The notes under the pieces were generated by a model, which saw only the letters and a program-made list of their open reading frames with translations, was not told the origin of the DNA and made no database searches. The translations under genes and the position numbers were made by a program. From Candidatus Parcubacteria bacterium (GTDB lineage: Bacteria; Patescibacteriota; Minisyncoccia; Minisyncoccales; JAGMDC01): a stretch of 64,000 nucleotides of DNA. Location of the stretch: positions 176,474 to 240,473 of the forward strand of contig JAGLYZ010000002.1 of assembly GCA_023131895.1 (NCBI GenBank), given 5' to 3'. This document shows, one piece after another, positions 1 through 64,000 of this stretch. Each line of letters opens with the position of its first letter. The first letter of the stretch is position 1.

Positions 1-348
1 AAATCCTAATAAAAAGTAAAAAATAATCGCTGCCAAAAGCACATTCATTGCTACTCCGCCAATAGTTATCAAAGCCCTTATTCTAATTGGCTTACTGGAA
101 AAACTTTTGGGGTCTTTAATTTTTTGGGTATCTATCTCGCCATAAATTTTATTAAAACCGCCAAAAGGAATAGCACCGATTGCATAAAGGGTATCACCTT
201 TTTTCTTTTGCCATATCCTTGGGGGAAAACCAATACAAAATTCTTCCACCTTTACCCCAGTAGCTTTAGCACAAATAAAATGGCCCAACTCATGGACAAA
301 TATTAGAAAACTTAGTATTAAAATGAAAACAATAACAGCAAAAATCAT
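1..348 (-). CDS. RseP-like site-2 zinc metalloprotease (peptidase M50), N-terminal part; continues past window start
   Basis: Own translation from ATG at 346-348: MIFAVIVFILILSFLIFVHELGHFICAKATGVKVEEFCIGFPP...; HExxH in a hydrophobic helix. Not in the ORF track because no stop lies in the window. Confidence 0.7.
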   Translation of the reverse strand, partial: MIFAVIVFILILSFLIFVHELGHFICAKATGVKVEEFCIGFPPRIWQKKKGDTLYAIGAIPFGGFNKIYGEIDTQKIKDPKSFSSKPIRIRALITIGGVAMNVLLAAIIFYFLLGF

Positions 349-402
349 AAAAGTTCTAAAATGTCTAATATCTAATTAACTTATTTTTATTTAATAATTA
401 TT

Positions 403-430
403 GCGAAGAAAACAGATTTTTCAAAGCAAT
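403..430. repeat. Family-3 motif GCGAAGAAAACAGATTTTTCRAAGCAAT (copy 1)
   Basis: Near-identical copies at 12315, 16882, 37355 (plus an inverted partner at 37416) and a partial copy at 37887. Lies just downstream of the frr stop. Confidence 0.7.
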
Positions 431-452
431 AATTGGTTGTTAGAAATTTATT

Positions 453-1010
453 TTATAGTTCTATTTCTTTTTTCTTCCTTTCACCTATCTCTTCAATTTT
501 TTTATTATATTCATCAATTAAATCTTGTAATTCGTCTTTTGCGCGGAATTTATCATCTTCCCTAATTTCTCCATTTTTAAACTCTTCTTGAACCTCGTCC
601 CATGCCTTCTCACGCCAATGCCTAATTGTTTTTTTTGCCTCTTCTTGCTTTTCAGAAATAAATCTTAAAAAATTTTTTCTGTATTCCTCGTTCATAGCTG
701 GCAGACTAATACGAATTATATCTTTATCAACAATAGGAGCAGCTCCTAAGGAAGATTTAGAAACAGCTCTTTCTATCGGCTCTATATATGATTTATCCCA
801 TGGCTGGATAGTAATTTTTCTTGGTTCTGGCACTGATATTGCCGCTAATTGCTTTAAAGGAAGTTTCTGGCTAAAACAATCTACTATTATATCTTCTACT
901 AAAGAAATAGAAGCGCGGCCTGTCCGAACTTTAATCATTTCTCTTTCTAAAAAATCAATTGTTCTTTCCATCTCCGGTTTAATTTGATTAATAATTTCTT
1001 TAAAATTCAT
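453..1010 (-). CDS. frr: Ribosome recycling factor
   Basis: MNFKEIINQIKPEMERTIDFLEREMIKVRTGRASISLVEDI... is typical full-length RRF. Start moved to the internal ATG (codon 13 of the track ORF). Confidence 0.9.
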   Translation of the reverse strand: MNFKEIINQIKPEMERTIDFLEREMIKVRTGRASISLVEDIIVDCFSQKLPLKQLAAISVPEPRKITIQPWDKSYIEPIERAVSKSSLGAAPIVDKDIIRISLPAMNEEYRKNFLRFISEKQEEAKKTIRHWREKAWDEVQEEFKNGEIREDDKFRAKDELQDLIDEYNKKIEEIGERKKKEIEL

Positions 1011-1046
1011 ATGTTTATATAATAACAAAAATAAAATTAAATTCAA

Positions 1047-1958
1047 TTATAAGTCTAACATTATGGTTTCTAAAGATAGCCTTGGATTGACATTGGTAGT
1101 AGAAATTAAAAGCTGTATTTTAGAAATATTCTCAATAGTTATTTTTATACTGGTTAATGAGTCAATATTTTGGGACTTAATAGCGGCCAATAACTTTTTT
1201 CTAAAATATCTCAACCAAATATCTAATACTTCTTTTAAATCATTATTTTTTTCAGTTAAATCCTTGACATACTGAAAACGATAAGACAAATCTGATTTAG
1301 TAAGCTTATCAATTTCTCTTATTCTATTTTTAAACTCTTCTAGCCTATGAGGGTTTCTTATAAGGTCTATTATTTCACCTATCCTGCCCAAAGAAAGCTC
1401 AACAACCTCTCTGAATTTCTCATTAGAGATATTTTTTGATTTAATATAATCTCCAATTTCCTCTTGTTTTGCCGGATGAAAATTAATTCTTTGAACTCTT
1501 GATAAAATAGTTGGCAAAAGCATTTCTGGATACTCGCTGATCAAAATAAAAAGAGTATTTCCTTTTGGCTCTTCCAAGGTTTTTAAAAAAGAATTTTGCG
1601 CTTCTTTAGTCATAGAATGAGCTTTATCTATAATTGCTATTTTAAATGAGGATAAAGAAGGATAAAGAGAAAAGACATTCTCCATTTTTCTTATTTGGCT
1701 AATTTTAATTTCTTTTTCCGGTTCCACTAATAAAAAATCAGGATAAGCTTTTTTTTCAATATCTTTACAGGACCGGCAAACTTGACAAGGTTTAAGAGAA
1801 GGCTTTTCCGCTTCACAGTTTAAAAATTTAACAAATTCAACAGCTAGTGTTTTTTTTCCAATATGTTCCGGGCCGGAAAATAAATAAGCATGAGAAAGCT
1901 TTTGCATCTCATAACAACTTTTTAAAAACTGCCATTGTTTTTTATGACCAATAATCAT
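1047..1958 (-). CDS. holB: DNA polymerase III delta-prime subunit (clamp-loader AAA+)
   Basis: GPEHIGKKT P-loop-like motif, CQVCRSC zinc module, LSRVQRI sensor motif, about 300 aa. Confidence 0.8.
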   Translation of the reverse strand: MIIGHKKQWQFLKSCYEMQKLSHAYLFSGPEHIGKKTLAVEFVKFLNCEAEKPSLKPCQVCRSCKDIEKKAYPDFLLVEPEKEIKISQIRKMENVFSLYPSLSSFKIAIIDKAHSMTKEAQNSFLKTLEEPKGNTLFILISEYPEMLLPTILSRVQRINFHPAKQEEIGDYIKSKNISNEKFREVVELSLGRIGEIIDLIRNPHRLEEFKNRIREIDKLTKSDLSYRFQYVKDLTEKNNDLKEVLDIWLRYFRKKLLAAIKSQNIDSLTSIKITIENISKIQLLISTTNVNPRLSLETIMLDL

Positions 1959-2042
1959 TAAAACATATTAACATATTAACATTTAAACATAAACTTAAAA
2001 TACAAAATGTTAAAATGTTTGAATGCTTAAATGTTAAAATGG
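1959..2042. repeat. Family-1 palindromic intergenic element (TTAACAT/ATGTTAA units)
   Basis: catattaacatattaacatttaaacat ... atgttaaaatgtttgaatgcttaaatgttaaaatg; fills the holB-mreB spacer. Confidence 0.8.
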
Positions 2043-3050
2043 TTACTTCTTGCTCATTATGCTCTTTTTATAAACGTCTAAATTCTCAAGCACTACTCCA
2101 GTGCCTTTAGCTACACACAATAACGGTTCTTCTGCTATAAAACAAGGAATACCTATATTTTGAGTAATAAGCTCGTCAATGTTTCTTAAAAGAGCTCCGC
2201 CTCCAGAAACAATCATTCCTTTATCCATAATATCAGCTGAAATCTCTGGCGGCGTATCCCTTAAAACTAATTTGACTACTTGAATTATTTCTTCTAAAAC
2301 ACTGAAAGTGGCATTGCAAACTTCATTTGAGGAAATTTTAATAGTCCGAGGAAGGCCTAATACTAAATCCCTGCCGCGGATTTCTAAATATTTTTGTTCT
2401 TTTTCCGGCAAGGCAGTGCCAATTTTCATTTTTATTTCTTCAGCAGTCTGCTCTCCTACTGCTAAATTATATTTCTTTTTAATATAATCAGATATAGCTG
2501 TATTCATCTTATCGCCTGCCACTCTCATTGAAGAAGAATTAACAATCCCGCCTAAAGAAATAGTTGCAACTTCAGAAGTTCCTCCTCCTATATCTAAAAT
2601 TAAGTTGCCAGAGCAGGAATTTATTGGAATACCGGCGCCAATAGCTGCTAAAATCGGTTCTTTAGCTACATAAACTGCTTTTGCGCCAGCATTCATACCT
2701 GCCTCAATTACAGCTCTTTTCTCAGTGGAAGTAACTCCTGCTGGCACAGAAATCATTAATTCTGGTTTTAGAAATCTGAAAGAACCTGCTGTTTTTTTGA
2801 TAAAATATGCGAGCATTGCCTGTGTTACCCGAAAATCAGCAATAACGCCATCTTTCAAAGGGCGATAAACTCTAATTGTATCAGGGGTGCGCCCAGTCAT
2901 TTCTTTGGCTTCCTCGCCTACAGCTAAAATTCTATTTTCATCAAGAGAAACAGCAACCACTGACGGCTCTTGCAAAACAATACCTTGCCTTGGCAAGAAA
3001 ACCAATGAATTGCATGTTCCTAAGTCAATACCGATTTTTTTTATAAACAC
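2043..3050 (-). CDS. mreB: Rod-shape protein MreB (actin-like ATPase)
   Basis: IGIDLGTCNSLVF, DIGGGTSEVA and VSGGGALLRNIDE motifs. Start placed at the GTG giving VFIKKIGIDLGT; the track ORF runs 42 nt further into a GC-rich repeat. Confidence 0.85.
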   Translation of the reverse strand: MFIKKIGIDLGTCNSLVFLPRQGIVLQEPSVVAVSLDENRILAVGEEAKEMTGRTPDTIRVYRPLKDGVIADFRVTQAMLAYFIKKTAGSFRFLKPELMISVPAGVTSTEKRAVIEAGMNAGAKAVYVAKEPILAAIGAGIPINSCSGNLILDIGGGTSEVATISLGGIVNSSSMRVAGDKMNTAISDYIKKKYNLAVGEQTAEEIKMKIGTALPEKEQKYLEIRGRDLVLGLPRTIKISSNEVCNATFSVLEEIIQVVKLVLRDTPPEISADIMDKGMIVSGGGALLRNIDELITQNIGIPCFIAEEPLLCVAKGTGVVLENLDVYKKSIMSKK

Positions 3051-3092
3051 GTTCCTTCGCCCTCGCTCCCCTTCGCTTTGTTCAGGGTTCAC

Positions 3093-3220
3093 TCGAGCTT
3101 AGTCAAGTTAAAAGTTAAAAATTAAAAATTAGAATTTAAGAAAAAAATTAAATTAATTAAACTTTTAACTTAAAACTTTAACTTTTCATTTTTAACTTTT
3201 AACTAAAGTCCAGTAATTTA
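3093..3220. repeat. Family-2 palindromic intergenic element (AGTTAAAAGT units)
   Basis: caagttaaaagttaaaaattaaaaattagaatttaag ... cttaaaactttaacttttcatttttaacttttaact. Central part nearly identical to 21569-21704. Confidence 0.8.
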
Positions 3221-4483
3221 TTAAACCCTCACTCTTTTGATGTCCGCCCCTAACTTCTGTAGTCGTTCTTCAATCCGTTCGTATCCTCTGTCAATTTGAT
3301 AAATATTATTTATAGTTGTAGTGCCTTTAGCTAAAAGTCCAGCAATAATCAAAGAAGCGCCTCCTCTAATATCCCAGCTTTCAATATTCAAACCATGCAA
3401 TGGCGTCTTGCCGAAAATAATAGCTCGATGAGGATCAACTATTTCAATATCTGCTCCCATTTTTTTTAATTCTTCAAGATAACTAAAACGGGATTCATAT
3501 AAAGGATCATGGATTAGAGTTTTGCCATTCGCTTGAGTTGACAAAACAGAAGTAAAAGGCAAAAAATCAGTAGGAAATCCAGGATAGAAAAATGTCTGAA
3601 TTCTCGCCGGCTTCAAATCAGGAGAATAGTCAACAGTAATAGAATTATTTCCTTTTTTGAACCTCACTCCTATCTCTTCTAATTTATCTAAAAAAAGATC
3701 TAAGTGATCAAGCCGAATATTTTTTAAAACAACTTGACCGGGAGTCATGCAGCCAGCTATTATAAAAGTTGCTGTTACTATTGGATCAGGAATAATTTTA
3801 TGTGAAGCACCATTCAACTTTTCTTTGCCCTTAATAATAATTGTATGCGATCCTAATCCTTGAATTTCCGCTCCCATTTTTTGAAGCATTTCTCCCAAAT
3901 CCTGGACTTGCGGCTCGCAAGCTGCGCCTTTAATAGTCGTTTCACCATCTAATAAAGAAGCAGCCATCATCACATTTTCTGTAGCTGTAACACTAAATTC
4001 TTTTAAAATAATCTCTGCAGGAAAAAGATTTTCTGATTTAAAATCATAAAAATTTTCTCTTTCTTCAATCTGAACGCCAAATCTTTTTAAAGCTTCTAAA
4101 TGAGTAGTAATAGGCCTTAAACCAATCCTATCACCGCCAGGACGAAAGAATTTAAAATCTCTAAAACGAACCAATAAAGGCCCTATTAGAAGAACTGAAA
4201 CTCTTGTTTTATAAATTTTTTCTGGATCTAATTTACTGATATCCACTTGTTCTGCCTTTATTCTTATTTTTCTTTTATCAATCCAATCTACTCGCACTCC
4301 CATATCTTTTAAAATATCAATCATTGTAAAAACATCTTCCATTAAAGGAAGATTATCAATAATGACTTCTTCTTTAGTCAAAAGAGAAGCAGCTAAAACT
4401 GCTCCAGCAGAGTTTTTATATCCCTCAATTTCTACTTCGCCGTTTAACGGTTTCCCGCCTTGAATAATAAATTTCTCTGGCAT
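3221..4483 (-). CDS. murA: UDP-N-acetylglucosamine 1-carboxyvinyltransferase
   Basis: 420 aa; MPEKFIIQGGKPLNGEVEIEGYKNSAGAVLAASLL. The active-site loop reads RPGGDRIGLRPI, with Asp where E. coli has Cys115. Confidence 0.9.
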   Translation of the reverse strand: MPEKFIIQGGKPLNGEVEIEGYKNSAGAVLAASLLTKEEVIIDNLPLMEDVFTMIDILKDMGVRVDWIDKRKIRIKAEQVDISKLDPEKIYKTRVSVLLIGPLLVRFRDFKFFRPGGDRIGLRPITTHLEALKRFGVQIEERENFYDFKSENLFPAEIILKEFSVTATENVMMAASLLDGETTIKGAACEPQVQDLGEMLQKMGAEIQGLGSHTIIIKGKEKLNGASHKIIPDPIVTATFIIAGCMTPGQVVLKNIRLDHLDLFLDKLEEIGVRFKKGNNSITVDYSPDLKPARIQTFFYPGFPTDFLPFTSVLSTQANGKTLIHDPLYESRFSYLEELKKMGADIEIVDPHRAIIFGKTPLHGLNIESWDIRGGASLIIAGLLAKGTTTINNIYQIDRGYERIEERLQKLGADIKRVRV

Positions 4484-4547
4484 ATCAGTAATTTTATCCT
4501 ATTAAAAAACTTGACCTTTGTCAAACTAAAGTTTCAAGAGGTCGTTT

Positions 4548-4576
4548 TTAAAAAAAGAACGCTCAAATGGAGCGTT
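4548..4576 (-). terminator. Rho-independent terminator after the 4579..5790 gene
   Basis: Minus strand AACGCTC-CATTT-GAGCGTT followed by CTTTTTTT. Confidence 0.7.
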
Positions 4577-4578
4577 TA

Positions 4579-5790
4579 TTACAATTTATTTTTTACTTTA
4601 AAAACAGCGAACCGCGCCGCAATTCCCGGGTTGCTGAAAAGCAATGTTGTTACCAAAGAGATAGCAGAGGCCTCCGATGAAAAATTTACATCTTTTAAGG
4701 AATGGCCCAAGTCATTATAGTCTTTGTCTGTTAAGGTCTGGGAAAACCTTCTCATTGTAAGGAACTGCTCATTATCTTTCCCGAATGCCACAAAAATTCT
4801 TCTCCTGTAATCAGCCAATCCTTTTTTGGAAGTGTCTCCTTTTGAAATAGCTGCGGCTGCTATCTCGCCTGCAATCTTCCCTGATTCCATTCCGGTTCTT
4901 AATCCTCCTCCTGATATATAATTAACAGCTCCTGCGGCATCCCCTGCTAACATTACATCATCTGCGACTATATCAGATGGCGGCGCTCCTGGAATTATTC
5001 CTGCTGTTTTTTCTATAATCTGGTATTCCTTGAATACTCTTCCAACAAAACCGTTCAAAAAGTAATCAGGAACAGAAATATCAAACTCCTTAAGTTTGTC
5101 TTCAAACATTCCTATTCCCACATTGGCAGTACTGTTTCCTTTCGAAAAAATCCAAGCATAACCGCCACCAGGGGCAATCTTGGGACCCAAAAAACACCTA
5201 ACTCTATCTAAATCTTCAAGTTCGGGCGAGTATACTAAATACTGCTGACCAAGTATTTTATCAGAAGGATTTAGTTTTGTGTCTACTCCTGCACATTTAC
5301 CTATCCTGGATTCAGGACCGTCTGCTCCGATTACAATCTTAGCAGGAAAAGAATAATCGTGCCCAGATGAAACCACCCTAACTACCACACAATCTGCTTC
5401 TTTGTTTCTTGTAAACCCAACTGCTGTGCCCTTAACTATTTCAGCTCCCGCTCTCAGCGCGCTTATTGCCAAATCTTTGTCTAAAATTCTTCTCTCTAAA
5501 ACATATCCCTTCCTATCCACTGTTATTGTAGTTCCGTCTGGAGTAATAATTTCAGCTATTTTTGCCTGCTTAGCTACCCAACGCGGAACTGCCTTTTCTC
5601 CTAAAAGAGCTTTTAATATTTCTAACCCCTCTTCACTTATTCCTTCCGCGCATTGGACCGGAATACCTATTCCGTGATGTTTTTCTACCATCAAAACATC
5701 TAATCCCTGTTCCGCTGCTGTTTTCGCCGCTACTGATCCGGACGGCCCTGCTCCAACTACTACCACGTCAAATATTCCTTTTTCCCCCAT
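4579..5790 (-). CDS. FAD-dependent geranylgeranyl reductase family oxidoreductase
   Basis: DVVVVGAGPSGSVAAKTAAEQGLDVLMVEK dinucleotide fold, GADGPESRIG and LAGDAAG motifs. Visibly GC-richer than neighbours. AAGGAGGA lies 9 nt before the ATG. Confidence 0.75.
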   Translation of the reverse strand: MGEKGIFDVVVVGAGPSGSVAAKTAAEQGLDVLMVEKHHGIGIPVQCAEGISEEGLEILKALLGEKAVPRWVAKQAKIAEIITPDGTTITVDRKGYVLERRILDKDLAISALRAGAEIVKGTAVGFTRNKEADCVVVRVVSSGHDYSFPAKIVIGADGPESRIGKCAGVDTKLNPSDKILGQQYLVYSPELEDLDRVRCFLGPKIAPGGGYAWIFSKGNSTANVGIGMFEDKLKEFDISVPDYFLNGFVGRVFKEYQIIEKTAGIIPGAPPSDIVADDVMLAGDAAGAVNYISGGGLRTGMESGKIAGEIAAAAISKGDTSKKGLADYRRRIFVAFGKDNEQFLTMRRFSQTLTDKDYNDLGHSLKDVNFSSEASAISLVTTLLFSNPGIAARFAVFKVKNKL

Positions 5791-6121
5791 TTTACATCAT
5801 CCTCCTTTTTCAATTTTTCGTGTACTTTTAATGGCTTATTTCTTCGCCATCTAATAAACCTTATTATACATTCAAATTTTTGTCAAATGTTAAATGTGCA
5901 CTTTAATAATCTTGCGACCGCAAGAAAAGTCAAGTAGACAAGTGTTAAACATTCAATGCATAACAAACCAGCACGATCGTATCAGTTTGTTATAAAGATT
6001 ATCCAAATATAAATCTTTAAAAAATCGCATAGATAAAAAAAGAACGTTCAGTCATTTTAACCAAACGCGTTTTTGTTTTTTCAGCCAAACGCTAATTAAG
6101 CAAATGTTTGCGATTATAGCA

Positions 6122-6790
6122 CTACTCCCAGCCGAATATATCTTTCACTTGCTTTATTCTCTCGACATCGCCTGTTCTTTTGAAATATCCCAATGCTCTG
6201 CTGCCGAAACTCATAGCTAAATCACCTCTGCCTTCCATTTTCCAATATTCTTCTGCCAATCTTGCTTCTGTCAAAGCGAGCCCCCTCTCGTCCTGCGCTT
6301 CTCTTCGCGCGGCCAAAGTCATTTTATAAAACAAAATGGCTTTCTCTGTATCCCCTCTCACTTGCTTAATATACGCAAGGTTTTGCATCATATTTCCAAT
6401 ATCTGCGATAGTCGCCGCGTCATCTGCCATTGCCTCTATGAGCACCATTTTTGTTTGCCGTATTTCCTCGTCAAAAATTGTAATCTTGCCGTATATCTTG
6501 CAGATGAATCGCTGGAATACAGAATACGCTTTTGCTATTGGGTCATTTTCTCTGAACGCAATTGCCATTTCTATCGCTTCGACAGCTATATCATATTTGC
6601 CCATTCTCTGCAAAGTACTCCCTCGATAATGCCATGTCAATCCCAACAAAGATTGTTGCATCTCGACTTCAGGCAAAAGATTTATCTCATCAAAAGCCAT
6701 GTTCAACTGGGCTAACGCCTCTTCGTTCTTACCAACTTTCGAAAGCCGATTCGCTTCATTCACCATTTCCCTTATCTTCTTTTCTTCCAT
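6122..6790 (-). CDS. TPR-like helical repeat protein, function unknown
   Basis: Repeated A/G/Y-patterned helix pairs (NLAYIKQVRGDTEKAILFYKMTL...). GC-richer. AGGAGGTGA precedes the ATG. Confidence 0.5.
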   Translation of the reverse strand: MEEKKIREMVNEANRLSKVGKNEEALAQLNMAFDEINLLPEVEMQQSLLGLTWHYRGSTLQRMGKYDIAVEAIEMAIAFRENDPIAKAYSVFQRFICKIYGKITIFDEEIRQTKMVLIEAMADDAATIADIGNMMQNLAYIKQVRGDTEKAILFYKMTLAARREAQDERGLALTEARLAEEYWKMEGRGDLAMSFGSRALGYFKRTGDVERIKQVKDIFGWE

Positions 6791-6896
6791 TTTTCTCTTT
6801 TTTTCACCTCCTGTTCTTTTTTCTATATTAAACTCTTATGTGCTGATGGTTTATTTTCTTACCATCAAATAAACAATATCACTTTTTTAAAGTTTG

Positions 6897-7619
6897 TCAA
6901 ATTTTTAAGCCGATGAATGAAGCAAACCTGGGCTTTTTTTCTTTGTAAATTTTTGGAAATTGTTCCTGTTTTCGGGCTGAAAAATATTTTTTGTATTTAC
7001 AAAAAGTGCAAACTTTACAATCTTCTATATTTTTTCTTTTTATCCCAGACTTTAAAAGTTCGTCAAAAGCTAACTTGGTTAAATCAAAAAATATTTTTTC
7101 TTTTCTTTTCACAAAATATTTCTTGAATTTAGTATTTTTAAGATTTTGATAACTTTTTCCTTTTAACCAATAATGACAAACCCTTATATGCGGACCAATT
7201 CCCACTAAAACATCTTTTGGATTTGTTTTAAAATTCCTAACCATTTTATCAATAGTATTTTTAATAATTCCCTTAACTAAACAATTCCTGCCGCTGTGTA
7301 AAGCGGCAATTACTTTTTGTTTTGGATCGTATATTAAAATTGGCACACAATCAGCAGAAATTGTGGCTAAAATCTGGCCGGGTATATTGGAAATTAAACC
7401 ATCAACATTTTTTACGGTTTTTCCTAAGTCTTTCTGTTTGCAGATATGAACTCTTGAACTAAAAACCTGCTGCGCCCAAATCAAATTTTTGGAATTAATA
7501 TTTTTGTAAGCTAAAAATTCTAAAAATTTTATTGCTTGCTTATTAGTTCTCATTGAACCAAAAGAATTATCTGAAACTCCATGAATTAAGTTTTTATTTT
7601 TAAAAATTTTAAACTGCAT
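6897..7619 (-). CDS. pgeF: YfiH/PgeF (DUF152) laccase-domain purine nucleoside phosphorylase family
   Basis: ISADCVPILIYD, AALHSGRNC and IGPHIRVCHY match the His-Cys-His DUF152 pattern. AT-rich native composition, no SD. Confidence 0.7.
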   Translation of the reverse strand: MQFKIFKNKNLIHGVSDNSFGSMRTNKQAIKFLEFLAYKNINSKNLIWAQQVFSSRVHICKQKDLGKTVKNVDGLISNIPGQILATISADCVPILIYDPKQKVIAALHSGRNCLVKGIIKNTIDKMVRNFKTNPKDVLVGIGPHIRVCHYWLKGKSYQNLKNTKFKKYFVKRKEKIFFDLTKLAFDELLKSGIKRKNIEDCKVCTFCKYKKYFSARKQEQFPKIYKEKKPRFASFIGLKI

Positions 7620-7650
7620 AGATTTATTTTACAATAAACCTCAAAATTTT

Positions 7651-7688
7651 CCAAAAAAACAAGCAGAGATATAAATATAATTCTCTGC
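7651..7688 (-). terminator. Rho-independent terminator after the 7718..8416 gene
   Basis: Minus strand GCAGAGA-loop-TCTCTGC followed by TTGTTTTTTT. Confidence 0.65.
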
Positions 7689-7717
7689 ATAAAACTTTTT
7701 TATATTTGTGCTATCTT

Positions 7718-8416
7718 TCACAACTTTTCCATTACTTCTCTTAATCTGTTCCTGAGTCCGCCAAGATGTCCTCTTGATGGTTCTTCTTCCTGCAAATAAT
7801 AGTCCGCTGCTAACAGCAAATCTCTCGCTCCATCTATGATATCTATGTTTCCTCTGATCCTCGCCGCTCCTCTGTTGTTGACAATATTCCCGGCGTGCCT
7901 GAAATCTTCTCTTGAAATTTCCTCGAAATCATTTATCTCATTAAAAACCTTTACTGCTCCACTGAAGTCACTTTCTTTCATCTTGCGTAGTCCTCTGGCA
8001 TTTATTTCTCTGAAAATCGACGCTGTATTTCCCGTCTTACTTGCTATCTCACGGATTTCTTTTTCTATCCTTCTGGCCTCGTCAAAGTTCTCTTCAAGCT
8101 CGCTAACAATCACTGTCAACAAATAGCCATATTTCACCTTAAGCGACGGCTCCTTTATTTGTTGATAATACTCTCCTACGCTTTCCTTAAGCATAGATAT
8201 GTGCCGGTCGGTTGTGAAAAACTTTCTAACCCAGTAATACTCTCCGAAAAAGCCATTATATATCCCCTCCGCGATCTCCTCTACTGATTTACCGCCTTCC
8301 TTCATGTCTTCCTCTAGTTTATTTGTCTTTTCCATTATTGACACGTATTCCTCTCCTCCAACAGCCTTTGCATAAAGACTGTTAATTTCCTCTATCCTAT
8401 TTTCAAATTCTCCCAT
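7718..8416 (-). CDS. Helical (TPR-like) hypothetical protein
   Basis: Start set at MGEFENR, preceded by AAGGAGGT. The C-terminal part (HAGNIVNNRGAARIRGNIDIIDGARDLLLAADYY) resembles the 6122..6790 protein. Confidence 0.5.
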   Translation of the reverse strand: MGEFENRIEEINSLYAKAVGGEEYVSIMEKTNKLEEDMKEGGKSVEEIAEGIYNGFFGEYYWVRKFFTTDRHISMLKESVGEYYQQIKEPSLKVKYGYLLTVIVSELEENFDEARRIEKEIREIASKTGNTASIFREINARGLRKMKESDFSGAVKVFNEINDFEEISREDFRHAGNIVNNRGAARIRGNIDIIDGARDLLLAADYYLQEEEPSRGHLGGLRNRLREVMEKL

Positions 8417-8451
8417 TTTTTCCTTTTTACCTCCTTTTTTACAATCACCTT

Positions 8452-8625
8452 TTATATATTCTCCCAACGATTTCCGTCGCCATCGTAACCATCAATCTCT
8501 CCATTCGGACAAATGACAGCTGTTACTATTCCTACTCCATGATTAAAGACGTTTTGGCATTCTCCAGTTATTCTAGCCTTCTCTTTCACCCTTCTAAATT
8601 GTTCTTCTATTTCTATTTCTTCCAT
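8452..8625 (-). CDS. Small hypothetical protein (57 aa)
   Basis: MEEIEIEEQFRRVKEKARITGECQNVF...; AGAGGTGA precedes the ATG. First gene of a two-gene cassette. Confidence 0.4.
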   Translation of the reverse strand: MEEIEIEEQFRRVKEKARITGECQNVFNHGVGIVTAVICPNGEIDGYDGDGNRWENI

Positions 8626-8743
8626 TTTTTTTCTTTTCACCTCTTTTTACTTTTTCTCCTTTTTTACTTCTAAATGTGCAGGTCATCGGGCTTGCTCACA
8701 CACCTAAAATTAGGTGATAATAAAAACAGCAAGCCCTCACTGA

Positions 8744-8792
8744 ATTATAAGCATAGCAAACTCTTTCCTTTTTGTCAATATTTGGATATAAT
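8744..8792. promoter_or_regulatory. Divergent promoter region
   Basis: Minus strand: TTGACA (8773-8778), 17 nt, TATGCT, then an adjacent TATAAT. Plus strand: TATAAT (8787-8792), 6 nt, then the ATG at 8799. Confidence 0.5.
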
Positions 8793-8798
8793 TAGATT

Positions 8799-10241
8799 AT
8801 GACTAATAAATTCAGGGCTATATCAATTTTTGTTTTAATATCTTCATTTTTTCTGATTACTCCTATTTTGGTTTTACACTCGCAGGGATATCGTTTTGAT
8901 TTTAATCCGCCAAGCGGCGGAATAAAAATTACCCAAACAGGGGGTTTGTTTGTGAAGGTTTTTCCTAAAAATGCTGATGTTTTTTTAGATGGAAAGATAG
9001 AAGAAAAAACAAGCTTTTTCTTTGGCTCGGTTTATATTGATAACTTGCTGCCAAAAAAATACAATATTCGGGTAGAAAAAAATGATTATAATATCTGGGA
9101 AAAAAATTTAGAAATAAAAGAAAAACAAGTTGCTGAAGCGAAAAACATTACTTTAATTCCAAAAAATTTAGAGATTAAAACTTTAACTAAAAAAGTAGAA
9201 AACTTTTGGGTTTTATCTCAAGAAAAATTAATTTTTGAAGAATCCGCTTCCGCCTTCGCTAAAGCTTCGGCGGATGAAAAAGCTACGACGGACGAGGATG
9301 AATGGGCTTTGAAAATATTTGATTTAGAAAACAATCTTAAGAACCACTTAATTAGTGAAAAAGAAATTTCTAAAAAAGAATCAGAGCTATTAAAATTAAA
9401 TATTTCTTCAGACAATAAAAAAATCCTCTTGAAACTCGGGATTAAAGAACAGCTTCAATACTATATCTTAGATTTAGAACAAAGCCCGCCTGAAATTATT
9501 CCTCTTGATTTTTTAGAATCAGACGCAGAAAGAGTTGATTTTCATCCTCAAGAGCTAAATATAATATTTTATTTTAAAGATGGTAATTTATTTGAAGTTG
9601 ATTTACTAAAACACATCGAGAATTGTTCTCGATGTGTTTTAGAAGAAATATTGACTTATAAAATTTTAGACAATAATATTTATTATATTAATCAGCGCGG
9701 TTATATTTTTAAAAATAATTTATCTTTTGATTCTGAAGAAAAAATCAATATTGTTCCTTTTTCTTTAAAAAAGGAAACTAAATATGAATTAAAAGTTGAG
9801 AATAGCCTTATTTTTATTTTAGAAAACCAAAGTTTATTTTTATTTAACTCAAAAGATAAAAACTTTGAAAAAATCTTTGAGCCAGTAAAAGAAATTAAAC
9901 TCTCTCCTGACGGCAAAAAAATCCTTTATTTTAATGAACACGAAATCTGGATTTTATTCCTGGAAAAACAAGAAAAACAGCCAAAAAAAGAAGCAATGAC
10001 CAAGCAATTTCTAAGCCGTTTTTCAGAAAAAATCAATGATGTTTCCTGGTTTAATTCTCATTATTTAATATTTGATTTAGAAAGTAAAATAAGAGTCATG
10101 GAAATCGATGACCGTGACAAAATAAATAATTATGAATTGTGTTCAGAAATAAAAAAATTCACTTGGGGTAATGAATTTAAACAACTTTACATTCTTACTA
10201 AAAAAAACGTTTTGAATTTTATTCCTCTATCTTCTTTTTAA
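8799..10241 (+). CDS. Membrane-anchored PEGA-domain protein with beta-propeller-like C-terminal part
   Basis: N-terminal TM helix; PEGA-like FVKVFPKNADVFLDGK...YNIRVEKNDY; SPDGKKILYFNEHEIWI repeats. Contains the GC-rich ASAFAKASAD insert. Confidence 0.55.
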   Translation: MTNKFRAISIFVLISSFFLITPILVLHSQGYRFDFNPPSGGIKITQTGGLFVKVFPKNADVFLDGKIEEKTSFFFGSVYIDNLLPKKYNIRVEKNDYNIWEKNLEIKEKQVAEAKNITLIPKNLEIKTLTKKVENFWVLSQEKLIFEESASAFAKASADEKATTDEDEWALKIFDLENNLKNHLISEKEISKKESELLKLNISSDNKKILLKLGIKEQLQYYILDLEQSPPEIIPLDFLESDAERVDFHPQELNIIFYFKDGNLFEVDLLKHIENCSRCVLEEILTYKILDNNIYYINQRGYIFKNNLSFDSEEKINIVPFSLKKETKYELKVENSLIFILENQSLFLFNSKDKNFEKIFEPVKEIKLSPDGKKILYFNEHEIWILFLEKQEKQPKKEAMTKQFLSRFSEKINDVSWFNSHYLIFDLESKIRVMEIDDRDKINNYELCSEIKKFTWGNEFKQLYILTKKNVLNFIPLSSF

Positions 10242-10893
10242 AATCATTCCAATCAATCTCTCCATCTCCAGCTGTTGAACAAACATCTTTAAACTGGCAA
10301 TAGTTGCACTGCCAGTTATTTGGCGATTCTGCCAATTTTGGAGGAATAAGATTATTGTCAATTTTTGTTTTTAGCGATTCAAATCCTTGTAAAAGAGATT
10401 TCACAAGATTTTCATCATAATCAAACACAAATTCTTTAATGTTTTGCTGGTCTTTATCAATATAAAGCAATATGCCTTTTTTAATTTTAAAATAATGAAG
10501 ATAAAGCTGGACTTGTTGGAGATTCTCTGGCTTTGGCTCAGTTAGGTTTCTAAAAATCATACTGTTCATACTTTTAATATCTAAAACATAAAGCTCATTA
10601 TTTAAAGAAAGAATAGCATCTGCTCTGCCGGAAATTATTTCTTGTTCAGGGATTTTTATTTCTGCCGCTACCACAATACCTAATCTAATTAAGGTATTAA
10701 TAGTGTTCATATGCATTGACTCTCCACGTTCAAATATTCTTAGAATGCGCGCATCCATCTTTTCCCTGGGTACATTTTTAAATTTAAAAAATACTGCCCG
10801 GGGACATTTGCCCGCATCAGTAATATAAAAATGATTCTGCTCTCTATTGCTTTGCTGTTCCAAATAAAATTTATCTATAAGTTCTGTTAGCAT
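10219..10893 (-). CDS. Cas4/RecB-like PD-(D/E)XK nuclease with 4-Cys cluster, not next to any CRISPR array
   Basis: N-terminal Cys (GKCPRAVFF), GRADAI...LDIKS...QVQLY nuclease motifs, C-terminal CNYCQFKDVC (CX2CX5C). Start at MLTELIDKF. Confidence 0.7.
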   Translation of the reverse strand: MLTELIDKFYLEQQSNREQNHFYITDAGKCPRAVFFKFKNVPREKMDARILRIFERGESMHMNTINTLIRLGIVVAAEIKIPEQEIISGRADAILSLNNELYVLDIKSMNSMIFRNLTEPKPENLQQVQLYLHYFKIKKGILLYIDKDQQNIKEFVFDYDENLVKSLLQGFESLKTKIDNNLIPPKLAESPNNWQCNYCQFKDVCSTAGDGEIDWNDFKKKIEE

Positions 10894-10894
10894 A

Positions 10895-10921
10895 TTATCT
10901 CTTTCTCCACTGCGGAGCGCG
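10895..10921. repeat. 27-bp direct repeat, copy A (duplicate of the rpsI 3' end)
   Basis: TTATCTCTTTCTCCACTGCGGAGCGCG is identical to 11433-11459. Confidence 0.9.
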
Positions 10922-10944
10922 CACCGCACTGGCACTCGCCACAC

Positions 10945-10985
10945 TTGACAAATTACGTGGGATTGCTATAATAAAAACAGGAGGT
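10945..10985 (+). promoter_or_regulatory. Consensus sigma70-type promoter plus SD of the 10991 cassette
   Basis: TTGACA, 16 nt, TATAAT, then AGGAGGT 5 nt before the ATG. Confidence 0.7.
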
Positions 10986-10990
10986 AAAAA

Positions 10991-11323
10991 ATGATAAACG
11001 ACAGTGGTATTCTATACATTGAACCATCGGCTCGTGTATCTCTTCATCCAATCGTCGATCAGTTGACCCGCAAGATGACTGCAGCATTTCGTCGAAGTAT
11101 TCCTGGCCCTGGATATCGTGGATTCCATGTATGTAGCTGTGGTGTATTTAGTTCTAACTGCGACTACAAGTTACCGAACGACCAGATAACTAATTCTCTA
11201 TGTATTCACTATCTGGCATTTCATCGAGAAGAAATTCCCGAAACAGAACTAAAGAAAGCGGGACGATTGGACTACGGCGAAGAAGAGCCAACCGCGGAGG
11301 AACTCAAAGCTCCACGCAGGTAA
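10991..11323 (+). CDS. Small Cys/His-rich hypothetical protein (110 aa) on a GC-richer cassette
   Basis: FHVCSCGVFSSNCDY...LCIHYLAFHREEIPETEL. Own promoter, SD and terminator. Opposite strand to all neighbours. Confidence 0.6.
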   Translation: MINDSGILYIEPSARVSLHPIVDQLTRKMTAAFRRSIPGPGYRGFHVCSCGVFSSNCDYKLPNDQITNSLCIHYLAFHREEIPETELKKAGRLDYGEEEPTAEELKAPRR

Positions 11324-11349
11324 CATTTTTTACATAAGGGCTTCGGCTC

Positions 11350-11385
11350 AAGGTTCACTTCAATGTGAACCCTTTTTATTTTCCT
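11350..11385 (+). terminator. Rho-independent terminator of the 10991 cassette
   Basis: GGTTCAC-TTCAAT-GTGAACC followed by CTTTTTATTTT. Confidence 0.7.
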
Positions 11386-11432
11386 CAAAATCCATGCCGT
11401 TATCTTCCTATCCATGCACGGCGCACACTTCC

Positions 11433-11459
11433 TTATCTCTTTCTCCACTGCGGAGCGCG
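11433..11459. repeat. 27-bp direct repeat, copy B (true 3' end of rpsI)
   Basis: Encodes ...APQWRKR-stop of S9. Identical to 10895-10921. Confidence 0.9.
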
Positions 11460-11936
11460 GCGGGCTCGCTTAAGTCCGAATTTCTTCCTTTCCCTCATTC
11501 TAGGATCCCTAGTTAAATGGCCTGCTTTCTTTAAACGTTTTCTAAAATCCGAATTAAATTTAACTAACGCGCGCGCTATCCCGTGTCTTACTGCTTCAGC
11601 TTGGGAATGAAAACCGCCTCCTTTTACTAAAACCTGAATCTTAAACTTGTCCTCACTTTTCATTTTATCTAAACTTTCACCAGCAATTTTTTGCGTTTCA
11701 AAATCAGGGAAATAATCTTTTAATGCTTTATTATTAACAAAAAACTCTTTCTCGCCTCTTGTCCAAACCCTCACTCGAGCAACTGATGTTTTTCTTCTTC
11801 CAATGGCCTCTATATAGGAGGAAGAGACCTTTTTAGGTTTTTTTTCAATTATTTTAGAAGCGCTTTTTTCCTTCTTTTTGACTTCTTTCTGCTTTTTTGG
11901 TTCTTTAGTTATTTTTTTAGGTTTGATTTTCTCCAT
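11433..11936 (-). CDS. rpsI: 30S ribosomal protein S9 with Lys-rich N-terminal extension
   Basis: IGRRKTSVARVRVW...GGGFHSQAEAVRHGIARAL...RRAPQWRKR; follows rplM. Confidence 0.9.
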   Translation of the reverse strand: MEKIKPKKITKEPKKQKEVKKKEKSASKIIEKKPKKVSSSYIEAIGRRKTSVARVRVWTRGEKEFFVNNKALKDYFPDFETQKIAGESLDKMKSEDKFKIQVLVKGGGFHSQAEAVRHGIARALVKFNSDFRKRLKKAGHLTRDPRMRERKKFGLKRARRAPQWRKR

Positions 11937-11941
11937 AAAAA

Positions 11942-12289
11942 TTATTGAATTTTTAAACGTTTTATTATCTTAGCGCGTAATCTATTTTTAGGCAGCATTC
12001 CGAAAACTGCTTTTTTTAAAACTTCTCCAGGACTTTGTTCAAAAAGATCTTTTAAGGGCGTTTCTTTTAAACCACCCATAAAACCTGTATGATGATAGTA
12101 AACTTTCTGCTCTATCTTCTTACCTGTAAATTTAATTTTATCAACATTTTTTACAATAACAAAATCTCCTATATCTTTATTATATGTAAAATCAGGTTTG
12201 TGCTTGCCACGCAAGAAAACTGCGATCTCAGTCGCTAAACGACCGAGAACCTTATTAGTGGCATCGATTGTATGAGTATTTCTCTTCAT
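11942..12289 (-). CDS. rplM: 50S ribosomal protein L13
   Basis: DATNKVLGRLATEIAVFLRGKHKP...YYHHTGFMGGLK. Confidence 0.9.
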   Translation of the reverse strand: MKRNTHTIDATNKVLGRLATEIAVFLRGKHKPDFTYNKDIGDFVIVKNVDKIKFTGKKIEQKVYYHHTGFMGGLKETPLKDLFEQSPGEVLKKAVFGMLPKNRLRAKIIKRLKIQ

Positions 12290-12314
12290 AAATTAAAAAC
12301 TAAAAAGTATTTCT

Positions 12315-12339
12315 GCGAAGAAAACAAATTTTTCAAATT
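12315..12339. repeat. Family-3 motif (copy 2)
   Basis: gcgaagaaaacaaatttttcaaatt, directly after the rplQ stop. Confidence 0.65.
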
Positions 12340-12690
12340 CTACTTAACTAATTCTATTATCGCCATCTTTGTTCCGTCTGATTTTCTAATTCCTAATTTT
12401 ATAATTCGAGTATAGCCACCATTCCTCCCCTTATATCTTGGTCCAATATCATCTATAAGTTTCTTAACTATTTTAGGAGCAAAAAACTTGGCTAATAATC
12501 TTCTTGCAGCCATTGTTCCTTTTTTTGCTTTGGTAATATTTTTCTCAACAAATTTGGAAACTTCCTTGCTTTTTACTTCAGTTGTTTTTATTTTCTCATT
12601 CAAAATAAGAGCACTTGCTAAAGTTTTTAAAAGCGCTTTCCGCTGATCTTTTTGCCTATGAAATTTTCTACCTTCTTTTCGTTTTCGCAT
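12340..12690 (-). CDS. rplQ: 50S ribosomal protein L17
   Basis: MRKRKEGRKFHRQKDQRKALLKTLASALI...GGYTRIIKLG. Confidence 0.9.
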   Translation of the reverse strand: MRKRKEGRKFHRQKDQRKALLKTLASALILNEKIKTTEVKSKEVSKFVEKNITKAKKGTMAARRLLAKFFAPKIVKKLIDDIGPRYKGRNGGYTRIIKLGIRKSDGTKMAIIELVK

Positions 12691-13468
12691 TATACTTTTT
12701 CTTTTTTATGGCTGGTTTCTTTGCCTTTGTAGGTTTCTCTTTTTTCGCTGGCTTTTCGGTTTCTAATGGCTTCGGCTTTTCTTTTTCTTGAAAAATATCT
12801 GTAAGTAAGGAAAAATGTTTCTTTAAAATTTCAGAGGACTGGAATAGGGCTTGCTCCGGAGTAATAGTCCCATCTGTCTCAATCTCTATTTTTAAACTGT
12901 CAAAATCCGTCCTTTCCTCTACCATAACATTTTCTATATGGAAGGACACTTTTCTCACTGGTGTAAAAATTGCATCAAGAGGCATTTCACCTATTTCCAA
13001 TTTCTCTTTTTTTCTCCATTCTACCGGCTCATAACCAAATCCTCTCTCAACTAAAATTTCCATTTCTAATTCTGCTTTCTTATCTGTTAAAGTAGCCATA
13101 AAAGCATCTTTATTTATTAAATCTAATTGAGCCGGCAATTTAAAGTCAGAACCTTTTACTTTTTTCTCGCCCTTTATAGAAAGAACTGCTCTTTGCGGCT
13201 CATCACTATGAATCTTAAACCTTAATTGTTTTAAATTTAATAAAATTGAAACCACATCCTCTAAAACACCTGGGATAGTTGAAAACTCGTGGGAAATTCC
13301 TCTAATTTTTACTTGAGTAACCGCAGCACCAGGCAAAGAAGAAAGTAAAACTCTCCTTAAAGCATTTCCAACAGTAACACCGTAACCAGGATAAAGAGCT
13401 TCTATTTGAAAACGAGCCCAGTTGTCTTTTTTTTCAATAATTTTTATTTTATTAGGTAAAGAAATCAT
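12668..13468 (-). CDS. rpoA: RNA polymerase alpha subunit, N-terminal domain only, with Lys/Pro-rich tail
   Basis: GYGVTVGNALRRVLLSSLPGAAVT...; 266 aa. After about residue 228 only EKEKPKPLETEKPAKKEKPTKAKKPAIKKKK. Overlaps the rplQ start by 23 nt. Confidence 0.85.
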   Translation of the reverse strand: MISLPNKIKIIEKKDNWARFQIEALYPGYGVTVGNALRRVLLSSLPGAAVTQVKIRGISHEFSTIPGVLEDVVSILLNLKQLRFKIHSDEPQRAVLSIKGEKKVKGSDFKLPAQLDLINKDAFMATLTDKKAELEMEILVERGFGYEPVEWRKKEKLEIGEMPLDAIFTPVRKVSFHIENVMVEERTDFDSLKIEIETDGTITPEQALFQSSEILKKHFSLLTDIFQEKEKPKPLETEKPAKKEKPTKAKKPAIKKKKYNAKTKRR

Positions 13469-13569
13469 AAAATCATTTTAACATCTAAACATTTAAGCAT
13501 CTTAACATATAAACATAATTTAAATTCAGAATGTTAAAATGTTAGAATGTTTGAGTGTTAGTATGCTAT
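13469..13569. repeat. Family-1 palindromic intergenic element
   Basis: aaaatcattttaacatctaaacatttaagcatcttaacat ... atgttaaaatgttagaatgtttgagtgttagtatg; rpoA-rpsD spacer. Confidence 0.8.
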
Positions 13570-14196
13570 TTATCTTGAATAATACTCAAAAATTACAGAA
13601 ATCTCGGCAGGAAAATCTGACTCATCCATTAATGGTTCTTCCTTAACTTTTGCTTCTAGCTTTTCTAAATTGAGTTCTAACCAGGCAGGAAGCTGATATT
13701 TTTTCAAAGCAGCAGGAAGTTTCTGAAAAATGTTTAGTTTCAAAGAAGAAGGATGAATAGTGATTTTGTCTCCTTTCTTTAATTTGTAAGAAGGTATATT
13801 AACTTTCTTTCCATTAATTAAAAAATGTTGATGGGAAACCATTTGTCGAGCTTGAGAACGGGAAGAAGCCCATCCTAATTTAAAAATTACATTATCAAAA
13901 CGGCTCTCTAACTCTTTCATAAGAAAGGTTCCTGCATCCTCTACTTTCCCTCTTTTTCCTAATGCTTTTTTTACGTATTTGCTGAATTGCTCTTCTTTTA
14001 GATTATACCAATTTTTAAGTTTTTGTTTTTCTTTTAATTCCTTGCCGTATTCAGAAATAGATTTTCTTCTTTTAATTCTTTTGCCAGGCGGATAAGGCCT
14101 TTTTATCATAGCGCATTTAGTAGAGAAACATCGCTCTCCTCTTAAAAAAAGCTTGACTTCAGCTCTTCTACAAATTTTACATTTTGCGTTAATCAT
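13570..14196 (-). CDS. rpsD: 30S ribosomal protein S4
   Basis: Start set at MINAKCKICRRAEVKLFLRGERC (zinc-type N-terminus); S4 domain SRSQARQMVSHQHFLINGKKV. Confidence 0.9.
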   Translation of the reverse strand: MINAKCKICRRAEVKLFLRGERCFSTKCAMIKRPYPPGKRIKRRKSISEYGKELKEKQKLKNWYNLKEEQFSKYVKKALGKRGKVEDAGTFLMKELESRFDNVIFKLGWASSRSQARQMVSHQHFLINGKKVNIPSYKLKKGDKITIHPSSLKLNIFQKLPAALKKYQLPAWLELNLEKLEAKVKEEPLMDESDFPAEISVIFEYYSR

Positions 14197-14212
14197 TTTA
14201 ACATTTATGATT

Positions 14213-14665
14213 TTATACTCTTCTTGCCTTTCTAGGCCTGCACCCATTATGAGGTATAGGTGTAACATCCTTAATAGATAAAATATCAAAACCTCTGCTT
14301 GCTAAGGCTCTTATTGCTGAATCTCTGCCACTGCCAACGCCTTTTACTATTATTTGAATTCTTTCTATTCCTATTTTTTGAGCCCGTTGGATTAATGCTT
14401 CAGCGACTTTTGAAGCGGCAAAAGGGGTAGCTTTTTTTGTTCCCCTAAAACCGATATTGCCAGCGCTTGCCCAGCTTAATATATTTCCCTGCAAATCAGT
14501 CAGTGTAATAATAGTATTATTATAAGAAGAATAAATACAAACTCTGCCTTCGTTTATTTTTCTGGAAGGTTGAATCTTTGTCTCTTTTTTTACAGCAGCA
14601 TCTACTTTTTCCTTTTCTTGAATCAGCTCTTTTTCTGTTTTTTGAATAATACGTTTCTTACCCAC
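14213..14665 (-). CDS. rpsK: 30S ribosomal protein S11 with N-terminal extension (GTG start)
   Basis: GRVCIYSSYNNTIITLTDLQGNILSWASAGNIGFRGTKKATPFAA... Confidence 0.9.
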   Translation of the reverse strand: MGKKRIIQKTEKELIQEKEKVDAAVKKETKIQPSRKINEGRVCIYSSYNNTIITLTDLQGNILSWASAGNIGFRGTKKATPFAASKVAEALIQRAQKIGIERIQIIVKGVGSGRDSAIRALASRGFDILSIKDVTPIPHNGCRPRKARRV

Positions 14666-14755
14666 AGAAGCATACTAACATATTAACATACTAACATATT
14701 AACAAAATGTAAATTCAAAATGTTAAAATGCTTAAATGTTAGAATGTTAGAATGA
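14666..14755. repeat. Family-1 palindromic intergenic element
   Basis: catactaacatattaacatactaacatattaac ... atgttaaaatgcttaaatgttagaatgttagaatg; rpsK-rpsM spacer. Confidence 0.8.
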
Positions 14756-15145
14756 TTATTTTGCTGTTGGAGGCGGTTTTCTTCCGCTACCAACTGTTTT
14801 TCTTACATTGCCGCGAACAGTCCTATTATTGCTTTTAGTTCTTTGGCCTCTAACTGGTAAATTTTTAATATGACGGATACCCTTTAAGCAACCAATGTCT
14901 TTTAAGCGCTTTATGGCAACTATTCTTTCGCGCCTAAGGTCTCCCTCAATTTTATATTTCTTTTCAATGGCTTCTCTAAGCGCGTTAATCTGCTCTGGAC
15001 TCAATTTAGAAGCAGGAATATAATGGTCAATCTCTGTTTCTGTCAAAATTTCTTTAGCCAAAGAACGGCCTATTCCATAAATATAGGTTAAAGCAATTTC
15101 TATTTGTTTGTTTTCCGGGATATTTATCCCTGCTATACGTGGCAT
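14756..15145 (-). CDS. rpsM: 30S ribosomal protein S13
   Basis: MPRIAGINIPENKQIEIALTYIYGIGRSLAKEIL... Confidence 0.9.
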   Translation of the reverse strand: MPRIAGINIPENKQIEIALTYIYGIGRSLAKEILTETEIDHYIPASKLSPEQINALREAIEKKYKIEGDLRRERIVAIKRLKDIGCLKGIRHIKNLPVRGQRTKSNNRTVRGNVRKTVGSGRKPPPTAK

Positions 15146-15149
15146 GTTT

Positions 15150-15266
15150 CTACCCTTGGCGTTGTTTATGCTTCGGATTTTTAGAACAAATAATATAAAC
15201 TCGCCCTTTTCTTCGGACGACTTTACAATCTTTACACATTTTTTTCACCGATGACCTAACTTTCAT
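15150..15266 (-). CDS. rpmJ: 50S ribosomal protein L36
   Basis: Own translation (too short for the track): [38 protein letters not shown]. Confidence 0.85.
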
Positions 15267-15290
15267 ATCTTATAAATAAACACTAATTAA

Positions 15291-15359
15291 AACCACTAAT
15301 TCTCACGAATAAGTATTTGGATATATCCGCGATTTTTATTCGTGATTCTATTAGTGGTT
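15291..15359. repeat. Unique long hairpin between infA and rpmJ
   Basis: aaccactaat/attagtggtt and tcacgaataa/ttattcgtga are two perfect 10-bp stems around a loop of about 23 nt. Confidence 0.7.
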
Positions 15360-15360
15360 G

Positions 15361-15594
15361 CTATTTCCCTCTGTATACAATCCTGCCTCTATTTTCGTCA
15401 TAAGGACCCATTTCTATTGTTACCTTATCACCAGCTAAAATTTTAATTCTATACATACGCAACCGGCCGGCAAGATAAGCAATTATTTCCCTTCCGTCAT
15501 CTAACTTTACTTTAAATTTTAAACTAGGTAAAGTTTCTAAAACTATTCCCTCTATTTTTGTTTTATTTGAATTTTTGTTATTTAAATTCCCCAT
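15361..15594 (-). CDS. infA: Translation initiation factor IF-1
   Basis: IEGIVLETLPSLKFKVKLDDGREIIAYLAGRLRMYRIKILAGDKVTIEMGPYD (S1-like fold pattern). Confidence 0.9.
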   Translation of the reverse strand: MGNLNNKNSNKTKIEGIVLETLPSLKFKVKLDDGREIIAYLAGRLRMYRIKILAGDKVTIEMGPYDENRGRIVYRGK

Positions 15595-15624
15595 CTGGTA
15601 TTAAGATTAACAAATTTTATAAAG

Positions 15625-16863
15625 CTAGTCAAGTTTAATTTCAATATCAATTTTTTCTGTATCTTTTGGAATTTTTTTAAGCCAAAAAGGCCAAAGTTCA
15701 ATCTGAAAAGCGGTAATCTCTTGCTGATTTTCTAAAAGCACCTTTGCTTCATCAAATAATTTATCGCTTAAAGCATCTTTAAAAGCTAAAATATCAAGAG
15801 CAGGATAAATATTAGCTGAAAAATCTAAGGAAAGATTAACTTTACTGGCTTCTGAATTAATCGTTTGAATAGAATAACTGATTTGCACGCTTTCATTGTG
15901 CAACTTTTTATCTGCTGAAATCTGAGAAGAAATTGTATTTTTAACAAAATCCCTAAGATTTTGCTTTTTGAATGTTAATGCCTTTGACTTTAATTTCACT
16001 TTATAATTAAATCTTTCTGCTTCTGTTTCTGCTTGAATTGATGAAGATGATTCTATGATCTCTTGCTTTAAGGTTTTCTCTAATAAATAGTATTCTGGTT
16101 CCGCCTTGAGTAATAATGTCTTTTTAGTTTCTTTTTTTAAGCTGTCCAACAAGGCCTTTTCTGCATTTTCTAAATCTGCTTCAGTAACCTGAGCAACTAT
16201 CCCTCCGCCTGCCATTGGAGAAAATGATTTAGCGTAAAAAAAAGTAAATTTGGAGGAACCGGCAAACCCAGGAATAGAGAAAGTTGTCGGCTCAATATTA
16301 TAATCTTCACCAGGCTGGTCAGCAATAATTTCAACATCAATCTGGCCAGGAACCAGCTTGCCTTTTTCGTAATGGCCTCCTGGTATTACTATTTTCTTAG
16401 GCGTGCGAAACAGCTTTCCAGACGCAGAAACAAATCTTGTTGTTGCCACTAAAACCTGTGAAGAAGTAGAATAAGCATTATAAACACGGGCTATGCCTTT
16501 TGCTTTTTTAGAAACAGAACCAGTCGCAGAAAATTCCTGAACTATTTCTTTTTCTTCTTCCATTATTTCTCCTGAGATAATCTTATTAGAAAAATCGCTA
16601 TCTTTAGTATTTAAATTTATGGTAATATTATCTTCAAAACTTAATAATTCTTTTTCCGGCCATATTTCTATTTCTGCTTTAGAAAAAGTGATGTGTATGA
16701 AAACACCTAAAAAAATAAAAGCAATTAGCAGAAATATAAGTTTTTTTGGAGACAAAAAAGCAATCTTCTCTCTCTTTTTAGATAAGCCATCTTTTTTCTT
16801 AATCAAAATGCTGTCTATACTTTCTTTTTTTGGAGGAATAATATCAAATATCTTTTTAGACAT
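15625..16863 (-). CDS. Membrane-anchored hypothetical protein (412 aa)
   Basis: Long ORF with one N-terminal TM helix (LIFLLIAFIFLGVFIHITF). No family recognised. Confidence 0.5.
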   Translation of the reverse strand: MSKKIFDIIPPKKESIDSILIKKKDGLSKKREKIAFLSPKKLIFLLIAFIFLGVFIHITFSKAEIEIWPEKELLSFEDNITINLNTKDSDFSNKIISGEIMEEEKEIVQEFSATGSVSKKAKGIARVYNAYSTSSQVLVATTRFVSASGKLFRTPKKIVIPGGHYEKGKLVPGQIDVEIIADQPGEDYNIEPTTFSIPGFAGSSKFTFFYAKSFSPMAGGGIVAQVTEADLENAEKALLDSLKKETKKTLLLKAEPEYYLLEKTLKQEIIESSSSIQAETEAERFNYKVKLKSKALTFKKQNLRDFVKNTISSQISADKKLHNESVQISYSIQTINSEASKVNLSLDFSANIYPALDILAFKDALSDKLFDEAKVLLENQQEITAFQIELWPFWLKKIPKDTEKIDIEIKLD

Positions 16864-16881
16864 AAAAATATAATTTTTTCA

Positions 16882-16909
16882 GCGAAGAAAACAGATTTTT
16901 CGAAGCAAT
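16882..16909. repeat. Family-3 motif (copy 3)
   Basis: gcgaagaaaacagatttttcgaagcaat, between alaS and the 15625..16863 gene. Confidence 0.65.
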
Positions 16910-16928
16910 AAATTATTTAAACAAACAT

Positions 16929-18701
16929 TTATTTCTCAAGAATGGCTTTTATTCTCCTGATGCCAGCGCTGCTTGATTCTTCTTTTATAATTTTAAATTT
17001 TCCCAATTCTCCAGTTCTCTTGACATGAGGGCCAGCGCAAATTTCTTTAGAAAAAACTTGTATTGAATAAACAAACACTTTTTCTGGATACTTTTCTTTA
17101 AAAAACGCTAAAGCGCCTGATTTTAATGCTTTTTCCAGCGGCATTTCTTGTTTTTTAACTTCTAAATCCTGCTTTATCTTTTGATTGACTAAATCCTCAA
17201 CTTTTTTTATTTCTTCTTTGGCCAGCTTTCTATCAAAAGAAAAATCAAATCTTAATCTTTCTGAAGTAATATCAGAGCCCATCTGCTTAACCTTATCTCC
17301 TAAAACTTGTCTTAAAGCGCTATGAAGAAGATGAGTAGCAGTATGAAGTTTTGAAGAAAATTTTCCGCCGCCGCCAAATTTCTTTTCTTTGCCAGCCCGG
17401 GAAATCTCCTGGTGGTCCTTAAGCGCTTTTTCAAAACCTTGTTTGTCAACTTTTTTATTATGCTCTTTTGCTATTTCCTCTATCATTTCAATTGGAAAGC
17501 CATAATTTTGGTATAAATCAAAAGCTTGTTTTCCTGTAATGTCTCCTTTGACAATGATTATATTAGTTTCTTTAATACCAACTTCTAAGGCTTTTTCAAA
17601 TTTCTCTTCCTCTTTTTGGATAACAGTTAAAATATCTGGTTGCTTGGAAAAAACTTCGGGATAAATGTCTTTATAAATCTCAATTGTTTTATTTGCTAAA
17701 GGAATTAAAAATCCTGGTCCTGCTTCTATTATCTTACCATAACGGATAGCTCTTCTCAAAATCCGCCTTAAAACATATCCTTGTTCTATATTGGAAGGAA
17801 AAACACCTTCGCTTATTAAAAATACAGAACCACGGATATGATCTGCTATAATTCTAAAATATTTTTTATTGTTTTCGTATTTTTTTGAAGATTGCCTTTC
17901 TATTTCTTGAATAATCGGCAGAAATAAATCTGTTTCATAAGCTGAATGTTTATTTTCTAAAATTGCCAGAACTCTTTCAAGACCCATTCCAGTATCTACA
18001 TTTTTCTGAGAAAGTTTCTGATAATTGCCATTTTTGTTTTTTAAATATTCTATAAAAACAAGATTCCATATTTCTATAAAACGCTGGCATTTAGAACAAT
18101 TAGGACCGCAATCTGTGTCTCCACAGCCAAATTCTTTTCCTCTGTCATAATGAATCTCTGAACAGGGTCCGCAAATTCCTGTCTCTCCTACTGGGCCCCA
18201 AAGATTGTCTTCTTCGCTAAATTCTTTTATTCTTTCTCCTGGAATACCTTGTTTTTTCCAAATCTTTATAGATTCCTCGTCTTTAGGAATTTCTTCGTTT
18301 CCTTTAAATATAGTAATATAAAATTTGTTTTTATCTAATTTAAGTTCATTGATTAAAAATTCCAAAGCATATTTAATTGTTCCTTGTTTAAAATAATGTC
18401 CTTTTTCATCCTGGCCAATTGACCAGTTTCCCAACATCTCAAAAAAAGTATTATGCGTATCATCGCCTATTTCTTCAATATCATCACTGCGAAAGCATTT
18501 TTGGCAATTAGCTAAGTGTCTTGTTTTAAAATCTTTTAGAACATCTTTTTCGCCAGATAAATACAAAGAAAACTGCTGCATTCCAGCAGTAGTGAATAAA
18601 ACAGTAGAATCAGAAGGCAGCAAAGAAGAAGACGATACGATTTTATGCTTTCTTTTTTTAAAAAAATCTAAAAAATTCTTGCGCAGTTTATCAGAATTCA
18701 T
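16929..18701 (-). CDS. alaS: Alanine--tRNA ligase, short form (590 aa, no C-Ala domain)
   Basis: FTTAGMQQF class II motif; editing-domain HTATHLLHSALRQVLG and CAGPHV. Ends right after the editing domain. Confidence 0.85.
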   Translation of the reverse strand: MNSDKLRKNFLDFFKKRKHKIVSSSSLLPSDSTVLFTTAGMQQFSLYLSGEKDVLKDFKTRHLANCQKCFRSDDIEEIGDDTHNTFFEMLGNWSIGQDEKGHYFKQGTIKYALEFLINELKLDKNKFYITIFKGNEEIPKDEESIKIWKKQGIPGERIKEFSEEDNLWGPVGETGICGPCSEIHYDRGKEFGCGDTDCGPNCSKCQRFIEIWNLVFIEYLKNKNGNYQKLSQKNVDTGMGLERVLAILENKHSAYETDLFLPIIQEIERQSSKKYENNKKYFRIIADHIRGSVFLISEGVFPSNIEQGYVLRRILRRAIRYGKIIEAGPGFLIPLANKTIEIYKDIYPEVFSKQPDILTVIQKEEEKFEKALEVGIKETNIIIVKGDITGKQAFDLYQNYGFPIEMIEEIAKEHNKKVDKQGFEKALKDHQEISRAGKEKKFGGGGKFSSKLHTATHLLHSALRQVLGDKVKQMGSDITSERLRFDFSFDRKLAKEEIKKVEDLVNQKIKQDLEVKKQEMPLEKALKSGALAFFKEKYPEKVFVYSIQVFSKEICAGPHVKRTGELGKFKIIKEESSSAGIRRIKAILEK

Positions 18702-18759
18702 AGCTTTATTTTATCAAATTTTACCAAAAATAAAAGACCTTACTGGCCTTAATTTTTTT

Positions 18760-18779
18760 GGTTTCTTAGAGTTGTCCCG
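18760..18779 (-). other. 3' half of the pre-16S processing stem
   Basis: ggtttcttagagttgtcccg pairs over 20 positions (one G-U) with 20365-20383, enclosing the 16S gene. RNase III-type stem is an inference. Confidence 0.65.
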
Positions 18780-18860
18780 GGTCGATCTTTAAGATGTTCG
18801 ACCAATACCTTTAAAGTTAAAGAGAGAATTCTCACCCTTCAACTTTAGTCAACACTTTTA

Positions 18861-20357
<1,497 letters not shown>

Positions 20358-20364
20358 TTTGATT

Positions 20365-20383
20365 CGGGACAACTCTAAAAAAC
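20365..20383 (-). other. 5' half of the pre-16S processing stem
   Basis: cgggacaactctaaaaaacc, complementary to 18760-18779. Confidence 0.65.
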
Positions 20384-20433
20384 CAATTTTATTATTCAAT
20401 TATCAACGAACTTTCCTTGTTCCTTCTATTTTC

Positions 20434-20462
20434 ATTGTATCAATTAATAAAATCTTTGTCAA
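20434..20462 (-). promoter_or_regulatory. Putative 16S rRNA promoter
   Basis: Minus strand TTGACA, 17 nt, TACAAT, about 75 nt upstream of the 16S 5' end. Confidence 0.55.
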
Positions 20463-20498
20463 TTAAATAATCATACTCTAAATCTGCTTTGTTCTTTC

Positions 20499-20888
20499 CT
20501 ATTCCGCAATATCGGGGTGAAAATCAACTTGATATTCTGGTATGCCAAGCGAAATACCGTAACGTTTCGCTTCGTCATGTTGTTCTTTGCTTGTTCGGTC
20601 AATGTAGAAAATTTTGTTCCGGAAAATAATATAGGCGTAAGTTTTATTTTTGAAATCGGCATACCACGAGCCGCCATGATCACGATCTAATGATTGGCTA
20701 ATTTCTTCGGCTATATCTCTTGCCTCATTTTCCGGTATCTCAACAGTGTGTAAAGTCCATTGCGAAAGCCATGGTGTTTTATGTTTGGTCGTAACTTGTT
20801 CAACTTTCGTTGAGATAATCTTTACTTTTTTAAGAACCTTCTTATTTTCAAGAGATTCTTCAATGATAACGCCTTTATAATCTGTCAT
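20499..20888 (-). CDS. Hypothetical protein (129 aa)
   Basis: Clean ORF MTDYKGVIIEESLENKK... No family recognised. The overlapping 20471..20683 track ORF is rejected. Confidence 0.5.
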   Translation of the reverse strand: MTDYKGVIIEESLENKKVLKKVKIISTKVEQVTTKHKTPWLSQWTLHTVEIPENEARDIAEEISQSLDRDHGGSWYADFKNKTYAYIIFRNKIFYIDRTSKEQHDEAKRYGISLGIPEYQVDFHPDIAE

Positions 20889-21015
20889 AATTTTTATACT
20901 ACTTGAAATTTTATTCTATAGGAAATGGACTATTCCTATATTCCCAGTTTTTTATAAATTGTGAATATTCCCTCTCAAGCTCTAAATAATCTTTTTTTAT
21001 TAGAAATTTTCAAAA

Positions 21016-21086
21016 AGCCTCCTGTCAGAATTGGACTGACGTCTATGGTTTACAAAACCATTGCTCTGCCACTAAGCTAAGGAGGC
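21016..21086 (-). tRNA. tRNA-Thr (anticodon UGU), no encoded CCA
   Basis: GCCTCCT-TA-GCTT-AGTGGCA-GAGC-A-ATGGT-TTTGTAA-ACCAT-AGAC-GTCAG-TCCAATT-CTGAC-AGGAGGC-T folds as a cloverleaf. Confidence 0.8.
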
Positions 21087-21104
21087 GAAACTTTGGTAAA
21101 ATTA

Positions 21105-21127
21105 TTCTACCGCTGAGCTACACCGGC
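21105..21127 (-). pseudogene. tRNA 5'-fragment (acceptor plus D-arm only)
   Basis: GCCGGTGTAGCTCAGCGGTAGAA followed by non-tRNA sequence, 18 nt upstream of tRNA-Thr. Confidence 0.5.
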
Positions 21128-21133
21128 ATTTTT

Positions 21134-21568
21134 TTACTCCTGACTTTTGACTTTTAGTTTTTTTTGAGTTTTGCGTTTTGAGCTGCTCGCATCGCTTCGC
21201 GGGCGAAGCGGGTGGTTTTGAACTTTGAGTTTTGAGTTTTGCGTTTGCTTTATCTCTTCCCAATAATTATCTTTCTTATAATGATCTTCATTGTCCTTCT
21301 GACGCAATCCATCTAATGTCTTACTAATTCTGTTTTCCATTTTTAAAGTTAAAATGCGAATCCGCATAAGAAGTTTCTGTAAAAAATTTTTAGAATCAAA
21401 AATTTCAGAAAAATTTAATCCTTTAATTTCTCTTTTTGCTTTTAAAAATAGGCTTTCTTCTCCACTAGTCAATGGTAAATCAACCAAAACTGGAATCTTT
21501 CGGAATACAATAATCGCCATACCAGACAAACTACCAAATAAAATTATTGTTGCGATTAGTCCTGCCAT
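21134..21568 (-). CDS. Membrane-anchored hypothetical protein; C-terminus encoded by a repeat element
   Basis: N-terminal TM helix. The last 45 or so codons run through GAGTTTTG repeats and a GC-rich palindrome. Confidence 0.45.
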   Translation of the reverse strand: MAGLIATIILFGSLSGMAIIVFRKIPVLVDLPLTSGEESLFLKAKREIKGLNFSEIFDSKNFLQKLLMRIRILTLKMENRISKTLDGLRQKDNEDHYKKDNYWEEIKQTQNSKLKVQNHPLRPRSDASSSKRKTQKKLKVKSQE

Positions 21569-21704
21569 AATAAAAACAAGTTAAAAGTAGAAAGTCAAAA
21601 GTCATAGTTAAAAATTAAAAGTTAGAATTCAAGAAAAAATTTAATAAATTAAACTTTTAACTTAAAACTTTAACTTTACACTTTTCATTTTTAACTTTTA
21701 ACTA
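21569..21704. repeat. Family-2 palindromic intergenic element
   Basis: aagttaaaagtagaaagtcaaaagtcatagttaaaaattaaaagttagaattcaag ... cttaaaactttaactttacacttttcatttttaacttttaact. Confidence 0.8.
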
Positions 21705-22289
21705 TTAAATTTCGTATCTCTTAAATTCTGATACAACGATATTTTCACCAATCCTGGCAATATATTCGTCAATCAAATCCTTTACTGTCTTTGCTTCGTC
21801 TTTTATCCAGGACTGGGATAATAATGAAATTTCTTTCTTGTATTTTGTCAGCTTTCCTTCTATTATTTCATCTATAATCTTTTTAGGCTTGCCAGAATCC
21901 TTAAATTGTTCTTGATAAATCTTTGTTTCTCCATGTAAAAATTCTTCAGGAATGTCTTCTTCTTTTAAAAATAATGGCTTGGAAGCGGCTATCTGCAGGC
22001 AAATTTCATGAGCCAGCATCTGAAATTGCTCTGATTTTGCGACAAAATCAGTTTCGCAAAGAATCTTTAATATAACGCCAATTTTTTTATTTGAATGAAT
22101 ATAACTTTCAATTATTCCCTGCTTAACTTGTCTTTCTGATTTCTTACCAGCTAAATCCTTGCCCCATTTTCTTAAAATTTCTTTGGCTGTGTTAATATCC
22201 CCATTAGCTTGCTCTAATGCCTTTTTGCATTCTGAAACAGAAACATCAGTCTCTTCCCGAAGTTGTTTGATTTGGTCAATAGAAACCAT
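21705..22289 (-). CDS. tsf: Elongation factor Ts (short form, 194 aa)
   Basis: IKQLREETDVSVSECKKALEQANGDINTAKEILRKWG UBA-like N-terminus; follows rpsB. Confidence 0.85.
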   Translation of the reverse strand: MVSIDQIKQLREETDVSVSECKKALEQANGDINTAKEILRKWGKDLAGKKSERQVKQGIIESYIHSNKKIGVILKILCETDFVAKSEQFQMLAHEICLQIAASKPLFLKEEDIPEEFLHGETKIYQEQFKDSGKPKKIIDEIIEGKLTKYKKEISLLSQSWIKDEAKTVKDLIDEYIARIGENIVVSEFKRYEI

Positions 22290-22290
22290 A

Positions 22291-23115
22291 TTATTTCTTT
22301 GTTTTTAGTATTGTCTCTTTAACTTTTTCTAATATATATTTTACAGATGATATTGCATCGTCATTGCCAGGAATAGGATAATCAACTAATGTTGGATCAA
22401 CATTAGTATCACAAATAGCAATTACTTTTATTCCTTTCATTCTCGCCTCTTTCACTGCTAAATCATCCTTTCTTATATCTAAAACAAAAATGGCATCAGG
22501 GACCCATTCAAGTTTTTTAAGTCCTTCAAATTTGGTTTTCATATTTTGAAGCTCTCTGTTCATTTTAATCCTTTCTTTTTTCGTATACTTTTCCCATCCG
22601 CCGCCTGCTTTTTTCTTTTCTATCTCTTTTAAATATTCCACTCGTTTAGAAAGCACTCCAAAATTAGTTAATGTCCCGCCGAGCCATCTTTCATTAACAT
22701 AAGGCAACGCGCATTCTTCAGCAATTTCTTTAACTAAATCCTTAATCTGAATTTTAGTGCCAGTCAAAAGTAAAACCTTGTTTTCAGAAATAAGTTCTTG
22801 AATAAATTTCAATGCTTCTTCAAATTTCTTCACGGTTTTTTCTAAATCAATAATATGAACTGTGTTTTTAACACCAGCTAAATAAGGCTCCATTTTTGGA
22901 TGAAGGCGAGATGTCCGATGGCCGAAATGAACACCGGCCGCCAACATTTCATCTACGTCAATTTTAAAATTAGTTTCCTTTTTAGAAACTTTTTTATCTT
23001 CAACTTTTTTTTCTTCCTTGCCAGCCGTAGCTTTAGCGGAGGCGGGCTTCGGCTTCTCTTTTTTAGTTTCCTTTTCCTCTTTTTGTTTCTCTTTGGTTTC
23101 TTTTTTATCCGTCAT
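22291..23115 (-). CDS. rpsB: 30S ribosomal protein S2 with a 48-aa or so Lys/Glu-rich N-terminal extension
   Basis: MLAAGVHFGHRTSRLHPKMEPYL... begins near residue 57. Confidence 0.9.
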   Translation of the reverse strand: MTDKKETKEKQKEEKETKKEKPKPASAKATAGKEEKKVEDKKVSKKETNFKIDVDEMLAAGVHFGHRTSRLHPKMEPYLAGVKNTVHIIDLEKTVKKFEEALKFIQELISENKVLLLTGTKIQIKDLVKEIAEECALPYVNERWLGGTLTNFGVLSKRVEYLKEIEKKKAGGGWEKYTKKERIKMNRELQNMKTKFEGLKKLEWVPDAIFVLDIRKDDLAVKEARMKGIKVIAICDTNVDPTLVDYPIPGNDDAISSVKYILEKVKETILKTKK

Positions 23116-23152
23116 AATAGTTTTAATATATCATCACTTTGAAAAATAATCA

Positions 23153-23186
23153 AGACATTGACTTTTTTGTCTGGTTTGGTAGAAAG
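23153..23186 (+). promoter_or_regulatory. Repeated promoter-like box, copy 1
   Basis: agacaTTGACTtttttgtctggtttggTAGAAAg; 33/34 identical to 24092-24125. Confidence 0.5.
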
Positions 23187-23258
23187 GATATACGATTTGA
23201 TGATAGGTTTCGCACCTTGAAAATTTGGTGGTATAAAAAAGAAAAGGAGGTGAAAAAA

Positions 23259-23990
23259 ATGGTAGATATCGTAGATGCATTAAAGTATGTTGAAAAAATT
23301 AGTAAAAAAAGCGGTTATATTGGAATAGAAAACACAGAAGAAGAGGGATTGCATATTATTGGATTAGACCCTACAATGACACTTCTCTATGATATGGAAA
23401 TAGATAATATAATCTTGAATGGAAAAACAGACAATATTAGTGGAGAATTAAAAATTGCTATTGAGATACCGCCAACGATTAAAAAGGGCTCTATATTAGA
23501 AATTAGAAACAGAATGTGGCCAAGAATTATCGCTGAACAATATGATGGCAAACTAAAGATAAAGGAAGGCATTGACATAATACCCAATAAACATTCTTCT
23601 GCATTAAGAAAAGCTATGAAAAACATAAAACGCCAACTTCCAGACCCTACAGAGATAATCATTGACGCCCAGATACTCAAGAGAATACTAAGGTTAACAA
23701 GTAGAAAGTGGAAGATAAAAATAAAAACAGAAAACGGTATTAGCATGGTTTTCTATAAACTAACTGGCATGAATTGGAAGACAGCAACCACTATTGGAGA
23801 AGAGATAGAATTAAAGTGTCAAACCAAAATCAAAGGTAAGATAAACGAAGATGTCGCAATAGAGTATAGATACCTAAAAAAGATAGTGCCATTATTGTCA
23901 AATCATTTATATTTGGCAACAAAACCAAACTTTTCAACATATATAGGGACAGAAACAGGAATAGATCTTTTAATAGCACCTATAACATAA
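23259..23990 (+). CDS. Hypothetical two-domain protein, possibly sliding-clamp (PCNA/beta-clamp) fold
   Basis: Start at MVDIVDALKYV after AAGGAGGTGA. C-terminus VAIEYRYLKKIVPLLSNHLYLATKPNF...GIDLLIAPIT resembles clamp C-termini. By-eye similarity only. Confidence 0.35.
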   Translation: MVDIVDALKYVEKISKKSGYIGIENTEEEGLHIIGLDPTMTLLYDMEIDNIILNGKTDNISGELKIAIEIPPTIKKGSILEIRNRMWPRIIAEQYDGKLKIKEGIDIIPNKHSSALRKAMKNIKRQLPDPTEIIIDAQILKRILRLTSRKWKIKIKTENGISMVFYKLTGMNWKTATTIGEEIELKCQTKIKGKINEDVAIEYRYLKKIVPLLSNHLYLATKPNFSTYIGTETGIDLLIAPIT

Positions 23991-23996
23991 TTTTTT

Positions 23997-24023
23997 GGGA
24001 TAATATACTTTATCCCTTTTTTA
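23997..24023 (+). terminator. Terminator after the 23259..23990 gene
   Basis: GGGAT-loop-ATCCC followed by TTTTTT. Short stem. Confidence 0.45.
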
Positions 24024-24091
24024 TTTTCAATTTTGATTTCCGATTACTTGACTTTTTATCCATATGGATATTTTTTCAAGTTTTATTGTAA

Positions 24092-24125
24092 AGACATTGA
24101 CTTTTTTATCTGGTTTGGTAGAAAG
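24092..24125 (+). promoter_or_regulatory. Repeated promoter-like box, copy 2
   Basis: agacaTTGACTtttttatctggtttggTAGAAAg. A perfect 14-bp palindrome TATCCATATGGATA lies about 25 nt upstream. Confidence 0.5.
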
Positions 24126-24168
24126 AAAATAATAAAGCAAATTTCAAAAAAATAAGGAGGTGATAAAA

Positions 24169-24351
24169 ATGGGTTCGGAAACAGAGCAAGAAATTTTACA
24201 AGTAATAGCTCAACTGAAAGAACTAAGCCAAAAAAAGGATTTTGAAAAAGCGATAGAATCATTAGAAGAACAACGCATAATTCTCGACATTAATCCACAG
24301 GCATTTTGTTCAAGAATAAATTCACTCTGTGGGAAATATGTTTTAACATAA
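24169..24351 (+). CDS. Small helical hypothetical protein (60 aa)
   Basis: MGSETEQEILQVIAQLKEL...; AAGGAGGTGA 6 nt upstream of the ATG. Confidence 0.45.
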   Translation: MGSETEQEILQVIAQLKELSQKKDFEKAIESLEEQRIILDINPQAFCSRINSLCGKYVLT

Positions 24352-24364
24352 AAAGAAAAGCTAT

Positions 24365-24395
24365 GAGGCATCTATTATTTGCCTCTTTTTTTTGG
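24365..24395 (+). terminator. Rho-independent terminator
   Basis: GAGGCA-tctattattt-TGCCTC followed by T8. Confidence 0.7.
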
Positions 24396-24454
24396 ACTCG
24401 CCCTGAGCTTGCCGAAGGGTTGATTTCTTAAAATATTTTTGTTACTATAATATT

Positions 24455-24679
24455 ATGAAGAAAGACATCCATCCAAAATACTACCCAAATGCACAAGTGC
24501 GGTGCGCGTGCGGCAATAGTTTTACTATTGGCTCAACAAAAGAACTCATTGAAATTGAGATTTGTTCTCAATGCCATCCTTTTTATACTGGCAAAGAAAA
24601 AATTATAGATACTGCTGGAAGAGTTGAAAAATTTAGAAAACGGCTTGCCAAAAAAGAAACGAAAAAAAGAAAAAAATAA
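24455..24679 (+). CDS. rpmE: 50S ribosomal protein L31 (Cys-containing type A)
   Basis: [28 protein letters not shown]...[11 protein letters not shown]. Confidence 0.9.
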
Positions 24680-24682
24680 AAT

Positions 24683-25435
24683 ATGACTGATGAGAACGAA
24701 TCAAAAATTGACTCAGTAATTATAGAAATCAGGGCTGGGGCTGGAGGAGAAGAAGCTGCTTTATTTGCAGCTAATTTATTTAGAATGTATACAAGATATG
24801 CTCAAAATAAAGAATGGAAACAAAAAATTTTAGATTCCCAAAGAACAGAACTTGGCGGATATAAACAAATAACATTTGAATTAAAAAATGAAGAGGCCTG
24901 GCCTCAAATGAAATATGAAGGAGGAGTTCATAGAGTTCAAAGAATTCCAGAAACAGAAAAAGGGGGGAGAACGCACACTTCCACGGCAACTGTAGCTGTT
25001 CTGCCAAAATCAAAAAAAACTCAAATTAAAATAGATTCAAAAGATTTAAAAATTGATATTTACAAATCTTCCGGGCCAGGAGGACAAAACGTCAACAAAA
25101 GAGAAACAGCAATTAGAGTAACCCACTTGCCTACTGGAATAATAGTCACATCTCAAACAGAAAGAAACCAGTTAGAAAATAAAGAAAATGCTTTAAGCAT
25201 TCTGGAGGCACGGCTTTTAGAAAAAAAACAAAGAGAAGAAGAAGAGAAAATTAAAGGAACAAGAAATGCCCAGATTCATGCGGCGCAAAGGGCAGAGAAA
25301 ATTAGAACTTATAATTTTCCTCAAGACCGTATTACTGACCATCGCATAAAAAAATCCTGGCATCATATTGAAAAAATTATGGATGGAGAATTAGACAAAA
25401 TGGTTAAAACTTTAGAAAAAAATCTAAAAAATTAA
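24683..25435 (+). CDS. prfA: Peptide chain release factor, RF1-type, lacking the N-terminal domain (250 aa)
   Basis: RIPETEKGGRTHTS (PxT-type codon-recognition loop) and SGPGGQNVNK (GGQ). The protein starts at the region equivalent to RF domain 2. Confidence 0.75.
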   Translation: MTDENESKIDSVIIEIRAGAGGEEAALFAANLFRMYTRYAQNKEWKQKILDSQRTELGGYKQITFELKNEEAWPQMKYEGGVHRVQRIPETEKGGRTHTSTATVAVLPKSKKTQIKIDSKDLKIDIYKSSGPGGQNVNKRETAIRVTHLPTGIIVTSQTERNQLENKENALSILEARLLEKKQREEEEKIKGTRNAQIHAAQRAEKIRTYNFPQDRITDHRIKKSWHHIEKIMDGELDKMVKTLEKNLKN

Positions 25436-25439
25436 ATTT

Positions 25440-26858
25440 TTACTTCTCGCTTTCAAGCTTAGCAATGTCTTTTTCGTATCTATCAGCTAAGGACACTACA
25501 GACCTTCCGTAAAATTCTTCATATTTAGTCCAAGCGCTTCCAGAGAAATAATGCATGGCTGCTTTAAATTCATTTTTTGTACAGCCTAATTCTGTCAGGT
25601 AAATACCAGACGCTAAAAAAGCGTCTTTTATATTCCAAGGATCAGCAGTTTTTCCAGTCACTGCTTTTATTTTATCTTTATATAAAACCCAAGTAGAAGG
25701 AATAAACTGGGCTGGACCCATTGCCCCTCCCCAGCCATAAGGTTTGCCTTTATAATACATACAGCAGGAAACAGGCGTGCTATAAGGATCTCTTCCTAAC
25801 GATTTAGTAATCTCTAAAAACTTAGGAATACTTTTAGGCCCCATTGTCTTAGGCGCTGTTCTACCAGTTTTTATGTAAATTCCATCACCGGTCTTTGTAT
25901 TTTTTAAATAGCACTGTCCAACATTCTTACCAATATTTGATTCTTGAGTTAAAATCGCCAGTAAAAATGCAGGACGAATTCCAGTGACTCCCTCAACATA
26001 TTTAGCTAATTCATATGCTTCGCCAAAAGTTGGTGCTTTAGCGACACCAACTAACTCAAAAATACGAGCTCTTATTTCAGAAGCAGTTTTATCTGTTGCC
26101 TCCTTGTCTTTAATATACTTTTGATATTCTTTTTCTGTTAATTTAAGAAAATATTCCTTCTCTGTTTTTATTTCTGCATTTTCTTGTTTTTGTAAATTAT
26201 AAACAGCAAGAGTCTTTTCTCTGTCTTCTTTTTCTCCATCTAATGATTGTTTTTGATTTTCCAAATATGTCTTCAAACTTTTAATATTTTTTAAAATTTC
26301 TTGGTTTTCAGAGTTAAGTATTTCTAATGCCACTAAATTATCAAAAAAATCAGAAAGCTCTTTTTCTGAAAGAAAAATCTCAATTAATGATTTTTGGTCT
26401 TCTTCATAAATAAGACGCAAAAGCTCTGCCATGTTTTCTTTTAAATCTTCAATTCCTAATGTGGTTTCATCTATTGATGATTCAGTGTCTGTAATTTGCA
26501 AGCCAAGGTCTTTTATTATTAAACTGCTCTGATTAATTTTATAATTTAAGTTTTGAATTTTCTTTCTTAAACTATAAATTTTGTTTTCCAGGCTTTTTTT
26601 CTCTGTTTCGGTTTTATTAATATCCTTTTCTATTTCCTCGCTTTTTTCTACAAAATATGCTTCACACTTTCTTAAAAAACTTTCATAGTCATTCTTTGAA
26701 AGCTCGCTTTCCCTTTTTTCAATATTTTCTATCTGGCATTCTTTTTCTAAGTTTTCTTCAGCCAATAGAAAAAAATTTGGCAAAGCTAAAGCCAAAATAA
26801 GTAAAATTAAAAGTATTAATTTATAAAAACGAAAAAACATATTATTTTGTTTCTCCAA
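25440..26858 (-). CDS. Secreted coiled-coil protein with C-terminal lytic transglycosylase-like domain
   Basis: N-terminal signal/TM, about 250 aa of coiled coil, then LLAILTQESNIGKNVGQC...GAMGPAQFIPSTW. Confidence 0.6.
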   Translation of the reverse strand: MEKQNNMFFRFYKLILLILLILALALPNFFLLAEENLEKECQIENIEKRESELSKNDYESFLRKCEAYFVEKSEEIEKDINKTETEKKSLENKIYSLRKKIQNLNYKINQSSLIIKDLGLQITDTESSIDETTLGIEDLKENMAELLRLIYEEDQKSLIEIFLSEKELSDFFDNLVALEILNSENQEILKNIKSLKTYLENQKQSLDGEKEDREKTLAVYNLQKQENAEIKTEKEYFLKLTEKEYQKYIKDKEATDKTASEIRARIFELVGVAKAPTFGEAYELAKYVEGVTGIRPAFLLAILTQESNIGKNVGQCYLKNTKTGDGIYIKTGRTAPKTMGPKSIPKFLEITKSLGRDPYSTPVSCCMYYKGKPYGWGGAMGPAQFIPSTWVLYKDKIKAVTGKTADPWNIKDAFLASGIYLTELGCTKNEFKAAMHYFSGSAWTKYEEFYGRSVVSLADRYEKDIAKLESEK

Positions 26859-26859
26859 A

Positions 26860-27546
26860 TTATTTTTCTTCCTTGCCCGCCGAAGCTTCAGCAGAAGCAG
26901 GTTCTTCTTTCTCCGCCTCTTTCTCCTCTTTCTCCTTCTCTCCTACTTTTTCAACTTCCTCAACTTTTTCTTCAACTGGCTTTTCTAATTCTTCTTCTAC
27001 TTTTTCAGGCGGAGTCACTAAAACTATAACTTCCTCCTGTTCTTTTAAAACTTTTACTCCTTCTGGAACTTGCAAATCTTTTACCATAATACTATCTTCA
27101 AAAGTTTTTAAACTTTCAACATTAACCTTAATACTGTGAGGAAGATTTTGTGGAAGGGCTTTTACTTCTATCTCTTTAATATTTTTCACTAATGTTCCTC
27201 CTAATTCTTTTACAGCTGGTGCTTCTCCTAAAAATTCTAAAGATACTGTTGCTTCTGTTTCTTCATCTAAAACAGGCTGGTAGAAATCAATATGGATAAA
27301 ACTACCTTTTAAGGGATCTTTTTGGAAATCGTGAATTAAAACCAAGAACTCATTTTCACCAACTTTTAACTTGATTAAAGAACTCTCGCCTGCTTCTTTA
27401 AAAACTTTTTCAAATTCTTTTTCATTAACTTGTAAAGAAAAGTTTTTAATTTTCGGACCATACAAAACCGCAGGTAAAAAACCCTCTTGCCGGAGAGTGT
27501 CTGTCTTCTCTTTTTCATCTCTAATTTCGGCTGATAAACTAAGCAT
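26860..27546 (-). CDS. rplY: 50S ribosomal protein L25/Ctc with acidic C-terminal tail
   Basis: RQEGFLPAVLYGPK...LIHDFQKDPLKGSFIHIDF. Confidence 0.85.
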   Translation of the reverse strand: MLSLSAEIRDEKEKTDTLRQEGFLPAVLYGPKIKNFSLQVNEKEFEKVFKEAGESSLIKLKVGENEFLVLIHDFQKDPLKGSFIHIDFYQPVLDEETEATVSLEFLGEAPAVKELGGTLVKNIKEIEVKALPQNLPHSIKVNVESLKTFEDSIMVKDLQVPEGVKVLKEQEEVIVLVTPPEKVEEELEKPVEEKVEEVEKVGEKEKEEKEAEKEEPASAEASAGKEEK

Positions 27547-27638
27547 AATCGCTTCGCTTTCATTTTAACATTTAAACATATTAACAAAAAATAAATTTAA
27601 AAATGTTAAAATGTTAGTATGTTAATATGCTAAAATGA
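27547..27638. repeat. Family-1 palindromic intergenic element
   Basis: cattttaacatttaaacatattaac ... atgttaaaatgttagtatgttaatatgctaaaatg. Confidence 0.8.
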
Positions 27639-27854
27639 TTATTCTTTAATATGGATACACTGCGCCGGGCATCCTTCAGCTGCTTCTTTGGCGCAATCAA
27701 TTTCTTTAATTTCTAATTCTTGTTCTTCTGAATCATCTTCAGTACCCTTAAGATGCGGTTTATTATCTTCTCCAATCTCAAAATATCTCGGGCATACTGC
27801 CTGGCATGCCCCGCATCCAACACATTTTGATTTATCTAAAATAATCTTTGGCAT
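27639..27854 (-). CDS. Small 4Fe-4S ferredoxin
   Basis: CVGCGACQAVCP ... CAKEAAEGCPAQC. Confidence 0.8.
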   Translation of the reverse strand: MPKIILDKSKCVGCGACQAVCPRYFEIGEDNKPHLKGTEDDSEEQELEIKEIDCAKEAAEGCPAQCIHIKE

Positions 27855-27903
27855 AATGCTTGTGTATTGTATCAGAATATAAGCAGAAAAGTCAAGAAAA
27901 TTC

Positions 27904-28815
27904 TTAAATGCTTTGATTGTAAATCTTTAAAGAATCATCAACTGTTTTGTTTTCAACAGTGATAGCGTAAATTGCATTGCACATTGCTACTGCTTCTTTA
28001 AATCCTTTTTGATGAATGTTTCTTCCAGTGGCATTTCCGCATGCTCCAACCTCAATTTGATCATACAACCGTTGTAAAAACACTTTAACATCTACTGAAG
28101 AACCGCCTGCACATACAACTCCTGTTCTGCCTGCTGACTGAATCGCTTCCTTTAATAATTCCTTTGATTCTTCTCCTTCCATTTTTGGATAATTAATCTT
28201 GACAAAATCACTACCCAAACAAGCAGCCACACCTGTTGCGCCTGCAATTAAATGCGGATCTTTTTCATCCTTTACTGCTTTTCCTCGCGGGTATATCCAA
28301 AGAACTGTTAAAAGACCATTTTTATGCGCCTCATAAACCATTCTCGATGCTTCCCTCAACATTTCTACTTCATATTCACTCCCTAAATAAATTGTATATC
28401 CAACAGCAACTATCTTTAAACCAGAATTTTTCTGAAATTCAATAACTTCATTAATATGAGTAATTTTTCCACTATACGGATCTCTCTGTTCTGTTTTAAT
28501 AAGATTCGTCTTTGAATTAAGTTTTACAAGATACTGAATATTTTTATAATCAGCACCATATTTAGCAATAAGTCCAAGCTGTGTAGCAAAGACTCCGATT
28601 TTTGCCTTGCTTGCAATTCGGAAAAGATGCTCTGGATTAGCATCATCAGGATGTATCCCTTCACCACAAAAATCTTTGTTCAAATGCTCTATTTTCTGAT
28701 CTCCGGCAAAAAGCATTATCCTGCCGGAATTATGTGTTATATCCAAATAATTTTGAATATATTTTTTTTGCATTGCTTTTGGAACATCCAAAGGCGCTTT
28801 AATTGTTTTTTTCAT
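27904..28815 (-). CDS. Class I fructose-bisphosphate aldolase, DhnA/FbaB (archaeal) type
   Basis: About 300 aa TIM-barrel pattern, VKLN and DFVKINYP lysine motifs. Overlaps the fbp stop. Confidence 0.65.
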   Translation of the reverse strand: MKKTIKAPLDVPKAMQKKYIQNYLDITHNSGRIMLFAGDQKIEHLNKDFCGEGIHPDDANPEHLFRIASKAKIGVFATQLGLIAKYGADYKNIQYLVKLNSKTNLIKTEQRDPYSGKITHINEVIEFQKNSGLKIVAVGYTIYLGSEYEVEMLREASRMVYEAHKNGLLTVLWIYPRGKAVKDEKDPHLIAGATGVAACLGSDFVKINYPKMEGEESKELLKEAIQSAGRTGVVCAGGSSVDVKVFLQRLYDQIEVGACGNATGRNIHQKGFKEAVAMCNAIYAITVENKTVDDSLKIYNQSI

Positions 28816-29701
28816 ATAATATTTTTTCTAAATTTTTAATGAGACCTTTGTTGCCAACATAAGTTGGAACTCTTTGATTAATGCTTTCTGGCTGAATATC
28901 TAATATTGACCCTGCACCATTAGTTGAAGAGCCACCTGCTTGCTTTATAATAAACGACATTGGATTGCTTTCAGCTAATAATCTTAATTTTCCATTTGGT
29001 TTGGTACTAAGCGCTGGATAAGCAAAAATCCCGCCATAATGAAGAATTTGATTAAAATCACCAACAAACGCGCCGCCATATCTTAATTTATATCCCTCTG
29101 CTTCTAATCCTTTAATATATTTTCTAAACCTAGGAAGCCAATCTTTGCGCAAACCGCCGATTCCATATAACTTACCTGGCTCTGGAAGTTTTATATTTTT
29201 TTTCTTAAGTATAAATCCTTTTCTGGTATGTAAAAATTCATTAACTCCATTTCTTGTTGCATAAACTAAAGTCATCACAGGACCGTATAAAATATACAGC
29301 GCACCCATCTGGTATTTTCCTTTAACTGGCAGGTCTTTTTTATATATGCCAAAAATTGTACCGACCAAATTATTGCTTTCAATGTTTGAAGAACCGTCTA
29401 ATGGATCCAGGGTAATACTAAATGTCCCTTTGTTATCAAGTTTTACCACATCTTCCTGTTCTTCTGATGTCATCATCTTGATCAATCCTGATTTTTTTAA
29501 TTCATCAGTTATAAATTCATCTGCCCATTTGTCTGCAACTAATTGTGTTTCGCCAAATACATTTTTTGTATCTGCCTTGCCTCGCCTGTACGGAAGCTCT
29601 TGGCTTATCCTTTCTGCGATATCAGCTATCTTTACAATCAAATCTGCCAGCTCTTTATCGTTTTTTTTCACATATTCTTTTAATGTAAATGTTTTTTCCA
29701 T
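28799..29701 (-). CDS. fbp: Fructose-1,6-bisphosphatase class 1
   Basis: TLDPLDGSSNIESN, GTIFGIY and RYGGAFVGD motifs. Confidence 0.85.
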   Translation of the reverse strand: MEKTFTLKEYVKKNDKELADLIVKIADIAERISQELPYRRGKADTKNVFGETQLVADKWADEFITDELKKSGLIKMMTSEEQEDVVKLDNKGTFSITLDPLDGSSNIESNNLVGTIFGIYKKDLPVKGKYQMGALYILYGPVMTLVYATRNGVNEFLHTRKGFILKKKNIKLPEPGKLYGIGGLRKDWLPRFRKYIKGLEAEGYKLRYGGAFVGDFNQILHYGGIFAYPALSTKPNGKLRLLAESNPMSFIIKQAGGSSTNGAGSILDIQPESINQRVPTYVGNKGLIKNLEKILYEKNN

Positions 29702-29716
29702 ATTTATATCATTATA

Positions 29717-32095
29717 TCACTTGTTTTTCTTTTTTGCCAAATTTAAAATTGTTTTGATTACTGTATCTGGATTTAAAGAAATGCTTTCAATCCCCTCTTG
29801 AACTAAAAATTCGGCAAATTCTGGAAAGTCGCTCGGTGATTGGCCGCAAATTCCACAGTATTTTTTCTTTTGGCAGCAAAGAGTAATTACTTTTGAGAGC
29901 ATTTTTTTTATAGTCTGGTCTCTTTCATCAGTAATATGAGCAATGCGTGCGTTGTCCCTATCCATTCCTAAAGAAAGTTGAGTTAAATCATTTGAGCCAA
30001 TTGACATTCCATCAAAAATCTCTAAAAACTCTTCTGCTAAAATAACATTGGAAGGAATCTCGCACATTATTATTACTTTTAAGCCGTCTTTTCCTTTTTC
30101 TAATCCAAACTTTTTCATTAAATCTAAAACTTTCTTCCCCTCTTCTACTGTCCGGCAAAAAGGAACCATTAAAGTAATATTTTTTAAGCCAAAAACATCT
30201 CTGGCTTTTTTTATCGCCTGGCATTCCATTTTAAAAGCTGGCTGAAACTCTTTATCTAAATAACGGCAAGCGCCCCTAAATCCCATCATTGGATTTGCTT
30301 CTTCTTGTTCAAAAAGTTCGCCGCCAATTAGATTTTTATATTCATTGGTTTTAAAATCAGAAAATCTTAAAATCACTTCTTTTGGATAAAACGCTGCCGC
30401 GATAATAGCTATCCCCTCAGCTAACTTATCAACAAAATACTGCTTTTTATCTTTATACCCAATGGTTATTTTCTCAATTTTTTTCTTTAATATTTTGTCT
30501 TTTAATTTTTTATAGTGATACAAAGCCAATGGGTGTATTCTAATTTTTTCAGCGATAATAAACTCTTGTCTGGCCAGGCCTACTCCGTCATTAGGCAAAA
30601 AAGATGATTTAAAAGCAATATCCGGAGTACCAATATTAAGCATAATTTTTGTTTTCAGTTCAGGAATCTTTTTTAAATCATATTTTTTAACTTTAAAGCC
30701 AATCTTTCCTTGATAAATCTTACCGTCTAATCCTTGTGTGCAATCAACTGTTATTTCCTCGCCTGTTTTTAAAACCTTTGTTCCGTTTAATGTTCCTACT
30801 ATGCAAGGAATCCCTAATTCCCTTGAAACAATTGCTGCATGACAAACCTTAGAACCCTCATTAGTAATAACTGCTGAAGCATTTCTAATAATCGGAACCC
30901 AATCAGGATCAGTCATTTGCGTTACTAAAACTTCTCCTTTTTTAAAATCTGAAATTCTTGCAATATCTTTAATAATATGCACTTTCCCCTGCCCGATTTT
31001 ATTTCCAACAGCAATACCTGTCAAAATAGGATTTTTTGATGTTTTTATTTGATATTCTTCATAAAATTGAATTTTTTTAGGAATATGCACTGTTTCTGGT
31101 CTTGCCTGAACAATAAATAACTCTCCTGTTTTTCCATCTTTTGCCCATTCAATATCTTGAGCCATCTTATAATGTTCTTCAATTAAACAAGCCCATTTTG
31201 CCAAAGTAAGAATTTCTTTGTCATTTAAACTAAATTTTGTTTGCTGTTTCTCTGCGACACTAATTTCTTTTAATCCTCCATTTTTATTATAGATGTATTT
31301 TTTATTCTTTCTTCCTAAATTTTTAGAGATAATTGACTTACACCCTTGTTCCAAAGTTGGCTTGAAAACATAAAATTCATCAGGAGTAATCTTTCCTTTA
31401 ACGAGCATCTCACCTATTCCAAAAATAGAGTTAATTAAAACTATATCTTTAAAACCTGTCTCAGTGTCCATGGTGAATATTACTCCAGCTGTGCCTAAAT
31501 CCGATCTAACCATTTTTTGAACACCAACAGAAAGAGCAATTTTTAAGTGATCAAAACCTTTCTCCTCACGATAAGCAATAGCTCTATCAGTAAATAAAGA
31601 AGCCATGCATTTTTTAATGGCTTTTAATAATTCTTCCTCGCTGGAAATATTCAAGTATGTTTCGTGCTGTCCGGCAAAACTCGCGCTTGGCAGGTCTTCC
31701 GCAGTAGCCGAACTTCTAACAGCTACATCAGTATTCTCCTCTCCATATTTTTGAGATAGTTTTTTATAATTTTCTAAAATCTCTTTTTTTAAATCCTGTG
31801 GAAACTCGGCTTTTGAAATAAATTGCCGAGCCATTTTCCCGGTTTCTTGAAGCGACTTTATGCTTTTTGGATTGAATTTTTGAAAAATCTCTTTTATTTT
31901 TTTGTCTATTTTATTTGCTTTCAAAAAATACCAATAGGCTTTTGAGGTTAATACAAAACCATCAGGAATATTAATTCCCTTTTTAGTTAATTGCGAAAAC
32001 ATCTCACCCAAAGAAGCATTTTTGCCGCCAACCAAAGCAACATCATCTTTAGAGATGTCCTTATACCATAAAATATATTTTTCTGACTTTTTCAT
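29717..32095 (-). CDS. ppsA: Phosphoenolpyruvate synthase
   Basis: 792 aa; ATP-grasp N-terminus, swivel His region NEGSKVCHAAIVSRELGIPCIVG, C-terminal PEP-utilising domain GSNDLTQ. Confidence 0.85.
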   Translation of the reverse strand: MKKSEKYILWYKDISKDDVALVGGKNASLGEMFSQLTKKGINIPDGFVLTSKAYWYFLKANKIDKKIKEIFQKFNPKSIKSLQETGKMARQFISKAEFPQDLKKEILENYKKLSQKYGEENTDVAVRSSATAEDLPSASFAGQHETYLNISSEEELLKAIKKCMASLFTDRAIAYREEKGFDHLKIALSVGVQKMVRSDLGTAGVIFTMDTETGFKDIVLINSIFGIGEMLVKGKITPDEFYVFKPTLEQGCKSIISKNLGRKNKKYIYNKNGGLKEISVAEKQQTKFSLNDKEILTLAKWACLIEEHYKMAQDIEWAKDGKTGELFIVQARPETVHIPKKIQFYEEYQIKTSKNPILTGIAVGNKIGQGKVHIIKDIARISDFKKGEVLVTQMTDPDWVPIIRNASAVITNEGSKVCHAAIVSRELGIPCIVGTLNGTKVLKTGEEITVDCTQGLDGKIYQGKIGFKVKKYDLKKIPELKTKIMLNIGTPDIAFKSSFLPNDGVGLARQEFIIAEKIRIHPLALYHYKKLKDKILKKKIEKITIGYKDKKQYFVDKLAEGIAIIAAAFYPKEVILRFSDFKTNEYKNLIGGELFEQEEANPMMGFRGACRYLDKEFQPAFKMECQAIKKARDVFGLKNITLMVPFCRTVEEGKKVLDLMKKFGLEKGKDGLKVIIMCEIPSNVILAEEFLEIFDGMSIGSNDLTQLSLGMDRDNARIAHITDERDQTIKKMLSKVITLCCQKKKYCGICGQSPSDFPEFAEFLVQEGIESISLNPDTVIKTILNLAKKKNK

Positions 32096-32138
32096 AAAAT
32101 TTTAAACAAACACCCGGTGTTTGTATAAATGATTTAAA

Positions 32139-32597
32139 TTAAAAAAATTGGAATATGCCTAAAGTTAATAATGTAACTAATAAACCGGCTATGAGTATTC
32201 CGATAAAGATTAAAGGCAGGGCTGTTTTAAAAGGAATTCTGAAAATAAATGCGCAGATTGAACCAGTCCAGGCGCCAGTAAAAGGAAGAGGAATAGCTAC
32301 TAAAATCACCAAAGCCAGCTCTTTCCAGTTTTTAAACTTATTACTGTGATTTTTTCTATTTCTCTCAAAAAGCCAGGCGAAAAAACGGTTAAAAGAATAA
32401 AAATGATGACTCAAATATTTTGAAATCGGTCCTAAAAACCAAAGCAGAAAAATAGCTGGAATTAAGTTGCCAATAACAGAAAAAAAATAAGCTGACCAAA
32501 CTGATAAATCATACACTTCTAATGCATAAGGGATAGATATCCGAAGTTCGCCTATCGGCGCCATTGCCAATAAAAATGTTTTTAATTCTAATATCAT
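32139..32597 (-). CDS. Small multi-TM membrane protein (COG2426-like small export protein)
   Basis: Four or five hydrophobic helices, 152 aa. By-eye family match only. Confidence 0.45.
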   Translation of the reverse strand: MILELKTFLLAMAPIGELRISIPYALEVYDLSVWSAYFFSVIGNLIPAIFLLWFLGPISKYLSHHFYSFNRFFAWLFERNRKNHSNKFKNWKELALVILVAIPLPFTGAWTGSICAFIFRIPFKTALPLIFIGILIAGLLVTLLTLGIFQFF

Positions 32598-33634
32598 TGT
32601 TTTCTTAAATACTCTGCTGCTTTTTCCGGCTCAATAGTAGAAATCTCCATTCTGGTCCCTATTTCAAATCCGGCCCAAGTTGAAGTTTTTGGCAAGATGG
32701 TCCAATGCCAGTGATAATGATCGTAATTTCTTCCATCGCAAGGAGCAGTGTGGAGATAAAAATTGTAAGCTGGATCATTTAAACCTTTATAAAGCTTGCT
32801 TAATGCTTTTTGAAATGCCTCTGCTAAATGCTGTTTTTCTTTTTCAGTAATTCTTTCAAAATAAGAAAGGTGTTTTTTAGGAGTAATAATAACTTCAAAA
32901 GCCATTTTAGAGGCAAAAGGACAAATAACTAAAAAATCATTGTTTTCAAAAACTACTCTCTTTTTATTTTTCCTTTCCCAATCGCCCATTAAACAATAAA
33001 GGCATTTTTTATGAGCTCTGAAATATTTTTTAGAATTACGGATTGCTTTCTTTAAATCAGTATCAATAAGAGGCGTAGTTATAATTTGAGAATGAGGATG
33101 AGCAATTGAAGCGCCTGATTCTATACCATGGTTATGAAAAATTGAGATATAATTGACAAACTTTTCTTTCATTAAACTTAAATATCTTTCTTGATAAATA
33201 TCTATTACTTCTTTAATCTGTTTTATTGAAAATTGAGTCATTTGTTTATTATGGTCTCGAGTAATCACTACTTCGTGAAAACCCACTGCGTTCATCTTCT
33301 CATATAAGCCCCCTTCAATATGTTTATCTATTTTTGAATTAGGAATAAAGGCAGGATATTTATTTGGTACAGAAATTGTTGTCCAATTTTTTGGAATCTT
33401 GCTCCCGGGTTTAAATTTTATTTTTTTACCATTGGAAAATAAAATTGTTGGCATCTCCTGAGTATGAATTTGGCAAAAAGGACAATCTTTTTTAGAAACC
33501 TTTTCTATTTTTCTTCTTTCTTTTTTAAAAGTTTCCGGCCTCCGCGCCCTGCCAGTCGCAATAACAACCCAATCCTTTGAAGCGAGATCAAAACGTAATT
33601 CGGAAGGAAATTTCAGTTTTTGGTTTTTAGACAT
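32594..33634 (-). CDS. galT: Galactose-1-phosphate uridylyltransferase-like (GalT, HIT superfamily)
   Basis: CPFCQ zinc motif and SIAHPHSQI active-site His-x-His-x-Q. Confidence 0.7.
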   Translation of the reverse strand: MSKNQKLKFPSELRFDLASKDWVVIATGRARRPETFKKERRKIEKVSKKDCPFCQIHTQEMPTILFSNGKKIKFKPGSKIPKNWTTISVPNKYPAFIPNSKIDKHIEGGLYEKMNAVGFHEVVITRDHNKQMTQFSIKQIKEVIDIYQERYLSLMKEKFVNYISIFHNHGIESGASIAHPHSQIITTPLIDTDLKKAIRNSKKYFRAHKKCLYCLMGDWERKNKKRVVFENNDFLVICPFASKMAFEVIITPKKHLSYFERITEKEKQHLAEAFQKALSKLYKGLNDPAYNFYLHTAPCDGRNYDHYHWHWTILPKTSTWAGFEIGTRMEISTIEPEKAAEYLRKQ

Positions 33635-34358
33635 ATTTTTTACTAATTAAATTCCATCTAATTTGAAATACTTCAATTAACATTTTTACCATTGACTTGA
33701 ATCCTACTGTACTTGCTTGATCGTTTATCCAAACAACTGGAATTTCTTTTATTTTATAACCAAGTTTTTTAACTAAAACTAAAACTTCCACATCAAAAGC
33801 AAAACGGTTGATTTTACATTTCGGAAAAATATCTTCCACTGCTTTTTTAGTAAAACCCTTAAATCCGCACTGGGTATCCCATATTCCAAAAAGTCCGGAA
33901 ATAATCTGGACAATTAAATTAAAGATATTACCAAGCATTATTCTCCACCAGGTCTGAGGGACAGTAATAACTGCTCCCTTAATATCCCGCGAACCAATTA
34001 CAACTTCATAACCATTTTGAAATTCTGGCCACATTTTTTCTATTTGGTCAATTGAGGTAGAATTATCAGCGTCAGTAAAAACTCTGTATTTCCCCTTTGC
34101 TTCTAATAATCCCTGTCTAACAACATAACCTTTGCCGTGGTTTGTTTTATTGTTAATTATTCGTAAATTCTTAATTTCAGGGATTACTTTTCTTACAACC
34201 TCTGCAGTTCTATCTGGAGAACCGTCATTAACTACAATAATTTCATAAGCATATGTCTGTTTTGACAAATACTTGTCAATTTCTTTTAATGTCTTAACAA
34301 TCCTTTTTTCCTCTTTATAAGCAGGGACTATAACTGAAAGGTAAATTTCATTGAGCAT
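33627..34358 (-). CDS. Family 2 glycosyltransferase (dolichyl/polyprenyl-phosphate hexosyltransferase-like)
   Basis: LSVIVPAYKEEKRI, VVNDGSPDRT and TDADNS (DxD). Confidence 0.8.
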   Translation of the reverse strand: MLNEIYLSVIVPAYKEEKRIVKTLKEIDKYLSKQTYAYEIIVVNDGSPDRTAEVVRKVIPEIKNLRIINNKTNHGKGYVVRQGLLEAKGKYRVFTDADNSTSIDQIEKMWPEFQNGYEVVIGSRDIKGAVITVPQTWWRIMLGNIFNLIVQIISGLFGIWDTQCGFKGFTKKAVEDIFPKCKINRFAFDVEVLVLVKKLGYKIKEIPVVWINDQASTVGFKSMVKMLIEVFQIRWNLISKKYV

Positions 34359-34394
34359 TAAATTATTTTAGCACAAAATTGAAAATAAAAACAG

Positions 34395-34471
34395 AAAAAC
34401 TACGAGAAATGTTCTCGCGTAGTTGCGTGCTGGACATACAGCACTGACGGCCGTCAGTAATATATGTCCAG
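34395..34471 (-). terminator. Nested GC-rich hairpins plus T-run downstream of map
   Basis: CTGGACATA...CTGACGGCCGTCAG...TATGTCCAG, then CGAGAA-CAT-TTCTCG followed by TTTTTCTGTTTTT (minus strand). Confidence 0.55.
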
Positions 34472-34472
34472 A

Positions 34473-35234
34473 CTATATTTCTGTCAATACTCGACAGCCG
34501 TGTTCGGTGACTGCCATTTGGTGTTCAAAATGAGCTGATAGAGAGCCATCTATAGCTTCAAAACCATTGCCATCTTCTGATTTTCTAATCTTCCAATCAC
34601 CTGCTGTCACCATTGGTTCAAGGCAAAAAACCATGCCTTGTTTTATTTTTGGACCGGCATGGCGTTTGCCATAATTCAAAATTTGAGGATCTTCATGCAA
34701 TTCTTTGCCAATGCCGTGTCCGCAAAGCTCGCGCACAACATTAAAACCTTGCGACTCAACATATCTTTGAATCGTATTCCCAATATCTCCAAATGTATTT
34801 CCAGGCCTGACTTTTTTAATTCCCCTTTTCAAAGCTTTTTTGGTTACTCTAATTAAACGTTGAGCTTCTAAAGAAATCTCTCCTACTGGAACAGTAACTG
34901 CCATATCAGCAAAATACCCTTTCCATCTTAATCCTAAATCCAAAGACAAAATATCGCCTTGTTTTAATTTGTAATAAGAAGGAACTCCATGAACAATTAC
35001 CTGATTAATAGAAGTGCATAAAGCCGTAGGAAAACCGCCATAGCCCTTAGAAATTGGACCTTTAAATCCCGGCTCTGCCCCATATTTAAAAATATGGCTT
35101 TCGGCAGCCATATTTAATTCTTTAGTAGTAATCCCTGGCTTAATCATGTCCACTAATTGTTTCATAATCTTTGCCAGGATTTTACAACCTTCAGCCATTA
35201 TCCTAATTTCTTCCGGAGTTTTTATTGAAATCAT
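34473..35234 (-). CDS. map: Methionine aminopeptidase type I
   Basis: Start set at MISIKTPEEIRIM. GDILSLDLG, ELCGHGIG and FCLEPM metal-ligand motifs. Confidence 0.9.
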   Translation of the reverse strand: MISIKTPEEIRIMAEGCKILAKIMKQLVDMIKPGITTKELNMAAESHIFKYGAEPGFKGPISKGYGGFPTALCTSINQVIVHGVPSYYKLKQGDILSLDLGLRWKGYFADMAVTVPVGEISLEAQRLIRVTKKALKRGIKKVRPGNTFGDIGNTIQRYVESQGFNVVRELCGHGIGKELHEDPQILNYGKRHAGPKIKQGMVFCLEPMVTAGDWKIRKSEDGNGFEAIDGSLSAHFEHQMAVTEHGCRVLTEI

Positions 35235-35243
35235 TAACTTTTG

Positions 35244-35324
35244 GAGAACTGTTCTCGGCTCTGCCGAGAACAGTTCTCGGTATTTTTGCCAGTCACAAAG
35301 TAGCACGATCGTGTTAGTTTGTGA
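35244..35324. repeat. Two perfect hairpins in the adk-map spacer
   Basis: gagaactgttctcggc/gccgagaacagttctc forms a 16-bp stem. The second is tcacaaa...cacgatcgtg...tttgtga, related to 5961-5992. Confidence 0.75.
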
Positions 35325-35333
35325 CGCTAATTT

Positions 35334-36005
35334 TTATTTTGATTTTGAATTTATGGCTTTTAGAATATCTTTAAAAACATCTTCAATTGGTTGCTGACCA
35401 TTGATTTTTATAAGACGGTTTTGGTTTTTATAAAATTTAGCTGTTTGAGCTACTCTATTATCATAAAAATCTAATCTACTGTTTATTGCTTCTGGACTAT
35501 CGTCAGCCCGAGTAATCAATTCTCCGCCGCATTTGTCGCAAACTTTTAATTTTTTAAATTCGCCAACCCATGGAATTAAATGCCCGCACTTTTTACAAAT
35601 TCTTCTTTTTGATAAACGGCCAAATGCTTCTTCTCTGGAAATATCAATCAATAAATTAAAACAGGTTTCTTTTCTTTCTAAAAAATCTAAATATCTGTCT
35701 AATGTTTGAGCTTCATTAACTCGGCGAGGAGCGCCATCAAGAATAAATCCATGGTTTTCTTTAAGATTATAAGCAAGTTCATGCATCCATAAAGCAGCTG
35801 CTAAATCATCAAACGGCAGACCTCCTTCTTTTATTATTTTTTGAACTCTTATGCTCGTATCTGTATTAGCTTTGGATAAATCTCTAAACAAATCACCAGT
35901 AGAAACATAAAATAGATTTCCAAAATGCTTCATCAAAAGTTTTGCTTGTGTCCCCTTTCCTGAACCAGATCTCCCTATTAAAGTAAAATTTAATGGCTTA
36001 GACAT
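35334..36005 (-). CDS. adk: Adenylate kinase (zinc-lid type)
   Basis: GRSGSGKGTQA P-loop; LID CKKCGH...CDKCGG; sits after secY. Confidence 0.9.
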   Translation of the reverse strand: MSKPLNFTLIGRSGSGKGTQAKLLMKHFGNLFYVSTGDLFRDLSKANTDTSIRVQKIIKEGGLPFDDLAAALWMHELAYNLKENHGFILDGAPRRVNEAQTLDRYLDFLERKETCFNLLIDISREEAFGRLSKRRICKKCGHLIPWVGEFKKLKVCDKCGGELITRADDSPEAINSRLDFYDNRVAQTAKFYKNQNRLIKINGQQPIEDVFKDILKAINSKSK

Positions 36006-36007
36006 AT

Positions 36008-37306
36008 TTAAAATGTATCGTAATCTCTCATTTGTAGTTGGGAATTTATTTGTTTTATAGTTTCTAAGACAACGCTCACAATAATCAACAAAGATGTTCC
36101 TCCTATTAAAAAGGAAAATGTTTGAACGCTGGTTATACCGCTTACTATAAAAGGCATTACTGCAATTAAACCTAAGAACAAAGCTCCGAAAAGCAAGACT
36201 CTGTTTAAAATATATTTCAAAAAGTTTGCAGTGGAAGAACCTGGCCTGATACCAGGCACAAATCCGCCCATTTTCTGCAAATTAGTAGCAATCGCTTTAG
36301 GGTCAAATGTTACTGCTGTATAAAAAAATGTAAATAAGACCACTAGAATAAAATAGAACATTCCATAAACTAAAAGATTTCTTTGCGGATCAAAAAGATT
36401 ACCAAGAGTTTGGGCGATATTGCCCACCATTCCTCCTACACCTCCTAAAAAACTGGCAATCATTCCAGGAAAAAGCATAATAGCAAGAGCAAAAATAATA
36501 GGAATAACACCAGCAGGATTAAGATTCAATGGCAAATAAGTAGATACGCCGCCATACATCTTCATCCCCCTTACTCTTTTAGCATAAGAGACAGGAATAT
36601 TCCTGCGCGCCTCATTAACTAAAACAACGCTGAAAATTATAACCAAAGCTAAAACAAAGAACAAGACATAAGAAAGAGTTTTCTCAGGGCTTGATTCAAC
36701 GTCAAAATAACTTTGATAAATAGACATTGGAAAAGCTGCAATAATACCGGCAAAAATTAAAAGAGAAACACCATTACCAATTCCTCTTTCAGTAATTAAT
36801 TCTCCCAGCCACATTAAAAAGACCGCTCCTGCTGTAATGCTTAAAACAGCAGCCAGCAGCAAAACTGGAGAAGCAAATTCAACTACTGGCGGACTCTGGC
36901 GCTGAAGCAGACTCAACATTGCAAATCCCTGTAAAGCGGCAAAAGGAACAGTTAATATTCTTCCGTATTGATTGAATTTCCTGCGGCCTGCCTCTCCTTC
37001 TTCTTTATACATTTTTTCCAACTGCGGAAAAATCATTGTCAAAAGCTGAAGAATAATGACTGAAGTAATATACGGGCCCAATCCCAGCATGACAATAGAA
37101 GACCTTTCCAATGCGCCGCCTGTGAATAAATTTAATAAACTTAAACTTTCATTGCTGGCAAAGAACATCTTTAGATTCTCAAGATTTACTCCAGGAACAG
37201 GAATATTTGCCATTAATCGAAAAACAGCAAAAATAAACAGAACAAAAAAAAGTTTGTTCCGCAAATCATGAATTTTAAATATTTGGATAAGCTTATTAAA
37301 CCACAT
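36008..37306 (-). CDS. secY: Preprotein translocase subunit SecY
   Basis: 432 aa, 10 TM pattern, GALERSSIVMLGLGPYITSVIILQLL. Confidence 0.9.
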   Translation of the reverse strand: MWFNKLIQIFKIHDLRNKLFFVLFIFAVFRLMANIPVPGVNLENLKMFFASNESLSLLNLFTGGALERSSIVMLGLGPYITSVIILQLLTMIFPQLEKMYKEEGEAGRRKFNQYGRILTVPFAALQGFAMLSLLQRQSPPVVEFASPVLLLAAVLSITAGAVFLMWLGELITERGIGNGVSLLIFAGIIAAFPMSIYQSYFDVESSPEKTLSYVLFFVLALVIIFSVVLVNEARRNIPVSYAKRVRGMKMYGGVSTYLPLNLNPAGVIPIIFALAIMLFPGMIASFLGGVGGMVGNIAQTLGNLFDPQRNLLVYGMFYFILVVLFTFFYTAVTFDPKAIATNLQKMGGFVPGIRPGSSTANFLKYILNRVLLFGALFLGLIAVMPFIVSGITSVQTFSFLIGGTSLLIIVSVVLETIKQINSQLQMRDYDTF

Positions 37307-37354
37307 GTTCGCTTACGCTCAAGTTAAAAATTAAAAGTGAAAAAGTAAAAAGTT
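37307..37354. repeat. Family-2 half element with GC-rich start-proximal box
   Basis: gttcgcttacgctcaagttaaaaattaaaagtgaaaaagtaaaaagtt, directly upstream of the secY ATG. Confidence 0.7.
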
Positions 37355-37442
37355 GCGAAGAAAACAGATTTTTCAAATTCTGGGGCGTGGGCGCGGCGAA
37401 GCCCGAAGGAGGGCTGAATTTGAAAAATTTTGTTTTCATAGC
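37355..37442. repeat. Family-3 complete inverted pair around a GC-rich core
   Basis: gcgaagaaaacagatttttcaaattc + tggggcgtgggcgcggcgaagcccgaaggagggct + gaatttgaaaaattttgttttcatagc. Confidence 0.75.
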
Positions 37443-37457
37443 AAATGATTTAGTTTC

Positions 37458-37886
37458 TCATATAATTGTGCCGCCGGCTTTCTCTATCTTCTCTTTTGCT
37501 GATTTTGAAACATCACATCCTTCAATCGTCAATGACTTGGTTAGTTTTCCATTGCCTAAAATTTTTACTTTCAGCGCCTTCCCTTTTATTCTACGAATTA
37601 TTTCCTTTTTAAACAAGACAGAAGGACTAATTTTGTCTCCGTCTTTAAACTGCTCTAAACTGCTAATATTAACTATTGTCGGTTTTACTTTCCATTTATT
37701 AAATTTATATCCCCTAAGTTTGGGGTATCTCTTAATTAATCCGCGGATAATCGGCTCTGAAGTTCTTCCAGCGCGCGATCTCTGACCTTTCATTCCTCGA
37801 CCAGAATAAGTACCGCGTTTACCGCCGCGGCCTATCCGTTTTTTTTGTTTTGCTTTATGTTTTGGCTTAATTTGATTTATCTGCAT
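37458..37886 (-). CDS. rplO: 50S ribosomal protein L15
   Basis: KKRIGRGGKRGTYSGRGMKGQRSRAG. Confidence 0.9.
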   Translation of the reverse strand: MQINQIKPKHKAKQKKRIGRGGKRGTYSGRGMKGQRSRAGRTSEPIIRGLIKRYPKLRGYKFNKWKVKPTIVNISSLEQFKDGDKISPSVLFKKEIIRRIKGKALKVKILGNGKLTKSLTIEGCDVSKSAKEKIEKAGGTII

Positions 37887-37904
37887 GTTTTCGAAGCAAT
37901 AAAT

Positions 37905-38372
37905 TTAGCTTTTTGGTTTTAATTTTTCTAATGCTTGAATAGTTGCTTTGGCATTGTTAAGTTTGTTTCCAGTCCTTCCAAGAATCTTTGAAGATATATT
38001 CTTTATACCGGCTAAATCACAAATTACACGGACTGTACCGCCAGCAACTAACCCCCTTGTTTTTCTTTGGGGTCTAAGTAAAACCTTAGCTGCTCCGAAT
38101 TTAGAAATAATCTCATAAGGAACAGTGCCTTCTACAATAGGAATTTCAATTAAATTTTTCTTTGCTAAACGTGTAGCCTTTTCAATCGCTTGGGCCACAT
38201 CCTTGCCTTTGGAAACACCTAATCCAACCTTTCCTTTTCTATTGCCAACAACCATAACAGCGCGAAATCTCATCCGGCGTCCGCCGGCTGTCATCCTGCT
38301 TACTCGAGTTAAATCTAATAATTTAGAATCAAACTCATCTTTTGGTTTTTCTTTTCTTATAAATCTTTCCAT
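37905..38372 (-). CDS. rpsE: 30S ribosomal protein S5
   Basis: VSRMTAGGRRMRFRAVMVVGNRKGKVGLGVSKGKDV. Confidence 0.9.
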   Translation of the reverse strand: MERFIRKEKPKDEFDSKLLDLTRVSRMTAGGRRMRFRAVMVVGNRKGKVGLGVSKGKDVAQAIEKATRLAKKNLIEIPIVEGTVPYEIISKFGAAKVLLRPQRKTRGLVAGGTVRVICDLAGIKNISSKILGRTGNKLNNAKATIQALEKLKPKS

Positions 38373-38377
38373 ATAAT

Positions 38378-38734
38378 TTAAAAATTTAGTCCTCCTTTTC
38401 TTGCTCCCTCGGCTAACGCTTTGACTCTTCCATGATATTTATATCCGCCCCTGTCAAAAACCACTTTTTTAATTTTCTTCTCAACGGCCTTTTTAGCAAT
38501 CAGTTCCCCAATTTGATTAGCAATAAAGATTTTAGTGGTTTCTTTATTTTTTGCTTTTTTAATTTCAAACTCACTTGAACTTAAAATTGTCTTACCTTTT
38601 TCATCGTCAATTAGCTGGGCATAAATATATTTATTTGAACGAAAAATACAAAGCCGCGGAATTTTAGCTGTCCCAGATATTTTAACTCTTACTTTTTTAT
38701 GCCGTCTATATCTTTTTTCTTGTTTTTTTAACAT
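38378..38734 (-). CDS. rplR: 50S ribosomal protein L18
   Basis: [34 protein letters not shown]...[23 protein letters not shown]. Confidence 0.9.
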
Positions 38735-38735
38735 A

Positions 38736-39317
38736 TTATTCTGCGGCTACTGCCTTTTTACCTACCTTTTTCCTGACTATTTCATTAATATATCTAATTC
38801 CTTTTCCCTTATACGGCTCCGGCGGTTTTACTTTTCTTATTTTAGCAGCGACCATGCCAACTAATTCTTTATCAATACCTGAAATAGTAATAATATTTTT
38901 TTCTACTGATAATTTTATGCCATCTAAAGATTTAATTTTCACTGGATGGCTAAAACCGATGTTTAATATTAAATCATTTCCATCTAAAGAGGCCTTGTAT
39001 CCCAAACCTTCTATTTGAAGCTTTTTCTCATAACCATCTTTAACGCCTTGTATCATATTGGCTAAAAAAGCTCTAGTCAACCCCCAAAAAGCATTAATCT
39101 CTTTTGCTTGCTTTCCTGATTCTTTTCTTGAAGTCGTTTTCTGGTTTTCTTTTTTAGGAAAAACGTAAACTTCTTGAGTTTTAATTTCAATATCAATTTC
39201 AGGCCGAACCTCTTTAGAAAGTTCGCCTTTAGGACCCTTAACTGTAACTTTCTGACCATCAATTTTTAGTTCGACACCATCTGGTATTTCAATTGGTTTT
39301 TTGCCTATACGACTCAT
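38736..39317 (-). CDS. rplF: 50S ribosomal protein L6
   Basis: [33 protein letters not shown]... Confidence 0.9.
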
Positions 39318-39409
39318 AAATCATTTTAACATTTTAGCATTTAAGCATTTTAACATAATAAATTAAAATTTTGTTTAAATGTTAGCATGTTTGTATGTTT
39401 AGATGAACT
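39318..39409. repeat. Family-1 palindromic intergenic element
   Basis: Right-hand 59 nt or so (cattttaacataataaattaaaattttgtttaaatgttagcatgtttgtatgtttagatg) identical to the 39800-39894 copy. Confidence 0.85.
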
Positions 39410-39799
39410 TTACCATATTTCACATATTACCTCTCCTCCTAATCTATTTTTTCTTGCTTCTCCATCAGCCATCAATCCTTTTGATGTGGAAATAATAGCT
39501 GTTCCAAATCCTCCTTTTATCTTCCTTATTTTCTGATAAGGAATATAAATTCTCTGTCCTGGCTTTGAAATCCTTTTTAACTCAGTGATAGCCGAAATAT
39601 CTTTATTATATTTAAGAGAAAGTTCTATTATTTTTTCTGTCTTTCTTTTCTTTTTTTCCGTTTTTTTAATGTATCCTGTCTTTTCTAAAATCTTTGCAAT
39701 TTCATATTTGAAAGCTGAAAAAGGAATATCAACCGTAGGCTTTAATACGGCTTGAGCATTTTTTATTCTATTAAACATATCAGTTACTGGATCAGTCAT
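39410..39799 (-). CDS. rpsH: 30S ribosomal protein S8
   Basis: MTDPVTDMFNRIKNAQAV...GGEVICEIW. Confidence 0.9.
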   Translation of the reverse strand: MTDPVTDMFNRIKNAQAVLKPTVDIPFSAFKYEIAKILEKTGYIKKTEKKKRKTEKIIELSLKYNKDISAITELKRISKPGQRIYIPYQKIRKIKGGFGTAIISTSKGLMADGEARKNRLGGEVICEIW

Positions 39800-39894
39800 A
39801 AAAATTCATTTTAACATTTTAACATTCAAACATTTTAACATAATAAATTAAAATTTTGTTTAAATGTTAGCATGTTTGTATGTTTAGATGCAAA
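39800..39894. repeat. Family-1 palindromic intergenic element
   Basis: aaaaattcattttaacattttaacattcaaacattttaacat ... atgttagcatgtttgtatgtttagatg. Confidence 0.85.
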
Positions 39895-40080
39895 CTACCA
39901 GCTTGATTTCTTTACTCCTGGGATTTGCCCTTTATTCGCCATTTCCCTGAAACAAATTCGGCATAGTCCAAATTCTCTTAAATAGCCTCTCTTTCTGCCG
40001 CATCTAAAACATCTCCTTACAATACGAGTTGAAAATTTGGGTTTTTTATTTGATTTTGCTATTTGTGATTTAGTAGCCAT
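39895..40080 (-). CDS. rpsN: 30S ribosomal protein S14, zinc-binding type Z (61 aa)
   Basis: [24 protein letters not shown]. Confidence 0.9.
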
Positions 40081-40081
40081 C

Positions 40082-40645
40082 TTATTTCTTTATTGGGAAA
40101 CCTAATAATCTTAATAATTCTAATCCTTGCTCTCTTTTTTTTGCTGTGGTTACAATAGTAATCTCAAAGCTAAAAAGGAATCTTGTTTTCTCCGGGGATA
40201 TTTCTGGAAAAGATATATGTTCTTTTATAGCAATAGTTAAATTTCCTTTTTGATCAATTGATTTAAGCTCAATACCTTGAAAATCACGTGAACGAGGAAG
40301 CGCGATATGAATTAATCTATCTAAAAAATCATGCATTTTTTGTTTTCTTAGAGTCACTTTGGCTCCAATCTCCATACCCTCACGGATTTTAAATGTAGAA
40401 ATAGATTTCTTTGCTTTAGTTAAAACTGGACGTTGTCCGCATATTAAAGCTAAATCATGGACAATTGCTGCCTTAATTTTCTTTTTTTCATCAGATGTTT
40501 TATCTGTTATCATTCTGCCAAAACCAATATTAACCACTACCTTTTCAACATTAGGAACAGCCATACTGTTTTTGTATCCGAACTTTTTTTTCATAGCCGG
40601 CACAACCTCTTTAATATATTTGTCTTTTAGTTTGACAACACTCAT
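40082..40645 (-). CDS. rplE: 50S ribosomal protein L5
   Basis: [12 protein letters not shown]...[11 protein letters not shown]. Confidence 0.9.
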
Positions 40646-40729
40646 TTTAACATTTTAACATTTAAGCATTTTAACATTTCTGATTTTATTTTTTGTTAAT
40701 ATGTTAGTATGCTTAAATGTTAGTATGAT
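40646..40729. repeat. Family-1 palindromic intergenic element
   Basis: tttaacattttaacatttaagcattttaacat ... gttaatatgttagtatgcttaaatgttagtatg. Confidence 0.8.
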
Positions 40730-41065
40730 TTAAATTTCTCCTCCGCACTTTTTACAAATTCTTATTTTAATCTTCTTCGATTTGCTGGCAGATCCTGCTT
40801 TTGGCTTTACTATTTTATATTCTATCCTTGCCGCTTTTTTACATTTAGTGCAAATCAGCTTCACATTTGAGACAGAGATTGAACCAGGCATTTCTACTAT
40901 CTGTCCTTTTTCACCAGTTTTTTTAGGCCTAACACTTTTTTTTCTTATGTTTATGCCTTCAACTAAAATTCTTTGCCCTTTAGGCAAAGCTTCAAGAACC
41001 TTGCCTTTTCTGGTTCGGTCCTTGCCTGAAATTATTAATACTGTATCGCCTTTTTTTATCTTCAT
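40730..41065 (-). CDS. rplX: 50S ribosomal protein L24 with CxxC...CxxC C-terminal segment
   Basis: MKIKKGDTVLIISGKDRTRKGKVLE (KOW); CTKCKK...CKKCGG. Confidence 0.9.
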   Translation of the reverse strand: MKIKKGDTVLIISGKDRTRKGKVLEALPKGQRILVEGINIRKKSVRPKKTGEKGQIVEMPGSISVSNVKLICTKCKKAARIEYKIVKPKAGSASKSKKIKIRICKKCGGEI

Positions 41066-41068
41066 GTT

Positions 41069-41440
41069 TTATACAAGATCCTTTGCCATTCCAGCTATTT
41101 TATCAAATCCTTTTTCTTTTAACTCTCTGGCAACAGGGCCTAAAATTCTTCCTCCTTTTGGTTCTTTAGTTTTACCCTCAAGAATTACTCCTGCATTATC
41201 ATCAAAACGAATATAAGAACCATCTGAACGCCTATATTCTTTTTTCTGCCTGATGATTACTACTCTAACTTTATCATGTTTTTTAACAATTTTCCTTGGC
41301 TCTGCTTTTTTCACTGCTGCTACTACTATATCTCCAATTTGAGCATATCTTCTCCTGGTGCCGCCGAGCACCTTAAAACACTGAGCAAGTTTGGCTCCGG
41401 TATTATCTGTTATTTTTAACATTGTTTGCGGCTGAATCAT
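41069..41440 (-). CDS. rplN: 50S ribosomal protein L14
   Basis: [17 protein letters not shown]... Confidence 0.9.
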
Positions 41441-41667
41441 ATCTTTTTAATTACTACCCATCGTTTGTCTTTTGATATTGGCCTTGTTTCTTCAATTATA
41501 ACCCTGTCGCCGACATTAAATTCTCCATTTTCATTATGGGCTTTATATTTTTTATGCATTTTATATCTTCTCTTATATTTAGGATGGACTTTTATCCTTT
41601 CTACCTCTACCACTATTGTCTTTAACATTTTATTAGAAACAACTATTCCTTTTAATTTTTTCTTCAT
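41437..41667 (-). CDS. rpsQ: 30S ribosomal protein S17
   Basis: [29 protein letters not shown]. Confidence 0.9.
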
Positions 41668-41668
41668 A

Positions 41669-41851
41669 CTAATTTTGCTTTAAAATTGTTAATATTTGAG
41701 CAATTTCTTTTTTAATTTTTCTAATCTCTCTAACATTTTTCACTTTACCAGAGACTAAATCAAAACGCAACTGTCGTAATTTCTCACGATTTTTTATTAA
41801 AATACCATGAAGCTCTGATTTTGATTTACGTTGTAATTCTGTTGCCTGCAT
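41669..41851 (-). CDS. rpmC: 50S ribosomal protein L29
   Basis: 60 aa, [18 protein letters not shown]; sits between rplP and rpsQ. Confidence 0.85.
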
Positions 41852-41861
41852 AAATTATAGA

Positions 41862-42266
41862 TTATCTTTTAATAAATTTTGTCTTTATCGGCAGCTTATC
41901 TGCCGCTCTGCTAAAAGCTTCTTTGGCCATTTCCTCTTTTATTCCTTCTAACTCAAAAATGATTCTACCTGGTTTTATTGGAAAAGCATAATATTCAACA
42001 GTTCCCTTTCCTCCGCCCATAGGAACTTCTGTTCCTTTTTTAGTTATAGGTTTATCTGGAAAAATTCTTATCCAAAGCTTCCCACCTTTTTTTAAATATC
42101 TAATAATAGCTCTGCGGCTTGCCTCAATTTGGCGGGCTGTAATCCATTTTTTCTCCAATGCTTTTAAACCATAACTGCCAAAAGACAGATCAGCTGCCCG
42201 CCTCTCTATCCCTCTTGAACGGCCTTTATGCCATTTTCTATGTTTAATTTTTTTTGGCATCAACAT
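41862..42266 (-). CDS. rplP: 50S ribosomal protein L16
   Basis: [16 protein letters not shown]...[13 protein letters not shown]. Confidence 0.9.
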
Positions 42267-42280
42267 GTTCCTTTATAAAG

Positions 42281-42961
42281 TTAAAATTTTTCGCCTTTGT
42301 ATAACCATACCTTTATTCCTATCACACCATAAGTACAATAAGCTCTTGCTGTTCCATAATCAATATCTGCTCTTAATGTTTGTCTTGGAAGACGGCCATT
42401 TTTTATCCATTCTCTACGCGCGATTTGCGCTCCATTCAAACGACCGGAAACCTCTACTCTTGCCCCTTTTATTTCTTTATTGACCATAATCTTGCTCAAT
42501 GCTTGTTTTAATACCCTGCGATAAGGCATTCTCCTTTCTATCTGCTGGGCAATCCATTGAGCAATAATATTCGAATATGTCCAAGGATTTCTAATTTCTC
42601 TAATTTCAATTCTGATTTCTTCTTTTACTTTGTTTAATGCTGTTAATTTTTGATTAATAAGTGGCTTATAGCTCTTAATGATTTTTTTCTCTAACTCTTT
42701 TTTAAGTTCTTCTGCTCCTTTGCCTCCGCGGCCTATAATAAAACCTGGCTTTGAAGTATTAATAATAATATTGACTTTACCGGGAAATCTCTCAATTTCA
42801 ATATTTTGAACCCCAGAATCCTTTAGCCTTTCTTCTAAAAAGTCTCTTATCACAAAATCTTCCTTTAAATATTTAGGAATACTCTTTTTAAACTGCCATC
42901 GAGAATCCCAATCACTTGTTTCTCTCAATCTATATGCTTTTGGATGCACTCTATGACTCAT
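42281..42961 (-). CDS. rpsC: 30S ribosomal protein S3
   Basis: MSHRVHPKAYRLRETSDWDSRW...GRLNGAQIARRE. Confidence 0.9.
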   Translation of the reverse strand: MSHRVHPKAYRLRETSDWDSRWQFKKSIPKYLKEDFVIRDFLEERLKDSGVQNIEIERFPGKVNIIINTSKPGFIIGRGGKGAEELKKELEKKIIKSYKPLINQKLTALNKVKEEIRIEIREIRNPWTYSNIIAQWIAQQIERRMPYRRVLKQALSKIMVNKEIKGARVEVSGRLNGAQIARREWIKNGRLPRQTLRADIDYGTARAYCTYGVIGIKVWLYKGEKF

Positions 42962-43068
42962 GTTCGCTATCGCTCAAGTTAAAAATTAAAAGTGAAAAAT
43001 TAAAAATTATTTATTAAAACTTTTAACTTCTAACTTTGACTTTTAACTTCTAACTTTAAACTTTTAAT
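42962..43068. repeat. Family-2 palindromic intergenic element with GC-rich start-proximal box
   Basis: gttcgctatcgctcaagttaaaaattaaaagtgaaaaattaaaaatt ... aacttttaacttctaactttgacttttaacttctaactttaaactttt. About 80 nt nearly identical to 43909-44018. Confidence 0.85.
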
Positions 43069-43578
43069 TTAGAAGGCTTTTCGCCTAAATACTCTTTTCA
43101 TGCCTTGTGTTATTTTTGGCACATATTTCTCTTTCGTATCCTTTGGCTTTGGTTGTTCTGGTTTGACAGTTGTTTTTTCTTCCTTCTCTATTTTCTCATC
43201 TACAACTTTCTTTTCTGTTTTCTTAACCTTTTTAACTTTTTTCTTTTTAATCTCGCTTAATTCTAAAGAAATATGAGAACTCTTTTTCTGAATTTCAGCA
43301 GCTCTTCCTCTTGACTGAGCATGCCATCTTTTTAGCTTCGGTCCTTCATCAACAAAAATCTTTGAGATATAAAGATTATCTTCTTCAAGCTGAAGATTAT
43401 CTTTAGCATTAGCTATACTTGACTTCAAGAGTTTTAATAACGGCTCAGACGATCTATTCGGCGTGAAATTTAAAATCCTTTGAGCTTGCTCAACTGATTT
43501 TCCCCTAATCAAATCAACCATTAAACGAACCTTTCGCGGCGCAATATGAAGATATCTTAGTTTGGCTGTAATGTTCAT
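43069..43578 (-). CDS. rplV: 50S ribosomal protein L22 with a 55-aa or so Lys-rich C-terminal extension
   Basis: AKLRYLHIAPRKVRLMVDLIRGKSV... Confidence 0.9.
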   Translation of the reverse strand: MNITAKLRYLHIAPRKVRLMVDLIRGKSVEQAQRILNFTPNRSSEPLLKLLKSSIANAKDNLQLEEDNLYISKIFVDEGPKLKRWHAQSRGRAAEIQKKSSHISLELSEIKKKKVKKVKKTEKKVVDEKIEKEEKTTVKPEQPKPKDTKEKYVPKITQGMKRVFRRKAF

Positions 43579-43590
43579 ATAAACAAAATA

Positions 43591-43908
43591 TTAAGATGAT
43601 TTATCTTTTTCGGTTTCTTGCTGTTTTGTTTTTATTTCCTGCTCTTTCTGTATTTTTCCCCCATGCCTTACAAATTTTTTTGTTGGAGCAAATTCACCTA
43701 ACTTATGCCCCACCATATCCTCTGCAACTAATACTGGAATATGCTCCTTGCCGTTATGAACGCCAAATGTAAAACCAACCATTTCTGGAGATATAGTGCA
43801 AGCTCTCGCCCAAGTCTTAATAATTACTCTGTCGCCTTTCTTGAACTTGCTTATTTTTTTTAATAATTTTTCGTCCACATATGGACCTTTTTTCAGAGAT
43901 CTAGCCAT
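43591..43908 (-). CDS. rpsS: 30S ribosomal protein S19
   Basis: [19 protein letters not shown]...HNGKEHIPV. Confidence 0.9.
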
Positions 43909-44018
43909 GTTCCTTCGCTTCGCTCAGTCAAGTTAAAAGTGAAAAATTAAAAATTATTTATTAAAACTTTTAACTTAAAACTTTGACTTTTAACTTCTAA
44001 CTTTAAACTTTTAATTTT
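43909..44018. repeat. Family-2 palindromic intergenic element with GC-rich start-proximal box
   Basis: gttccttcgcttcgctcagtcaagttaaaagtgaaaaattaaaaatt ... aacttttaacttaaaactttgacttttaacttctaactttaaactttt. Confidence 0.85.
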
Positions 44019-44852
44019 TTAGGTTTTTTTCTTCTTCTTTCGTCTCTTGATAATAAGCTTGTCTGTCCATTTTTTCTTTCTTGTTTTTACCCCTAATGCA
44101 GGTTTCCCCCAAGGCGTTTTCGGATGCTTCATTCCAATTCCGGTTCTTCCCTCTCCGCCTCCATGAGGATGGTCAACAGGATTCATTGCTGATCCTCTAA
44201 CATGCGGCCTTCTGTCCTTATAACGGCTCCTGCCTGCTTTTCCTATTTTAACATATTTATATTCAGGATTTGAAACCATTCCTATTGAAGCAAAACATTC
44301 CATTGATACTTTTCTAATTTCAGAAGAAGGAAGAACAAGATGAGTATATCCTCCTTCTTGAGCCAAAACTCTCGCTGTGGTGCCTGCTCCTTTTACAATA
44401 AGCCCTCCTTTGCCTGGCTCAAACTCAATATTATAAACTAAGGTTCCTATTGGAATGTTTTTTAATTTCATTCTGTTTCCCGGCTTAAACTCTCCTTTCT
44501 CTGAAATAACAATCGTATCATCTACTTTTAATCCCTGAGGAGCGAGAATATATCTTTTCTCCTTATCTTCATATTCTAAAAGAGCGATAAAAGCAGAGCG
44601 ATTAGGATCATATTCTAAAGCAACAACTTTTGCTGGAATATTAATTTTTTCCTGGCTGAAATCAATGTGGCGATACATTCTTTTTGCGCCGCCGCCTCTA
44701 TGCCTTATAGTAATTCTCCCTTGTAAATTCCTTCCTCCTCTTTTTTTTAATATTGAAATTAAACCTTTTTCAGGTTTTTTCTTGTTTAATTGAGGAGATT
44801 CAATTTTGGTCATGCCTCTCCTTCCCGGTGTCGTTGGTTTATACTTCTTCAT
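44019..44852 (-). CDS. rplB: 50S ribosomal protein L2
   Basis: [11 protein letters not shown]...[18 protein letters not shown]. Confidence 0.9.
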
Positions 44853-44857
44853 ATATT

Positions 44858-45328
44858 TTATCTTGGCAATAATTCTATCTTTTGGCCTTTTTTTATTTTT
44901 ACAATTGCTTTTTTATATCCTTTTTTCCAACCAAGAATTCTACCTCTCATCTTTTTTTTCCTAGGGATACTAACAGTCCTAACATCTAAAACATCAACTC
45001 CATAAATACCTTCTACTGCTTTTTTAATCTCTTTTTTGTTTGATTTGGGGAAAACTCTAAAAATATATTTATTTTCTTTAGTTAAATCAGTCGCTTTTTC
45101 AGAAATATGAGGTTGCTCTAAAACCCTCCAAGCCTGCCCGACTCCGTCTGAACGAGGTCTTGGCGGACGGGCTAAATCTACTTTCTTTTTCGGTTTTTCT
45201 TCCTTTTTTTCTTTTTCAACAACTTTAGGTTCAACTTCTTTTTTCTCTTTAACTTCCTTTTTTTCAGCAATCTTAGGTTTTTCTTCAATTTTTTTCTTCT
45301 CTTTTTTAAAAAAATCAAATAATTTCAT
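44858..45328 (-). CDS. rplW: 50S ribosomal protein L23 with a 60-aa or so Lys/Glu-rich N-terminal extension
   Basis: The core [32 protein letters not shown] starts near residue 75. Confidence 0.85.
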
Positions 45329-45329
45329 A

Positions 45330-45974
45330 TTAAGATTTTACAAATGTTTCTTTTATTACTTTTATTGACTCTTTCGGCATAATCAAATATTTATAATTTA
45401 AAATATCAAGGCAATTTAATTCTTTTGCTTGAATCGTCGCTAATTTAGGAATATTTCTTGCTGATAAAATTACATTTTTATCCATCTTTGGCAAAGCGAT
45501 TAAAACGCTCTTTATTTTTTTCTTATCTGGCTTGACTAAATTATCTCTTATGACTTTCATCTCTCTTGTTTTCGCCTTATCAATTTTTAATTCATCTAAA
45601 ATAATTAATCCTTTTACTTTTACTTTTTGGCTCAAAACCATAAAAAGAGCTTTTCTTTTCATTTTCTTGGGAATTATTTTTTTAAAATCTCTCTCTTTAA
45701 CAGGACCAAAAGTAATGCCTCCTCCTCTCCATAAAGGCGAACGGATAGAGCCTACTCTTGCCCTGCCAGTGCCTTTCTGCCTCCACGGCTTTCTGCCGCC
45801 TCCTTTAACCTCGCTTCTGTCTTTAGCGTGCGCGCTATTCTGCCGCCTGTTTGCCATTTGCGAAACAACCACCTGATGAACCAAATCAGAATTAAAAGCA
45901 ACCTCAAAAATCTCTTTTGGCAATTCAACTTCTTCTTTCTTCTCGCCTTTTTGATTGTAAAGATTAATTTTCAT
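45330..45974 (-). CDS. rplD: 50S ribosomal protein L4
   Basis: KGGGRKPWRQKGTGRARVGSIRSPLWRGGG. Confidence 0.9.
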   Translation of the reverse strand: MKINLYNQKGEKKEEVELPKEIFEVAFNSDLVHQVVVSQMANRRQNSAHAKDRSEVKGGGRKPWRQKGTGRARVGSIRSPLWRGGGITFGPVKERDFKKIIPKKMKRKALFMVLSQKVKVKGLIILDELKIDKAKTREMKVIRDNLVKPDKKKIKSVLIALPKMDKNVILSARNIPKLATIQAKELNCLDILNYKYLIMPKESIKVIKETFVKS

Positions 45975-45991
45975 AAATAACTGTTCTCGAA

Positions 45992-46606
45992 CTATACTCG
46001 GATTTCCAGCAAGGTGCCGCGATGACCTGGTATTGCGCCTTTCACTGCTAATAGATTATTATCTTTATCAATTTTGACTATTTTTAAATTCTTAACTGTA
46101 ACTCTTTCAGCTCCCATTCTGCCAGGCATTTTTCTTCCCTTAATAACCCTTTCCGGGAAAGAACTTCCTACTGAACCTAATGTTCTTTGTTCATGCTTCA
46201 CTCCATGAGTGGCATTTCTTCCATGGAAACCCCATCTTTTCACTGCTCCTTGAAAACCTTTTCCCTTGGAAATACCGGAAATTCTTACTTTATCTCCTTG
46301 TTCAAAAATTGAAACATCTATCTTATCACCTATTTTTAATTCCTGTTTGTTATCTAAAGATTTAGCGAAAGCGGGCTTAAACTCTCTGATATATTTAAAC
46401 TCTTTTCCTTTCATAGTTTTCTTAATTTTTTTTTGCTTGGTAATTTTTTCAAAACCAATCTGAATCGCTTCATATTTATCCTTTTCTTGCATTTTTATCT
46501 GTGTAATATAACAAGGTCCAGCCTCAATTAAAGTTATTGGAACCTGCTTGCCTTTTTCGTCAAAAAACTGACTCATCTCCAATTTTTTTCCTAAAATAAA
46601 TTTCAT
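45992..46606 (-). CDS. rplC: 50S ribosomal protein L3
   Basis: GKGFQGAVKRWGFHGRNATHG. Confidence 0.9.
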   Translation of the reverse strand: MKFILGKKLEMSQFFDEKGKQVPITLIEAGPCYITQIKMQEKDKYEAIQIGFEKITKQKKIKKTMKGKEFKYIREFKPAFAKSLDNKQELKIGDKIDVSIFEQGDKVRISGISKGKGFQGAVKRWGFHGRNATHGVKHEQRTLGSVGSSFPERVIKGRKMPGRMGAERVTVKNLKIVKIDKDNNLLAVKGAIPGHRGTLLEIRV

Positions 46607-46620
46607 ATTTTACTTAGATT

Positions 46621-46649
46621 TAATTAAAAACCGGGTATAGCCCGGTTTT
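46621..46649 (-). terminator. Terminator-like hairpin between rpsJ and rplC
   Basis: Minus strand AAAACCGGG-CTATA-CCCGGTTTT followed by TAATTAA. Its function (attenuator or terminator) is unknown. Confidence 0.45.
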
Positions 46650-46677
46650 CTGCCTTGGCCGATATTTTTATTTTATA

Positions 46678-47016
46678 TTACATCTTGATTTCAATTTCTA
46701 CACCAGCTGGAAGAGTCAAACTAGTTAAAGCATCAACAATTTTGGGATTTGGATTAAGAATATCAATCAAACGTTTATGAACCCTCATTTCAAACTGCTC
46801 TCTGCTATCTTTATGAATAAAAGAAGATCTATTCACTGTATATTTATGAATTTCAGTAGGTAAAGGAATGGGACCATAAACTTCAACACCATAGCGCTCG
46901 ACTGTTTCAACAATCTGCCTAGCGCTATTATCAATAACTTTATGATCATAAGCCCGCAACTTAATACGAAGTTTGGACTTAATCTCTTCTTCAACTGCTT
47001 TCTTTTTTGTAGCCAC
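46678..47016 (-). CDS. rpsJ: 30S ribosomal protein S10 (GTG start)
   Basis: [22 protein letters not shown]... Confidence 0.9.
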
Positions 47017-47050
47017 GTTTATTTTAAACTTTTAAGTTCCTGCTTTTGAT

Positions 47051-48250
47051 TTACTTAATAATCTTTGTTACTACTCCAGCACCAACAGTTTTACCTCCCT
47101 CCCTAATAGCAAATCTTTGCTTTTCTTCAAGAGCAACTGGAGCAATTAATTTAATCTTTAAGGTAACCGTATCTCCTGGCATAACCATTTCTGTCCCTTC
47201 TGGCAGAACAACATCACCAGTAACATCAGTGGTTCGAATATAGAATTGAGGCTTATAGCCAGTGAAGAAAGGAGAATGCCTTCCGCCTTCTTCTTTGCTT
47301 AAAATATAAACCTCGCCTTCAAATTCAGTATGAGGTGTTATACTGCCTGGCTTAGCCAAAACCTGCCCCCTTTCAACTTCTTCCTTTTTTAAACCCCTAA
47401 GCAAAATACCAACATTGTCACCTGCCCTTCCTTCATCCAGCATTTTATTAAACATTTCAACGCTTACTACGACTGTTTTCTGAGTAGGTTTAAAACCAAT
47501 AAGTTCTACCTCCTCATTTGGATGCACTACACCTCTTTCAATCCTGCCAGTAGCAACAGTTCCTCTTCCAGCAATAGAAAAAACATCCTCAATAGCCATT
47601 AAAACTGGCTTATCAATATCCCGGACTGGTTCAGGGAAATAATCATCTACTGCTTTGACTAAATCTAAGATGGGTTTTGCTGCCTCTTCATCAACTGACT
47701 TTACCTCTAATGATTTAATAGCTGAACCGCGAATCACTGGAACTTCATCACCAGGAAACTTATATTTCTTTAAAAGCTCCCTTACTTCTGATTCCACTAA
47801 ATCAATTATTTCAGGGTCGTCTACAGTGTCGCATTTATTTAAAAACACTACTATATTTGATAATCCTACCTGACGGGCAAGTAAAATATGCTCTCTGGTT
47901 TGAGGCATAACGCCGTCAGCCGCAGAAACAACCAAAATAGCGCCATCCATCTGCGCGGCTCCGGTAACCATATTCTTAATATAGTCAGCGTGGCCAGGAC
48001 AATCAATATGGGCATAATGCCTCTTCTCTGTTTCATACTCCAAATGAGAAATATTAATAGTTAAGCCGCGCGCTTTTTCCTCTGGAGCAGAATCAATCTG
48101 ATCTACTGCTTTTTCTGAGGCCTTGAATCCCTTTAATCTTAAAATGTGCAGTATAGCTGCAGTAAGAGTGGTCTTGCCATGGTCTACATGACCAATGGTG
48201 CCAATATTAAGATGAGTTTTTCCTCTTTCAAATTTTTCTTTCTCAGCCAT
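47051..48250 (-). CDS. tuf: Elongation factor Tu
   Basis: [18 protein letters not shown] and NKCD GTPase motifs; 399 aa. Confidence 0.95.
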
Positions 48251-48335
48251 AAATCATTTTAACATCTAAGCATTTTAACATTTTAACATTAATTTTTGTT
48301 AATATGTTAACGTGTTAGTATGTTGTTATAAGATT
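48251..48335. repeat. Family-1 palindromic intergenic element
   Basis: aaatcattttaacatctaagcattttaacattttaacat ... gttaatatgttaacgtgttagtatgttg; abuts the tuf ATG. Confidence 0.8.
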
Positions 48336-48393
48336 ATATTATATATAATATTAAAAATTAAAAAAAAGTCAACCCCCTTTATTGAAAAAAGAG

Positions 48394-48678
48394 TTAAACC
48401 GGCAAATCTTCAATCTTTAATGATTCTTCTGATTGCGGAGTTTTCTCAACTGCCTCTGTATATTCGTTATCGCTCTCTGAATTAAATTCTTGAGCTTCTG
48501 GGATTTTTTCTATAGAACTCGGATTTGATTGCCGGGAAGAAATTCTTTCAGAATTCTCCTCTATTATTTTTTTATAATCTTGAAAACTCATCACCATTAG
48601 CACTGGCTCTCCATTTTCCACAATAATAAACTTTCCTCCATCAATTTTTATTAAATTTTTGATTTCATCTAAATCCAT
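48394..48678 (-). CDS. Small acidic hypothetical protein; N-terminus reminiscent of Phd/YefM antitoxins
   Basis: GKFIIVENGEPVLMVMSFQDYKKI, then a low-complexity acidic tail. Inserted between fusA and tuf. No partner toxin seen. Confidence 0.35.
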   Translation of the reverse strand: MDLDEIKNLIKIDGGKFIIVENGEPVLMVMSFQDYKKIIEENSERISSRQSNPSSIEKIPEAQEFNSESDNEYTEAVEKTPQSEESLKIEDLPV

Positions 48679-48717
48679 AATGGTTTTATATTAGCAAACT
48701 TCTCCCAAAAAATCAAC

Positions 48718-50790
48718 TTATTTTCTCTTTCCTTCAATGATTTCTTGGGCAATGTTTTCCGGAACTGGCTCATAATGGTCAAATTCCATTGTGAAAGTTC
48801 CCCTGCCTTCTGTTAAGGAACGAAGAGAGGTGGCATATCCAAACATTCCAGCCAATGGCACCTTAGTGTTAATAACTTTCATATTTAACCTTTCCTGTGT
48901 TTCTTCAATCTTTCCTCGTCTTGAACTTAAATCTCCAATAACTTCTCCTAGGAAATCTTCAGGGATAACTACTTCTAGCTTCATAATCGGCTCAAGAAGC
49001 ATTGGTTTTGCCCTTTTAGCTCCTTCTTGAAACGCAGTAGAAGCGGCAATTTTAAAAGCTATTTCTGAAGAATCAACTTCATGGAAAGAACCGTCATAAA
49101 GGGTAACCGAAACATCTACTACTGGATAGCCGGCTATCACACCTTTATCTACTGCCTCTTTTACTCCTTTTTCTACTGCAGGGATAAACTCTCTTGGAAT
49201 CGTTCCTCCTTTAATCTCATTAATAAATTCAAAACCTTTTCCTCTTTCTTTCGGAGCTAAACGAAGCCAAACATGGCCATACTGTCCGCGGCCGCCAGAC
49301 TGCCGAATATATTTGCCTTCTGCTTCTGCTTCCGTCATGATTGTTTCTTTATAAGCAACTTGTGGCCTGCCCATTGCTGCATCAACCTTAAATTCTCTTT
49401 TCATTCGGTCGCAAAGTATATCAAGATGCAGTTCGCCCATTCCAGAAATAATCGTTTCCCCTGTTTCTGCATCTGTTTTTATTTTAAAAGTAGGGTCCTC
49501 TTCTGATAATTTCTTTAAAGCCAAACTCATCTTTTCCTGATCATCTTTTGTTTTTGGTTCAATCCTAATGCCAATAACCGGCTCTGGAAAGGTAATCTCT
49601 TCTAATATAATCGGGCTGGACTCATCGCATAGGGTATGGCCTGTACTCGTGTTTTTTAAACCAACTGTAGCGGCAATATCACCGGCGAAAAGTTCATCAA
49701 CTTCTTCTCTTTCGGCAGCATGCATTCTTAAAATCCTGCCTAATCGTTCTTTTTCTCCAGTAAAGGTATTTAAAACATAGGAACCCTTTTTTAAAGTTCC
49801 TGAATAAACTCTGAAATAAGTCAAAGTGCCTACATAGGGATCAGTAGCAATTTTAAAAGCCAAAGCAGTAAATGGTTCGTTGTCATCAGATTTTCTTTCT
49901 ACTTCTTCATTTGTTTTTGGATTCTTGCCAATTATTGGAGGAATATCTACAGGAGAAGGAAGATAATAAATAATAGCGTCTAAAACCTGCTGAACACCTT
50001 TATTTTTCAAGGCAGAACCGCAAAATACTGGAATCAGCTTATAGTCTATTGTAGCCCTTCTCAACACCTCTCTTAATTCCTGCTCTGAAATCTCTTGCTC
50101 AGCTAAATATTTTTCCAAAAGTTTTTCATCTTCACCAGCGATTTTTTCCAGCATTTTCTTTCGCCATTCCTCTGCCTCTTTTTTTATACCATCTGGTATT
50201 TCTTCTTCTACCACTTTCTCGCCAAGATCGCCTTCAAATTTTAACGCTTTCATTTTCAACAAATCAATCACTCCTTCAAGCCTATCCTCAATACCAATTG
50301 GAATCTGCATTGCGCAGGCATTAGGAGAAAGCTTCTGAATAATAGAATAAAAGCTTTTCTCAAAATTTGCGCCCATTCTATCTAACTTGTTTATAAAACA
50401 AATTCTCGGAACTTTGAACTTATCTGCCTGGCGCCAAACTGTCTCTGACTGCGGCTCAACACCAGCCACACCGTCAAAAACAACTACAGCCCCGTCTAAA
50501 ACGCGAAGAGAGCGCTGAACTTCAGCTGTAAAGTCAATATGGCCTGGCGTATCAATGATATTAATTCTATGCCCTAACCAAAAACAAGTTGTGGCCGCTG
50601 AAGTAATAGTAATCCCTCTTTCTCTTTCCTGCTCCATCCAATCCATAATAGCTTCACCTTCATGGACTTCGCCGATTTTATGTGAAATACCAGTATAAAA
50701 AAGCACCCGTTCTGAAACGGTTGTTTTGCCGGCGTCAATATGGGCAATAATCCCTATATCTCTTGTTTTTTCTATTGGATACTTTCGCAT
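48718..50790 (-). CDS. fusA: Elongation factor G
   Basis: Start at [24 protein letters not shown]; [12 protein letters not shown]. Confidence 0.95.
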
Positions 50791-50886
50791 AATTTGCAAT
50801 TATCAATTTTCAATTATCAATGAATTTTCAATGTCTTAATTTTCAAAATAAAAAATTCCTTATATATCATTTATCAAGGAATTCCC

Positions 50887-50915
50887 TTGACAAAATTTTG
50901 ATGGTATGTTATGCT
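50887..50915 (+). promoter_or_regulatory. Promoter of the small membrane-protein cassette
   Basis: TTGACA, 17 nt, TATGCT. GAGGTGA lies 5 nt before the ATG at 50934. Confidence 0.6.
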
Positions 50916-50933
50916 AATTTTGAGGTGATAGAA

Positions 50934-51158
50934 ATGGAAGATGAATACGAAAGCAACAAAAACATAACGTCAGGAATACTGTGGACATCAATCGGAAGTG
51001 CATCCTCTTTATGCTCCACAATAATAGCACTATTGCTATCGAGTATATTTTTAGGGATATTAGCATCGATAATCTTTGGAGCAACGATAGCCATTTTCCT
51101 TACAACAATAGTAGGGATAATAGCGACATTAGAAGAATCATTGAAAGAGGATGGATAG
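50934..51158 (+). CDS. Small two-TM membrane protein (74 aa)
   Basis: MEDEYESNKNITSGILWTSIGSASSLCSTIIALLLSSIFLGILASIIFGATIAIFLTTIVGIIATL. Own promoter, SD and terminator. Confidence 0.5.
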   Translation: MEDEYESNKNITSGILWTSIGSASSLCSTIIALLLSSIFLGILASIIFGATIAIFLTTIVGIIATLEESLKEDG

Positions 51159-51193
51159 AATAGTTCTTTCAAAAAACCAAAAAATATAAAATA

Positions 51194-51228
51194 GGTAGCA
51201 ATCATCGTATTGCTGCCGATTTTTTTTA
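51194..51228 (+). terminator. Rho-independent terminator
   Basis: GGTAGCAAT-catcgt-ATTGCTGCC followed by GATTTTTTTT. Confidence 0.7.
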
Positions 51229-51253
51229 TTTAATTTTGAATTTTGTGCTTAGA

Positions 51254-51502
51254 TTATTGATAATGGTCGTTCACATCAATAATTTCAATTGTATCTTTTT
51301 CTCTAAAAACAAAAATCGCCCGATATTTCTGATTAACTCTAAAACTCCAGATTCTCATTTTTCTTGGTTCAAGAAGTTCTGTTTTTAAACTTGGATGAAA
51401 TGGATTAACCTCAAAGAGGTACTTTTGTTTTTCAAATTTTTTCTCTAGTTTTCTTTTTCTAAGATATTCTTTAATTTCAGAATGAAGGGCAATTATTTTC
51501 AT
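51254..51502 (-). CDS. RelE/ParE-superfamily type II toxin
   Basis: 82 aa; ...PFHPSLKTELLEPRKMRIWSFRVNQKYRAIFVFREKDTIEIIDVNDHY matches the RelE-like pattern. 3-nt gap to the upstream small gene. Confidence 0.65.
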   Translation of the reverse strand: MKIIALHSEIKEYLRKRKLEKKFEKQKYLFEVNPFHPSLKTELLEPRKMRIWSFRVNQKYRAIFVFREKDTIEIIDVNDHYQ

Positions 51503-51505
51503 AAA

Positions 51506-51727
51506 TTATTTAAAGTATGAAGAGCGCTTTAATCCTTTTTCCAAACTCTTTAGAAATTTATCATTATATTTTCCTGTCTCTTTAAAACTCTTAATAATTT
51601 CTTTTGTATCACGAACAGAAGGAGAAGCAAATAAATTCTCTTTCATAATTTCTCGAATATATTCATAACGAAGAGCTTTTTCTAAAAGACTCTGATATTG
51701 TTTTTTTTGAATAGTTATTGTTGCCAT
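51506..51727 (-). CDS. Putative cognate antitoxin (73 aa)
   Basis: Small ORF immediately upstream of the toxin in the same operon. No family recognised. Confidence 0.45.
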   Translation of the reverse strand: MATITIQKKQYQSLLEKALRYEYIREIMKENLFASPSVRDTKEIIKSFKETGKYNDKFLKSLEKGLKRSSYFK

Positions 51728-51851
51728 ATATTTTATATATACTATAAAATTAAAATTTAATCAACCAAAACTTTTACCAGATTAGTAAAAGATATATTAA
51801 AAGTAATACTAATATAAAAGAAAAAATAAAATCTAAAGTTTCCATTATATT

Positions 51852-52313
51852 TTAGGCAAAATGGGCAAATGCTCTATTAGCTTCTGCCATACGGTGCGTA
51901 TCGTGCTTTTTCTTAATGGCCGCTCCTTCATTTTTAGAAGCCACAATTAATTCTTCGGACAGCTTTTCCTTCATTGCTTTTCCTTTTTTTGCCTTAGCGG
52001 CTAAAATAATCCAGTGCATAGCTAAACTTATTTTCCTTTCTCCCCTTACTTCTCTTGGAACCTGATAAACTGCTCCGCCAATCCTTTTTGATTTTACTTC
52101 TAATAAAGGAGAAGCATTTTGAATAGCTAAATCAAAAACTTCCAAAGGCTCTTTTTTTGTTTTTTCTTTAATAATATCAAAAGCGCCATAAATAATTTTT
52201 CTGGCAATTGTTTTTTTGCCTTTACGCATCATCTTATTGATAAACTGGGCAACCATAACATTATCATAAACAGGATCAGGCAATATTTCTCTTTTTTTAA
52301 CTGCTTTGCGCAT
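51852..52313 (-). CDS. rpsG: 30S ribosomal protein S7
   Basis: [21 protein letters not shown]... Confidence 0.9.
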
Positions 52314-52320
52314 AATTTAT

Positions 52321-52749
52321 TTAAGAAGAAGGTGTTTTGCCTTTTTCTTTTTTAGTTCCATATTTGCTTCTTCCTTGTTTTCTTCCTTCAACTCCGCCAG
52401 TATCTAAAAGACCCCTTACAACATGGTATCTTACTCCTGGCAAATCTTTAACTCTCCCTCCCCTAATTACAATCACTGAATGCTCTTGCAGGTTATGGCC
52501 GATGCCAGGAATATAAGCAGTAACTTCCGACCCATTGCTTAATCTAACACGAGCTACTTTTCTTAAAGCAGAATTCGGCTTCCTAGGGGTAACAGTAAAA
52601 ACCTTAAGACAAACACCTCTTTTAAAAGGAGAAGGATATTTTTTAGGCCTATTTTTTAAAACATTGAAACCAAAACTCAAAGCCGGCCTTTTATTGGCTT
52701 TTTTTGTAGTTTTTCTCTTCTTTTTAACTAATTGGTGTATTGTTGGCAT
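52321..52749 (-). CDS. rpsL: 30S ribosomal protein S12
   Basis: Start at [13 protein letters not shown]; [19 protein letters not shown]. Confidence 0.9.
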
Positions 52750-52791
52750 ATTGATGTTTTTAAATTTAACAGATGTTGAAGACAATGTCAA

Positions 52792-53433
52792 TCAGAAAAA
52801 TGGAACGCCGACGATTAAAGCGAATAGATAATTAATCATTGGTATAATCCAATGTAATAAAAAGAAAATAACAAAAAGTAAGATAAATAAACCATATTGA
52901 GCTAAAACAATTTTTAGATGTTCTAATCTTTGAGGTAAAAAAGCAAAAAGAATATGAGAACCGTCTAAAGGCGGAATGGGCAAAAGATTAAATACTGCTA
53001 AAAGTAAATTTACCCAGACAATGAACCCAAAAACAAAAATCAAATTTTGGGAAAATAAACCTGTGCCAAAAGGTAAAAATCTTATTAATAAACCAAAAAC
53101 TAAAGCAAGAAAAATATTAGCTGCCGGACCGGCAAGAGCTGTTTTAGCTGAACCATATTTTTGGTCTCGGAAATTATATGGATTAATAGGAACCGGCTTT
53201 GCCCAGCCAAAAATAATTCCGCCTCCTACAGCCATGCTGGTTAGAATTAAAATACCTGGCACAATGATAGAACCAAATAAATCTAAGTGCTTTAAGGGAT
53301 TTAAGGTAAGCCGGCCTGCATATTTAGCAGTCGGATCTCCTAATATATTCGCCATAGTACCGTGAGCTACTTCGTGAATCACTACAGAAAAAAGAAAAAT
53401 TATAATTATTAAAATTAAAGTTGAAGGATCCAT
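52792..53433 (-). CDS. Site-2 protease family (peptidase M50) membrane protein
   Basis: VIHEVAHG (HExxH) and NLLPIPPLDGSHI. Confidence 0.8.
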   Translation of the reverse strand: MDPSTLILIIIIFLFSVVIHEVAHGTMANILGDPTAKYAGRLTLNPLKHLDLFGSIIVPGILILTSMAVGGGIIFGWAKPVPINPYNFRDQKYGSAKTALAGPAANIFLALVFGLLIRFLPFGTGLFSQNLIFVFGFIVWVNLLLAVFNLLPIPPLDGSHILFAFLPQRLEHLKIVLAQYGLFILLFVIFFLLHWIIPMINYLFALIVGVPFF

Positions 53434-53490
53434 ATTCGCTATCGCTCAAGTTAAAAGTGGAAAATTAAAAATTAAAAATTATATATTAAT
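53434..53490. repeat. Family-2 half element with GC-rich start-proximal box
   Basis: attcgctatcgctcaagttaaaagtggaaaattaaaaattaaaaatt. Same box as upstream of rpsC. Confidence 0.7.
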
Positions 53491-53550
53491 TAGTATAGCA
53501 AATAAACTAACTATTGCCAAATTTATAAAAAGATACTAATATAAAATACG

Positions 53551-53772
53551 ATGGCTAAGCAATGCGCAATATGCGAAAAAAAAGGAATAATGGCTCGGAA
53601 ATTAAACAAGCTTCGCGGCAAGTACAATCCCAGCCCAAAAAAAAGAAAATACCCTAATCTACAATGGGTTAAAGTTCCTATGGACACAGAAAGAAAAGCT
53701 TTTAAAAAATTCGTTGGCAAAAGAATCCTTGCCTGTACCAAATGCATCAAGTCCCTTTCTAAATTAAAGTAA
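53551..53772 (+). CDS. rpmB: 50S ribosomal protein L28
   Basis: MAKQCAICEKKGIMARKLNKLRGKYNPSPKKRKYPNLQ. Confidence 0.8.
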   Translation: MAKQCAICEKKGIMARKLNKLRGKYNPSPKKRKYPNLQWVKVPMDTERKAFKKFVGKRILACTKCIKSLSKLK

Positions 53773-53816
53773 CCCGGAGTGTCGCCCTGATTCAATCCCT
53801 GTCACTCCGATCAACG

Positions 53817-53847
53817 AAAAATACTCGTTTCTACGAGTATTTTTTTA
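53817..53847 (+). terminator. Rho-independent terminator of rpmB
   Basis: ATACTCGT-TTCT-ACGAGTAT followed by TTTTTT. Confidence 0.7.
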
Positions 53848-53881
53848 GTTACTTTGTAGCTGCGTATTTATTAGAGCGAGG

Positions 53882-54145
53882 TCAGACCTCGCCGCCGCTT
53901 ATTTTATTTATCAGCATTTCCAACAAATTTTTTGCTTCTTCCTGGGCTTCGTTTTCAGTTTTGCTTTCAACAAATTTATTCCATTGGTTTAAAATTTCCT
54001 CATCGCTTAAATTTCTGACAGCGTTTTTTAATTTCAGACGAGTTTCAAAATCAACTTCGTTTTCCGCTTTTAACACTTTTTCAATAAAAAATTTTATAAA
54101 ATTCAAAACCCCGAACAATCCTGCGGATTTTACGGAGCCAGGCAC
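53882..54145 (-). CDS. Doubtful ORF or gene remnant
   Basis: No ATG start (GTG inside a GC-rich repeat); helical acidic sequence. Possibly the 3' part of a disrupted gene. Confidence 0.25.
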   Translation of the reverse strand: MPGSVKSAGLFGVLNFIKFFIEKVLKAENEVDFETRLKLKNAVRNLSDEEILNQWNKFVESKTENEAQEEAKNLLEMLINKISGGEV

Positions 54146-54150
54146 GGCGA

Positions 54151-54190
54151 GCGCGAATTACTCTCTCCTTGCCATACACCGAGCTTGCTC
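54151..54190. repeat. GC-rich direct repeat, copy 1
   Basis: gcgcgaattactctctccttgccatacaccgagcttgctc; compare 55502-55544. Confidence 0.7.
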
Positions 54191-54289
54191 CAGTGCTGGC
54201 GTCTCTCGTAATTCACAATTTGTTCAAAAATAGATTTTGTCATCTTAATAGAATTGTATCACATTTTTAGAATTAGAATAACATCTACT

Positions 54290-54553
54290 TTAATTTCTTA
54301 ACCCGTCGGTATTAGCGCAATCGGTTTCGTATTTTTTACCGTCAGACGCTTCTAATTTCAGTCCGTGACAAAATGTCACAACCTCATCACTTTCCTCTTT
54401 TAGTCGTTGTTTTAATTTCCTCCAATATGCTCCCGCATCAACGCTGTTGGTTAATACCTCGCACACATCAACAACCGAAAACCACCATTCATTCTTGTGA
54501 ATAGCTTTTCTCACTTTTTTGCCCTTGAAAATAGCAATTTTAGTATCATTCAT
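54290..54553 (-). CDS. Bro-N/antirepressor-like N-terminal fragment (87 aa)
   Basis: KVRKAIHKNEWWFSVVDVCEVLTNS...YWRKLKQRLKEE resembles N-termini of longer phage-type proteins. Probably truncated. Confidence 0.45.
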   Translation of the reverse strand: MNDTKIAIFKGKKVRKAIHKNEWWFSVVDVCEVLTNSVDAGAYWRKLKQRLKEESDEVVTFCHGLKLEASDGKKYETDCANTDGLRN

Positions 54554-54589
54554 AAATATTTAATTGTTGTAATTAACATAAAAAACCTT

Positions 54590-55018
54590 TTATTTCTCAA
54601 TAAATTTCAAAATATAGCCGCAGTATTTCGCGTATTGTTTAATCGCCTCGTCAACGCTTTTATGAACAATATGCTTATCTAAATTATTATAGTCATGAAC
54701 TACGGCATTTCTAAATCCAGCGCTCTCTGCTATTTCTTTGGCAAAATCTACCGGCAGAACGCCCATATTGGCTAATCGTAAAAATGTTTCCCTGTATTTC
54801 AATGGAGCTTCTAATTTAGCATCACCTGCTTCGGCGATAATGTGTTCGTTAATATCAATCGCCCGACCGATTATCTCCATTAAAAAATTCTTCAAGGCAG
54901 CATATTTCACATAATCTTTAGCAACTTCATTAATGGTTAAACCAGCCATTGCTTCTAATCTATTTAAATCTCGCTGGATATACTCAATTTTTACTTTAAT
55001 AAATTGTTTATTTAACAT
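54590..55018 (-). CDS. HEPN (DUF86) toxin of a HepT/MntA-type module
   Basis: RNAVVHDY (Rx4-6H motif); overlaps the upstream nucleotidyltransferase gene by 11 nt. Confidence 0.75.
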   Translation of the reverse strand: MLNKQFIKVKIEYIQRDLNRLEAMAGLTINEVAKDYVKYAALKNFLMEIIGRAIDINEHIIAEAGDAKLEAPLKYRETFLRLANMGVLPVDFAKEIAESAGFRNAVVHDYNNLDKHIVHKSVDEAIKQYAKYCGYILKFIEK

Positions 55019-55436
55019 AAGCTTCCATTAAATACTTCTGTCTCTTTTTTATGAGCTTTCCTAAAAGATAGAAAAGACTCTGGCTGTCCTGAAAATCGCG
55101 AAACGCATACGCCTTGAAAGAATAATAGTCAATAAGATTTCCATAAAGCAAAACACTATACCGCATCACTTCAAAACGAAACAAAGCATTGATCTTATGC
55201 AAAGATTTCAAATCCAGCTCTCGCTCACGATTATCGCCAAAAATATTCGCTAAATCACCATGGATTTTTAACAATTCCTCAAATTCAATCGGTTTTTTAC
55301 CAAGAACCGCAACGTCTAAATCGCTGCCGGGCTTAATTTTACCAGTAGCGTAAGAACCATGAAGTAAAATCAGCTTTAAATTATATTTTCTGCCAATTTC
55401 TTCAATTTTTTGCTTTTGTTCTTTGGTTATCAACAT
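55008..55436 (-). CDS. Minimal nucleotidyltransferase (MNT) antitoxin
   Basis: Start at MLITKEQ after TAGGAGGG; HGSYATGKIKPGSDLDVAV (GSx10SDxD). Confidence 0.75.
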   Translation of the reverse strand: MLITKEQKQKIEEIGRKYNLKLILLHGSYATGKIKPGSDLDVAVLGKKPIEFEELLKIHGDLANIFGDNRERELDLKSLHKINALFRFEVMRYSVLLYGNLIDYYSFKAYAFRDFQDSQSLFYLLGKLIKKRQKYLMEAYVK

Positions 55437-55501
55437 AATTTTTGTCCCTCCTATATTATAAGCAACAGGCCCCAAAGTAGAACAAGTTCACTACGGGGCA
55501 G

Positions 55502-55544
55502 GCGCGAATTACTCTCTCTCCTTGCCCCGCACCGAGCTTTGCTC
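55502..55544. repeat. GC-rich direct repeat, copy 2
   Basis: gcgcgaattactctctctccttgccccgcaccgagctttgctc. A weaker third piece (gcgattattctctctc) lies near 55737. Confidence 0.7.
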
Positions 55545-55555
55545 TGTGATATTCT

Positions 55556-55687
55556 TTAACTGTCTTCTTGGTAAAAAGTGTATCTAAATTTTTCAAGGGT
55601 TACTAAACCGGCCAAATTTTTTTTGGTAGCTGTCTTCTCAAACTTCTTATTTAAATATTCAATTAACTCGCTAAAATCTTTATTCAT
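55556..55687 (-). CDS. Short ORF (43 aa), probably an N-terminal gene fragment
   Basis: Own translation MNKDFSELIEYLNKKFEKTATKKNLAGLVTLEKFRYTFYQEDS. The stop lies just before GC-rich repeat copy 2. Confidence 0.25.
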   Translation of the reverse strand: MNKDFSELIEYLNKKFEKTATKKNLAGLVTLEKFRYTFYQEDS

Positions 55688-55938
55688 ATAATGATATTAT
55701 AACACAAGGATTGAATAAAACCAAAAAACTCGGTGAGCGATTATTCTCTCTCGGTTTCAGCCCTTACGGGCTGAAAATAATTATTATTTAATTTTTGCAT
55801 CTTACCTATATTATAGCATTTATTATAGTATTATAGTAAAAGCAAATTTTAAAACAAGGAAAAGTTATCCACAAAATAGGTCTTGACAACATATTAACTA
55901 AAAGTAATATAAAGATAAAAGTATAACTACTAAAAAAT

Positions 55939-57192
55939 ATGACTTTACTTGAGAGAATTATTAAACAAAATCCCTGGTGGGAGAAAAAAGAGATAGAAGA
56001 AATCAAAAATTATCAAAAAAGATTTCTTCTAAAAGAGCTCTGGCAATATCGTGACGATTCTCAGATAATCGCTGTTTTGGGAATGAGAAGAACGGGTAAA
56101 ACCGTGCTTCTTTTACAAACGATTGAAAAATTACTCAAAAATATCCCTCCTAAAAAAATTCTTTATTTTTCTTTTGATGAAATTTTAGGTAAGGACCCGG
56201 AAATTATTGAAAAAGTTATTGAAATCTACGAAAACGAAATCCTTAAAGATGAATTAAAAAATGTCTATATCTTTTTTGACGAGGTCAACCATCTAAAAAA
56301 CTGGCAGGTTATCTTAAAAAGATACTATGACCTAAAAAAAAGGATTAAGTTTTTTGTTTCCTGTTCATCAAGTATTTATTTAAAAAAAACAAAAGAAAGC
56401 TTAGCCGGAAGAATTTATGAATTTGAACTCAAACCATTGGATTTTAAAGAATTTCTTTACCTGAAAGGAATAAAAATTGAAAATCTTAACCTTCAACAAC
56501 TCACCCTAAAAAAAGAACTTAATAAATATTTTCTTTCTGGTTCTTTGCCAGAGATTATCAAAGAAAATAACTTCCTGAAAATTAAAAAATATATTAATTC
56601 AATTGTAGATAAGGTTATTTTCTATGATATTCCTAAGGTCTATGATGTTGGCGAACCAGAAGTCTTAAAGAGTATCCTTTCTTTAATCGCTCAAAAACCA
56701 GGAATGCTTTTGGAATATCGGTCTTTGGCTTCGTCTCTGGGCATAAGTTATCAAACGGTCTCAAAATATGTTGGCTATTTAGAAAAATCATTTTTAATTA
56801 ACCTTATTTATAATTTTCGAGGCAGTCCCATAGCCAGAGCAAGAAAATTAAAGAAGGCATATTTAGGAACTGTAAATTTAGCTGCTGGATTTATGGATTC
56901 TGAAAAGGAACTATTAAATCAAATTCCGTTCTTAGCTGAAAATTTGGTCTGTTCTCATCTAAATGCTAAATGGTTTTGGAAAAAATATACAGAAATTGAT
57001 TTTTATCATCAAAATACACCTATTGAAATAAAATATAGTGATACAAAACCAGAAATTAAAAATAATCTTTTAGCAGTAAAATACTTGAGATCTAAAAAAT
57101 TATTAGTTATTACTAAAAACTTTGAAGGGAAAAAAGTAATGAAAGGAGTAAGTACTGAATTTATTCCTCTATGGAAATATCTGCTTTTATAA
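55939..57192 (+). CDS. AAA+ ATPase with C-terminal DUF4143-like domain (COG1373 type)
   Basis: NPWW N-terminus, GMRRTGKT Walker A, IFFDEV Walker B, 417 aa. Confidence 0.7.
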   Translation: MTLLERIIKQNPWWEKKEIEEIKNYQKRFLLKELWQYRDDSQIIAVLGMRRTGKTVLLLQTIEKLLKNIPPKKILYFSFDEILGKDPEIIEKVIEIYENEILKDELKNVYIFFDEVNHLKNWQVILKRYYDLKKRIKFFVSCSSSIYLKKTKESLAGRIYEFELKPLDFKEFLYLKGIKIENLNLQQLTLKKELNKYFLSGSLPEIIKENNFLKIKKYINSIVDKVIFYDIPKVYDVGEPEVLKSILSLIAQKPGMLLEYRSLASSLGISYQTVSKYVGYLEKSFLINLIYNFRGSPIARARKLKKAYLGTVNLAAGFMDSEKELLNQIPFLAENLVCSHLNAKWFWKKYTEIDFYHQNTPIEIKYSDTKPEIKNNLLAVKYLRSKKLLVITKNFEGKKVMKGVSTEFIPLWKYLLL

Positions 57193-57500
57193 AATTATTT
57201 GGAGGAATAATGTCGTAGATTAATATAAAAAAAATCTGCCTCTATATTAAGACAAATTGAACACCCTGCGGCTCCTAGAAGAATCTCCGGAAAAATATCT
57301 AAGTGGGCACTTCTTGTACGATCCACAGACCACACAAATATAGTCCCCAGAAAAAACTTTTGTCCAGAATCTAATTAGAACCCAGCAGGGCTCCGTTAGA
57401 AATTATCTTATTTATAGTTTCTAATGAAGCACCGCCGAATTTCTATCCTTTCTCCACTTTCATTATATATCTTTTAAAACCTGTGTCAACCCCCACCACA

Positions 57501-58568
57501 TCAGCGAAGTTTTAGAACATCAACCATTTGAGAAATAAAAGACAGCACTACTGGCGGAGGCATCAAGCTGTAAGAAAAAAGGTTTTTTTCATCGCGGACA
57601 ATCCAGGGTTTTTCAATTATTTTTACTTTTTTCTCTTTCTCGTCCCATTGATAGCAATATTCCGGAGTGATTTCATAGTCATCAGTAAATTCTTTGGCTT
57701 TGTTTGCTGGAATAGAATTTCTCAATAAAATTTTAGGAATGCCATACAAGGAAAATGCCTTTTTAATTAATGTCTCATCTAAGTTTAAACGTTCTTTTAT
57801 CGGTCCTATGCCTGATTCGTCTCCCTCTTTTTGAAGCATTTTAGCTTTCTTGCATTTTGGATTATCGCAAATTAGGAAAAACTCTTTTTTGTCCTTGTTG
57901 TAGCCGACTTTTGAAGTAGGCAGTAGCTTTAAATTTCTTGATGTTTGACAAACAGGACAAACTCTTCTCCATTTTATTCTTTCATCAATGACTTTTTCAG
58001 GCACATCAATTAAAACAAAAATATCCGGGTCTTCCCTATAATCAACTAAATCCCGAAAAAACAAAGAAAAACTTATTTGGTCTAATTCTCTGGGAAAGCC
58101 GTCAATAAAAATAGCTTTTCCTTTTTGCCGGGCTATTTCTCTTTTGACTAAAGCTAAAATCAGTTCTGTCGGCAGCAGCCTTTTAGTGCTTCTTGACTCC
58201 AATACAGAAATTATTTCATCGAGAGACTGCCATCCTCTATAATTTTTTTCTAAAAAGCTAATCAATTTCTTTTTTCTCTTATCATCTCTTAATTCTTTAT
58301 CAATTTCTCTTATCATATCACCAATGGAAAAATGAAAAATTTTTTCTGGCGCGACAATTTCTGCGAACATTTTGGCATAAGTCCCTTTACCTGAATTTTT
58401 TTTGCCTAAAAAATAAATAATAAAAGTGTGATTATCCAAATACTTTCTTATTTTTTTTATTTCATCGCCAGCCTTTAATTCAAAATACTCGCTCCTTTGT
58501 TTTGGATCGGTTAAATCAAATTTTTTATTTGCTCCTTTTGTTTTTGTTTTAAAAATTGGAAAGTTCAC
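57501..58568 (-). CDS. Divergent adenylate-kinase-like P-loop kinase with N- and C-terminal extensions (355 aa, GTG start)
   Basis: GKKNSGKGTYA P-loop, IDGFPR, LID-like CPVCQ...CDNPKC. Confidence 0.6.
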   Translation of the reverse strand: MNFPIFKTKTKGANKKFDLTDPKQRSEYFELKAGDEIKKIRKYLDNHTFIIYFLGKKNSGKGTYAKMFAEIVAPEKIFHFSIGDMIREIDKELRDDKRKKKLISFLEKNYRGWQSLDEIISVLESRSTKRLLPTELILALVKREIARQKGKAIFIDGFPRELDQISFSLFFRDLVDYREDPDIFVLIDVPEKVIDERIKWRRVCPVCQTSRNLKLLPTSKVGYNKDKKEFFLICDNPKCKKAKMLQKEGDESGIGPIKERLNLDETLIKKAFSLYGIPKILLRNSIPANKAKEFTDDYEITPEYCYQWDEKEKKVKIIEKPWIVRDEKNLFSYSLMPPPVVLSFISQMVDVLKLR

Positions 58569-58640
58569 GAAAACATACTAACATTTAAACATACTAACAT
58601 ATTAACAAAAGATGGATTTAAAAGATGTTAAAATGATTTT
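58569..58640. repeat. Family-1 palindromic element overlapping the 3' end of the next CDS
   Basis: catactaacatttaaacatactaacatattaac ... gatgttaaaatg. The right arm encodes the last residues (ILTSFKSIFC) of 58602..59480. Confidence 0.7.
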
Positions 58641-59480
58641 TTTGCCATCAGAAACAATTTTAATATCGCCATCTCTATCCGTTCTCAATATCTCTATGCC
58701 AAGCATTCCAAGAGTTTCCAATGTTTCAAAATTAGGATGGCCGTATCTATTATCTTTACCGCACTGAATCACAGCTATTTCCGGACTGACTGCTTGTATA
58801 AACTCTTGAGACGACGATGTCTTGCTTCCATGATGCCCGACTTTTAAAACATCTGAATCTAAAACAGCGCCTCTTTCCTTTAATTCTCTTTCCACAGATT
58901 TAAAAGCATCGCCGGTAAAAATAAAAGAATTTTCTCTGAAAACTAAACGAGAAATTATAGAAGTATTATTTACATTTTTCGCTTCCCTGCCTTCTAAATT
59001 ATCAAAAGGATAAATTATATCTAAATATGCTTCTCCAGCTTTAATTTTTTGACCGGCCTGCGCTATTTTAATATCTGCTCCTTGCTCCTGAATTAATTTT
59101 TGCCATTCTTTGTACTCTCCTGTATCCCTAATAATTCCTGTCCATAAGATATAATCTATATTATATCTTTTCAAAACTTTAATCAAGCCGGCAATATGGT
59201 CATGTTCTGGATGAGTTAAAATAATTAAATCAATCGTCCTGTCATAAAAAGGCATCTCCTTAGCTAATTTTTCAAGAACAGCTGAGGATGGGCCTCCGTC
59301 AATTAAAATCTGATGCCCTTCTGGCGTTTCAATAAAAATACTATCGCCTTGGCCTACGTCAAAGAAACTTACTTCCAGCATTTGCGGCTGGTTCAGCTCA
59401 AATACAACCGAAAAAGCTAAAACATTAGCCATAACTAATATTCCCAAAATCCCAAAAACAATCTTTTGATTATTTTTCAT
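58602..59480 (-). CDS. ComEC/Rec2-related metallo-beta-lactamase-fold protein with N-terminal membrane anchor
   Basis: DVGQGDSIFIETPEGHQILIDGG, THPEHDHIAG, GHHGS. Confidence 0.75.
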   Translation of the reverse strand: MKNNQKIVFGILGILVMANVLAFSVVFELNQPQMLEVSFFDVGQGDSIFIETPEGHQILIDGGPSSAVLEKLAKEMPFYDRTIDLIILTHPEHDHIAGLIKVLKRYNIDYILWTGIIRDTGEYKEWQKLIQEQGADIKIAQAGQKIKAGEAYLDIIYPFDNLEGREAKNVNNTSIISRLVFRENSFIFTGDAFKSVERELKERGAVLDSDVLKVGHHGSKTSSSQEFIQAVSPEIAVIQCGKDNRYGHPNFETLETLGMLGIEILRTDRDGDIKIVSDGKKIILTSFKSIFC

Positions 59481-59561
59481 TAATTAATAATAGCTTAAAT
59501 CAAATATAAAGCCCAGTGTTGATAAAACACCAGGCTTGAAATTCTAGAATATTCCAAAATT

Positions 59562-59729
59562 TTACTTATTCCCCATTATTCTAAACATCTTTGTCCCGCA
59601 TTTTGGACAAGTACCAGTCATAGCTCTTCTTTTAGCTCCTCCTTTTCCTTTCATGGTAACTTCTTTTGGATCGTTTATTTCTCTTTTTGCTTTACATTTT
59701 ACGCAATAAGCAGTAATTTTTTCAGCCAT
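59562..59729 (-). CDS. Small zinc-ribbon protein (55 aa, DUF5679-like)
   Basis: Own translation MAEKITAYCVKCKAKREINDPKEVTMKGKGGAKRRAMTGTCPKCGTKMFRIMGNK. Too short for the track. Confidence 0.6.
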   Translation of the reverse strand: MAEKITAYCVKCKAKREINDPKEVTMKGKGGAKRRAMTGTCPKCGTKMFRIMGNK

Positions 59730-59848
59730 AATTAAAATTATATTTAAAGTTAATAATTTTATTCTATATTTTCGACCTTTTCTATATTATTTGTTTACTA
59801 TACTTAAGCTTAAATTAAGCAAGAGATATAGTCAAGCCCCTAAAACCC

Positions 59849-60769
59849 TTAATCTATCTTTTTAGCCAGTTTCTCATAAATCTTCTTAATCTCTTGTTTT
59901 GCTTTTAAATTTGTTTCCAAAATCGGGGTTAAGCTGGAAATAGCTTTAAATATATTTTTATCGTAAGAAATTTTACCCAAAAATTTTGGACCAGCCCATT
60001 TTTCAATTCTCTTGCTCAAGCTAGAATTAATATCCCATTTGTTTATTACTATATTATAAGGGATATTAAAATGATTTACCACCTCTAAGACCCGATTTAG
60101 GTCAGAAAACCCGGAAGGAGTTGGTTCAGTAATCAATACAACAAAATCAGCACCTTGGAGAGAAGCAATTACCGGACAGCCAGTACCCGGAGCTGAATCT
60201 ATGAGCATAATATAATTATCCGCTTGCTTGTCCGCCGAAGCTTTAGCGAAGGCGGATGCTTCTTTTTTAATCTCGGTTACTATCTTGCCAGAACCAGTTT
60301 CTCCGGGAAAAAGCTGGCCAGAAACCAAGAAAAAGCCATACTTTGTTCTTTTAATTTTTATTTCACCATTTTTCACTGGTTTCAGCTTTACTGCTTTTTG
60401 AGGACAGATAACTTGGCAAGCAGCGCATCCCTCACATAAAAAAGGATTTATGACTGGCTTGCCTTTTTCCATTTTTATAGCATTAAACCGACACTTTTCA
60501 GCGCACAAACCGCAACCAGTACACTTTTTATAATCAATTACTGCCTTAGATGATGTAGAAATCTTCTTAATTTTCTGCCAATTCCTGTCTTCATTAAGCC
60601 ATATTGCTAAATTAGGAGCATCAACATCACAATCAACTGCCGCTATAAGGGACTGTCCTTCTTCCGCGAAAAGCATAGCTAAAGCAGAAGTAAGCATAGA
60701 TTTACCCACTCCTCCTTTTCCTCCTGAAACCACTAACTTAAATTCTTTTAATTTTTTATCTTTTTTCAT
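59849..60769 (-). CDS. MinD/ParA-type P-loop ATPase with inserted 2x[4Fe-4S] ferredoxin domain
   Basis: SGGKGGVGKS P-loop; CTGCGLCAEKC and CEGCAACQVICP. Contains the ASAFAKASAD GC-rich insert. Confidence 0.75.
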   Translation of the reverse strand: MKKDKKLKEFKLVVSGGKGGVGKSMLTSALAMLFAEEGQSLIAAVDCDVDAPNLAIWLNEDRNWQKIKKISTSSKAVIDYKKCTGCGLCAEKCRFNAIKMEKGKPVINPFLCEGCAACQVICPQKAVKLKPVKNGEIKIKRTKYGFFLVSGQLFPGETGSGKIVTEIKKEASAFAKASADKQADNYIMLIDSAPGTGCPVIASLQGADFVVLITEPTPSGFSDLNRVLEVVNHFNIPYNIVINKWDINSSLSKRIEKWAGPKFLGKISYDKNIFKAISSLTPILETNLKAKQEIKKIYEKLAKKID

Positions 60770-60771
60770 TT

Positions 60772-61611
60772 CTAAATACTAACTTTAAGCATTTTTCCTT
60801 TGGAATAGGCATTAACTATTTCTTTTGAATAAGGAATCTCTTTTACTATTTTGGTTTCGTGTTTTTTGGCAATTTTTTTAATTTCCTTTTTATCCCCTAA
60901 ATCTGCTTGATTTATAATTATTTTAGCTGGCACCTTAAGTTTTTTACACAAGTTTAAAATTAAATTTAAATCATAAGCGCCCATTGGAGTTGGCTCTGTA
61001 ACAGCATAAGCAAAATCACAGCCTAATAAAGCGCTGATGACCGGACAATGGATACCAGCTGCGGTATCAAATAAAATATAATCTGCTTTTATTGTCTTGG
61101 CAAAATCCAAAACAAATTCTTTAAGCTGGGTAACAACCGGCCCTGTTTCTTCTATCCCTGGCTTAGCCATTCCAGTTATTAAGTAAAGGCTAGTTTTGAC
61201 TTTATTTAAGTATATTTTTCCTATTTCTTCTTTTTTAGGTGTAATTGCGCTATAAGGACAAACAGCCCAGCAAGCGCCGCAGGCAGAACATAAATCTTTA
61301 ATAAATACCGGATACTTTCCCGGAGGTAAAAAAATGGCATTACTTTGGCAGGTCTTAGCGCAAAATCCGCATTTCCGGCACTTTTCCTTGCTTAATTTGG
61401 GAAATTCAGCAAATATTTTTTTAACTGGTTTTTTTAATTTCTCACCAATTAGCAAATAGTCATTTGGGCACTCCACATCACAATCGCAAAGAAGGACTGT
61501 TTTGTCCTTCTTTATAAATTCATTAGCCAATAAAACAGCTACTGTAGATTTTCCAGTTCCTCCTTTTCCCCCTGTCACTGCTAAAGTTTTAGTCATTTTA
61601 TTTTTCTCCAA
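60772..61611 (-). CDS. MinD/ParA-type P-loop ATPase with inserted ferredoxin domain (paralog)
   Basis: TGGKGGTGKST; CRKCGFCAKTC and CSACGACWAVCP. Confidence 0.75.
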   Translation of the reverse strand: MEKNKMTKTLAVTGGKGGTGKSTVAVLLANEFIKKDKTVLLCDCDVECPNDYLLIGEKLKKPVKKIFAEFPKLSKEKCRKCGFCAKTCQSNAIFLPPGKYPVFIKDLCSACGACWAVCPYSAITPKKEEIGKIYLNKVKTSLYLITGMAKPGIEETGPVVTQLKEFVLDFAKTIKADYILFDTAAGIHCPVISALLGCDFAYAVTEPTPMGAYDLNLILNLCKKLKVPAKIIINQADLGDKKEIKKIAKKHETKIVKEIPYSKEIVNAYSKGKMLKVSI

Positions 61612-61655
61612 ATAATAAATATAGTAATGGATTCTTTATTCTTTCCTTTTATATT

Positions 61656-62090
61656 TTAAACCTGTCTTCCTCCTCCTGCGCCGCCGCCTATGCCGCGGCC
61701 CATTCCTCTACCAGAACCTTGACCAAACCCTCTGCCGCCGAAACGGCCAGCTGATGTAGCAATTTCTGTTAATTGATTTTTCTCAAATTTATCTAAAGCT
61801 TCCATGCCAGTCATCCCTACTCCATTATAGAGTTTAATCCCTGATTGTTGTAAAACTGAAAAAGCATTAGGGCCGACACTACCCGTGATAACAACTGCTG
61901 CGCCTTCACTTACTACTGTTTGAGCAGCAGCAATGCCAGCGCCTCTTATCGCCTGAATACCGGCATTAGGAACAGCTTTTTCCATTTTTCCCTTTTCATC
62001 AACAATTAAAAAATACTGGCATCTTCCAAAAATAGGAGAAACTTGAGAATTTAAATCAGAACCATTTGAAGTTATGAGAATTTTTGCCAT
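61656..62090 (-). CDS. NifX/NifB-C-terminal-like (dinitrogenase FeMo-cofactor-binding fold) protein with Gly/Arg-rich tail
   Basis: VSPIFGRCQYFLIVD...GAAVVITGSVGPNAF, then GRFGGRGFGQGSGRGMGRGIGGGAGGG. Confidence 0.6.
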   Translation of the reverse strand: MAKILITSNGSDLNSQVSPIFGRCQYFLIVDEKGKMEKAVPNAGIQAIRGAGIAAAQTVVSEGAAVVITGSVGPNAFSVLQQSGIKLYNGVGMTGMEALDKFEKNQLTEIATSAGRFGGRGFGQGSGRGMGRGIGGGAGGGRQV

Positions 62091-62218
62091 ATTTTGCTAT
62101 ATTTTAAAATAATAATAAAATTGACCTTTTCATTTTTATTATACATTAATTATAGCTTTATTGAAAGTTGCCAAAAAATAAATTTTGGGGTATTGTAAAA
62201 TATAACCAAACTATTTCT

Positions 62219-63994
62219 ATGTCAAGCAAAAAACAAAGATTATTTCAAGAGCTTATAAAAGACAGCACTGACCCAAGATTGATTCAAAAGGCCTATCAAT
62301 TTGCTGAGAATGCCCATAGAAACCAAAAAAGGGCATCCGGAGAGGAATTTATTATACATCCTTTGCGTACTGCTATTTGTTTAAAAAAAGCAGGGCTATG
62401 TCCAACTACAATAGTTGCCGGCTTGCTTCATGATGTAGTAGACGACACTGATATAACTAATAATGAAATCAAAAAAGAATTTGGCAAAGAAATTGCCATT
62501 TTAGTGCAGGGAGTAAGCAAGTTAGGAAAAATTAAGTATCACGGCATTGAAAGGCAAGCGGAAAATTTCAGAAAGCTGTTTTTAGCTATGGCAGAAGATA
62601 TACGGGTGATTTTCATTAAATTATGCGATCGCCTCCATAATCTAAAAAGTTTAAACTATCTAAGGCCTGATAAAGCTAAAAGAATTGCATTAGAAACCAT
62701 TGATATTTATGCTCCTCTCGCCTACCGCTTGGGTATCGGGGAAATCAAAGGCAAATTAGAGGATTTTGCTTTTCCATATGCTTACCCTGACGAATACAAA
62801 AAACTTGTATCAAGGGTTAAAGATAGATATAAAAAACGAGAAAGTTATCTAAACAAACTTGTCCCAATTATTGAAAAAGAATTAAAAAAAGAAAAAATTA
62901 AACCTATCCAAATTAACTCTCGAGCAAAGCATTATTATTCTCTTTATCAAAAACTTAAAAGATATGATGATAATTTAGATAAAATTTATGATTTAGTCGC
63001 CCTGCGAATAATTGTTAAGGATGTAGAGCAATGTTATAAAACACTGGGTATTATCCATAAAATATGGAACCCATTGCCAGACAGAATTAAAGATTACATT
63101 TCCAAGCCAAAACCAAACCAATACCGTTCCCTGCATACTACCGTTTCCTGTATAGATAATAAAATCATTGAAGTTCAAATCAGAACTCCTGAAATGCATA
63201 AAGAAGCAGAACTCGGTATTGCTACTCACTGGTATTATTCAGAACAAAAAGGGCTAAAAACCTATATTAAAAGACTGGTTTCCAAACCGCCGGAACGAAA
63301 ACTATACTGGTTGAAACAATTAAGGGAATGGCAAAAAGAAACAAAGAAATTTTCTCCAGACAGATATTTAGAATCCTTGAAAATTGATTTTTTTGGCAAT
63401 AGAATTTTTGTTTTTACGCCAAAAAACGATATTATTGATTTGCCAGAAGGAGCCACGCCAGTAGATTTCGCATATGCTGTGCATACTGAAATAGGACATC
63501 ACTGCCAGGAAGCAAAAGTAAATGGAAAAATAGTACGTTTAAATCAAGAATTGAAAACAGGAGACAGGGTTAAAATTATAATAAACAAAAATAAAGTGCC
63601 GTCGCGGAACTGGCTTGATTTTGTTAAAACAAATTTAGCCAGAATTAGAATCAAACGATTCTTTACTCCAATAATAGAAAAAAAGAGAAAAATTTCTTTG
63701 CCTAAAATTCTTTCTTTTATGCCAATGCCTACCAAAAAAGAAAGAAAAAGTAAAAAAGCAATAAAAAAAGAAGAAAAAACTGTTGTTTCTTTAGAGGGAC
63801 AAACTTTAGAGAAGCAAAGAGGAATATTAATAAATATGGCAAAATGCTGTTCTCCTAAGCCAGGAGACAAAATCATTGCTTATGTTACAAAAAATCAAGG
63901 AGCCACTATACACAAAATTGACTGTGTTAATGTTAGAAAAGAAAAAGAAAAATGGCCTCAAAGAATTATTAAAACCACCTGGAAAAGAATTTAA
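62219..63994 (+). CDS. rel: RelA/SpoT-homolog bifunctional (p)ppGpp synthetase/hydrolase
   Basis: HD domain HRNQKRASGEEFIIHPL...LHDVVDD; synthetase YRSLHTTV; TGS FTPKNDIIDLPEGATPVDFAY. Start taken at MSSKKQ; the track ORF begins at an upstream TTG. Confidence 0.85.
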   Translation: MSSKKQRLFQELIKDSTDPRLIQKAYQFAENAHRNQKRASGEEFIIHPLRTAICLKKAGLCPTTIVAGLLHDVVDDTDITNNEIKKEFGKEIAILVQGVSKLGKIKYHGIERQAENFRKLFLAMAEDIRVIFIKLCDRLHNLKSLNYLRPDKAKRIALETIDIYAPLAYRLGIGEIKGKLEDFAFPYAYPDEYKKLVSRVKDRYKKRESYLNKLVPIIEKELKKEKIKPIQINSRAKHYYSLYQKLKRYDDNLDKIYDLVALRIIVKDVEQCYKTLGIIHKIWNPLPDRIKDYISKPKPNQYRSLHTTVSCIDNKIIEVQIRTPEMHKEAELGIATHWYYSEQKGLKTYIKRLVSKPPERKLYWLKQLREWQKETKKFSPDRYLESLKIDFFGNRIFVFTPKNDIIDLPEGATPVDFAYAVHTEIGHHCQEAKVNGKIVRLNQELKTGDRVKIIINKNKVPSRNWLDFVKTNLARIRIKRFFTPIIEKKRKISLPKILSFMPMPTKKERKSKKAIKKEEKTVVSLEGQTLEKQRGILINMAKCCSPKPGDKIIAYVTKNQGATIHKIDCVNVRKEKEKWPQRIIKTTWKRI

Positions 63995-64000
63995 TATTGA

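Follow-up and report, generated by a model that had tools for sequence, protein, structure and literature searches.

[quoted passage not shown]

The window analysed here, a stretch of 64,000 nucleotides, comes from a metagenome-assembled Parcubacteria (Minisyncoccales) genome. Exactly nine of its approximately 77 genes carry a canonical Shine–Dalgarno (SD) site, and these nine ORFs make up eight transcription units, with genes D and C sharing one (Table 1). The first-pass annotation had listed nine ORFs, each with an SD site, and we found all of them to be present at the positions listed, with a canonical core, GGAGG or GAGGTGA, located 5–16 nt 5′ of the ATG. When the −25 to −1 regions were paired with a canonical 16S tail, the duplex energies of the nine ranged from −11.1 to −19.5 kcal/mol (mean −14.3), the strongest in the window being that of the G cassette, compared to a mean of −2.3 kcal/mol for the remaining 68 genes. 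SD strength was bimodal across the window genes, and the motif matched the canonical anti-SD exactly over up to 10 nt. The single outlier among the other 68 genes was a GGAGG within rplR, 20 nt 5′ of rpsE. An exhaustive scan of the window for intergenic SD-led ORFs of 20 aa or more found none beyond these, indicating that the list of nine is complete. The ORFs on the minus strand number six by our count and five by the coordinates of Table 1, a detail that had not been given before.

Table 1. Positions and signals of the SD-led units and the resident 16S rRNA gene, numbered from the first letter of the window
Feature	Extent	Strand	Promoter	5′ leader	SD	CDS or RNA	Terminator	Direct repeats
GGR cassette	4549..5886	−	TTGACA 5886-5881, 17-nt spacer, TAAGGT 5863-5858; perfect TATAAT 5868-5863	hairpin ~5850-5829	GGAGG 5805-5801	5790-4579, 403 aa, geranylgeranyl-reductase family	4576-4558 + T-run	
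TPR cassette	6036..6900	−	TTGACA-16-TATTGT 6900-6873	hairpin GATGGT..ACCATC	GGAGGTGA 6811-6804	6790-6122, 222 aa, TPR repeats	6068-6044 + T-run	
D-C two-gene cassette (conserved expression slot)	7653..8778	−	TTGACA-17-TATGCT 8778-8750	stem-loop ~8736-8686	D: GAGGTGA 8643-8637; C: GGAGGT 8434-8429	D: 8625-8452, 57 aa; C: 8416-7718, 232 aa	7688-7653	
E cassette insertion	10895..11459	+	TTGACA-16-TATAAT 10945-10972		AGGAGGT 10979-10985	10991-11323, 110 aa	11352-11371 + T-run	10895-10921 and 11433-11459, perfect 27 bp (last 8 codons + stop of rpsI)
Resident 16S rRNA gene	18861..20357	−				3′ tail 18874-18861 = GAUCAUUACAUUUU, without CCUCC anti-SD		
F cassette	23152..24027	+	TTGACT 23158-23163, 16-nt spacer, TAGAAA 23180-23185		AAGGAGGTGA 23244-23253	23259-23990, 243 aa, near-orphan	23997-24027	23152-23192 and 24091-24131, 41 nt
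G cassette	24091..24393	+	duplicated F promoter: TTGACT 24097-24102, TAGAAA 24119-24124		AAGGAGGTGA 24154-24163	24169-24351, 60 aa	24366-24393	
H cassette (antisense to str operon)	50887..51227	+	TTGACA-17-TATGCT 50887-50915		GAGGTGA 50922-50928	50934-51158, 74 aa	51194-51227	
MNT-HEPN islet	54146..55539	−						54146-54186 and 55497-55539, ~41 nt
MNT nucleotidyltransferase (I)		−	TATAAT 55460-55455		GGAGG 55451-55447	55436-55008		
CDS overlapping MNT		−				55018-54590, 142 aa, putative HEPN partner by position only		
Anti-repressor-like CDS		−				54553-54290, PHROG match		

A TTGAC-type promoter was found in seven of the eight transcription units, and an intrinsic terminator likewise in seven. 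The TTGACA-type promoters proposed in the first pass were recovered for D-C, TPR, E, H, F and G, with a TTGAC(A/T) −35 box and a spacing of 16–17 nt. GGR has the arrangement TTGACA-17-TAAGGT and also a perfect TATAAT, which lies only 12 nt from the −35 box. The nucleotidyltransferase gene (I) has a TATAAT and lacks a good −35 box. All five terminators proposed before (GGR, D-C, E, G and H) were confirmed, and those of TPR and F were added. The leaders of the SD-led genes were 81% purine and nearly unstructured (MFE −0.7 versus −2.8 kcal/mol).

The resident 16S tail offers the cassette SD sites no pairing partner: against it the nine genes reached only about −3 kcal/mol. The 16S rRNA 3′ end reads GGAUCA-UUACAUUU where GGAUCA-CCUCCUUU is expected, and its non-canonical nature was borne out by an Rfam alignment with helix 45 correctly placed (GGAUCAUUACAUUU versus the consensus GGAUCACCUCCUUu). 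A relative, L007, has the tail GGAUCAUUUAUUUUAG, likewise without an anti-SD. SD sites were also absent upstream of core genes, as had been claimed, both in the window and across 80 related loci, where only 9 of 718 core homologues were SD-led compared to 30 of 588 non-core ORFs (Fisher P 5e-5). Unrelated small-genome contigs show the same division, with small accessory genes that are SD-led beside SD-less core genes. Tsurumaki et al. 2022 (PMC9297842) describe anti-SD loss across an entire subgroup of Parcubacteria, and the host belongs to this subgroup. It is improbable that canonical recognition is hidden here, with a second 16S gene elsewhere on the contigs, altered 16S 3′ processing or a trans-acting RNA exposing CCUCC, so that a subpopulation of ribosomes would translate the SD-led cassettes. 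One rRNA copy is the norm in CPR genomes, CCUCC was not found in the approximately 80 nt 3′ of the 16S, and the L007 tail and the SD-less core genes of the 80 loci argue in the same direction, as does the subgroup-wide loss. In favour of hidden recognition, the window covers 64 kb of a ~330-kb contig, and two 16S types with differing anti-SD are known in Alteromonas, according to a passage of PMC6107228.

GGR and TPR occupy the same locus in three species (dS 0.35–1.55) with SD and leader kept, and their dN/dS of 0.19–0.32 (GGR 0.22–0.32, TPR ~0.2) indicates that both are under purifying selection. The SD was invariant in the three species, as AAAGGAGGATGAT in GGR and GAGGTGA in TPR; with synonymous tree lengths of ~0.6 and ~1.9, the neutral probability of this invariance was ~4e-4 and ~1e-6, respectively. 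GGR orthologues with 74–76% identity, AAAGGAGGATGAT included, adjoin murA in L001–L004, and L001 has an additional SD-led 122-aa cassette in the GGR/murA interval. The promoter and leader of TPR (~100 nt) are homologous to those of GGR (nhmmer E 1e-12 to 1e-17). Outgroup homologues of GGR with a named source were archaeal DGGGP reductases (38–43%), except for one Parcubacteria entry, and the closer ones (45–48%) were unlabelled. A distant homologue (L101, 48%) lies on a Patescibacteria-like contig without any SD, as would be expected if the motif is lost when a gene has been resident for long.

Cassette presence varies among otherwise syntenic relatives, and direct repeats of the target (27–41 bp) bound E, F and the MNT islet. 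The closest relative, L005, has no insertion at the E site and just one copy of the 27-nt rpsI end; the E family has homologues in other CPR genomes and in phage contigs. F and G are absent in L007, where rpsB directly adjoins rpmE, and a search of 1.84 billion cluster representatives yielded a single homologue of the F protein (36%). In the window, H and a toxin-antitoxin-like pair widen the gap between rpsG and fusA to 1061 nt; across 66 relatives this gap is −7 to 659 nt (mostly <150), and L103, the closest relative, has 90 nt. From its sequence, H is a putative small hydrophobic, possibly membrane, protein. The 142-aa CDS overlapping MNT had no PADLOC match. No integrase or recombinase was recognised next to the cassettes among the products scanned. 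At the D/C slot the promoter, leader and SD are common to the window, L001 and L005, and the cargo is different in each; the terminator is also kept in L001, while the L005 sequence stops short of it. The C family is near-orphan, with seven homologues among 5.8 billion proteins. These were found only in Patescibacteria-like contexts, where neighbouring genes likewise have no SD sites, and GGTGA-type motifs are kept at 52–73% protein identity. These findings support the earlier proposal that the SD-led genes are accessory and of foreign or mobile origin. Relatives lack E, H and F/G at the orthologous sites, which favours the claim of recent import for these cassettes; the claim does not hold for GGR and TPR, which are syntenic in three species with the SD kept. 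The SD-using donors that had been postulated were not found, as homology searches identified none for any cassette.

Codon usage is atypical in more than half of the cassettes. The genes had been described as GC-richer, which proved true of about half: GC was 0.41–0.45 in GGR, TPR, C and E, 0.36–0.38 in D and H, and 0.32–0.34 in F, G and I, against a core mean of 0.337. GC3 was 0.253 ± 0.038 in the core and.457 (TPR),.425 (C),.369 (E),.343 (I),.333 (H),.317 (GGR),.279 (F),.276 (D) and.213 (G) in the cassettes. Synonymous-codon z scores were clearly atypical for H (−7.3), E (−6.5), C (−4.3), TPR (−4.2) and GGR (−2.9) and not for I (−2.0), F (−1.8), G (−1.6) and D (−0.1). Atypical composition in a metagenome-assembled genome could point to an artefact, either chimeric assembly or binning contamination from SD users, or chance SD matches in purine-rich leaders. 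We consider this very improbable. All cassettes lie inside a long contig and are flanked by core genes, and chimerism, which the first-pass annotation had wished to exclude, is contradicted by the recurrence of the same cassette-core junctions in independent assemblies: four independent sources (NCBI, Logan, ENA and JGI) supplied assemblies with the GGR and TPR junctions, and the E protein is also encoded in a second assembly, on a contig of 240 kb. At the E insertion the end of rpsI remains perfectly duplicated over 27 bp. Chance matches were excluded by comparison with random 25-mers from the window, whose 1st percentile (−10.4 kcal/mol) was used as the cut-off; 9 of 77 genes passed it (binomial P ~9e-8).

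GGR and TPR are syntenic and selected and have kept the SD; the motif is therefore either baggage of the mobile pool or has a function independent of the anti-SD. A distinct expression regime kept in place, which the first pass had named as its alternative, is less likely; GGAGG(TGA) would then itself be selected, work without 16S pairing and mark a separately regulated accessory class. The motif could form part of a purine-rich standby site or a site bound by S1, could stabilise the mRNA or direct its processing, or could be recognised by an unknown protein or RNA. Such a regime would agree with SD and leader conservation in GGR/TPR well beyond the synonymous-site expectation, and with the D/C slot, which retains leader and SD as the cargo changes. 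Other observations favour it and count against the baggage view as well: decay of the SD is expected in a host without an anti-SD and the data show none; entire SD-bearing promoter-leader modules were duplicated within the lineage (GGR/TPR and F/G); F and G combine the strongest SD sites with near-native composition; and the C family has kept its motif over deep divergence where the neighbours lack SD sites. However, an exact anti-SD match of up to 10 nt would be difficult to account for had the motif not evolved against a CCUCC tail, and pairing with the resident tail is weak. Entire leaders are conserved, beyond the SD alone, and the constraint may therefore lie outside the SD. The dS of GGR was 0.35–0.45 in comparisons with the window, below that of the flanking murA/mreB (~0.8–1.0), suggesting later lateral spread and not long vertical retention; in the L001–L004 pair the values were similar (0.26–0.41). 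The SD-less distant GGR homologue and the lack of SD sites in most accessory ORFs of relatives also speak against a distinct regime.

Among known systems, the cassettes resemble phage morons, the add-on genes of HK97/HK022-type phages (Cumby, Davidson & Maxwell 2012, PMC3594210). Both are transcribed independently of their neighbours, from which they also differ in GC content, and bring a promoter and a terminator of their own; both are present or absent at one place in syntenic relatives, and both spread horizontally, with products that are often small proteins whose function is unknown. Morons are defined within phage or prophage genomes, whereas the cassettes have core chromosomal flanks (rpsI, rpsB/rpmE, rpsG/fusA, murA) with no phage structural or integrase genes alongside, and their 27–41 bp direct repeats and reusable promoter/leader slot are outside the moron definition. 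Integron cassettes and hot-spot islets are likewise variable single-gene units at fixed chromosomal positions, and the D/C slot is integron-like in having differing cargo behind a conserved upstream promoter, but integron cassettes are promoterless, carry attC and depend on IntI, in contrast to the own promoters and target-sequence direct repeats found here. The host is similar to the anti-SD-less Parcubacteria (PMC9297842) and other organisms (Amin et al. 2018, PMC6107228) in having no CCUCC and core genes without SD, as far as passages of these surveys describe them. The passages searched treat SD loss as genome-wide and do not mention a conserved SD-led accessory minority; a wider literature search found no such class in anti-SD-less genomes. 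In Bacteroidia, as described in passages of PMC7797042 and PMC13000453, ribosomes are also SD-blind and a strong SD is found on a small specific gene set, with the SD-led rpsU serving bS21 autoregulation. There, however, an intact anti-SD is kept sequestered and the gene belongs to the ribosomal core, with a defined feedback role, whereas our host has lost the anti-SD by mutation and its SD-led genes are accessory cassettes that vary.

Collectively, we favour, with a probability of about 0.6, the reading that the nine SD-led genes constitute eight self-contained, moron-like mobile cassettes whose SD is a portable signal in a host without an anti-SD. Each would combine a sigma-70-type promoter with an ORF, which is preceded by an unstructured, purine-rich leader carrying a canonical SD; seven of the units also end in an intrinsic terminator. 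The genes are of kinds that typify flexible genomes: a GGR of archaeal type, the phage-associated E, the near-orphans C and F, MNT with its overlapping gene, and an anti-repressor-like gene. The cassettes would be drawn from the pool of flexible genes that Patescibacteria and their phages carry. In this Minisyncoccales genome, which has no anti-SD, they would have entered, or replaced one another, at intergenic hot spots flanked by core genes. Integration may occur by a single crossover of circularised or imported DNA via a short identical segment, or by replacement via homologous flanks. Translation in this host would start by an SD-independent route, as for all other genes, and the purine-rich, almost structure-free leaders should aid it; the GGR and TPR proteins are probably made, because their genes are under purifying selection. 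The SD itself would be host-independent, with selection possibly acting on the mobile gene across hosts that have an anti-SD.

The window is AT-rich (GC 0.338) and contains about 77 genes, the majority on the minus strand, among them the S10-spc-alpha and str ribosomal operons, tuf, fusA, alaS and a single 16S rRNA gene. Exact-sequence look-up placed it on a 329,936 bp contig of a metagenome-assembled genome, and the nearest genomes were Minisyncoccales and Nealsonbacteria. There was no sign of an alternative genetic code, and long contiguous ORFs were read under table 11. When the 3′ end of the resident 16S rRNA was aligned with Rfam, helix 45 fitted well and was followed by the tail GGAUCAUUACAUUU; the end reads GGAUCA-UUACAUUU compared to the consensus GGAUCA-CCUCCUUu. 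No CCUCC was found within ~80 nt downstream of the 16S gene. The rRNA half of canonical SD initiation, a CCUCC in the resident 16S tail, is absent from this 16S gene, which lies within the window. In L007, a more distant relative, the 16S 3′ end was GGAUCAUUUAUUUUAG. A 16S gene was not found beside alaS in L005, and for the nearest relatives, L001, L004 and L005, we infer the state of the tail from that of L007 and from their SD-less core genes. In the window the 23S gene does not follow the 16S gene, and alaS begins ~160 nt past the 16S 3′ end. The 515-region of the 16S gene reads GTGCCAGAAGCGTCGGTAA, which we take to depart from the usual primer site. Passages of Tsurumaki et al. 2022 (PMC9297842) already describe anti-SD loss in a Parcubacteria subgroup, and passages of Amin et al. 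2018 (PMC6107228) report that organisms without an anti-SD are also without SD sites.

We listed every GGAGG, AGGAG and GAGGT in the window and checked each for an ORF start. A canonical core stood before a real ORF start at nine genes only, the same nine that the first-pass annotation had named. Their cores were GGAGG or GAGGTGA, with spacers to the start codon of 5–10 nt in six genes and 12–16 nt in C, D and TPR, and the mRNA half of canonical initiation, a CCUCC-complementary purine-rich motif 5–10 nt upstream of the start, is present. Duplex energies calculated with ViennaRNA against a canonical, CCUCC-bearing tail were −11.1 to −19.5 kcal/mol for the nine leaders, compared to a mean of −2.3 for the other 68 genes, whose sole outlier was a GGAGG 20 nt upstream of rpsE, within rplR. 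The 1st percentile of random 25-mers was −10.4 kcal/mol, and nine genes beyond it correspond to a binomial P of ~9e-8. Furthermore, an exhaustive scan for SD-led ORFs of at least 20 codons revealed none further outside the coding regions of the window. On these three grounds, chance or a gene-calling artefact was rejected as the source of the sites. Against the resident tail the same leaders reached a mean of only −3.1 kcal/mol, confirming that they complement the canonical tail and not the resident one; useful pairing with the latter is absent. G-U wobble pairing of GGUGA with UCAUU in the resident tail is possible, but at −2 to −5 kcal/mol it was rejected as a working SD. The SD-class leaders were 81% purine and unstructured (MFE −0.7 versus −2.8 kcal/mol, P ~1e-3), and no known RNA element was detected in them at the gathering or E-value thresholds of Rfam. 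The original observation is real, except that its label 'GC-richer' was over-general.

Coordinates of the features in the window (nt; strand where reported)
Feature	Position	Strand
GGR (CDS)	4579-5790	
TPR (CDS)	6122-6790	
C (CDS)	7718-8416	
D (CDS)	8452-8625	
E (CDS)	10991-11323	
F (CDS)	23259-23990	
G (CDS)	24169-24351	
H (CDS)	50934-51158	
I (CDS)	55008-55436	
142-aa ORF overlapping I	55018-54590	
MNT islet	54146-55539	
MNT-islet border repeat	54140-54195, 55490-55545	minus
AT-rich 82/73-aa gene pair	51254-51727	minus
16S rRNA gene	18861-20357	
Region in which 23S does not follow 16S	16929-20357	
8-nt-unit arrays	1948-2048, 13469-13575, 14655-14764, 27545-27644, 39318-39415, 39803-39900, 40639-40736, 48243-48348, 58566-58640	
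Second repeat family	3088-3223, 21577-21729, 37304-37377, 42959-43081, 43906-44042, 53431-53490	
Genes whose leaders carry AAAAUGAUUU	rpoA 12668-13468, rplF 38736-39317, rpsH 39410-39799, tuf 47051-48250, rpsB 22291-23115	
-10-like box near ATG, examples	24455 (rpmE), 28799-29701, 33627-34358, 16929-18701	

The comparison was extended to 80 relatives' loci with 66–85% EF-G identity, in which a leader at or below −11 kcal/mol was scored as SD-led. SD-led starts were found at 9/718 core-gene homologues and 30/588 other ORFs (Fisher P 5e-5), so SD motifs are not equally frequent before core genes. Most of the nine core cases were start-calling artefacts, and the 30 non-core ORFs include clean AAGGAGGTGA-led genes of unknown function. 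The majority of accessory ORFs had no SD, indicating that it marks a subset and not the whole accessory fraction. On other small-genome contigs, genes of the E, C and GGR families and their small neighbours likewise had GGAGG- or GGTGA-type sites, and adjacent core genes (topA, dprA, parAB, ftsH, recJ, RF1 and others) were without SD. At the fusA loci themselves, the EF-G tblastn match spanned 2.6–3.0 kb in L103, L105–L111 and many other relatives versus 2.07 kb in the window, which suggests that the fusA genes of related Patescibacteria hold 0.5–0.9 kb of inserted sequence, an intein or an insert of another kind.

Leaders of core genes in the window had features of their own. Intergenic arrays of 8-nt units, (TTTAACAT)n then (ATGTTAAA)n, fold into long AT-rich hairpins of −11 to −22 kcal/mol. 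The genes that they immediately precede are highly expressed core genes, for instance tuf, rplF, rpsH, rplE and rpoA. A second repeat family, AAGTTAAAAGT.../...ACTTTTAACTT, consists of inverted repeats of up to −27 kcal/mol that lie within normally tightly packed ribosomal-protein operons, each ending in TTGAGCGAWAGCGAAC right before the ATG of rpsC, rpsS, secY and others. Just before the AUGs of five core genes, at a very short spacing of 3–4 nt, stands AAAAUGAUUU, which is complementary to the resident 16S tail (AUCAUU / ACAUUUU); the duplexes reached −6.3 to −9.2 kcal/mol, with a background 1st percentile of −8.0. This pairing could be a replacement for SD/anti-SD or a mere by-product of the 8-mer repeats. 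Many core genes also have a −10-like box 3–10 nt upstream of the ATG, for example ttgttacTATAATattATG, and TATAAT-like hexamers are frequent in the AT-rich DNA of the window; the arrangement suggests that leaderless or very short-leader mRNAs may be the default translation start.

The nine SD-led genes form eight transcription units, with D and C in one. By consensus matching, TTGAC(A/T)-16/17 promoters and hairpin plus T-run terminators were each predicted in 7/8 units. The promoter-like TTGAC(A/T)-16/17-TAnnnT sites and the terminators are thus present as had been claimed, and two further terminators were found downstream of TPR and of F. As for composition, the GC-richer label was half right: GGR, TPR, C and E have a GC of 0.41–0.45 compared to a mean of 0.337 in other genes, but F, G, D and the nucleotidyltransferase I are near-native. 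GC3 (core 0.253 ± 0.038) and leave-one-out codon-usage likelihood singled out H, E, C, TPR and GGR (z −7.3 to −2.9). Genes of 'alien', horizontally acquired origin are recognised by unusual composition, a patchy distribution and discordant closest relatives. All three marks were seen here: the first in GC3 and codon usage, the second in indels against relatives, and the third in the database matches of GGR, whose named relatives outside the three orthologues are mostly archaeal.

Related loci, retrieved by way of GGR, alaS and fusA, were then aligned to the window with blastn. In L005, the closest relative (~87% nucleotide identity), the end of rpsI runs directly into a PD-(D/E)XK gene; the window is ~511 bp longer, and at the two ends of this additional DNA the final eight codons of rpsI and its stop are duplicated perfectly (27 bp). 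At the same junction L001 carries a different insert of ~536 bp (L001 4650-5185), which has palindromic GC-rich segments and no obvious ORF, which makes the junction a hot spot for insertions in at least two lineages. The rpsG–fusA spacer measures 1061 nt in the window versus −7 to 659 nt, mostly <150, in 66 relatives, and 90 nt in L103, the closest of them. The extra DNA encodes H, which runs on the opposite strand, together with a toxin-antitoxin-like pair of AT-rich genes (82 and 73 aa, GC ~0.27) without SD. The same pair occurs at another site in L005 (4423-4914) with 72.5% identity and looks like a mobile toxin-antitoxin-like module that makes no use of SD. F and G lie between rpsB and rpmE; in L007 these two ribosomal-protein genes are direct neighbours. 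A 41-nt direct repeat, 93% identical, flanks F, with the promoter inside the repeat, and F and G share a 27-nt block spanning the SD and start codon. The MNT islet is likewise flanked by ~41-nt direct repeats; this border repeat reads AAGCTCGGTG..GGCAAGGAGAGAG(AG)TAATTCGCGC..GCC, and one copy can fold a short hairpin, CGGGGCA/TGCCCCG; it may be an att-like site or a small RNA.

At the D/C slot, the promoter, 5′ stem-loop and SD are kept in L001 and L005 and the terminator in L001, and the cargo differs: the window has D and C, L001 a NUDIX gene with a small ORF, and L005 a different set of small ORFs. Between GGR and murA, L001 also carries one more SD-led cassette, of 122 aa. Genes flanking the cassettes are rpsI, rpsB/rpmE, rpsG/fusA, murA and a Cu-oxidase_4-family gene. 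Presence/absence, cargo swap and direct repeats make the accessory, horizontally mobile reading of the SD-led genes well supported. The GGR and TPR junctions recurred in NCBI, Logan, ENA and JGI assemblies, which excludes chimeric assembly for these two cassettes.

The GGR product is a geranylgeranyl-reductase-family flavoprotein. Beyond its three orthologues, the relatives with an organism name are archaeal digeranylgeranylglycerophospholipid (DGGGP) reductases (38–43% identity), with one Parcubacteria exception, and nearer relatives (45–48%) are without organism label or Patescibacteria-like. The TPR product is a TPR-repeat protein with nothing in PHROGs or PADLOC; paralogy of TPR and C was not supported. 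I is an MNT-type nucleotidyltransferase (Pfam Polbeta/NTP_transf_2, E 4e-17), and the 142-aa ORF that overlaps it downstream, which had no PADLOC hit, is read from its position as a putative HEPN partner; the two would be a candidate type II HEPN-MNT toxin-antitoxin module, in which an MNT gene overlaps a HEPN gene downstream of it. C, D, E, F, G and H had no Pfam, PHROG or PADLOC assignment, and eight cassette proteins were without a match in PHROGs. Of 1.84 billion cluster representatives searched, a single one was homologous to F (36%); sequence searches of Pfam and PDB at permissive settings returned noise only, the single-sequence AlphaFold model of F was unusable (pLDDT 31.6), and a phage origin was rejected after no matches in IMG/VR or GenBank phages. 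C had seven homologues among 5.8 billion proteins, and those with a label or an examined context look like Patescibacteria. The E family comprises ~80 small, well-conserved proteins with conserved Cys and His residues in CPR genomes, one deltaproteobacterial genome, nine IMG/VR viral contigs and three huge-phage records, and is the only cassette family with known viral-contig relatives. Its AlphaFold model was confident (pLDDT 91.8) and matched nothing among PDB structures or viral predicted structures.

The first-pass annotation had proposed recent import from SD-using donors or, alternatively, a distinct expression regime for accessory genes. Recency holds for some cassettes, namely E, H and F/G, which are not found at the matching sites of relatives, but not for GGR and TPR, which adjoin murA in three species. 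No SD-using donor was identified by homology searches: we found no near-identical copy of any cassette in another lineage, and the best matches outside orthologues were 66% (E), 73% (C) and 48% (GGR). The dN/dS of GGR and TPR was 0.19–0.32, indicating that the proteins are made and under selection. On the other side, in comparisons with the window the dS of GGR (0.41–0.45) was about half that of the flanking murA and mreB (~0.8–1.0), suggesting that GGR spread laterally at a later time. Across orthologues, the leaders of GGR and TPR can be aligned from the −35 box through the ATG, and AAAGGAGGATGAT in GGR and GAGGTGA in TPR are invariant in the three species; with synonymous tree lengths of ~0.6 and ~1.9, the neutral probabilities of such invariance are ~4e-4 and ~1e-6, respectively. 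The two leaders are paralogous over ~100 nt, and F and G have promoter and SD blocks in common, so SD-bearing expression modules have been copied within this lineage; no further copies of the GGR/TPR leader module were detected in the other loci fetched (182 in all).

These results bear on whether the SD does anything in this host. Selection might maintain the canonical SD on portable promoter–leader–SD 'expression slots' for accessory genes in anti-SD-less Parcubacteria, acting by a mechanism other than 16S pairing, or else by way of a specialised ribosome or an RNA that is hidden. The invariant motifs would fit this, as would the GGTGA-type motifs kept in C-family genes at 52–73% protein identity, but conservation in GGR and TPR covers the entire leader and not the SD alone, and in a 48%-identical GGR on another Patescibacteria-like contig the SD is wholly absent. 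We put this proposal at roughly one chance in five; the chance that the SD works in this host without an anti-SD is small. We class the finding as moron-like islets with an SD for which the host offers no cognate anti-SD. Such islets would enter when imported or circularised DNA integrates by a single crossover within a short identical segment, a step that would create the 27–41 bp repeats; alternatively, cassettes would be replaced through conserved flanks. The SD would be part of a host-independent signal set travelling with the gene, and initiation here would follow the same SD-independent route as for all other genes, perhaps helped by the open A-rich leader.

[quoted passage not shown] The cassettes resemble them as autonomous transcription units, on predicted promoters and terminators, in codon usage (z −2.9 to −7.3 in GGR, TPR, C, E and H, but not in F, G and D) and in presence/absence (relatives lack E, H and F/G and have other cargo in place of D/C), but their flanks are chromosomal genes and not phage or prophage. 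Integron gene cassettes are promoterless ORFs with attC near intI and Pc, unlike the units here, which have their own promoters and are bordered by target direct repeats, not attC-like imperfect inverted repeats; no integrase domain was found among the products scanned. A further likeness, from passages of two papers (PMC7797042, PMC13000453), is to rpsU of Bacteroidia, whose SD is kept in a lineage with ribosomes that ignore SD sites. There too a few SD sites are retained, although by these accounts the Bacteroidia anti-SD is intact and rpsU is a core gene. In the literature that we searched, we came across no account of SD-led accessory genes in anti-SD-less CPR bacteria.

Collectively, the locus is a sharp exception to the reported absence of SD: a minority of accessory cassettes have textbook SD sites, some of them conserved across species with the protein under purifying selection. 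In anti-SD-less lineages, the presence of an SD flags genes of the flexible, horizontally moving pool cheaply and with great specificity, and here more sharply than GC content does, because F, G and D are compositionally native. The cassettes also offer a first look at gene uptake by very small CPR genomes, as single-gene moron-like units, located at hot spots within ribosomal-protein operons, that are bounded by long direct repeats or swapped in a fixed promoter/terminator slot. These genomes provide a natural experiment on the role of the SD when it is unable to pair with the ribosome. If the SD is merely baggage, this would be an instructive but ordinary case of gene transfer; if it is maintained by selection, the SD would have a second, anti-SD-independent function, which could be isolated in these genomes as a natural system.

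Follow-up and report, generated by a model that had tools for sequence, protein, structure and literature searches.

A 30-nt GC-rich hairpin repeat lies in frame in four genes of a Parcubacteria genome and recurs across bacterial phyla

We analysed a 64,000-nt stretch of a Candidatus Parcubacteria contig (the window), in which four protein-coding genes carry copies of a short GC-rich repeat. All four copies are intragenic, in frame and in sense orientation, and a covariance model scan of the window returned no copy beyond them. The host genes and the features within them are as follows.

8799 to 10241, plus strand: host gene 1, encoding 480 aa, with a signal/TM segment at the N terminus and with PEGA-like and beta-propeller-like regions.
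9243 to 9296, plus strand: complete 54-nt insert of host gene 1, in which the unit stands between the partial arm TCCGCT and an incomplete second copy, AAAGCTACGACGGACGAG.
9249 to 9278, plus strand: intact 30-nt unit TCCGCCTTCGCTAAAGCTTCGGCGGATGAA (SAFAKASADE); covariance model 37.9 bits, E 9e-8.
22291 to 23115, minus strand: host gene 3, rpsB (ribosomal protein S2; PF00318); the NCBI entry P0241 is 100% identical.
23017 to 23046, minus strand: diverged unit CCCGCCTCCGCTAAAGCTACGGCTGGCAAG (PASAKATAGK) in the N-terminal tail of rpsB, which is rich in Lys and Glu; 23.1 bits.
26860 to 27546, minus strand: host gene 4, rplY (ribosomal protein L25/CTC; PF01386 and PF14693 in the orthologue).
26872 to 26901, minus strand: the most decayed unit CCTGCTTCTGCTGAAGCTTCGGCGGGCAAG (PASAEASAGK), three codons ahead of the rplY stop; 13.2 bits.
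59849 to 60769, minus strand: host gene 2, encoding 306 aa, a MinD-superfamily P-loop ATPase with a 4Fe-4S ferredoxin insert.
60212 to 60226, minus strand: CAAGCGGATAATTAT (QADNY), directly after the MinD unit, beginning with a repeated CAAG followed by GCGGA.
60227 to 60256, minus strand: intact 30-nt unit TCCGCCTTCGCTAAAGCTTCGGCGGACAAG (SAFAKASADK), identical to the family consensus; covariance model 58.2 bits, E 5e-13.

The 26-mer TCCGCCTTCGCTAAAGCTTCGGCGGA occurs twice in the window with no mismatches (9249-9274, plus strand; 60231-60256, minus strand), where its expected count is 0 and none of 100 dinucleotide-preserving shuffles gave a match. As claimed in the preliminary description, the two perfect copies lie in sense orientation and in frame within long ORFs of unrelated genes and encode ASAFAKASAD. 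Around the element, the ORF at 8799-10241 (plus strand) reads ...EESASAFAKASADEKATTDEDEW... and the ORF at 59849-60769 (minus strand) reads ...KKEASAFAKASADKQADNY... The flanks of the two copies are unrelated and identity ends at the 26-mer boundaries; there is therefore no longer conversion tract, which the preliminary description had named as one of two possible refutations.

The inverted ends noticed earlier reflect a true hairpin: the 30-mer folds into two stems, of 6 bp and 2 bp, separated by a 3x3 internal loop and closed by a tetraloop, with RNA energies of -11.6 kcal/mol for the sense strand and -13.3 kcal/mol for the antisense strand. The repeat is real, but its natural unit is 30 nt (hairpin plus CAAG) rather than the 26 nt first proposed. 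Clean insertion cases measure exactly 30 nt, or 10 codons, as seen for the window rpsB against L268, the L145 MinD gene, the L073 YchF against the E. coli motif and the single unit of host gene 1 in L142. The element has a 6-bp stem that pairs but varies in sequence and, inside it, 14 nt that hardly change (TTC-GC-TAAA-GC-TTC); its tail, CAAG, is unpaired, varies to CAGG or TAAA and appears on the opposite strand as CTTG at the 5' side of the stem. Covariation was assessed by a search that left the stem free and fixed the 14-16 nt loop TTCGCTAAAGCTTC in its pattern. In this search, 93.1% of cells pair, and 137 stem cells show double changes, compared with 43±9 in shuffles (0/500 reach 137); slid controls fell far below the true stem. 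Positions 1 and 26 covary, being T-A in 58/126 and C-G in 50/126, and the L147 stem is compensated (TCCTCC/GGAGGA). The loop, which the search pattern fixed, is the conserved part of the element, and the stem is the covarying part. Four of the six reading frames of the unit contain no stop codon, and the peptides obtained depend on frame and orientation: xSAFAKASADK-type in sense, ..EALAK..-type in antisense, as well as RRSFSEGG and PPSLKLRR.

In host gene 1 the hairpin occupies 9249-9274 and is followed by the tail TGAA, not the usual CAAG. Codon alignment places 9 nt (ATAACAGAA) of the relatives at the site of the 54-nt insert, with L140 representing an empty site and L142 a single-unit site. 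The closest orthologues have I[TS]E opposite the 18-residue insert of the window protein, which lies within a variable hairpin loop. The PEGA label given to this gene earlier is borne out by some homologues, for which PF08308 is precomputed, but not by the window protein itself, which has no Pfam PEGA match at E<=0.01.

The MinD-ferredoxin label of host gene 2 was confirmed by Pfam (CbiA, ParA, Fer4). The MinD unit and CAAGCGGATAATTAT together span 45 nt, opposite 18 nt (EKFKYD) in orthologues; EKFKYD is present in most of these, and the window protein has SAFAKASADKQADNY at the same place. The element corresponds to residues 172-181, at the end of helix 160-178. A surface loop had been expected from the preliminary description, and in the AlphaFold model (mean pLDDT 88.9) the insert is predicted to extend the helix and the loop preceding the next strand, with locally lower pLDDT of about 78-80. 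The same loop has received at least three independent insertions at different points, and L144 carries a nested second palindrome. The segment PPKLQ in the MinD orthologues P0013 and P0018 was considered as an antisense copy and rejected, its DNA being an unrelated AT-rich perfect palindrome.

The diverged relatives proposed for the N-terminal extension of rpsB and the C-terminus of rplY are real, as both nhmmer (E about 1e-9; 3e-8 / 2e-6 in a second search) and the covariance model recover them. The rpsB unit has one broken stem pair, while the orthologous copy in L270 has its stem intact; compared with L268, where the site is empty, the rpsB unit is a clean insert of 30 nt. The rplY unit is missing from the L268 rplY tail and from 148 of 150 representative homologues. 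At both genes, the empty site of a relative differs from the window by exactly 30 nt. A candidate fifth copy in rplC (46357-46375, PAFAKSLDNKQ; nhmmer E 0.03-0.13) was rejected: its L3 protein aligns to solved L3 structures with no gap at this place, and the covariance model did not report it.

Judged from these alignments, all four window copies are insertions, the segment being missing from orthologues of the host proteins; the peptide is not a conserved motif of those orthologues, the other objection raised in advance. Three about equally distant relatives form a presence/absence mosaic. The window genome has copies in host gene 1, MinD, rpsB and rplY; Scaffold_3 has the copy in host gene 1 but not the rpsB and rplY copies; in GCA_030612885.1, rpsB carries its copy and host gene 1 and MinD carry none. 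No consistent target-site duplication was seen at the four sites with known empty alleles, where only rpsB has an ambiguous AAG. Third codon positions have a GC content of 0.7 within the unit and of 0.26 genome-wide, and the joint probability of its synonymous choices, given the peptide, is about 1e-7. Between orthologous copies, 20/20 synonymous third positions are identical, compared with about 0.72 in the rest of the genes. Both the codon choice and the complete conservation of synonymous sites indicate an element of nucleotide sequence rather than a peptide motif. The full conservation of these sites in old orthologous copies further suggests that the sequence is under selection or still being converted and is not decaying neutrally.

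Genome-collection scans returned at least 120 loci in each of two collections, covering genome contigs and metagenomes; degenerate copies, proposed for a wider search, exist in the window and far beyond it. Among the matches listed, the carriers belong to at least 10 phyla and include Acidobacteriota, Alpha- and Gammaproteobacteria, Bacteroidota, Planctomycetota, Verrucomicrobiota, Nitrospirota, Omnitrophota, Spirochaetia and many lineages of the candidate phyla radiation (CPR), as well as Bradyrhizobium isolates and a complete Maricaulis genome. The element is present in CPR genomes, for which the preliminary description knew of no described equivalent, but it is not specific to them. About 40% of the copies on low-GC contigs lie inside genes (about 43% in ORFs of at least 200 aa). 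Host genes elsewhere include those for Tgt, YchF, RlmN, Lon and aminoacyl-tRNA synthetases, with copies in both orientations, and Pfam domains span the insert in all 10 hosts tested. Element DNA also occurs at intergenic positions and in antisense frames of other hosts, in tandem arrays with a period of 30-36 nt and, in Acidobacteriota, as inverted dimers. We found no transposase or other mobilising gene between the paired L031 copies; an autonomous parent between these two inverted copies was rejected, as they flank katG. PLSDB plasmids gave no full-length match, with a 23-nt partial match in Thermus only, and viral contigs gave only 17 matches; neither phages nor plasmids therefore emerge as vehicles. 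Literature searches by sequence, peptide and topic returned general REP/RPE work only and no description of the element, and the literature matches to the sequence string were HindIII-site primers.

We consider it likely that the 26-mer forms the hairpin part of a GC-rich, imperfectly palindromic, REP/RPE-like dispersed repeat of 30 nt that has been copied into new sites and is tolerated in coding sequence. The hairpin repeat would be copied to new sites within genomes, probably as a folded single strand, for example by an HUH/Y1-type nuclease that would read the loop and cut near CAAG, as RAYTs do with REPs. Tolerant landing sites would be surface loops, helix ends and disordered Lys/Glu-rich tails, and copies there would not destroy the gene because the unit is exactly ten codons long and has four stop-free frames. 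In a genome that is AT-rich and packed with genes, leaving hardly any space between them, intragenic copies in such places would be those that survive, and they would be read through as decapeptides of the sense or antisense type. The inserts are presumed to be translated and to be neutral, or almost so, for the host proteins. We infer mobility from comparative patterns only, because no filled-versus-empty polymorphism was seen within one population.

Two further observations count against this explanation, beside the failure to identify a transposase or other mobilising gene, the lack of a consistent target-site duplication and the full conservation of synonymous sites. A loop near-invariant across phyla is atypical of REPs, which as a rule keep to one lineage, and selfish spread alone does not explain it. 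Many copies are moreover tightly fused to the ends of tRNA genes, with tRNA nucleotides serving as one arm, which the dispersed-repeat explanation does not cover; this fusion may point to a function in the host or to a rule of targeting.

A less likely alternative is that the hairpin is a host-functional nucleic-acid signal (RNA or ssDNA) at tRNA flanks, which might serve precursor processing, termination or the protection of 3' ends, or be bound by a conserved factor, and that genic copies are by-products of duplication. A conserved reader would account for the constancy of the loop across phyla, and the combination of invariant loop and covarying stem resembles protein-binding RNA hairpins. 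The distance to a tRNA gene end is at most 10 nt for 22 cores and at most 50 nt for 29. Eleven cores upstream of a tRNA have the first 1-6 nt of the mature tRNA as their 3' arm, with a third arm preceding it, and at four downstream sites the 5' arm takes in the encoded CCA. Of the 29 copies next to tRNAs, 20 run antisense to the tRNA and would give a GAA/GAA internal loop in the transcript, and T runs follow some of them. The C-A mismatches between positions 1 and 26, which would become U-G wobbles on antisense RNA, number 9 against 2 T-G mismatches, and the conserved synonymous sites of genic copies are also what such a signal would show. However, genic orientation is unbiased (12 sense and 13 antisense; 17 and 12 in a second set), copies sit at non-homologous sites in dozens of unrelated genes while most orthologues have none, the stem is lost in two of the four window copies, and the single tRNA of the window has no adjoining copy. 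Nor does the element match an Rfam family: at the gathering threshold, Rfam 15 reported only SSU rRNA and one tRNA in the window, and at E<=1 it gave nothing credible on the element in eight element-bearing loci, where L103 had a sub-threshold Gut-1 match (25.9 bits against a gathering score of 50). Two further readings of the DNA were set aside. A sigma-70 promoter in the layout upstream of tRNAs was rejected by eye, the spacer being too short, and an origin by fold-back synthesis was rejected since the internal loop is TTC/TTC, which is not complementary.

It is highly improbable that an Ala-rich linker, ASAFAKASAD, was selected independently in each protein and that nucleotide identity is incidental. 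The four window copies do share frame, sense orientation and similar Ala/Ser/Lys peptides, and the two frames most used elsewhere are both Ala-rich and helix-compatible. Yet the identical 26 nt are built of codons rare in this genome, at the joint probability given above, the same DNA also occurs in other frames, antisense ones among them (RRSFSEGG, PPSLKLRR), between genes and beside tRNAs, stem covariation alters the peptide and keeps the pairing, and the segment is missing from orthologues; the peptide-level reading is effectively refuted. Assembly chimerism or recent gene conversion between the two genes has a negligible probability: the window does come from a metagenome-assembled genome and its two perfect copies are identical over 26 nt, but this identity stops exactly at the hairpin between unrelated flanks, reading frames are intact, and inserts are found in the independently assembled, near-identical proteins P0001 and P0121 (both 99%) and P0241 (100%, NCBI), in the diverged orthologues P0002, P0005, P0122 and P0242, and, as the element, in isolates and one complete genome.

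The dispersed-repeat explanation would extend selfish DNA inside protein genes from Rickettsia and a few REP-rich genomes to one multi-phylum family, and its reach would include the ultra-small CPR genomes, which offer hardly any refuge between genes. In metagenomic proteins, the decapeptides (xSFAKASxxK, ..EALAK.., ..SLKLRR.., ..RRSFSEGG) would contaminate alignments, domain boundaries and predicted structures, and element copies would also create spurious small ORFs. Filled and empty sites could serve as markers of strain-level evolution in uncultured lineages. The invariant loop, covarying stem and tRNA-end fusion offer a testable handle on the factor that would read the hairpin. More speculatively, and we regard this as possible rather than probable, the repeats may form a previously undescribed, pan-bacterial class of 30-nt 'codon-neutral' hairpins, with the loop TTCGCTAAAGCTTC and CAAG tag specific and the stem free, which would be read by a widely conserved factor, target tRNA gene termini by borrowing tRNA nucleotides as an arm, and colonise essential coding sequences in both orientations, leaving decapeptides in hundreds of CPR proteins. 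Such a factor, if real, would explain the near-identity from Parcubacteria to Bradyrhizobium.

Among known systems, the preliminary description had singled out the Rickettsia palindromic elements, reportedly described as RPE-1 to RPE-8 by Ogata et al. in 2000. The resemblance is genuine: a hairpin palindrome occurs between genes and in frame in unrelated, often essential genes of a small AT-rich genome, is missing from orthologues and would add a short peptide at tolerated protein positions. We know of no transposase for RPEs. RPE-1 measures about 100-150 bp, and RPEs are known only from Rickettsia, Wolbachia having a family of its own. By description, the present element is set apart by its 30-nt length, Parcubacteria/Minisyncoccales-type host, spread over at least 10 phyla, and fixed loop with covarying stem. 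Mobile G+C-rich clusters of yeast mitochondria and double-hairpin elements of fungal and algal organelles, of about 30-50+ bp with defined target duplications, are likewise short GC-rich palindromes in an AT-rich compact genome, some in frame (var1) and some in tandem arrays. They differ in being organellar, longer and unrelated in sequence, and they are not known to share a family across phyla. MITEs carry the terminal inverted repeats of a parent IS, create a target duplication and usually span 50-500 bp, whereas the element is 30 nt long and shows no consistent duplication at the four sites. The subterminal hairpins of IS200/IS605 (HUH Y1; PMC6006769) offer a mechanistic likeness, in that a folded single strand with a few specific bases and an adjoining tetranucleotide would be recognized here too, with no target duplication; however, no transposase gene or two-ended element was found, and 30 nt is far below known autonomous or MITE-like derivatives. 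In the REPIN/RAYT system (PMC3116915), a single-copy RAYT (Y1 HUH transposase) gene is flanked by repeats.

Intragenic hairpin repeats as a class are not new: intragenic REPs outside Rickettsia have already been described (Di Nocera et al. 2013, PMC3733652), and RPE-4 and RPE-6 have been equated with CGTC-tagged REPs (PMC3733652). With the tagged REPs (GTAG/CGTC; PMC3733652) the element shares a GC-rich stem-loop of 20-40 bp with a short unpaired tetranucleotide at one end, occurrence as singletons, inverted dimers and clusters, a dispersed arrangement (here four copies in 64 kb) and a fraction of copies inside ORFs, adding about 10-30 residues, often in replication, repair or translation genes. 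The CGTC REPs have no dedicated transposase, and none was identified for the element. Its tag, however, is CAAG (CTTG on the opposite strand) and not GTAG or CGTC, and GTAG appears in the family only inside the loop of the W=A variant. REPs are predominantly extragenic, downstream of ORFs, whereas the window has all four copies inside genes and low-GC contigs have about 43% in ORFs of at least 200 aa. Finally, it is the stem that defines a REP family, and most such families are limited to a species or genus; the part of the present family that stays constant, across phyla, is the loop.

The preliminary description had reported an identical 26-mer, TCCGCCTTCGCTAAAGCTTCGGCGGA, read in frame and in sense in two genes, with diverged relatives in rpsB and rplY. 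All of these copies were confirmed, at the following positions in the window.

9249-9274, plus strand: 26-mer in ORF 8799-10241 (plus strand, 480 aa)
60231-60256, minus strand: 26-mer in ORF 59849-60769 (minus strand, 306 aa)
23017-23046, minus strand: diverged copy in the N-terminal tail of rpsB
26872-26901, minus strand: diverged copy in rplY, three codons ahead of the stop

None of 100 dinucleotide-preserving shuffles of the window, whose G+C content is about 33%, contained a match to the 26-mer. All four copies share one reading frame with respect to the element and encode x-[SA]-A-[FSK]-A-[KE]-A-[ST]-A-[DG]-[KE]. With the stem sequence unconstrained, a covariance model scored them at 58.2 bits (60231-60256), 37.9 (9249-9274), 23.1 (rpsB) and 13.2 (rplY) and revealed no others in the 64-kb window; a weak match in rplC was rejected as a further copy, since it is not an insert. 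According to Pfam, the 306-aa host is a P-loop ATPase of the MinD/ParA type that carries a 4Fe-4S domain (MinD/Fd), as it had been labelled. The PEGA label of the 480-aa host applies to some of its homologues, while the window protein itself has no PEGA match in Pfam.

Comparison with related sequences shows that all four window copies are insertions with a unit of 30 nt, comprising the 26-nt hairpin and a CAAG tail. In keeping with the insertion originally proposed, both hosts of the 26-mer have orthologues without the segment. Almost all of 60 aligned MinD/Fd orthologues read GSGKVVTEIKKEA-EKFKYD-IMIIDSAPG, and the window protein has ...KKEA-SAFAKASADKQADNY-IMLID at the site of EKFKYD. The closest orthologues of the 480-aa host (70-71% identity) read ILKE-I[TS]E-DEWALK where the window protein carries an 18-residue insert, and the orthologue P0122 carries exactly one unit, TCCGCCTTCGCTGAAGCTTCGGCGGACAAG. 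In rpsB, a relative (L268) has ...CCAAAG-GAAGAAAAAAAA... and the window ...CCGAAG-CCCGCCTCCGCTAAAGCTACGGCTGGCAAG-GAAGAAAAAAAA..., a clean 30-nt difference. The same relative lacks the unit in its rplY tail, and the unit is also missing from 148 of 150 representative L25 homologues. Clean 30-nt inserts also lie in the MinD orthologue of locus L145, directly ahead of EKF, and in the YchF gene of L073, where deleting SAFAKATADK brings back the spacing of the E. coli TKAGIEAANFPF motif.

There are signs of turnover. The element occupies three different points in the helix end and loop of MinD/Fd (window lineage, L145 and L147), with a compensated stem, TCCTCC/GGAGGA, in L147. In the orthologue P0005 (L144, 10508-10576), another GC-rich palindrome, TCGGCCTTCGTAGCCAAGGCTACTTCGGCGAAGGAGGCA, splits its loop, a nested insertion that produces SAFADSAFVAKATSAKEAASADK. 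P0018 (L146) and also P0013 carry an unrelated AT-rich perfect palindrome, CAAAATTGCAAAGCAATTTTG, in frame (…SFKWPPKLQSNFE…) in the MinD/Fd loop, which therefore accepts palindromes of different families. Presence and absence in three genomes at about equal mutual distances form a mosaic.

Presence of the element in four host genes (480-aa host; MinD/Fd; rpsB; rplY)
Window: present; present; present; present
Scaffold_3 (L142, L268): present; not seen; absent; absent
GCA_030612885.1 (L138, L140, L270): absent; absent; present; not seen

Whatever the rooted tree of the three, this pattern would demand repeated gain at one site or precise loss.

The insert had been expected in a surface loop. In an AlphaFold model of MinD/Fd (45-sequence alignment, mean pLDDT 88.9, pTM 0.84), residues 172-181 (block pLDDT 78-80) fall at the end of helix 160-178 and in the loop ahead of strand 186-191. 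The insert of the 480-aa host sits in a length-variable turn with a conserved strand on either side, and those of S2 and L25 sit in Lys/Glu-rich tails. Orthologues P0132-P0136, P0141 and P0154 of the 480-aa host carry another recurrent GC-type insert, W[LP]ASRSSPE[AT]S, in the same turn, which may come from another repeat family.

The window holds further repeats. A 27-nt direct repeat, TTATCTCTTTCTCCACTGCGGAGCGCG, lies at 10895-10921 and 11433-11460, either side of about 510 bp of higher-GC DNA with one ORF (10991-11323, plus strand; 110 aa, Cys-rich, no Pfam match); the second copy of the repeat makes up the 3' end of the rpsI (S9) coding sequence. Since a Cas4-like PD-(D/E)XK gene directly adjoins S9/L13 in relatives, the segment resembles a small insertion that duplicated 27 bp of its target. 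A GC-rich module about 45 nt long, GCGCGAATTACTCTCTC(TC)CTTGCC..CACCGAGCTT, with a Shine-Dalgarno-like run, GGAGAGAG, on the minus strand, is common to 54146-54190 and 55503-55545, upstream of minus-strand genes. Two kinds of AT-rich intergenic palindrome are also present. The first, 60-100 nt each and built of 8-nt periodic motifs, may represent bidirectional terminators or a second repeat family; the second often has a short GC-rich CATGTTCGCT(A)TCGCT just ahead.

AACATTTT / AATGTTAA-type: ~1950-2050, 13463-13575, 14660-14768, 27561-27643, 39318-39415, 39800-39900, 40637-40736, 48243-48348, 58563-58638
CAAGTTAAAAGT...ACTTTTAACTT family: 3088-3223, 21577-21729, 37304-37364, 42959-43081, 43906-44042, 53431-53501

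In the folded 30-mer, a 6-bp stem leads into a 3x3 internal loop of TTC/TTC (GAA/GAA on the opposite strand) and then into a 2-bp stem closed by a 4-nt loop; the CAAG after the hairpin is unpaired. RNA energies are -11.6 kcal/mol (sense) and -13.3 kcal/mol (antisense). This fold is partly lost in the rpsB and rplY copies. The outermost pair shows covariation (T-A 58, C-G 50, other 18) among 126 listed matches from genome contigs. Metagenomes scanned with five stem pairs left free (CTTCGCTAAAGCTTCGNNNNNCAAG) yielded at least 118 copies, whose arms are widely different yet complementary (CCCGC/GCGGG, CCCTC/GAGGG, TCCTC/GAGGA, CACTG/CAGTG, CGATG/CATCG). Among the matches listed, 113 copies had sufficient flank; 56 form five of five Watson-Crick pairs and 45 form four. 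Pairing held in 93.1% of cells, and 137 cells were changed on both sides compared with 43±9 in shuffles, none of 500 reaching 137. The covariation score was 0.374 versus 0.105, with every slid control at or below 0.121. Because the arms vary yet stay complementary with strong covariation, the constant part of the family appears to be the interior TTCGCTAAAGCTTC (common variants R13, W19 and Y8) and the CAAG tail, while the stem need only pair. About one-fifth of copies have a third arm after CAAG (X-loop-X'-CAAG-X).

A wider search with a degenerate 25-mer, covering one genome per species, detected the element at 120 loci or more, beyond CPR as well as inside.

Lineages among the 80 loci listed
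CPR/Patescibacteria: about 15 lineages
Acidobacteriota: 17
Alphaproteobacteria: 15, including two Bradyrhizobium isolates and a complete Maricaulis chromosome
Bacteroidota: 9
Planctomycetota: 6
Verrucomicrobiota: 4
Gammaproteobacteria: 3
Omnitrophota: 3
Nitrospirota: 2
Spirochaetia: 1

Flanks at different loci are unrelated. Tandem arrays occur in L103, L082 and L114, and inverted doublets able to form long hairpins in Acidobacteriota. Viral contigs contained 17 matches; a search of plasmids gave no full-length match.

Matches listed at low-GC loci were tallied in two sets. Long ORFs span 25 of 57 in the first (ORF cut-off 150 aa) and 29 of 67 in the second (cut-off 200 aa).

Reading frames of genic copies (25 copies, ORF of at least 150 aa / 29 copies, at least 200 aa)
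xSFAKASxxK, sense: 9 / 13
..EALAK.., antisense: 9 / 9
..SLKLRR.., sense: 3 / 4
..RRSFSEGG, antisense: 3 / 3
PPKLQRRR (G variant), antisense: 1 / 0

Pfam confirmed host identity in all ten cases tested, the domain running over the insert in each: Tgt (twice), a pyridine-nucleotide disulphide oxidoreductase, RlmN, YchF, a P-type ATPase, PheT, a class I aminoacyl-tRNA synthetase, a radical-SAM/SPASM protein and an AIR-carboxylase-like protein. Judged by their motifs, further hosts include Lon, ThrRS, TsaD, MnmA, MiaA, Fpg, UvrD-type helicases and the L7/L12 hinge. One class I aminoacyl-tRNA synthetase gene (L110) has two copies with different stems (PSFVKASEGK, PAFAKASAGR). The pheT of L097 has an NlpC/P60 domain (Pfam) embedded in the phenylalanyl-tRNA synthetase beta chain, and an antisense element too (SAEALAKAD).

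Unexpectedly, element cores also lie near tRNA gene ends: 22 at 10 nt or less and 29 at 50 nt or less, among the matches listed from both scans, with 103 tRNAs in 1.6 Mb of element-bearing loci. In 11 cases (L003, L030, L104, L184, L226, L228, L254, L256, L257, L264, L266) the element directly precedes the tRNA in antisense orientation, and the 3' arm of its hairpin consists of the initial 1-6 nt of the mature tRNA, as in ...GCGGGC-TTG-CCCGCC-GAAGCTTTAGCGAA-GGCGGG[tRNA]; the third arm is present too and gives an alternative CTTG-tetraloop hairpin. In four cases (L203, L206, L249, L071) it is downstream, in sense, and its 5' arm takes in the encoded CCA (CCATCC/GGATGG, CCACCC/GGGTGG). T runs follow several downstream antisense copies. 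This association may reflect targeting, junction microhomology or function at tRNA flanks.

Codon usage and synonymous sites mark this as an element of DNA or RNA rather than a motif of the peptide. Codons rare in this genome make up the unit (GC3 0.7 versus 0.26), and its synonymous choices have a joint probability, given the peptide, of ~1e-7. Between orthologous copies in genes 70-78% identical at protein level, 12/12 and 8/8 synonymous third positions agree within the element, against 0.72 and 0.71 in the same genes (p = 0.019 and 0.065; ~0.001 by plain multiplication). The best-supported reading is that the element is probably a REP/RPE-like dispersed hairpin repeat, whose ten-codon length and four stop-free frames would allow it to remain within the genes of a compact genome. 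In the main rival reading, which we consider rather unlikely, the hairpin is primarily a functional signal for a conserved factor; its home would be the flanks of tRNAs, from which genic copies would have spilled over. The two readings are compatible. A loop that does not vary, synonymous sites that are conserved and identity that crosses phyla all call for a putative reader of the loop. A peptide-level motif (given the rare codons and identical synonymous sites), a conversion tract longer than 26 nt (identity of the two perfect copies ends at the hairpin ends) and an assembly artefact as source of the shared 26-mer are effectively excluded.

No Rfam family matches the element. In the literature covered, which leaves out most subscription journals, we found no account of its sequence or of any REP-like element from a CPR genome, so an earlier description is possible. 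Compared with known systems, the element differs from Rickettsia palindromic elements in size and lineage, and from REPs in tag, extragenic preference and stem-defined families. Its behaviour nevertheless resembles that of Rickettsia palindromic elements and of the GTAG/CGTC REPs that Di Nocera et al. (PMC3733652) described inside genes.

Follow-up and report, generated by a model that had tools for sequence, protein, structure and literature searches.

Ribosomal protein genes and the 3′ end of 16S rRNA

We analyzed a 64,000-nt stretch of DNA (the window; 33% GC) that carries a 16S rRNA gene and a large set of ribosomal protein genes, along with rpoA, tuf, secY and a number of accessory genes (Table 1). 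The encoded AlaS is 100% identical to a protein of 'Candidatus Parcubacteria bacterium', and relatives fall in the Minisyncoccales, which places the window in the genome of an ultra-small CPR bacterium. The 16S rRNA gene terminates in GGAUCAUUACAUUU. Read directly, its tail is ...GUGGAUCAUUACAUUU, with GGATCATTACATTT at 18874-18861, and hence the CCUCC of the anti-SD is absent; no CCUCC was found within 150 nt downstream of the 16S end either. Four relatives (L085, L086, L087 and L089) likewise have no anti-SD in 16S, and tails in relatives read CUACAUUUU, UUUCAUUUU and AAUUAUUUU. Point changes that turned CCUCC into UUACA account for the lost anti-SD, a loss that earlier publications have described for Parcubacteria. 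The promoter of the 16S gene, TTGACA-17-TACAAT, indicates that the organism uses the standard σ70 consensus.

To look for SD sequences, we curated 85 genes, 46 of them core. Neither GGAG nor GAGG occurs between −20 and −5 in any of these 46. For all genes without the arrays described below, pairing of the upstream region to the actual 16S tail is at background (−1.6 to −2.0 kcal/mol, versus −2.1 kcal/mol in coding controls). These data support the conclusion that core genes are translated without SD pairing and that the ribosome lacks an anti-SD, both of which had been proposed in an earlier, sequence-only reading of this DNA. The sole near-case of an SD-like site belongs to rpsE, at −23, within the rplR coding sequence.

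Table 1. Features of the window, with promoter and repeat elements and their distance to the start codon
Feature	Position	Strand	Elements	Basis or remark
16S rRNA gene	18861..20357	-		Rfam full-length match, 1438.7 bits
16S promoter	20434..20462	-	TTGACA-17-TACAAT	sequence read
GC-richer stretch	4579..11323	.	long canonical SDs, e.g. AAGGAGGT	5 of the 8 accessory genes with such SDs
Other long-SD accessory genes	starts 23259, 24169, 55436			3 of the 8
rpmB (L28) promoter	53514..53550	+	TTGCCA-17-TAATAT, 8 nt, ATG 53551	divergent from M50 promoter
rpmE (L31) promoter	24420..24454	+	TTGATT-17-(TGT)TACTAT, 6 nt, ATG	sequence
rpsB promoter	23116..23153	-	TTGATT-17-(TGA)TATATT, 9 nt, ATG	sequence
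rpsL promoter	52750..52791	-	TTGACA-17-(TGT)TAAATT, 13 nt, ATG	sequence
Ferredoxin gene promoter	27855..27895	-	TTGACT-18-(TGA)TACAAT, 11 nt, ATG	sequence
alaS box	18702..18716	-	TGATAAAAT, 6 nt, ATG	sequence
GT2 glycosyltransferase box	34359..34373	-	TGCTAAAAT, 6 nt, ATG	sequence
pgeF-like gene box	7620..7634	-	TTGTAAAAT, 6 nt, ATG	sequence
8799 gene box	8787..8798	+	TATAAT, 6 nt, ATG	sequence
tuf upstream promoter	48345..48372	-	TTGACT-16-TATTAT	canonical; 5′ of tuf palindrome
M50 protease gene promoter and leader	53434..53520	-	TTGGCA-17-TATACT (53520-53492)	sequence
Type A, between rpsD and rpoA	13469..13569	-	TGTTAAAAT at 13475-13483, 6 nt, ATG	
Type A, before rpsK	14666..14755	-	end unit TGTTAGTAT, 6 nt, GTG	z = -4.2
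Type A, before rplF	39318..39409	-	TGTTAAAAT at 39323-39331, 5 nt, ATG	
Type A, before rpsH	39800..39894	-	TGTTAAAAT at 39808-39816, 8 nt, ATG	z = -3.1
Type A, before rplE	40646..40729	-	TGTTAAAAT at 40652-40660, 6 nt, ATG	z = -7.0
Type A, before tuf	48251..48335	-	TGTTAAAAT at 48256-48264, 5 nt, ATG	z = -4.4
Type A, before rplY (L25)	27547..27638	-	TGTTAAAAT at 27562-27570, 15 nt (GAAAGCGAAGCGATT), ATG	z = -3.4
Type A, before holB	1959..2042	-	end unit TGTTAATAT, 6 nt, ATG	z = -3.9
Type A array, before adenylate-kinase-like gene	58569..58640	-	end unit TGTTAGTAT, 6 nt, GTG	
Type B, before rpsC	42962..43068	-	(AAAAGTT)n, loop, (AACTTTT)n, CTTGAGCGATAGCGAAC-ATG	z = -5.0
Type B, before rpsS	43909..44018	-		sequence
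Intergenic region before secY, type B inside	37307..37457	-		related element before L084 secY

Promoter-like boxes next to start codons

The sequence-only reading had quoted 12 strings in which a −10-like box lies just upstream of an ATG, and all 12 are present at the genes named. Box positions were then tested in the window and four related loci. The extended −10 motif TGnTAnnnT peaks 6 nt before the ATG, where it occurs in 12 of 166 genes. When genes with repeat elements are set aside, 7 of 151 genes retain the motif at this position, versus 0.25–0.32 expected per position from internal ATGs or upstream positions 10–40 (P about 1e-8). Full promoters (−35, spacer and −10, threshold at least 7 bits) with a −10 ending 3–13 nt from the ATG number 14, compared to 2.2 in dinucleotide shuffles, and 0 of 100 shuffles reached 14. 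For the window alone, the corresponding values are 5 and 1.1 (P about 0.01). The hits pooled for these statistics include some orthologues (GT2 three times, rpsB twice). ATG is the start codon of each of the 12 genes that have a start-adjacent promoter. Further start-adjacent promoters of the σ70 type precede infA and a gene for a Phd-like antitoxin. The ORF labeled rpmB (53551..53772, plus strand), with TTGCCA-17-TAATAT at 53514-53542, matches L28 weakly, and the box of frr (TTATAT) is missing the key A at position 2.

Box and spacing are kept in orthologues of rpsB, rpmE, alaS, GT2 and the 8799 gene. In L087, rpsB has identical hexamers 8 nt from the ATG, and rpmE has TTGATT-16-TATAAT-8-ATG. 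The alaS box is identical in L002 and reads TATCAT in L082, again 6 nt from the ATG. In L082 and L084, the GT2 box is TGCTATCAT (6 nt), and that of the 8799 gene is GATAAAAT (6–7 nt). Two further ATGs, in L002, follow a perfect TTGACA-16-TATAAT at distances of 4 nt and 8 nt. The operon-head promoters conform to TTGAyw-17-TAnnnT, often with TG, and their −10 ends 6–13 nt before the ATG. The enrichment of this spacing, together with its conservation in relatives, makes leaderless or near-leaderless mRNA the natural reading for these genes.

As a general description of the core genes, the leaderless-type layout does not hold. About 13 of the 46 have a box at 5–13 nt, of which six are independent under a strict rule and seven belong to type A arrays (below), whereas 21 sit at a gap of no more than 25 nt from the gene before them, count as coupled and have no box, in line with a caveat on tight coupling in the sequence-only reading. 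Start codons sit in a strongly A/U-rich context: 63% of genes have U at −1, and both G (1–5%) and C (4–7%) are scarce at −2 and −3.

Palindromic arrays in stop-to-start spacers

Nine genes in the window are preceded by a repeat element, termed type A, built as a palindrome of roughly 90 nt that fills the entire spacer between stop and start codons. In the rpoA copy, a 5′ arm of (CATnnTAA)n is followed by a loop and a 3′ arm of (ATGTTAAA)n. The last good unit lies 5–6 nt from the start codon in seven of the nine genes, which is the spacing used by ordinary promoters, and TGTTA also opens extended −10 boxes of genes without arrays. Perfect TGTTAAAATG units number 13 in the 3′ arms versus 5 complements in the 5′ arms, by our count. 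Most of the folds are significant (z of −3 to −7; for rpoA, −21.9 kcal/mol, z = −3.7), and the sense strand folds better than the antisense strand in only three of nine cases, giving no sense advantage. The boxes of rpoA, tuf, rplF and rplE, prime examples in the sequence-only reading, are present but prove to be terminal units of the tandem 8-nt repeat; as copies of one repeat family, they are not independent events. The rplE start codon keeps the 8-nt phase of the repeat, but such phasing might equally stem from replication slippage when the array arose, without any selection for the spacing. GTG, the start codon of rpsK and the adenylate-kinase-like gene, is unfavorable for leaderless translation in E. 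coli.

A second repeat element (type B) is unrelated to type A. The copy before rpsC has no −10-like box, and its RNA folds far better in the sense (−27.1 kcal/mol) than in the antisense direction (−9.6 kcal/mol). The 58-nt leader of the M50 gene is the 3′ half of a type B element. For tuf, the promoter farther upstream would leave the palindrome inside a leader of roughly 90 nt. These two upstream promoters indicate that both kinds of element can lie inside transcribed leaders.

Arrays in relatives and metagenomes

The pattern ATGTTAAAATGNTTNNATGTTAAAATG was found in 94 metagenome stretches. Of 69 unique arrays, 39 have a sense ORF start within 40 nt downstream; with the orientation reversed as a control, the count falls to 7 of 69. 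The TGTTAAwAT nearest to the ATG is 5–6 nt away in 15 cases and 14 nt away, a distance longer by one unit, in 21; in pilin genes, the box at 14 nt is strong and that at 6 nt weak. The genes downstream are unrelated, encoding pilins, SerRS, FBPase, PPase, Obg, PilC, PilB, FtsA, HU, YmdB, SecY and L15. The 8-base putative cassette is widespread in related environmental genomes. Array-bearing contigs are SD-poor (roughly 5% of ORFs in our own tally of per-locus counts). An inverted partner arm is seen in only 24 of 73 metagenome arrays. One array ends 5 nt upstream of a tRNA-Arg gene and cannot serve to bind ribosomes there. Reverse-complement arrays directly follow tRNA and 23S genes, and one palindrome sits within the V1 region of the L089 16S gene.

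Individual sites vary among relatives. At rpoA, the closest relative, L002, has an orthologous, shorter element whose end unit, TGTTTAAAT, is degenerate and a poor −10; in L084, the site is taken by another repeat hairpin, (AATTTTTC)n, without a −10-like box. The palindrome at the rpsK site is absent from the same site in L002. In L082, a close relative, the same ribosomal protein genes have neither boxes, arrays nor SDs, which shows that the box is not required for translation.

Proposed routes to the start codon

We consider it reasonably probable that start-adjacent promoters, coupling and an array promoter cassette together explain these observations, with start codons reached in three ways. 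Genes at the head of a unit would use σ70 promoters, often TGTTAnnAT, with the −10 ending 6 nt (range 4–13) before the ATG. Transcription would begin at the AUG or a few bases off, yielding leaderless or near-leaderless mRNA, and the 5′-terminal AUG would be recognized by ribosomes carrying initiator tRNA. Most internal ribosomal protein cistrons, which begin −23 to +25 nt relative to the stop codon of the preceding gene, in an A/U-rich context with U at −1, are presumably translated via termination–reinitiation coupling. The nine genes behind (ATGTTAAA)n arrays, including rpoA, tuf, rplF, rpsH and rplE, would be served by units that read as tandem extended −10 boxes (TGTTAAAAT), the arrays acting as a propagating promoter cassette that gives each gene its own start-adjacent transcription start. 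The inverted arm found in the window copies may add a hairpin that masks decoy AUGs in read-through RNA or ends the upstream transcript. The start-adjacent layout and the array cassette appear to be undescribed. Against start-adjacent promoters we counted the 21 box-free core genes and L082; against arrays as promoters, the rpoA sites of L002 and L084, the upstream promoters of tuf and the M50 gene, the GTG starts, the 14-nt boxes of pilin genes, the reverse arrays just after tRNA and 23S genes, and the palindrome within a 16S gene. Possible slippage was a further point against.

Alternatively, the TGTTAAAAT arrays could be primarily structural or selfish, namely palindromic intergenic elements of the MITE/REP/Correia kind, whose long transcript hairpins serve as processing sites (e.g. 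for RNase III), mRNA stabilizers or terminators. The −10 likeness and 6-nt spacing would then be by-products of an ATG-phased 8-nt repeat in short stop-start spacers. We regard this as rather unlikely, though a good deal fits: all nine copies are spacer-filling palindromes with mostly significant folds, presence (as at rpsK) and unit number change between relatives, another 8-nt-repeat hairpin occupies the L084 rpoA junction, a palindrome has inserted into a 16S gene, separate promoters lie 5′ of the tuf and M50 elements, and type B clearly favors the sense RNA fold. However, 49 of the 73 metagenome arrays have no partner arm and still adjoin starts in one orientation, type A hairpins show no sense-strand folding advantage, perfect units favor the 3′ arm, unrelated non-repeat promoters use the identical spacing, and one array is at promoter distance from a tRNA.

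Could the boxes instead carry no promoter signal and arise from base composition, in an AT-rich genome whose start context is Kozak-like and rich in A/U? The mRNAs would then be leadered, and ribosomes would locate AUGs wherever the A/U-rich RNA is unstructured, as they do in Bacteroidetes, which set a precedent for initiation without SDs (PMC6847099). The low GC content and start context agree with this, total promoter-like matches do not exceed shuffles (72 versus 64 ± 8), and the same genes are translated in box-free relatives. Nevertheless, it is improbable given the height of the 6-nt peak over both controls, the co-occurrence of boxes with a −35 (TTGAyw) at 16–18 nt, the retention of box and spacing in orthologues while flanks diverge, and the lack of boxes at coupled internal genes of the same base composition. 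Less probable still is a replacement SD, in which the altered 16S end, ACAUUUUAAAAGUG, would pair with UUAAAAUG of the array unit and with CACUUUUAA of type B, 5 nt ahead of the start codon. The array motif is indeed complementary over 8 nt to CAUUUUAA in the 16S tail, pairing is stronger for type A genes (−4.4 to −5.8 kcal/mol) than for controls (about −2 kcal/mol), and CAUUUU is common to three related tails. But no other window gene pairs above background, the motif is absent from L082 and L084, pairing needs a 16S end that extends 3–9 nt beyond its E. coli homologue, and one array precedes a tRNA gene. The identical array also occurs in contigs whose 16S ends in the canonical CCUCCUUU (L167) or in AAUUAUUUUU (L089), and hence array and tail do not covary, which largely refutes the arrays as a new SD.

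Gene set and start codons

Almost all genes of the window (33% GC) lie on the minus strand; they include the S10-spc-alpha ribosomal-protein clusters, rpsL-rpsG-fusA-tuf, tsf, rpsB, frr, infA and alaS, alongside a complete 16S rRNA gene and a single tRNA gene. The contig is a metagenome scaffold whose AlaS is identical to a protein named 'Candidatus Parcubacteria bacterium', and Minisyncoccales MAGs are the closest relatives among the matches listed. When genome contigs were searched with a profile built from the AlaS alignment, the matches listed were nearly all from distant taxa, L002 being the sole useful contig. We curated 85 genes, 46 of them core translation/transcription genes, and assigned start codons by conserved N-termini rather than by longest ORF. 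Every box-spacer-ATG string quoted in the sequence-only reading was found in the window sequence, and its rpmB corresponds to the plus-strand ORF at 53551; a 71-aa ORF (27639-27854) considered for rpmB was rejected, as it encodes a ferredoxin.

Loss of the anti-SD and scarcity of SDs

CCUCC is absent from the tail of the window's 16S rRNA, GGAUCAUUACAUUU, and does not occur within the 150 nt that follow the end of the gene (...GUGGAUCAUUACAUUU). Three related lineages, whose tails were recovered by way of the spurious antisense ORF that gene callers put over the 16S 3' end, have CUACAUUUU and UUUCAUUUU, and another array-bearing contig (L089) has AAUUAUUUU. The CCUCC-less tails of the window and its relatives indicate that the anti-SD was lost lineage-wide, by point changes. 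Neither GGAG nor GAGG was found at positions -20 to -5 in any of the 46 core genes or of the 12 genes with start-adjacent promoters (below). The sequence-only reading had posited a ribosome without an anti-SD and core genes without SDs, and these data bear it out. Related array-bearing contigs are SD-poor as well (∼5%, from a tally of per-locus counts).

SDs are present in 8 of the 85 genes, all accessory and GC-richer: those for a GGR-like oxidoreductase, a TPR protein, five hypotheticals and an MNT nucleotidyltransferase. Their SDs are long and canonical (e.g. AAGGAGGTGAT), with pairing energies of -11 to -18 kcal/mol when matched to a canonical tail. Both GC (0.38 versus 0.34) and GC3 (0.33 versus 0.26) are higher than in the remaining genes, which suggests recent horizontal acquisition. 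One gene of this kind is also found in L087, a related locus.

That Parcubacteria have lost the anti-SD is already published. According to the accessible text of two papers, about half of Parcubacteria lack the motif (Tsurumaki et al. 2022, RNA, PMC9297842), and 'SD-scarce organisms lacking CCUCC' (class iv) include Wolfebacteria, Campbellbacteria and SR1 (2024 PLoS One, PMC10783764). The window resembles both groups in its lack of CCUCC, its rare SDs and the lineage-wide nature of the loss. The same accessible text reports the loss and describes neither a signal replacing the SD nor start-adjacent promoters or octamer arrays.

Probable promoters adjacent to start codons

Over the whole region, the raw number of promoter-like matches did not exceed that in shuffled sequences, and only position-specific tests are informative. 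The sequence-only reading had cautioned that -10-like hexamers arise often by chance in such AT-rich DNA; this holds for the raw count, but position-specific counts exceed their controls. In 166 genes from the window and the related loci L082, L084, L085 and L087, TGnTAnnnT boxes peak exactly 6 nt before true start codons (12 genes, or 7 of 151 once genes with repeat elements are removed), against an expectation of 0.25-0.32 per position based on internal ATGs or upstream positions 10-40 (P ∼1e-8). This is the positional excess to be expected if, as had been proposed, a -10 box sits just before the ATG. Full promoters (-35, 15-19 nt spacer and -10, scoring ≥7 bits) with the -10 ending 3-13 nt from the ATG number 14, versus 2.2 in dinucleotide shuffles, none of 100 of which reaches 14. 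For the window alone, the corresponding figures are 5 and 1.1.

Orthologues keep box and spacing, and their flanks diverge. At rpsB, TTGATT-17-TATATT is followed by 9 or 8 nt; box and ATG are separated by 6 or 8 nt at rpmE, by 6 nt at alaS (window, L002 and L082) and by 6-7 nt at the 8799 gene; and GT2 has TGCTAAAAT or TGCTATCAT at 6 nt in three genomes. The 16S promoter reads TTGACA-17-TACAAT, and in L002 two ATGs lie 4 and 8 nt past a perfect TTGACA-16-TATAAT; we conclude that promoters here follow the standard sigma-70 consensus. The L002 pair lies in a duplicated 45-nt segment, one copy located before rpmJ (4 nt) and the other before a gene for 74 aa that belongs to an inserted module (8 nt).

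A strict rule for start-adjacent promoters, i.e. those whose -10 box ends a few nucleotides before the start codon, is satisfied by 12 of the 85 genes (6 core), every one of which starts with ATG. Coupled genes (gap ≤25 nt or overlapping) without a promoter make up 29 (21 core); type A and type B elements, described below, precede 9 (7 core) and 6 (3 core), respectively; 8 are the SD-bearing accessory genes; and 21 (7 core, counting rpmJ and infA) are unclassified, although a bare -10 box stands at 6-9 nt in infA, the 8799 gene, MBL and h55 among them. The box, which the sequence-only reading saw often before core genes, is under the strict rule present at 6 of them, and 21 others are coupled and promoterless. 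In L082, the same ribosomal-protein genes are spaced 1-10 nt apart with neither SD nor box, indicating that the box is not needed for translating internal cistrons. The start context is A/U-rich in every class: 63% of genes have U at -1, A is favoured at -2 and -3, and G (1-5%) and C (4-7%) are rare at the latter two positions.

Transcription usually starts 6-8 nt from the -10 box. Combined with the sequence layout, this distance would make the start-adjacent genes leaderless. We regard start-adjacent promoters at operon heads as probable.

Repeat elements upstream of start codons

The boxes that the sequence-only reading listed for rpoA, tuf, rplF and rplE are present as quoted, but they belong to a single repeat family: each extended -10 box, TGTTAAAAT, is a unit of an 8-nt tandem array, (ATGTTAAA)n, termed type A. 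Such units also precede rpsH, rplY, holB, rpsK and an adk-like gene. Each array has an inverted counterpart, (CATnnTAA)n, which begins 0-4 nt after the upstream stop codon, so that the whole stop-to-start spacer is a palindrome of ∼85-100 nt. Type A palindromes fold into a long hairpin with periodic internal loops (z -3 to -7 in most copies), in which neither the last unit nor the start codon is paired. End units all have the form TGTTA[A/G][A/T]AT; their distance from the start is 6 nt for four genes, 5 nt for two, 8 nt for one and 15 nt for one. Repeat and start codon are in phase. RNA-level selection on these hairpins was rejected, since comparison of sense and antisense folds revealed no G.U asymmetry for type A (3/9).

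Type B elements consist of (AAAAGTT)n, a loop and (AACTTTT)n, followed by CTTGAGCGATAGCGAAC-ATG, and have no -10-like box; CTTGAGCGATAGCGAAC or AGCGAAGCG is the conserved motif directly before the start codon. Here the sense RNA fold is favoured through G.U pairs in 4 of 5 copies. Type B recurs before secY and rplO in L084, and at M50 a strong promoter is followed by a 58-nt leader consisting of just the 3' half of the element. Altogether, the 64 kb hold nine type A and five full type B palindromes. In the window and 20 array-bearing loci, no Rfam family matches the elements at the gathering threshold.

A metagenome scan for ATGTTAAAATGNTTNNATGTTAAAATG yielded 94 stretches, two of which encode SecY and L15 proteins 65% and 56% identical to those of the window. 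Only 24 of 73 unique arrays have the inverted partner arm. A sense ORF starts ≤40 nt downstream of 39 of 69 arrays, compared to 7 of 69 in the reverse-orientation control. The strong box nearest the ATG is 5-6 nt away (15 cases) or 14 nt away, equivalent to one extra unit (21 cases), and pilins account for 16 of the latter. The genes that follow arrays are mutually unrelated (type IV pilins, SerRS, class V FBPase, pyrophosphatase, Obg, PilC, PilB, FtsA, HU, YmdB, SecY and L15). On one contig (L129), an array of five 16-nt units stops 5 nt short of the mature 5' end of tRNA-Arg. Only a transcriptional role is sensible there, and the arrangement suggests that this tRNA is transcribed with little or no 5' leader.

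Possible roles of type A arrays

The unit UUAAAAUG has its complement, CAUUUUAA, at the 16S tail; CACUUUUAA is likewise complementary to the 16S 3' flank. Duplex energies with the tail are -4.4 to -5.8 kcal/mol for type A genes versus about -2 kcal/mol for controls, as an altered SD/anti-SD pair would predict. However, such pairing is at background in genes outside type A, with no genome-wide enrichment, and L082 and L084 lack the motif. Nor does the array covary with the 16S tail: the same array is found in contigs with a canonical 16S end, CCUCCUUU (L167) or AAUUAUUUU (L089). On these grounds we rejected the altered pair. Epsilon-enhancer-like pairing of type A or type B motifs to internal 16S was also considered, and no complementary site was found.

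We favour the view that the type A array serves as an oriented promoter cassette, built of tandem extended -10 boxes and placed next to start codons, and that its palindromic form is a variant. The argument draws on the single-armed arrays, their orientation toward ORFs, the box spacing, the unrelated downstream genes, the array at tRNA-Arg, and the TGTTA with which non-repeat promoters of the clade (rpmE, infA, frr, MFS) also begin. The main rival holds that arrays are structural or selfish palindromes and that their likeness to -10 boxes is incidental. It has several facts to draw on that speak against array promoters. The end unit before rpoA is TGTTTAAAT in L002, a different 8-nt-repeat hairpin occupies the rpoA junction of L084, and canonical promoters exist upstream of the elements at tuf (type A) and M50 (type B). 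Moreover, rpsK and the adk-like gene, two of the nine behind arrays, have GTG as their start codon; arrays in reverse complement occur after tRNA and 23S genes; and a 16S gene contains one palindrome. Hairpins alone, on the other hand, leave unexplained why arrays mostly devoid of a partner arm nonetheless face ORF starts, why these ORFs are unrelated, why an array abuts tRNA-Arg, and why promoters outside the repeats share TGTTA. On balance, we consider the rival unlikely, and the case that the arrays are promoters evenly poised.

The overall picture, for which we have a modest preference, was pieced together from sequence: sigma-70 start-adjacent promoters at first genes, tight coupling of internal ones, and the conserved 8-nt array cassette at highly expressed genes (pilins, EF-Tu, RpoA, SecY, ribosomal proteins). 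In the absence of an anti-SD, first-cistron RNA would start at or a few nucleotides before the AUG and be translated in the leaderless mode, and internal cistrons would be reached by termination-reinitiation across very short gaps. An operon-internal gene needing high expression of its own would gain a start-adjacent promoter from the octamer-array cassette. In intercistronic copies, the partner arm may terminate the upstream transcript or, in read-through RNA, conceal the decoy AUGs. For the pilin class, transcripts would start at a decoy AUG 8 nt upstream, which opens a three-codon ORF whose UGA stop overlaps the real AUG (AUGA).

A more speculative extension, which we put forward tentatively, is that (ATGTTAAA)n is a self-propagating promoter cassette of Parcubacteria that inserts before start codons, including those of ribosomal-protein operons and pilins. 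It is conceivable, if doubtful, that the resulting mRNAs begin at the AUG or at the decoy 8 nt upstream. The cassette might possibly provide individual genes with high SD-independent expression in SD-poor lineages, some without an anti-SD, and its palindromic version could perhaps also insulate or terminate the upstream transcript.

Relation to known systems

Leaderless genes of Actinobacteria, Deinococcus-Thermus and many archaea have a TANNNT -10 box a few nucleotides before the start codon, a promoter layout reportedly described, for example, by Zheng et al. 2011 (BMC Genomics; see also Cortes et al. 2013, Cell Rep). The window's layout, as read from sequence alone, is similar: the -10 ends ∼6 nt before the ATG, there is no SD, ATG predominates, and the genes are the first of their transcription units. 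To our knowledge, Actinobacteria and Deinococcus keep the anti-SD and mix leaderless with SD-led genes, whereas the window's ribosome, from a CPR/Parcubacteria lineage, has none at all. A further difference is that the window's -10 is usually extended (TGTTAnnAT), with the signal partly in a tandem-repeat cassette. By analogy, the layout would work as in these leaderless genes, in a lineage with complete anti-SD loss.

Bacteroidetes/Flavobacteriia are described, in the accessible text of Baez et al. 2019 (NAR, PMC6847099), as initiating independently of the SD in Kozak-like A-rich contexts, with ribosomes that retain the anti-SD. Core genes of the window likewise lack SDs and have an A/U-rich, presumably unstructured start context. 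Unlike in Bacteroidetes, as far as that text goes, the anti-SD is gone from the 16S tail, other bases are preferred (U at -1, A at -2/-3), and a -10 signal is present at 6 nt.

Correia repeat-enclosed elements of Neisseria and REP/BIME are short multi-copy palindromes between co-directional genes, which may carry outward-facing -10 boxes and are transcribed into hairpins. Correia/REP are the closest analogue of the type A palindromic form, a likeness drawn by description, and we know of no sequence relationship. They differ in that type A arms are made of 8-nt tandem repeats each containing ATG, and most metagenome copies have a single arm and a strict orientation toward a start codon.

CPR/Patescibacteria represent a large share of bacterial diversity, and their gene expression is almost unstudied. 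Whereas anti-SD loss in roughly half of Parcubacteria is published, the replacement of SD-guided initiation is not. Searchable literature contained no description of such start-adjacent promoters or of the octamer arrays, and nothing relevant on leaderless genes in CPR. If true, the picture presented here would improve prediction of gene starts and operons in CPR genomes, supply strong native promoters for emerging Patescibacteria genetics, and add a bacterial lineage in which leaderless initiation is the main first-cistron route after complete anti-SD loss.

Additional features of the window and related loci

Coordinates of elements and of other features discussed in the text
Feature	Locus	Coordinates	Strand
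Complete 16S rRNA gene	window	18861-20357	minus
16S gene and flanking genes	window	18861-21086	minus
SD-bearing genes	window	4579-11323; genes starting at 23259, 24169, 55436	
rpoA	window	12668-13468	minus
Hairpin, infA/rpmJ	window	15267-15360	minus
Release-factor gene	window	24683-25435	plus
rplW (uL23)	window	44858-45328	minus
Hairpin, rpsJ/rplC	window	46607-46677	minus
Toxin-antitoxin-like genes	window	48394-48678	minus
Toxin-antitoxin-like genes	window	50909-51727	minus
Type B	window	3051-3220	
Type B	window	21569-21704	
Type B	window	37307-37457	
Type B	window	42962-43068	
Type B	window	43909-44018	
Type B	window	53434-53491	
Type B	L084	940-1022	
Type B	L084	1500-1565	
Duplicated promoter segment	L002	4395-4440	
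Duplicated promoter segment	L002	5275-5310	
Array before tRNA-Arg (mature 5' end, 4286)	L129	4207-4281	
Reverse-complement array	L097	2479-2505	
Reverse-complement array	L133	869-895	
Reverse-complement array	L146	1943-1969	
Reverse-complement array	L167	10100-10126	
Type A palindrome in 16S gene	L089	∼10030-10125	
16S gene	L089	9940-12679	

Reverse-complement arrays, (CATTTTAA)n, are found 4-47 nt past the 3' ends of tRNA or 23S genes, pointing against them, and may act as terminators, roadblocks or antisense promoters. One CATTTTAA unit follows the window's own 16S gene. In L089, a complete type A palindrome lies in the 5' (V1) region of the 16S gene, which is insertion-rich and 2.7 kb long. 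The window's 16S gene has no linked 23S gene and is flanked by tRNA-Thr plus a small ORF and by alaS, which does not adjoin the 16S gene in relatives; sequences ∼40 nt upstream and ∼110 nt downstream form a long processing stem.

RpoA is only 266 aa and matches only the N-terminal domain families PF01193 and PF01000. The alpha C-terminal domain appears to be missing, in L082 and L084 too, in which case UP-element and class I activation would not work. The 3' end of rpoA is overlapped by rplQ by 23 nt. Terminator-like hairpins with a GC stem and T-run between rpsJ and rplC (ccgggctatacccggttttt) and between infA and rpmJ seemingly split the ribosomal-protein clusters into several transcription units. 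The str operon carries inserted toxin-antitoxin-like genes, with a Phd/YefM-like antitoxin gene between fusA and tuf and, in the rpsG-fusA interval, a HigB/YoeB-like toxin gene accompanied by two small ORFs; the antitoxin gene and h73 have start-adjacent promoters of their own. The release factor encoded after rpmE has only 250 aa (361 aa in the L087 orthologue) and is judged to be N-terminally truncated because its PCRF domain begins at profile position 97. Finally, uL23 (156 aa) has an N-terminal extension of ∼65 aa ahead of the L23 domain, as reported for some CPR in the accessible text of PMC9297842.
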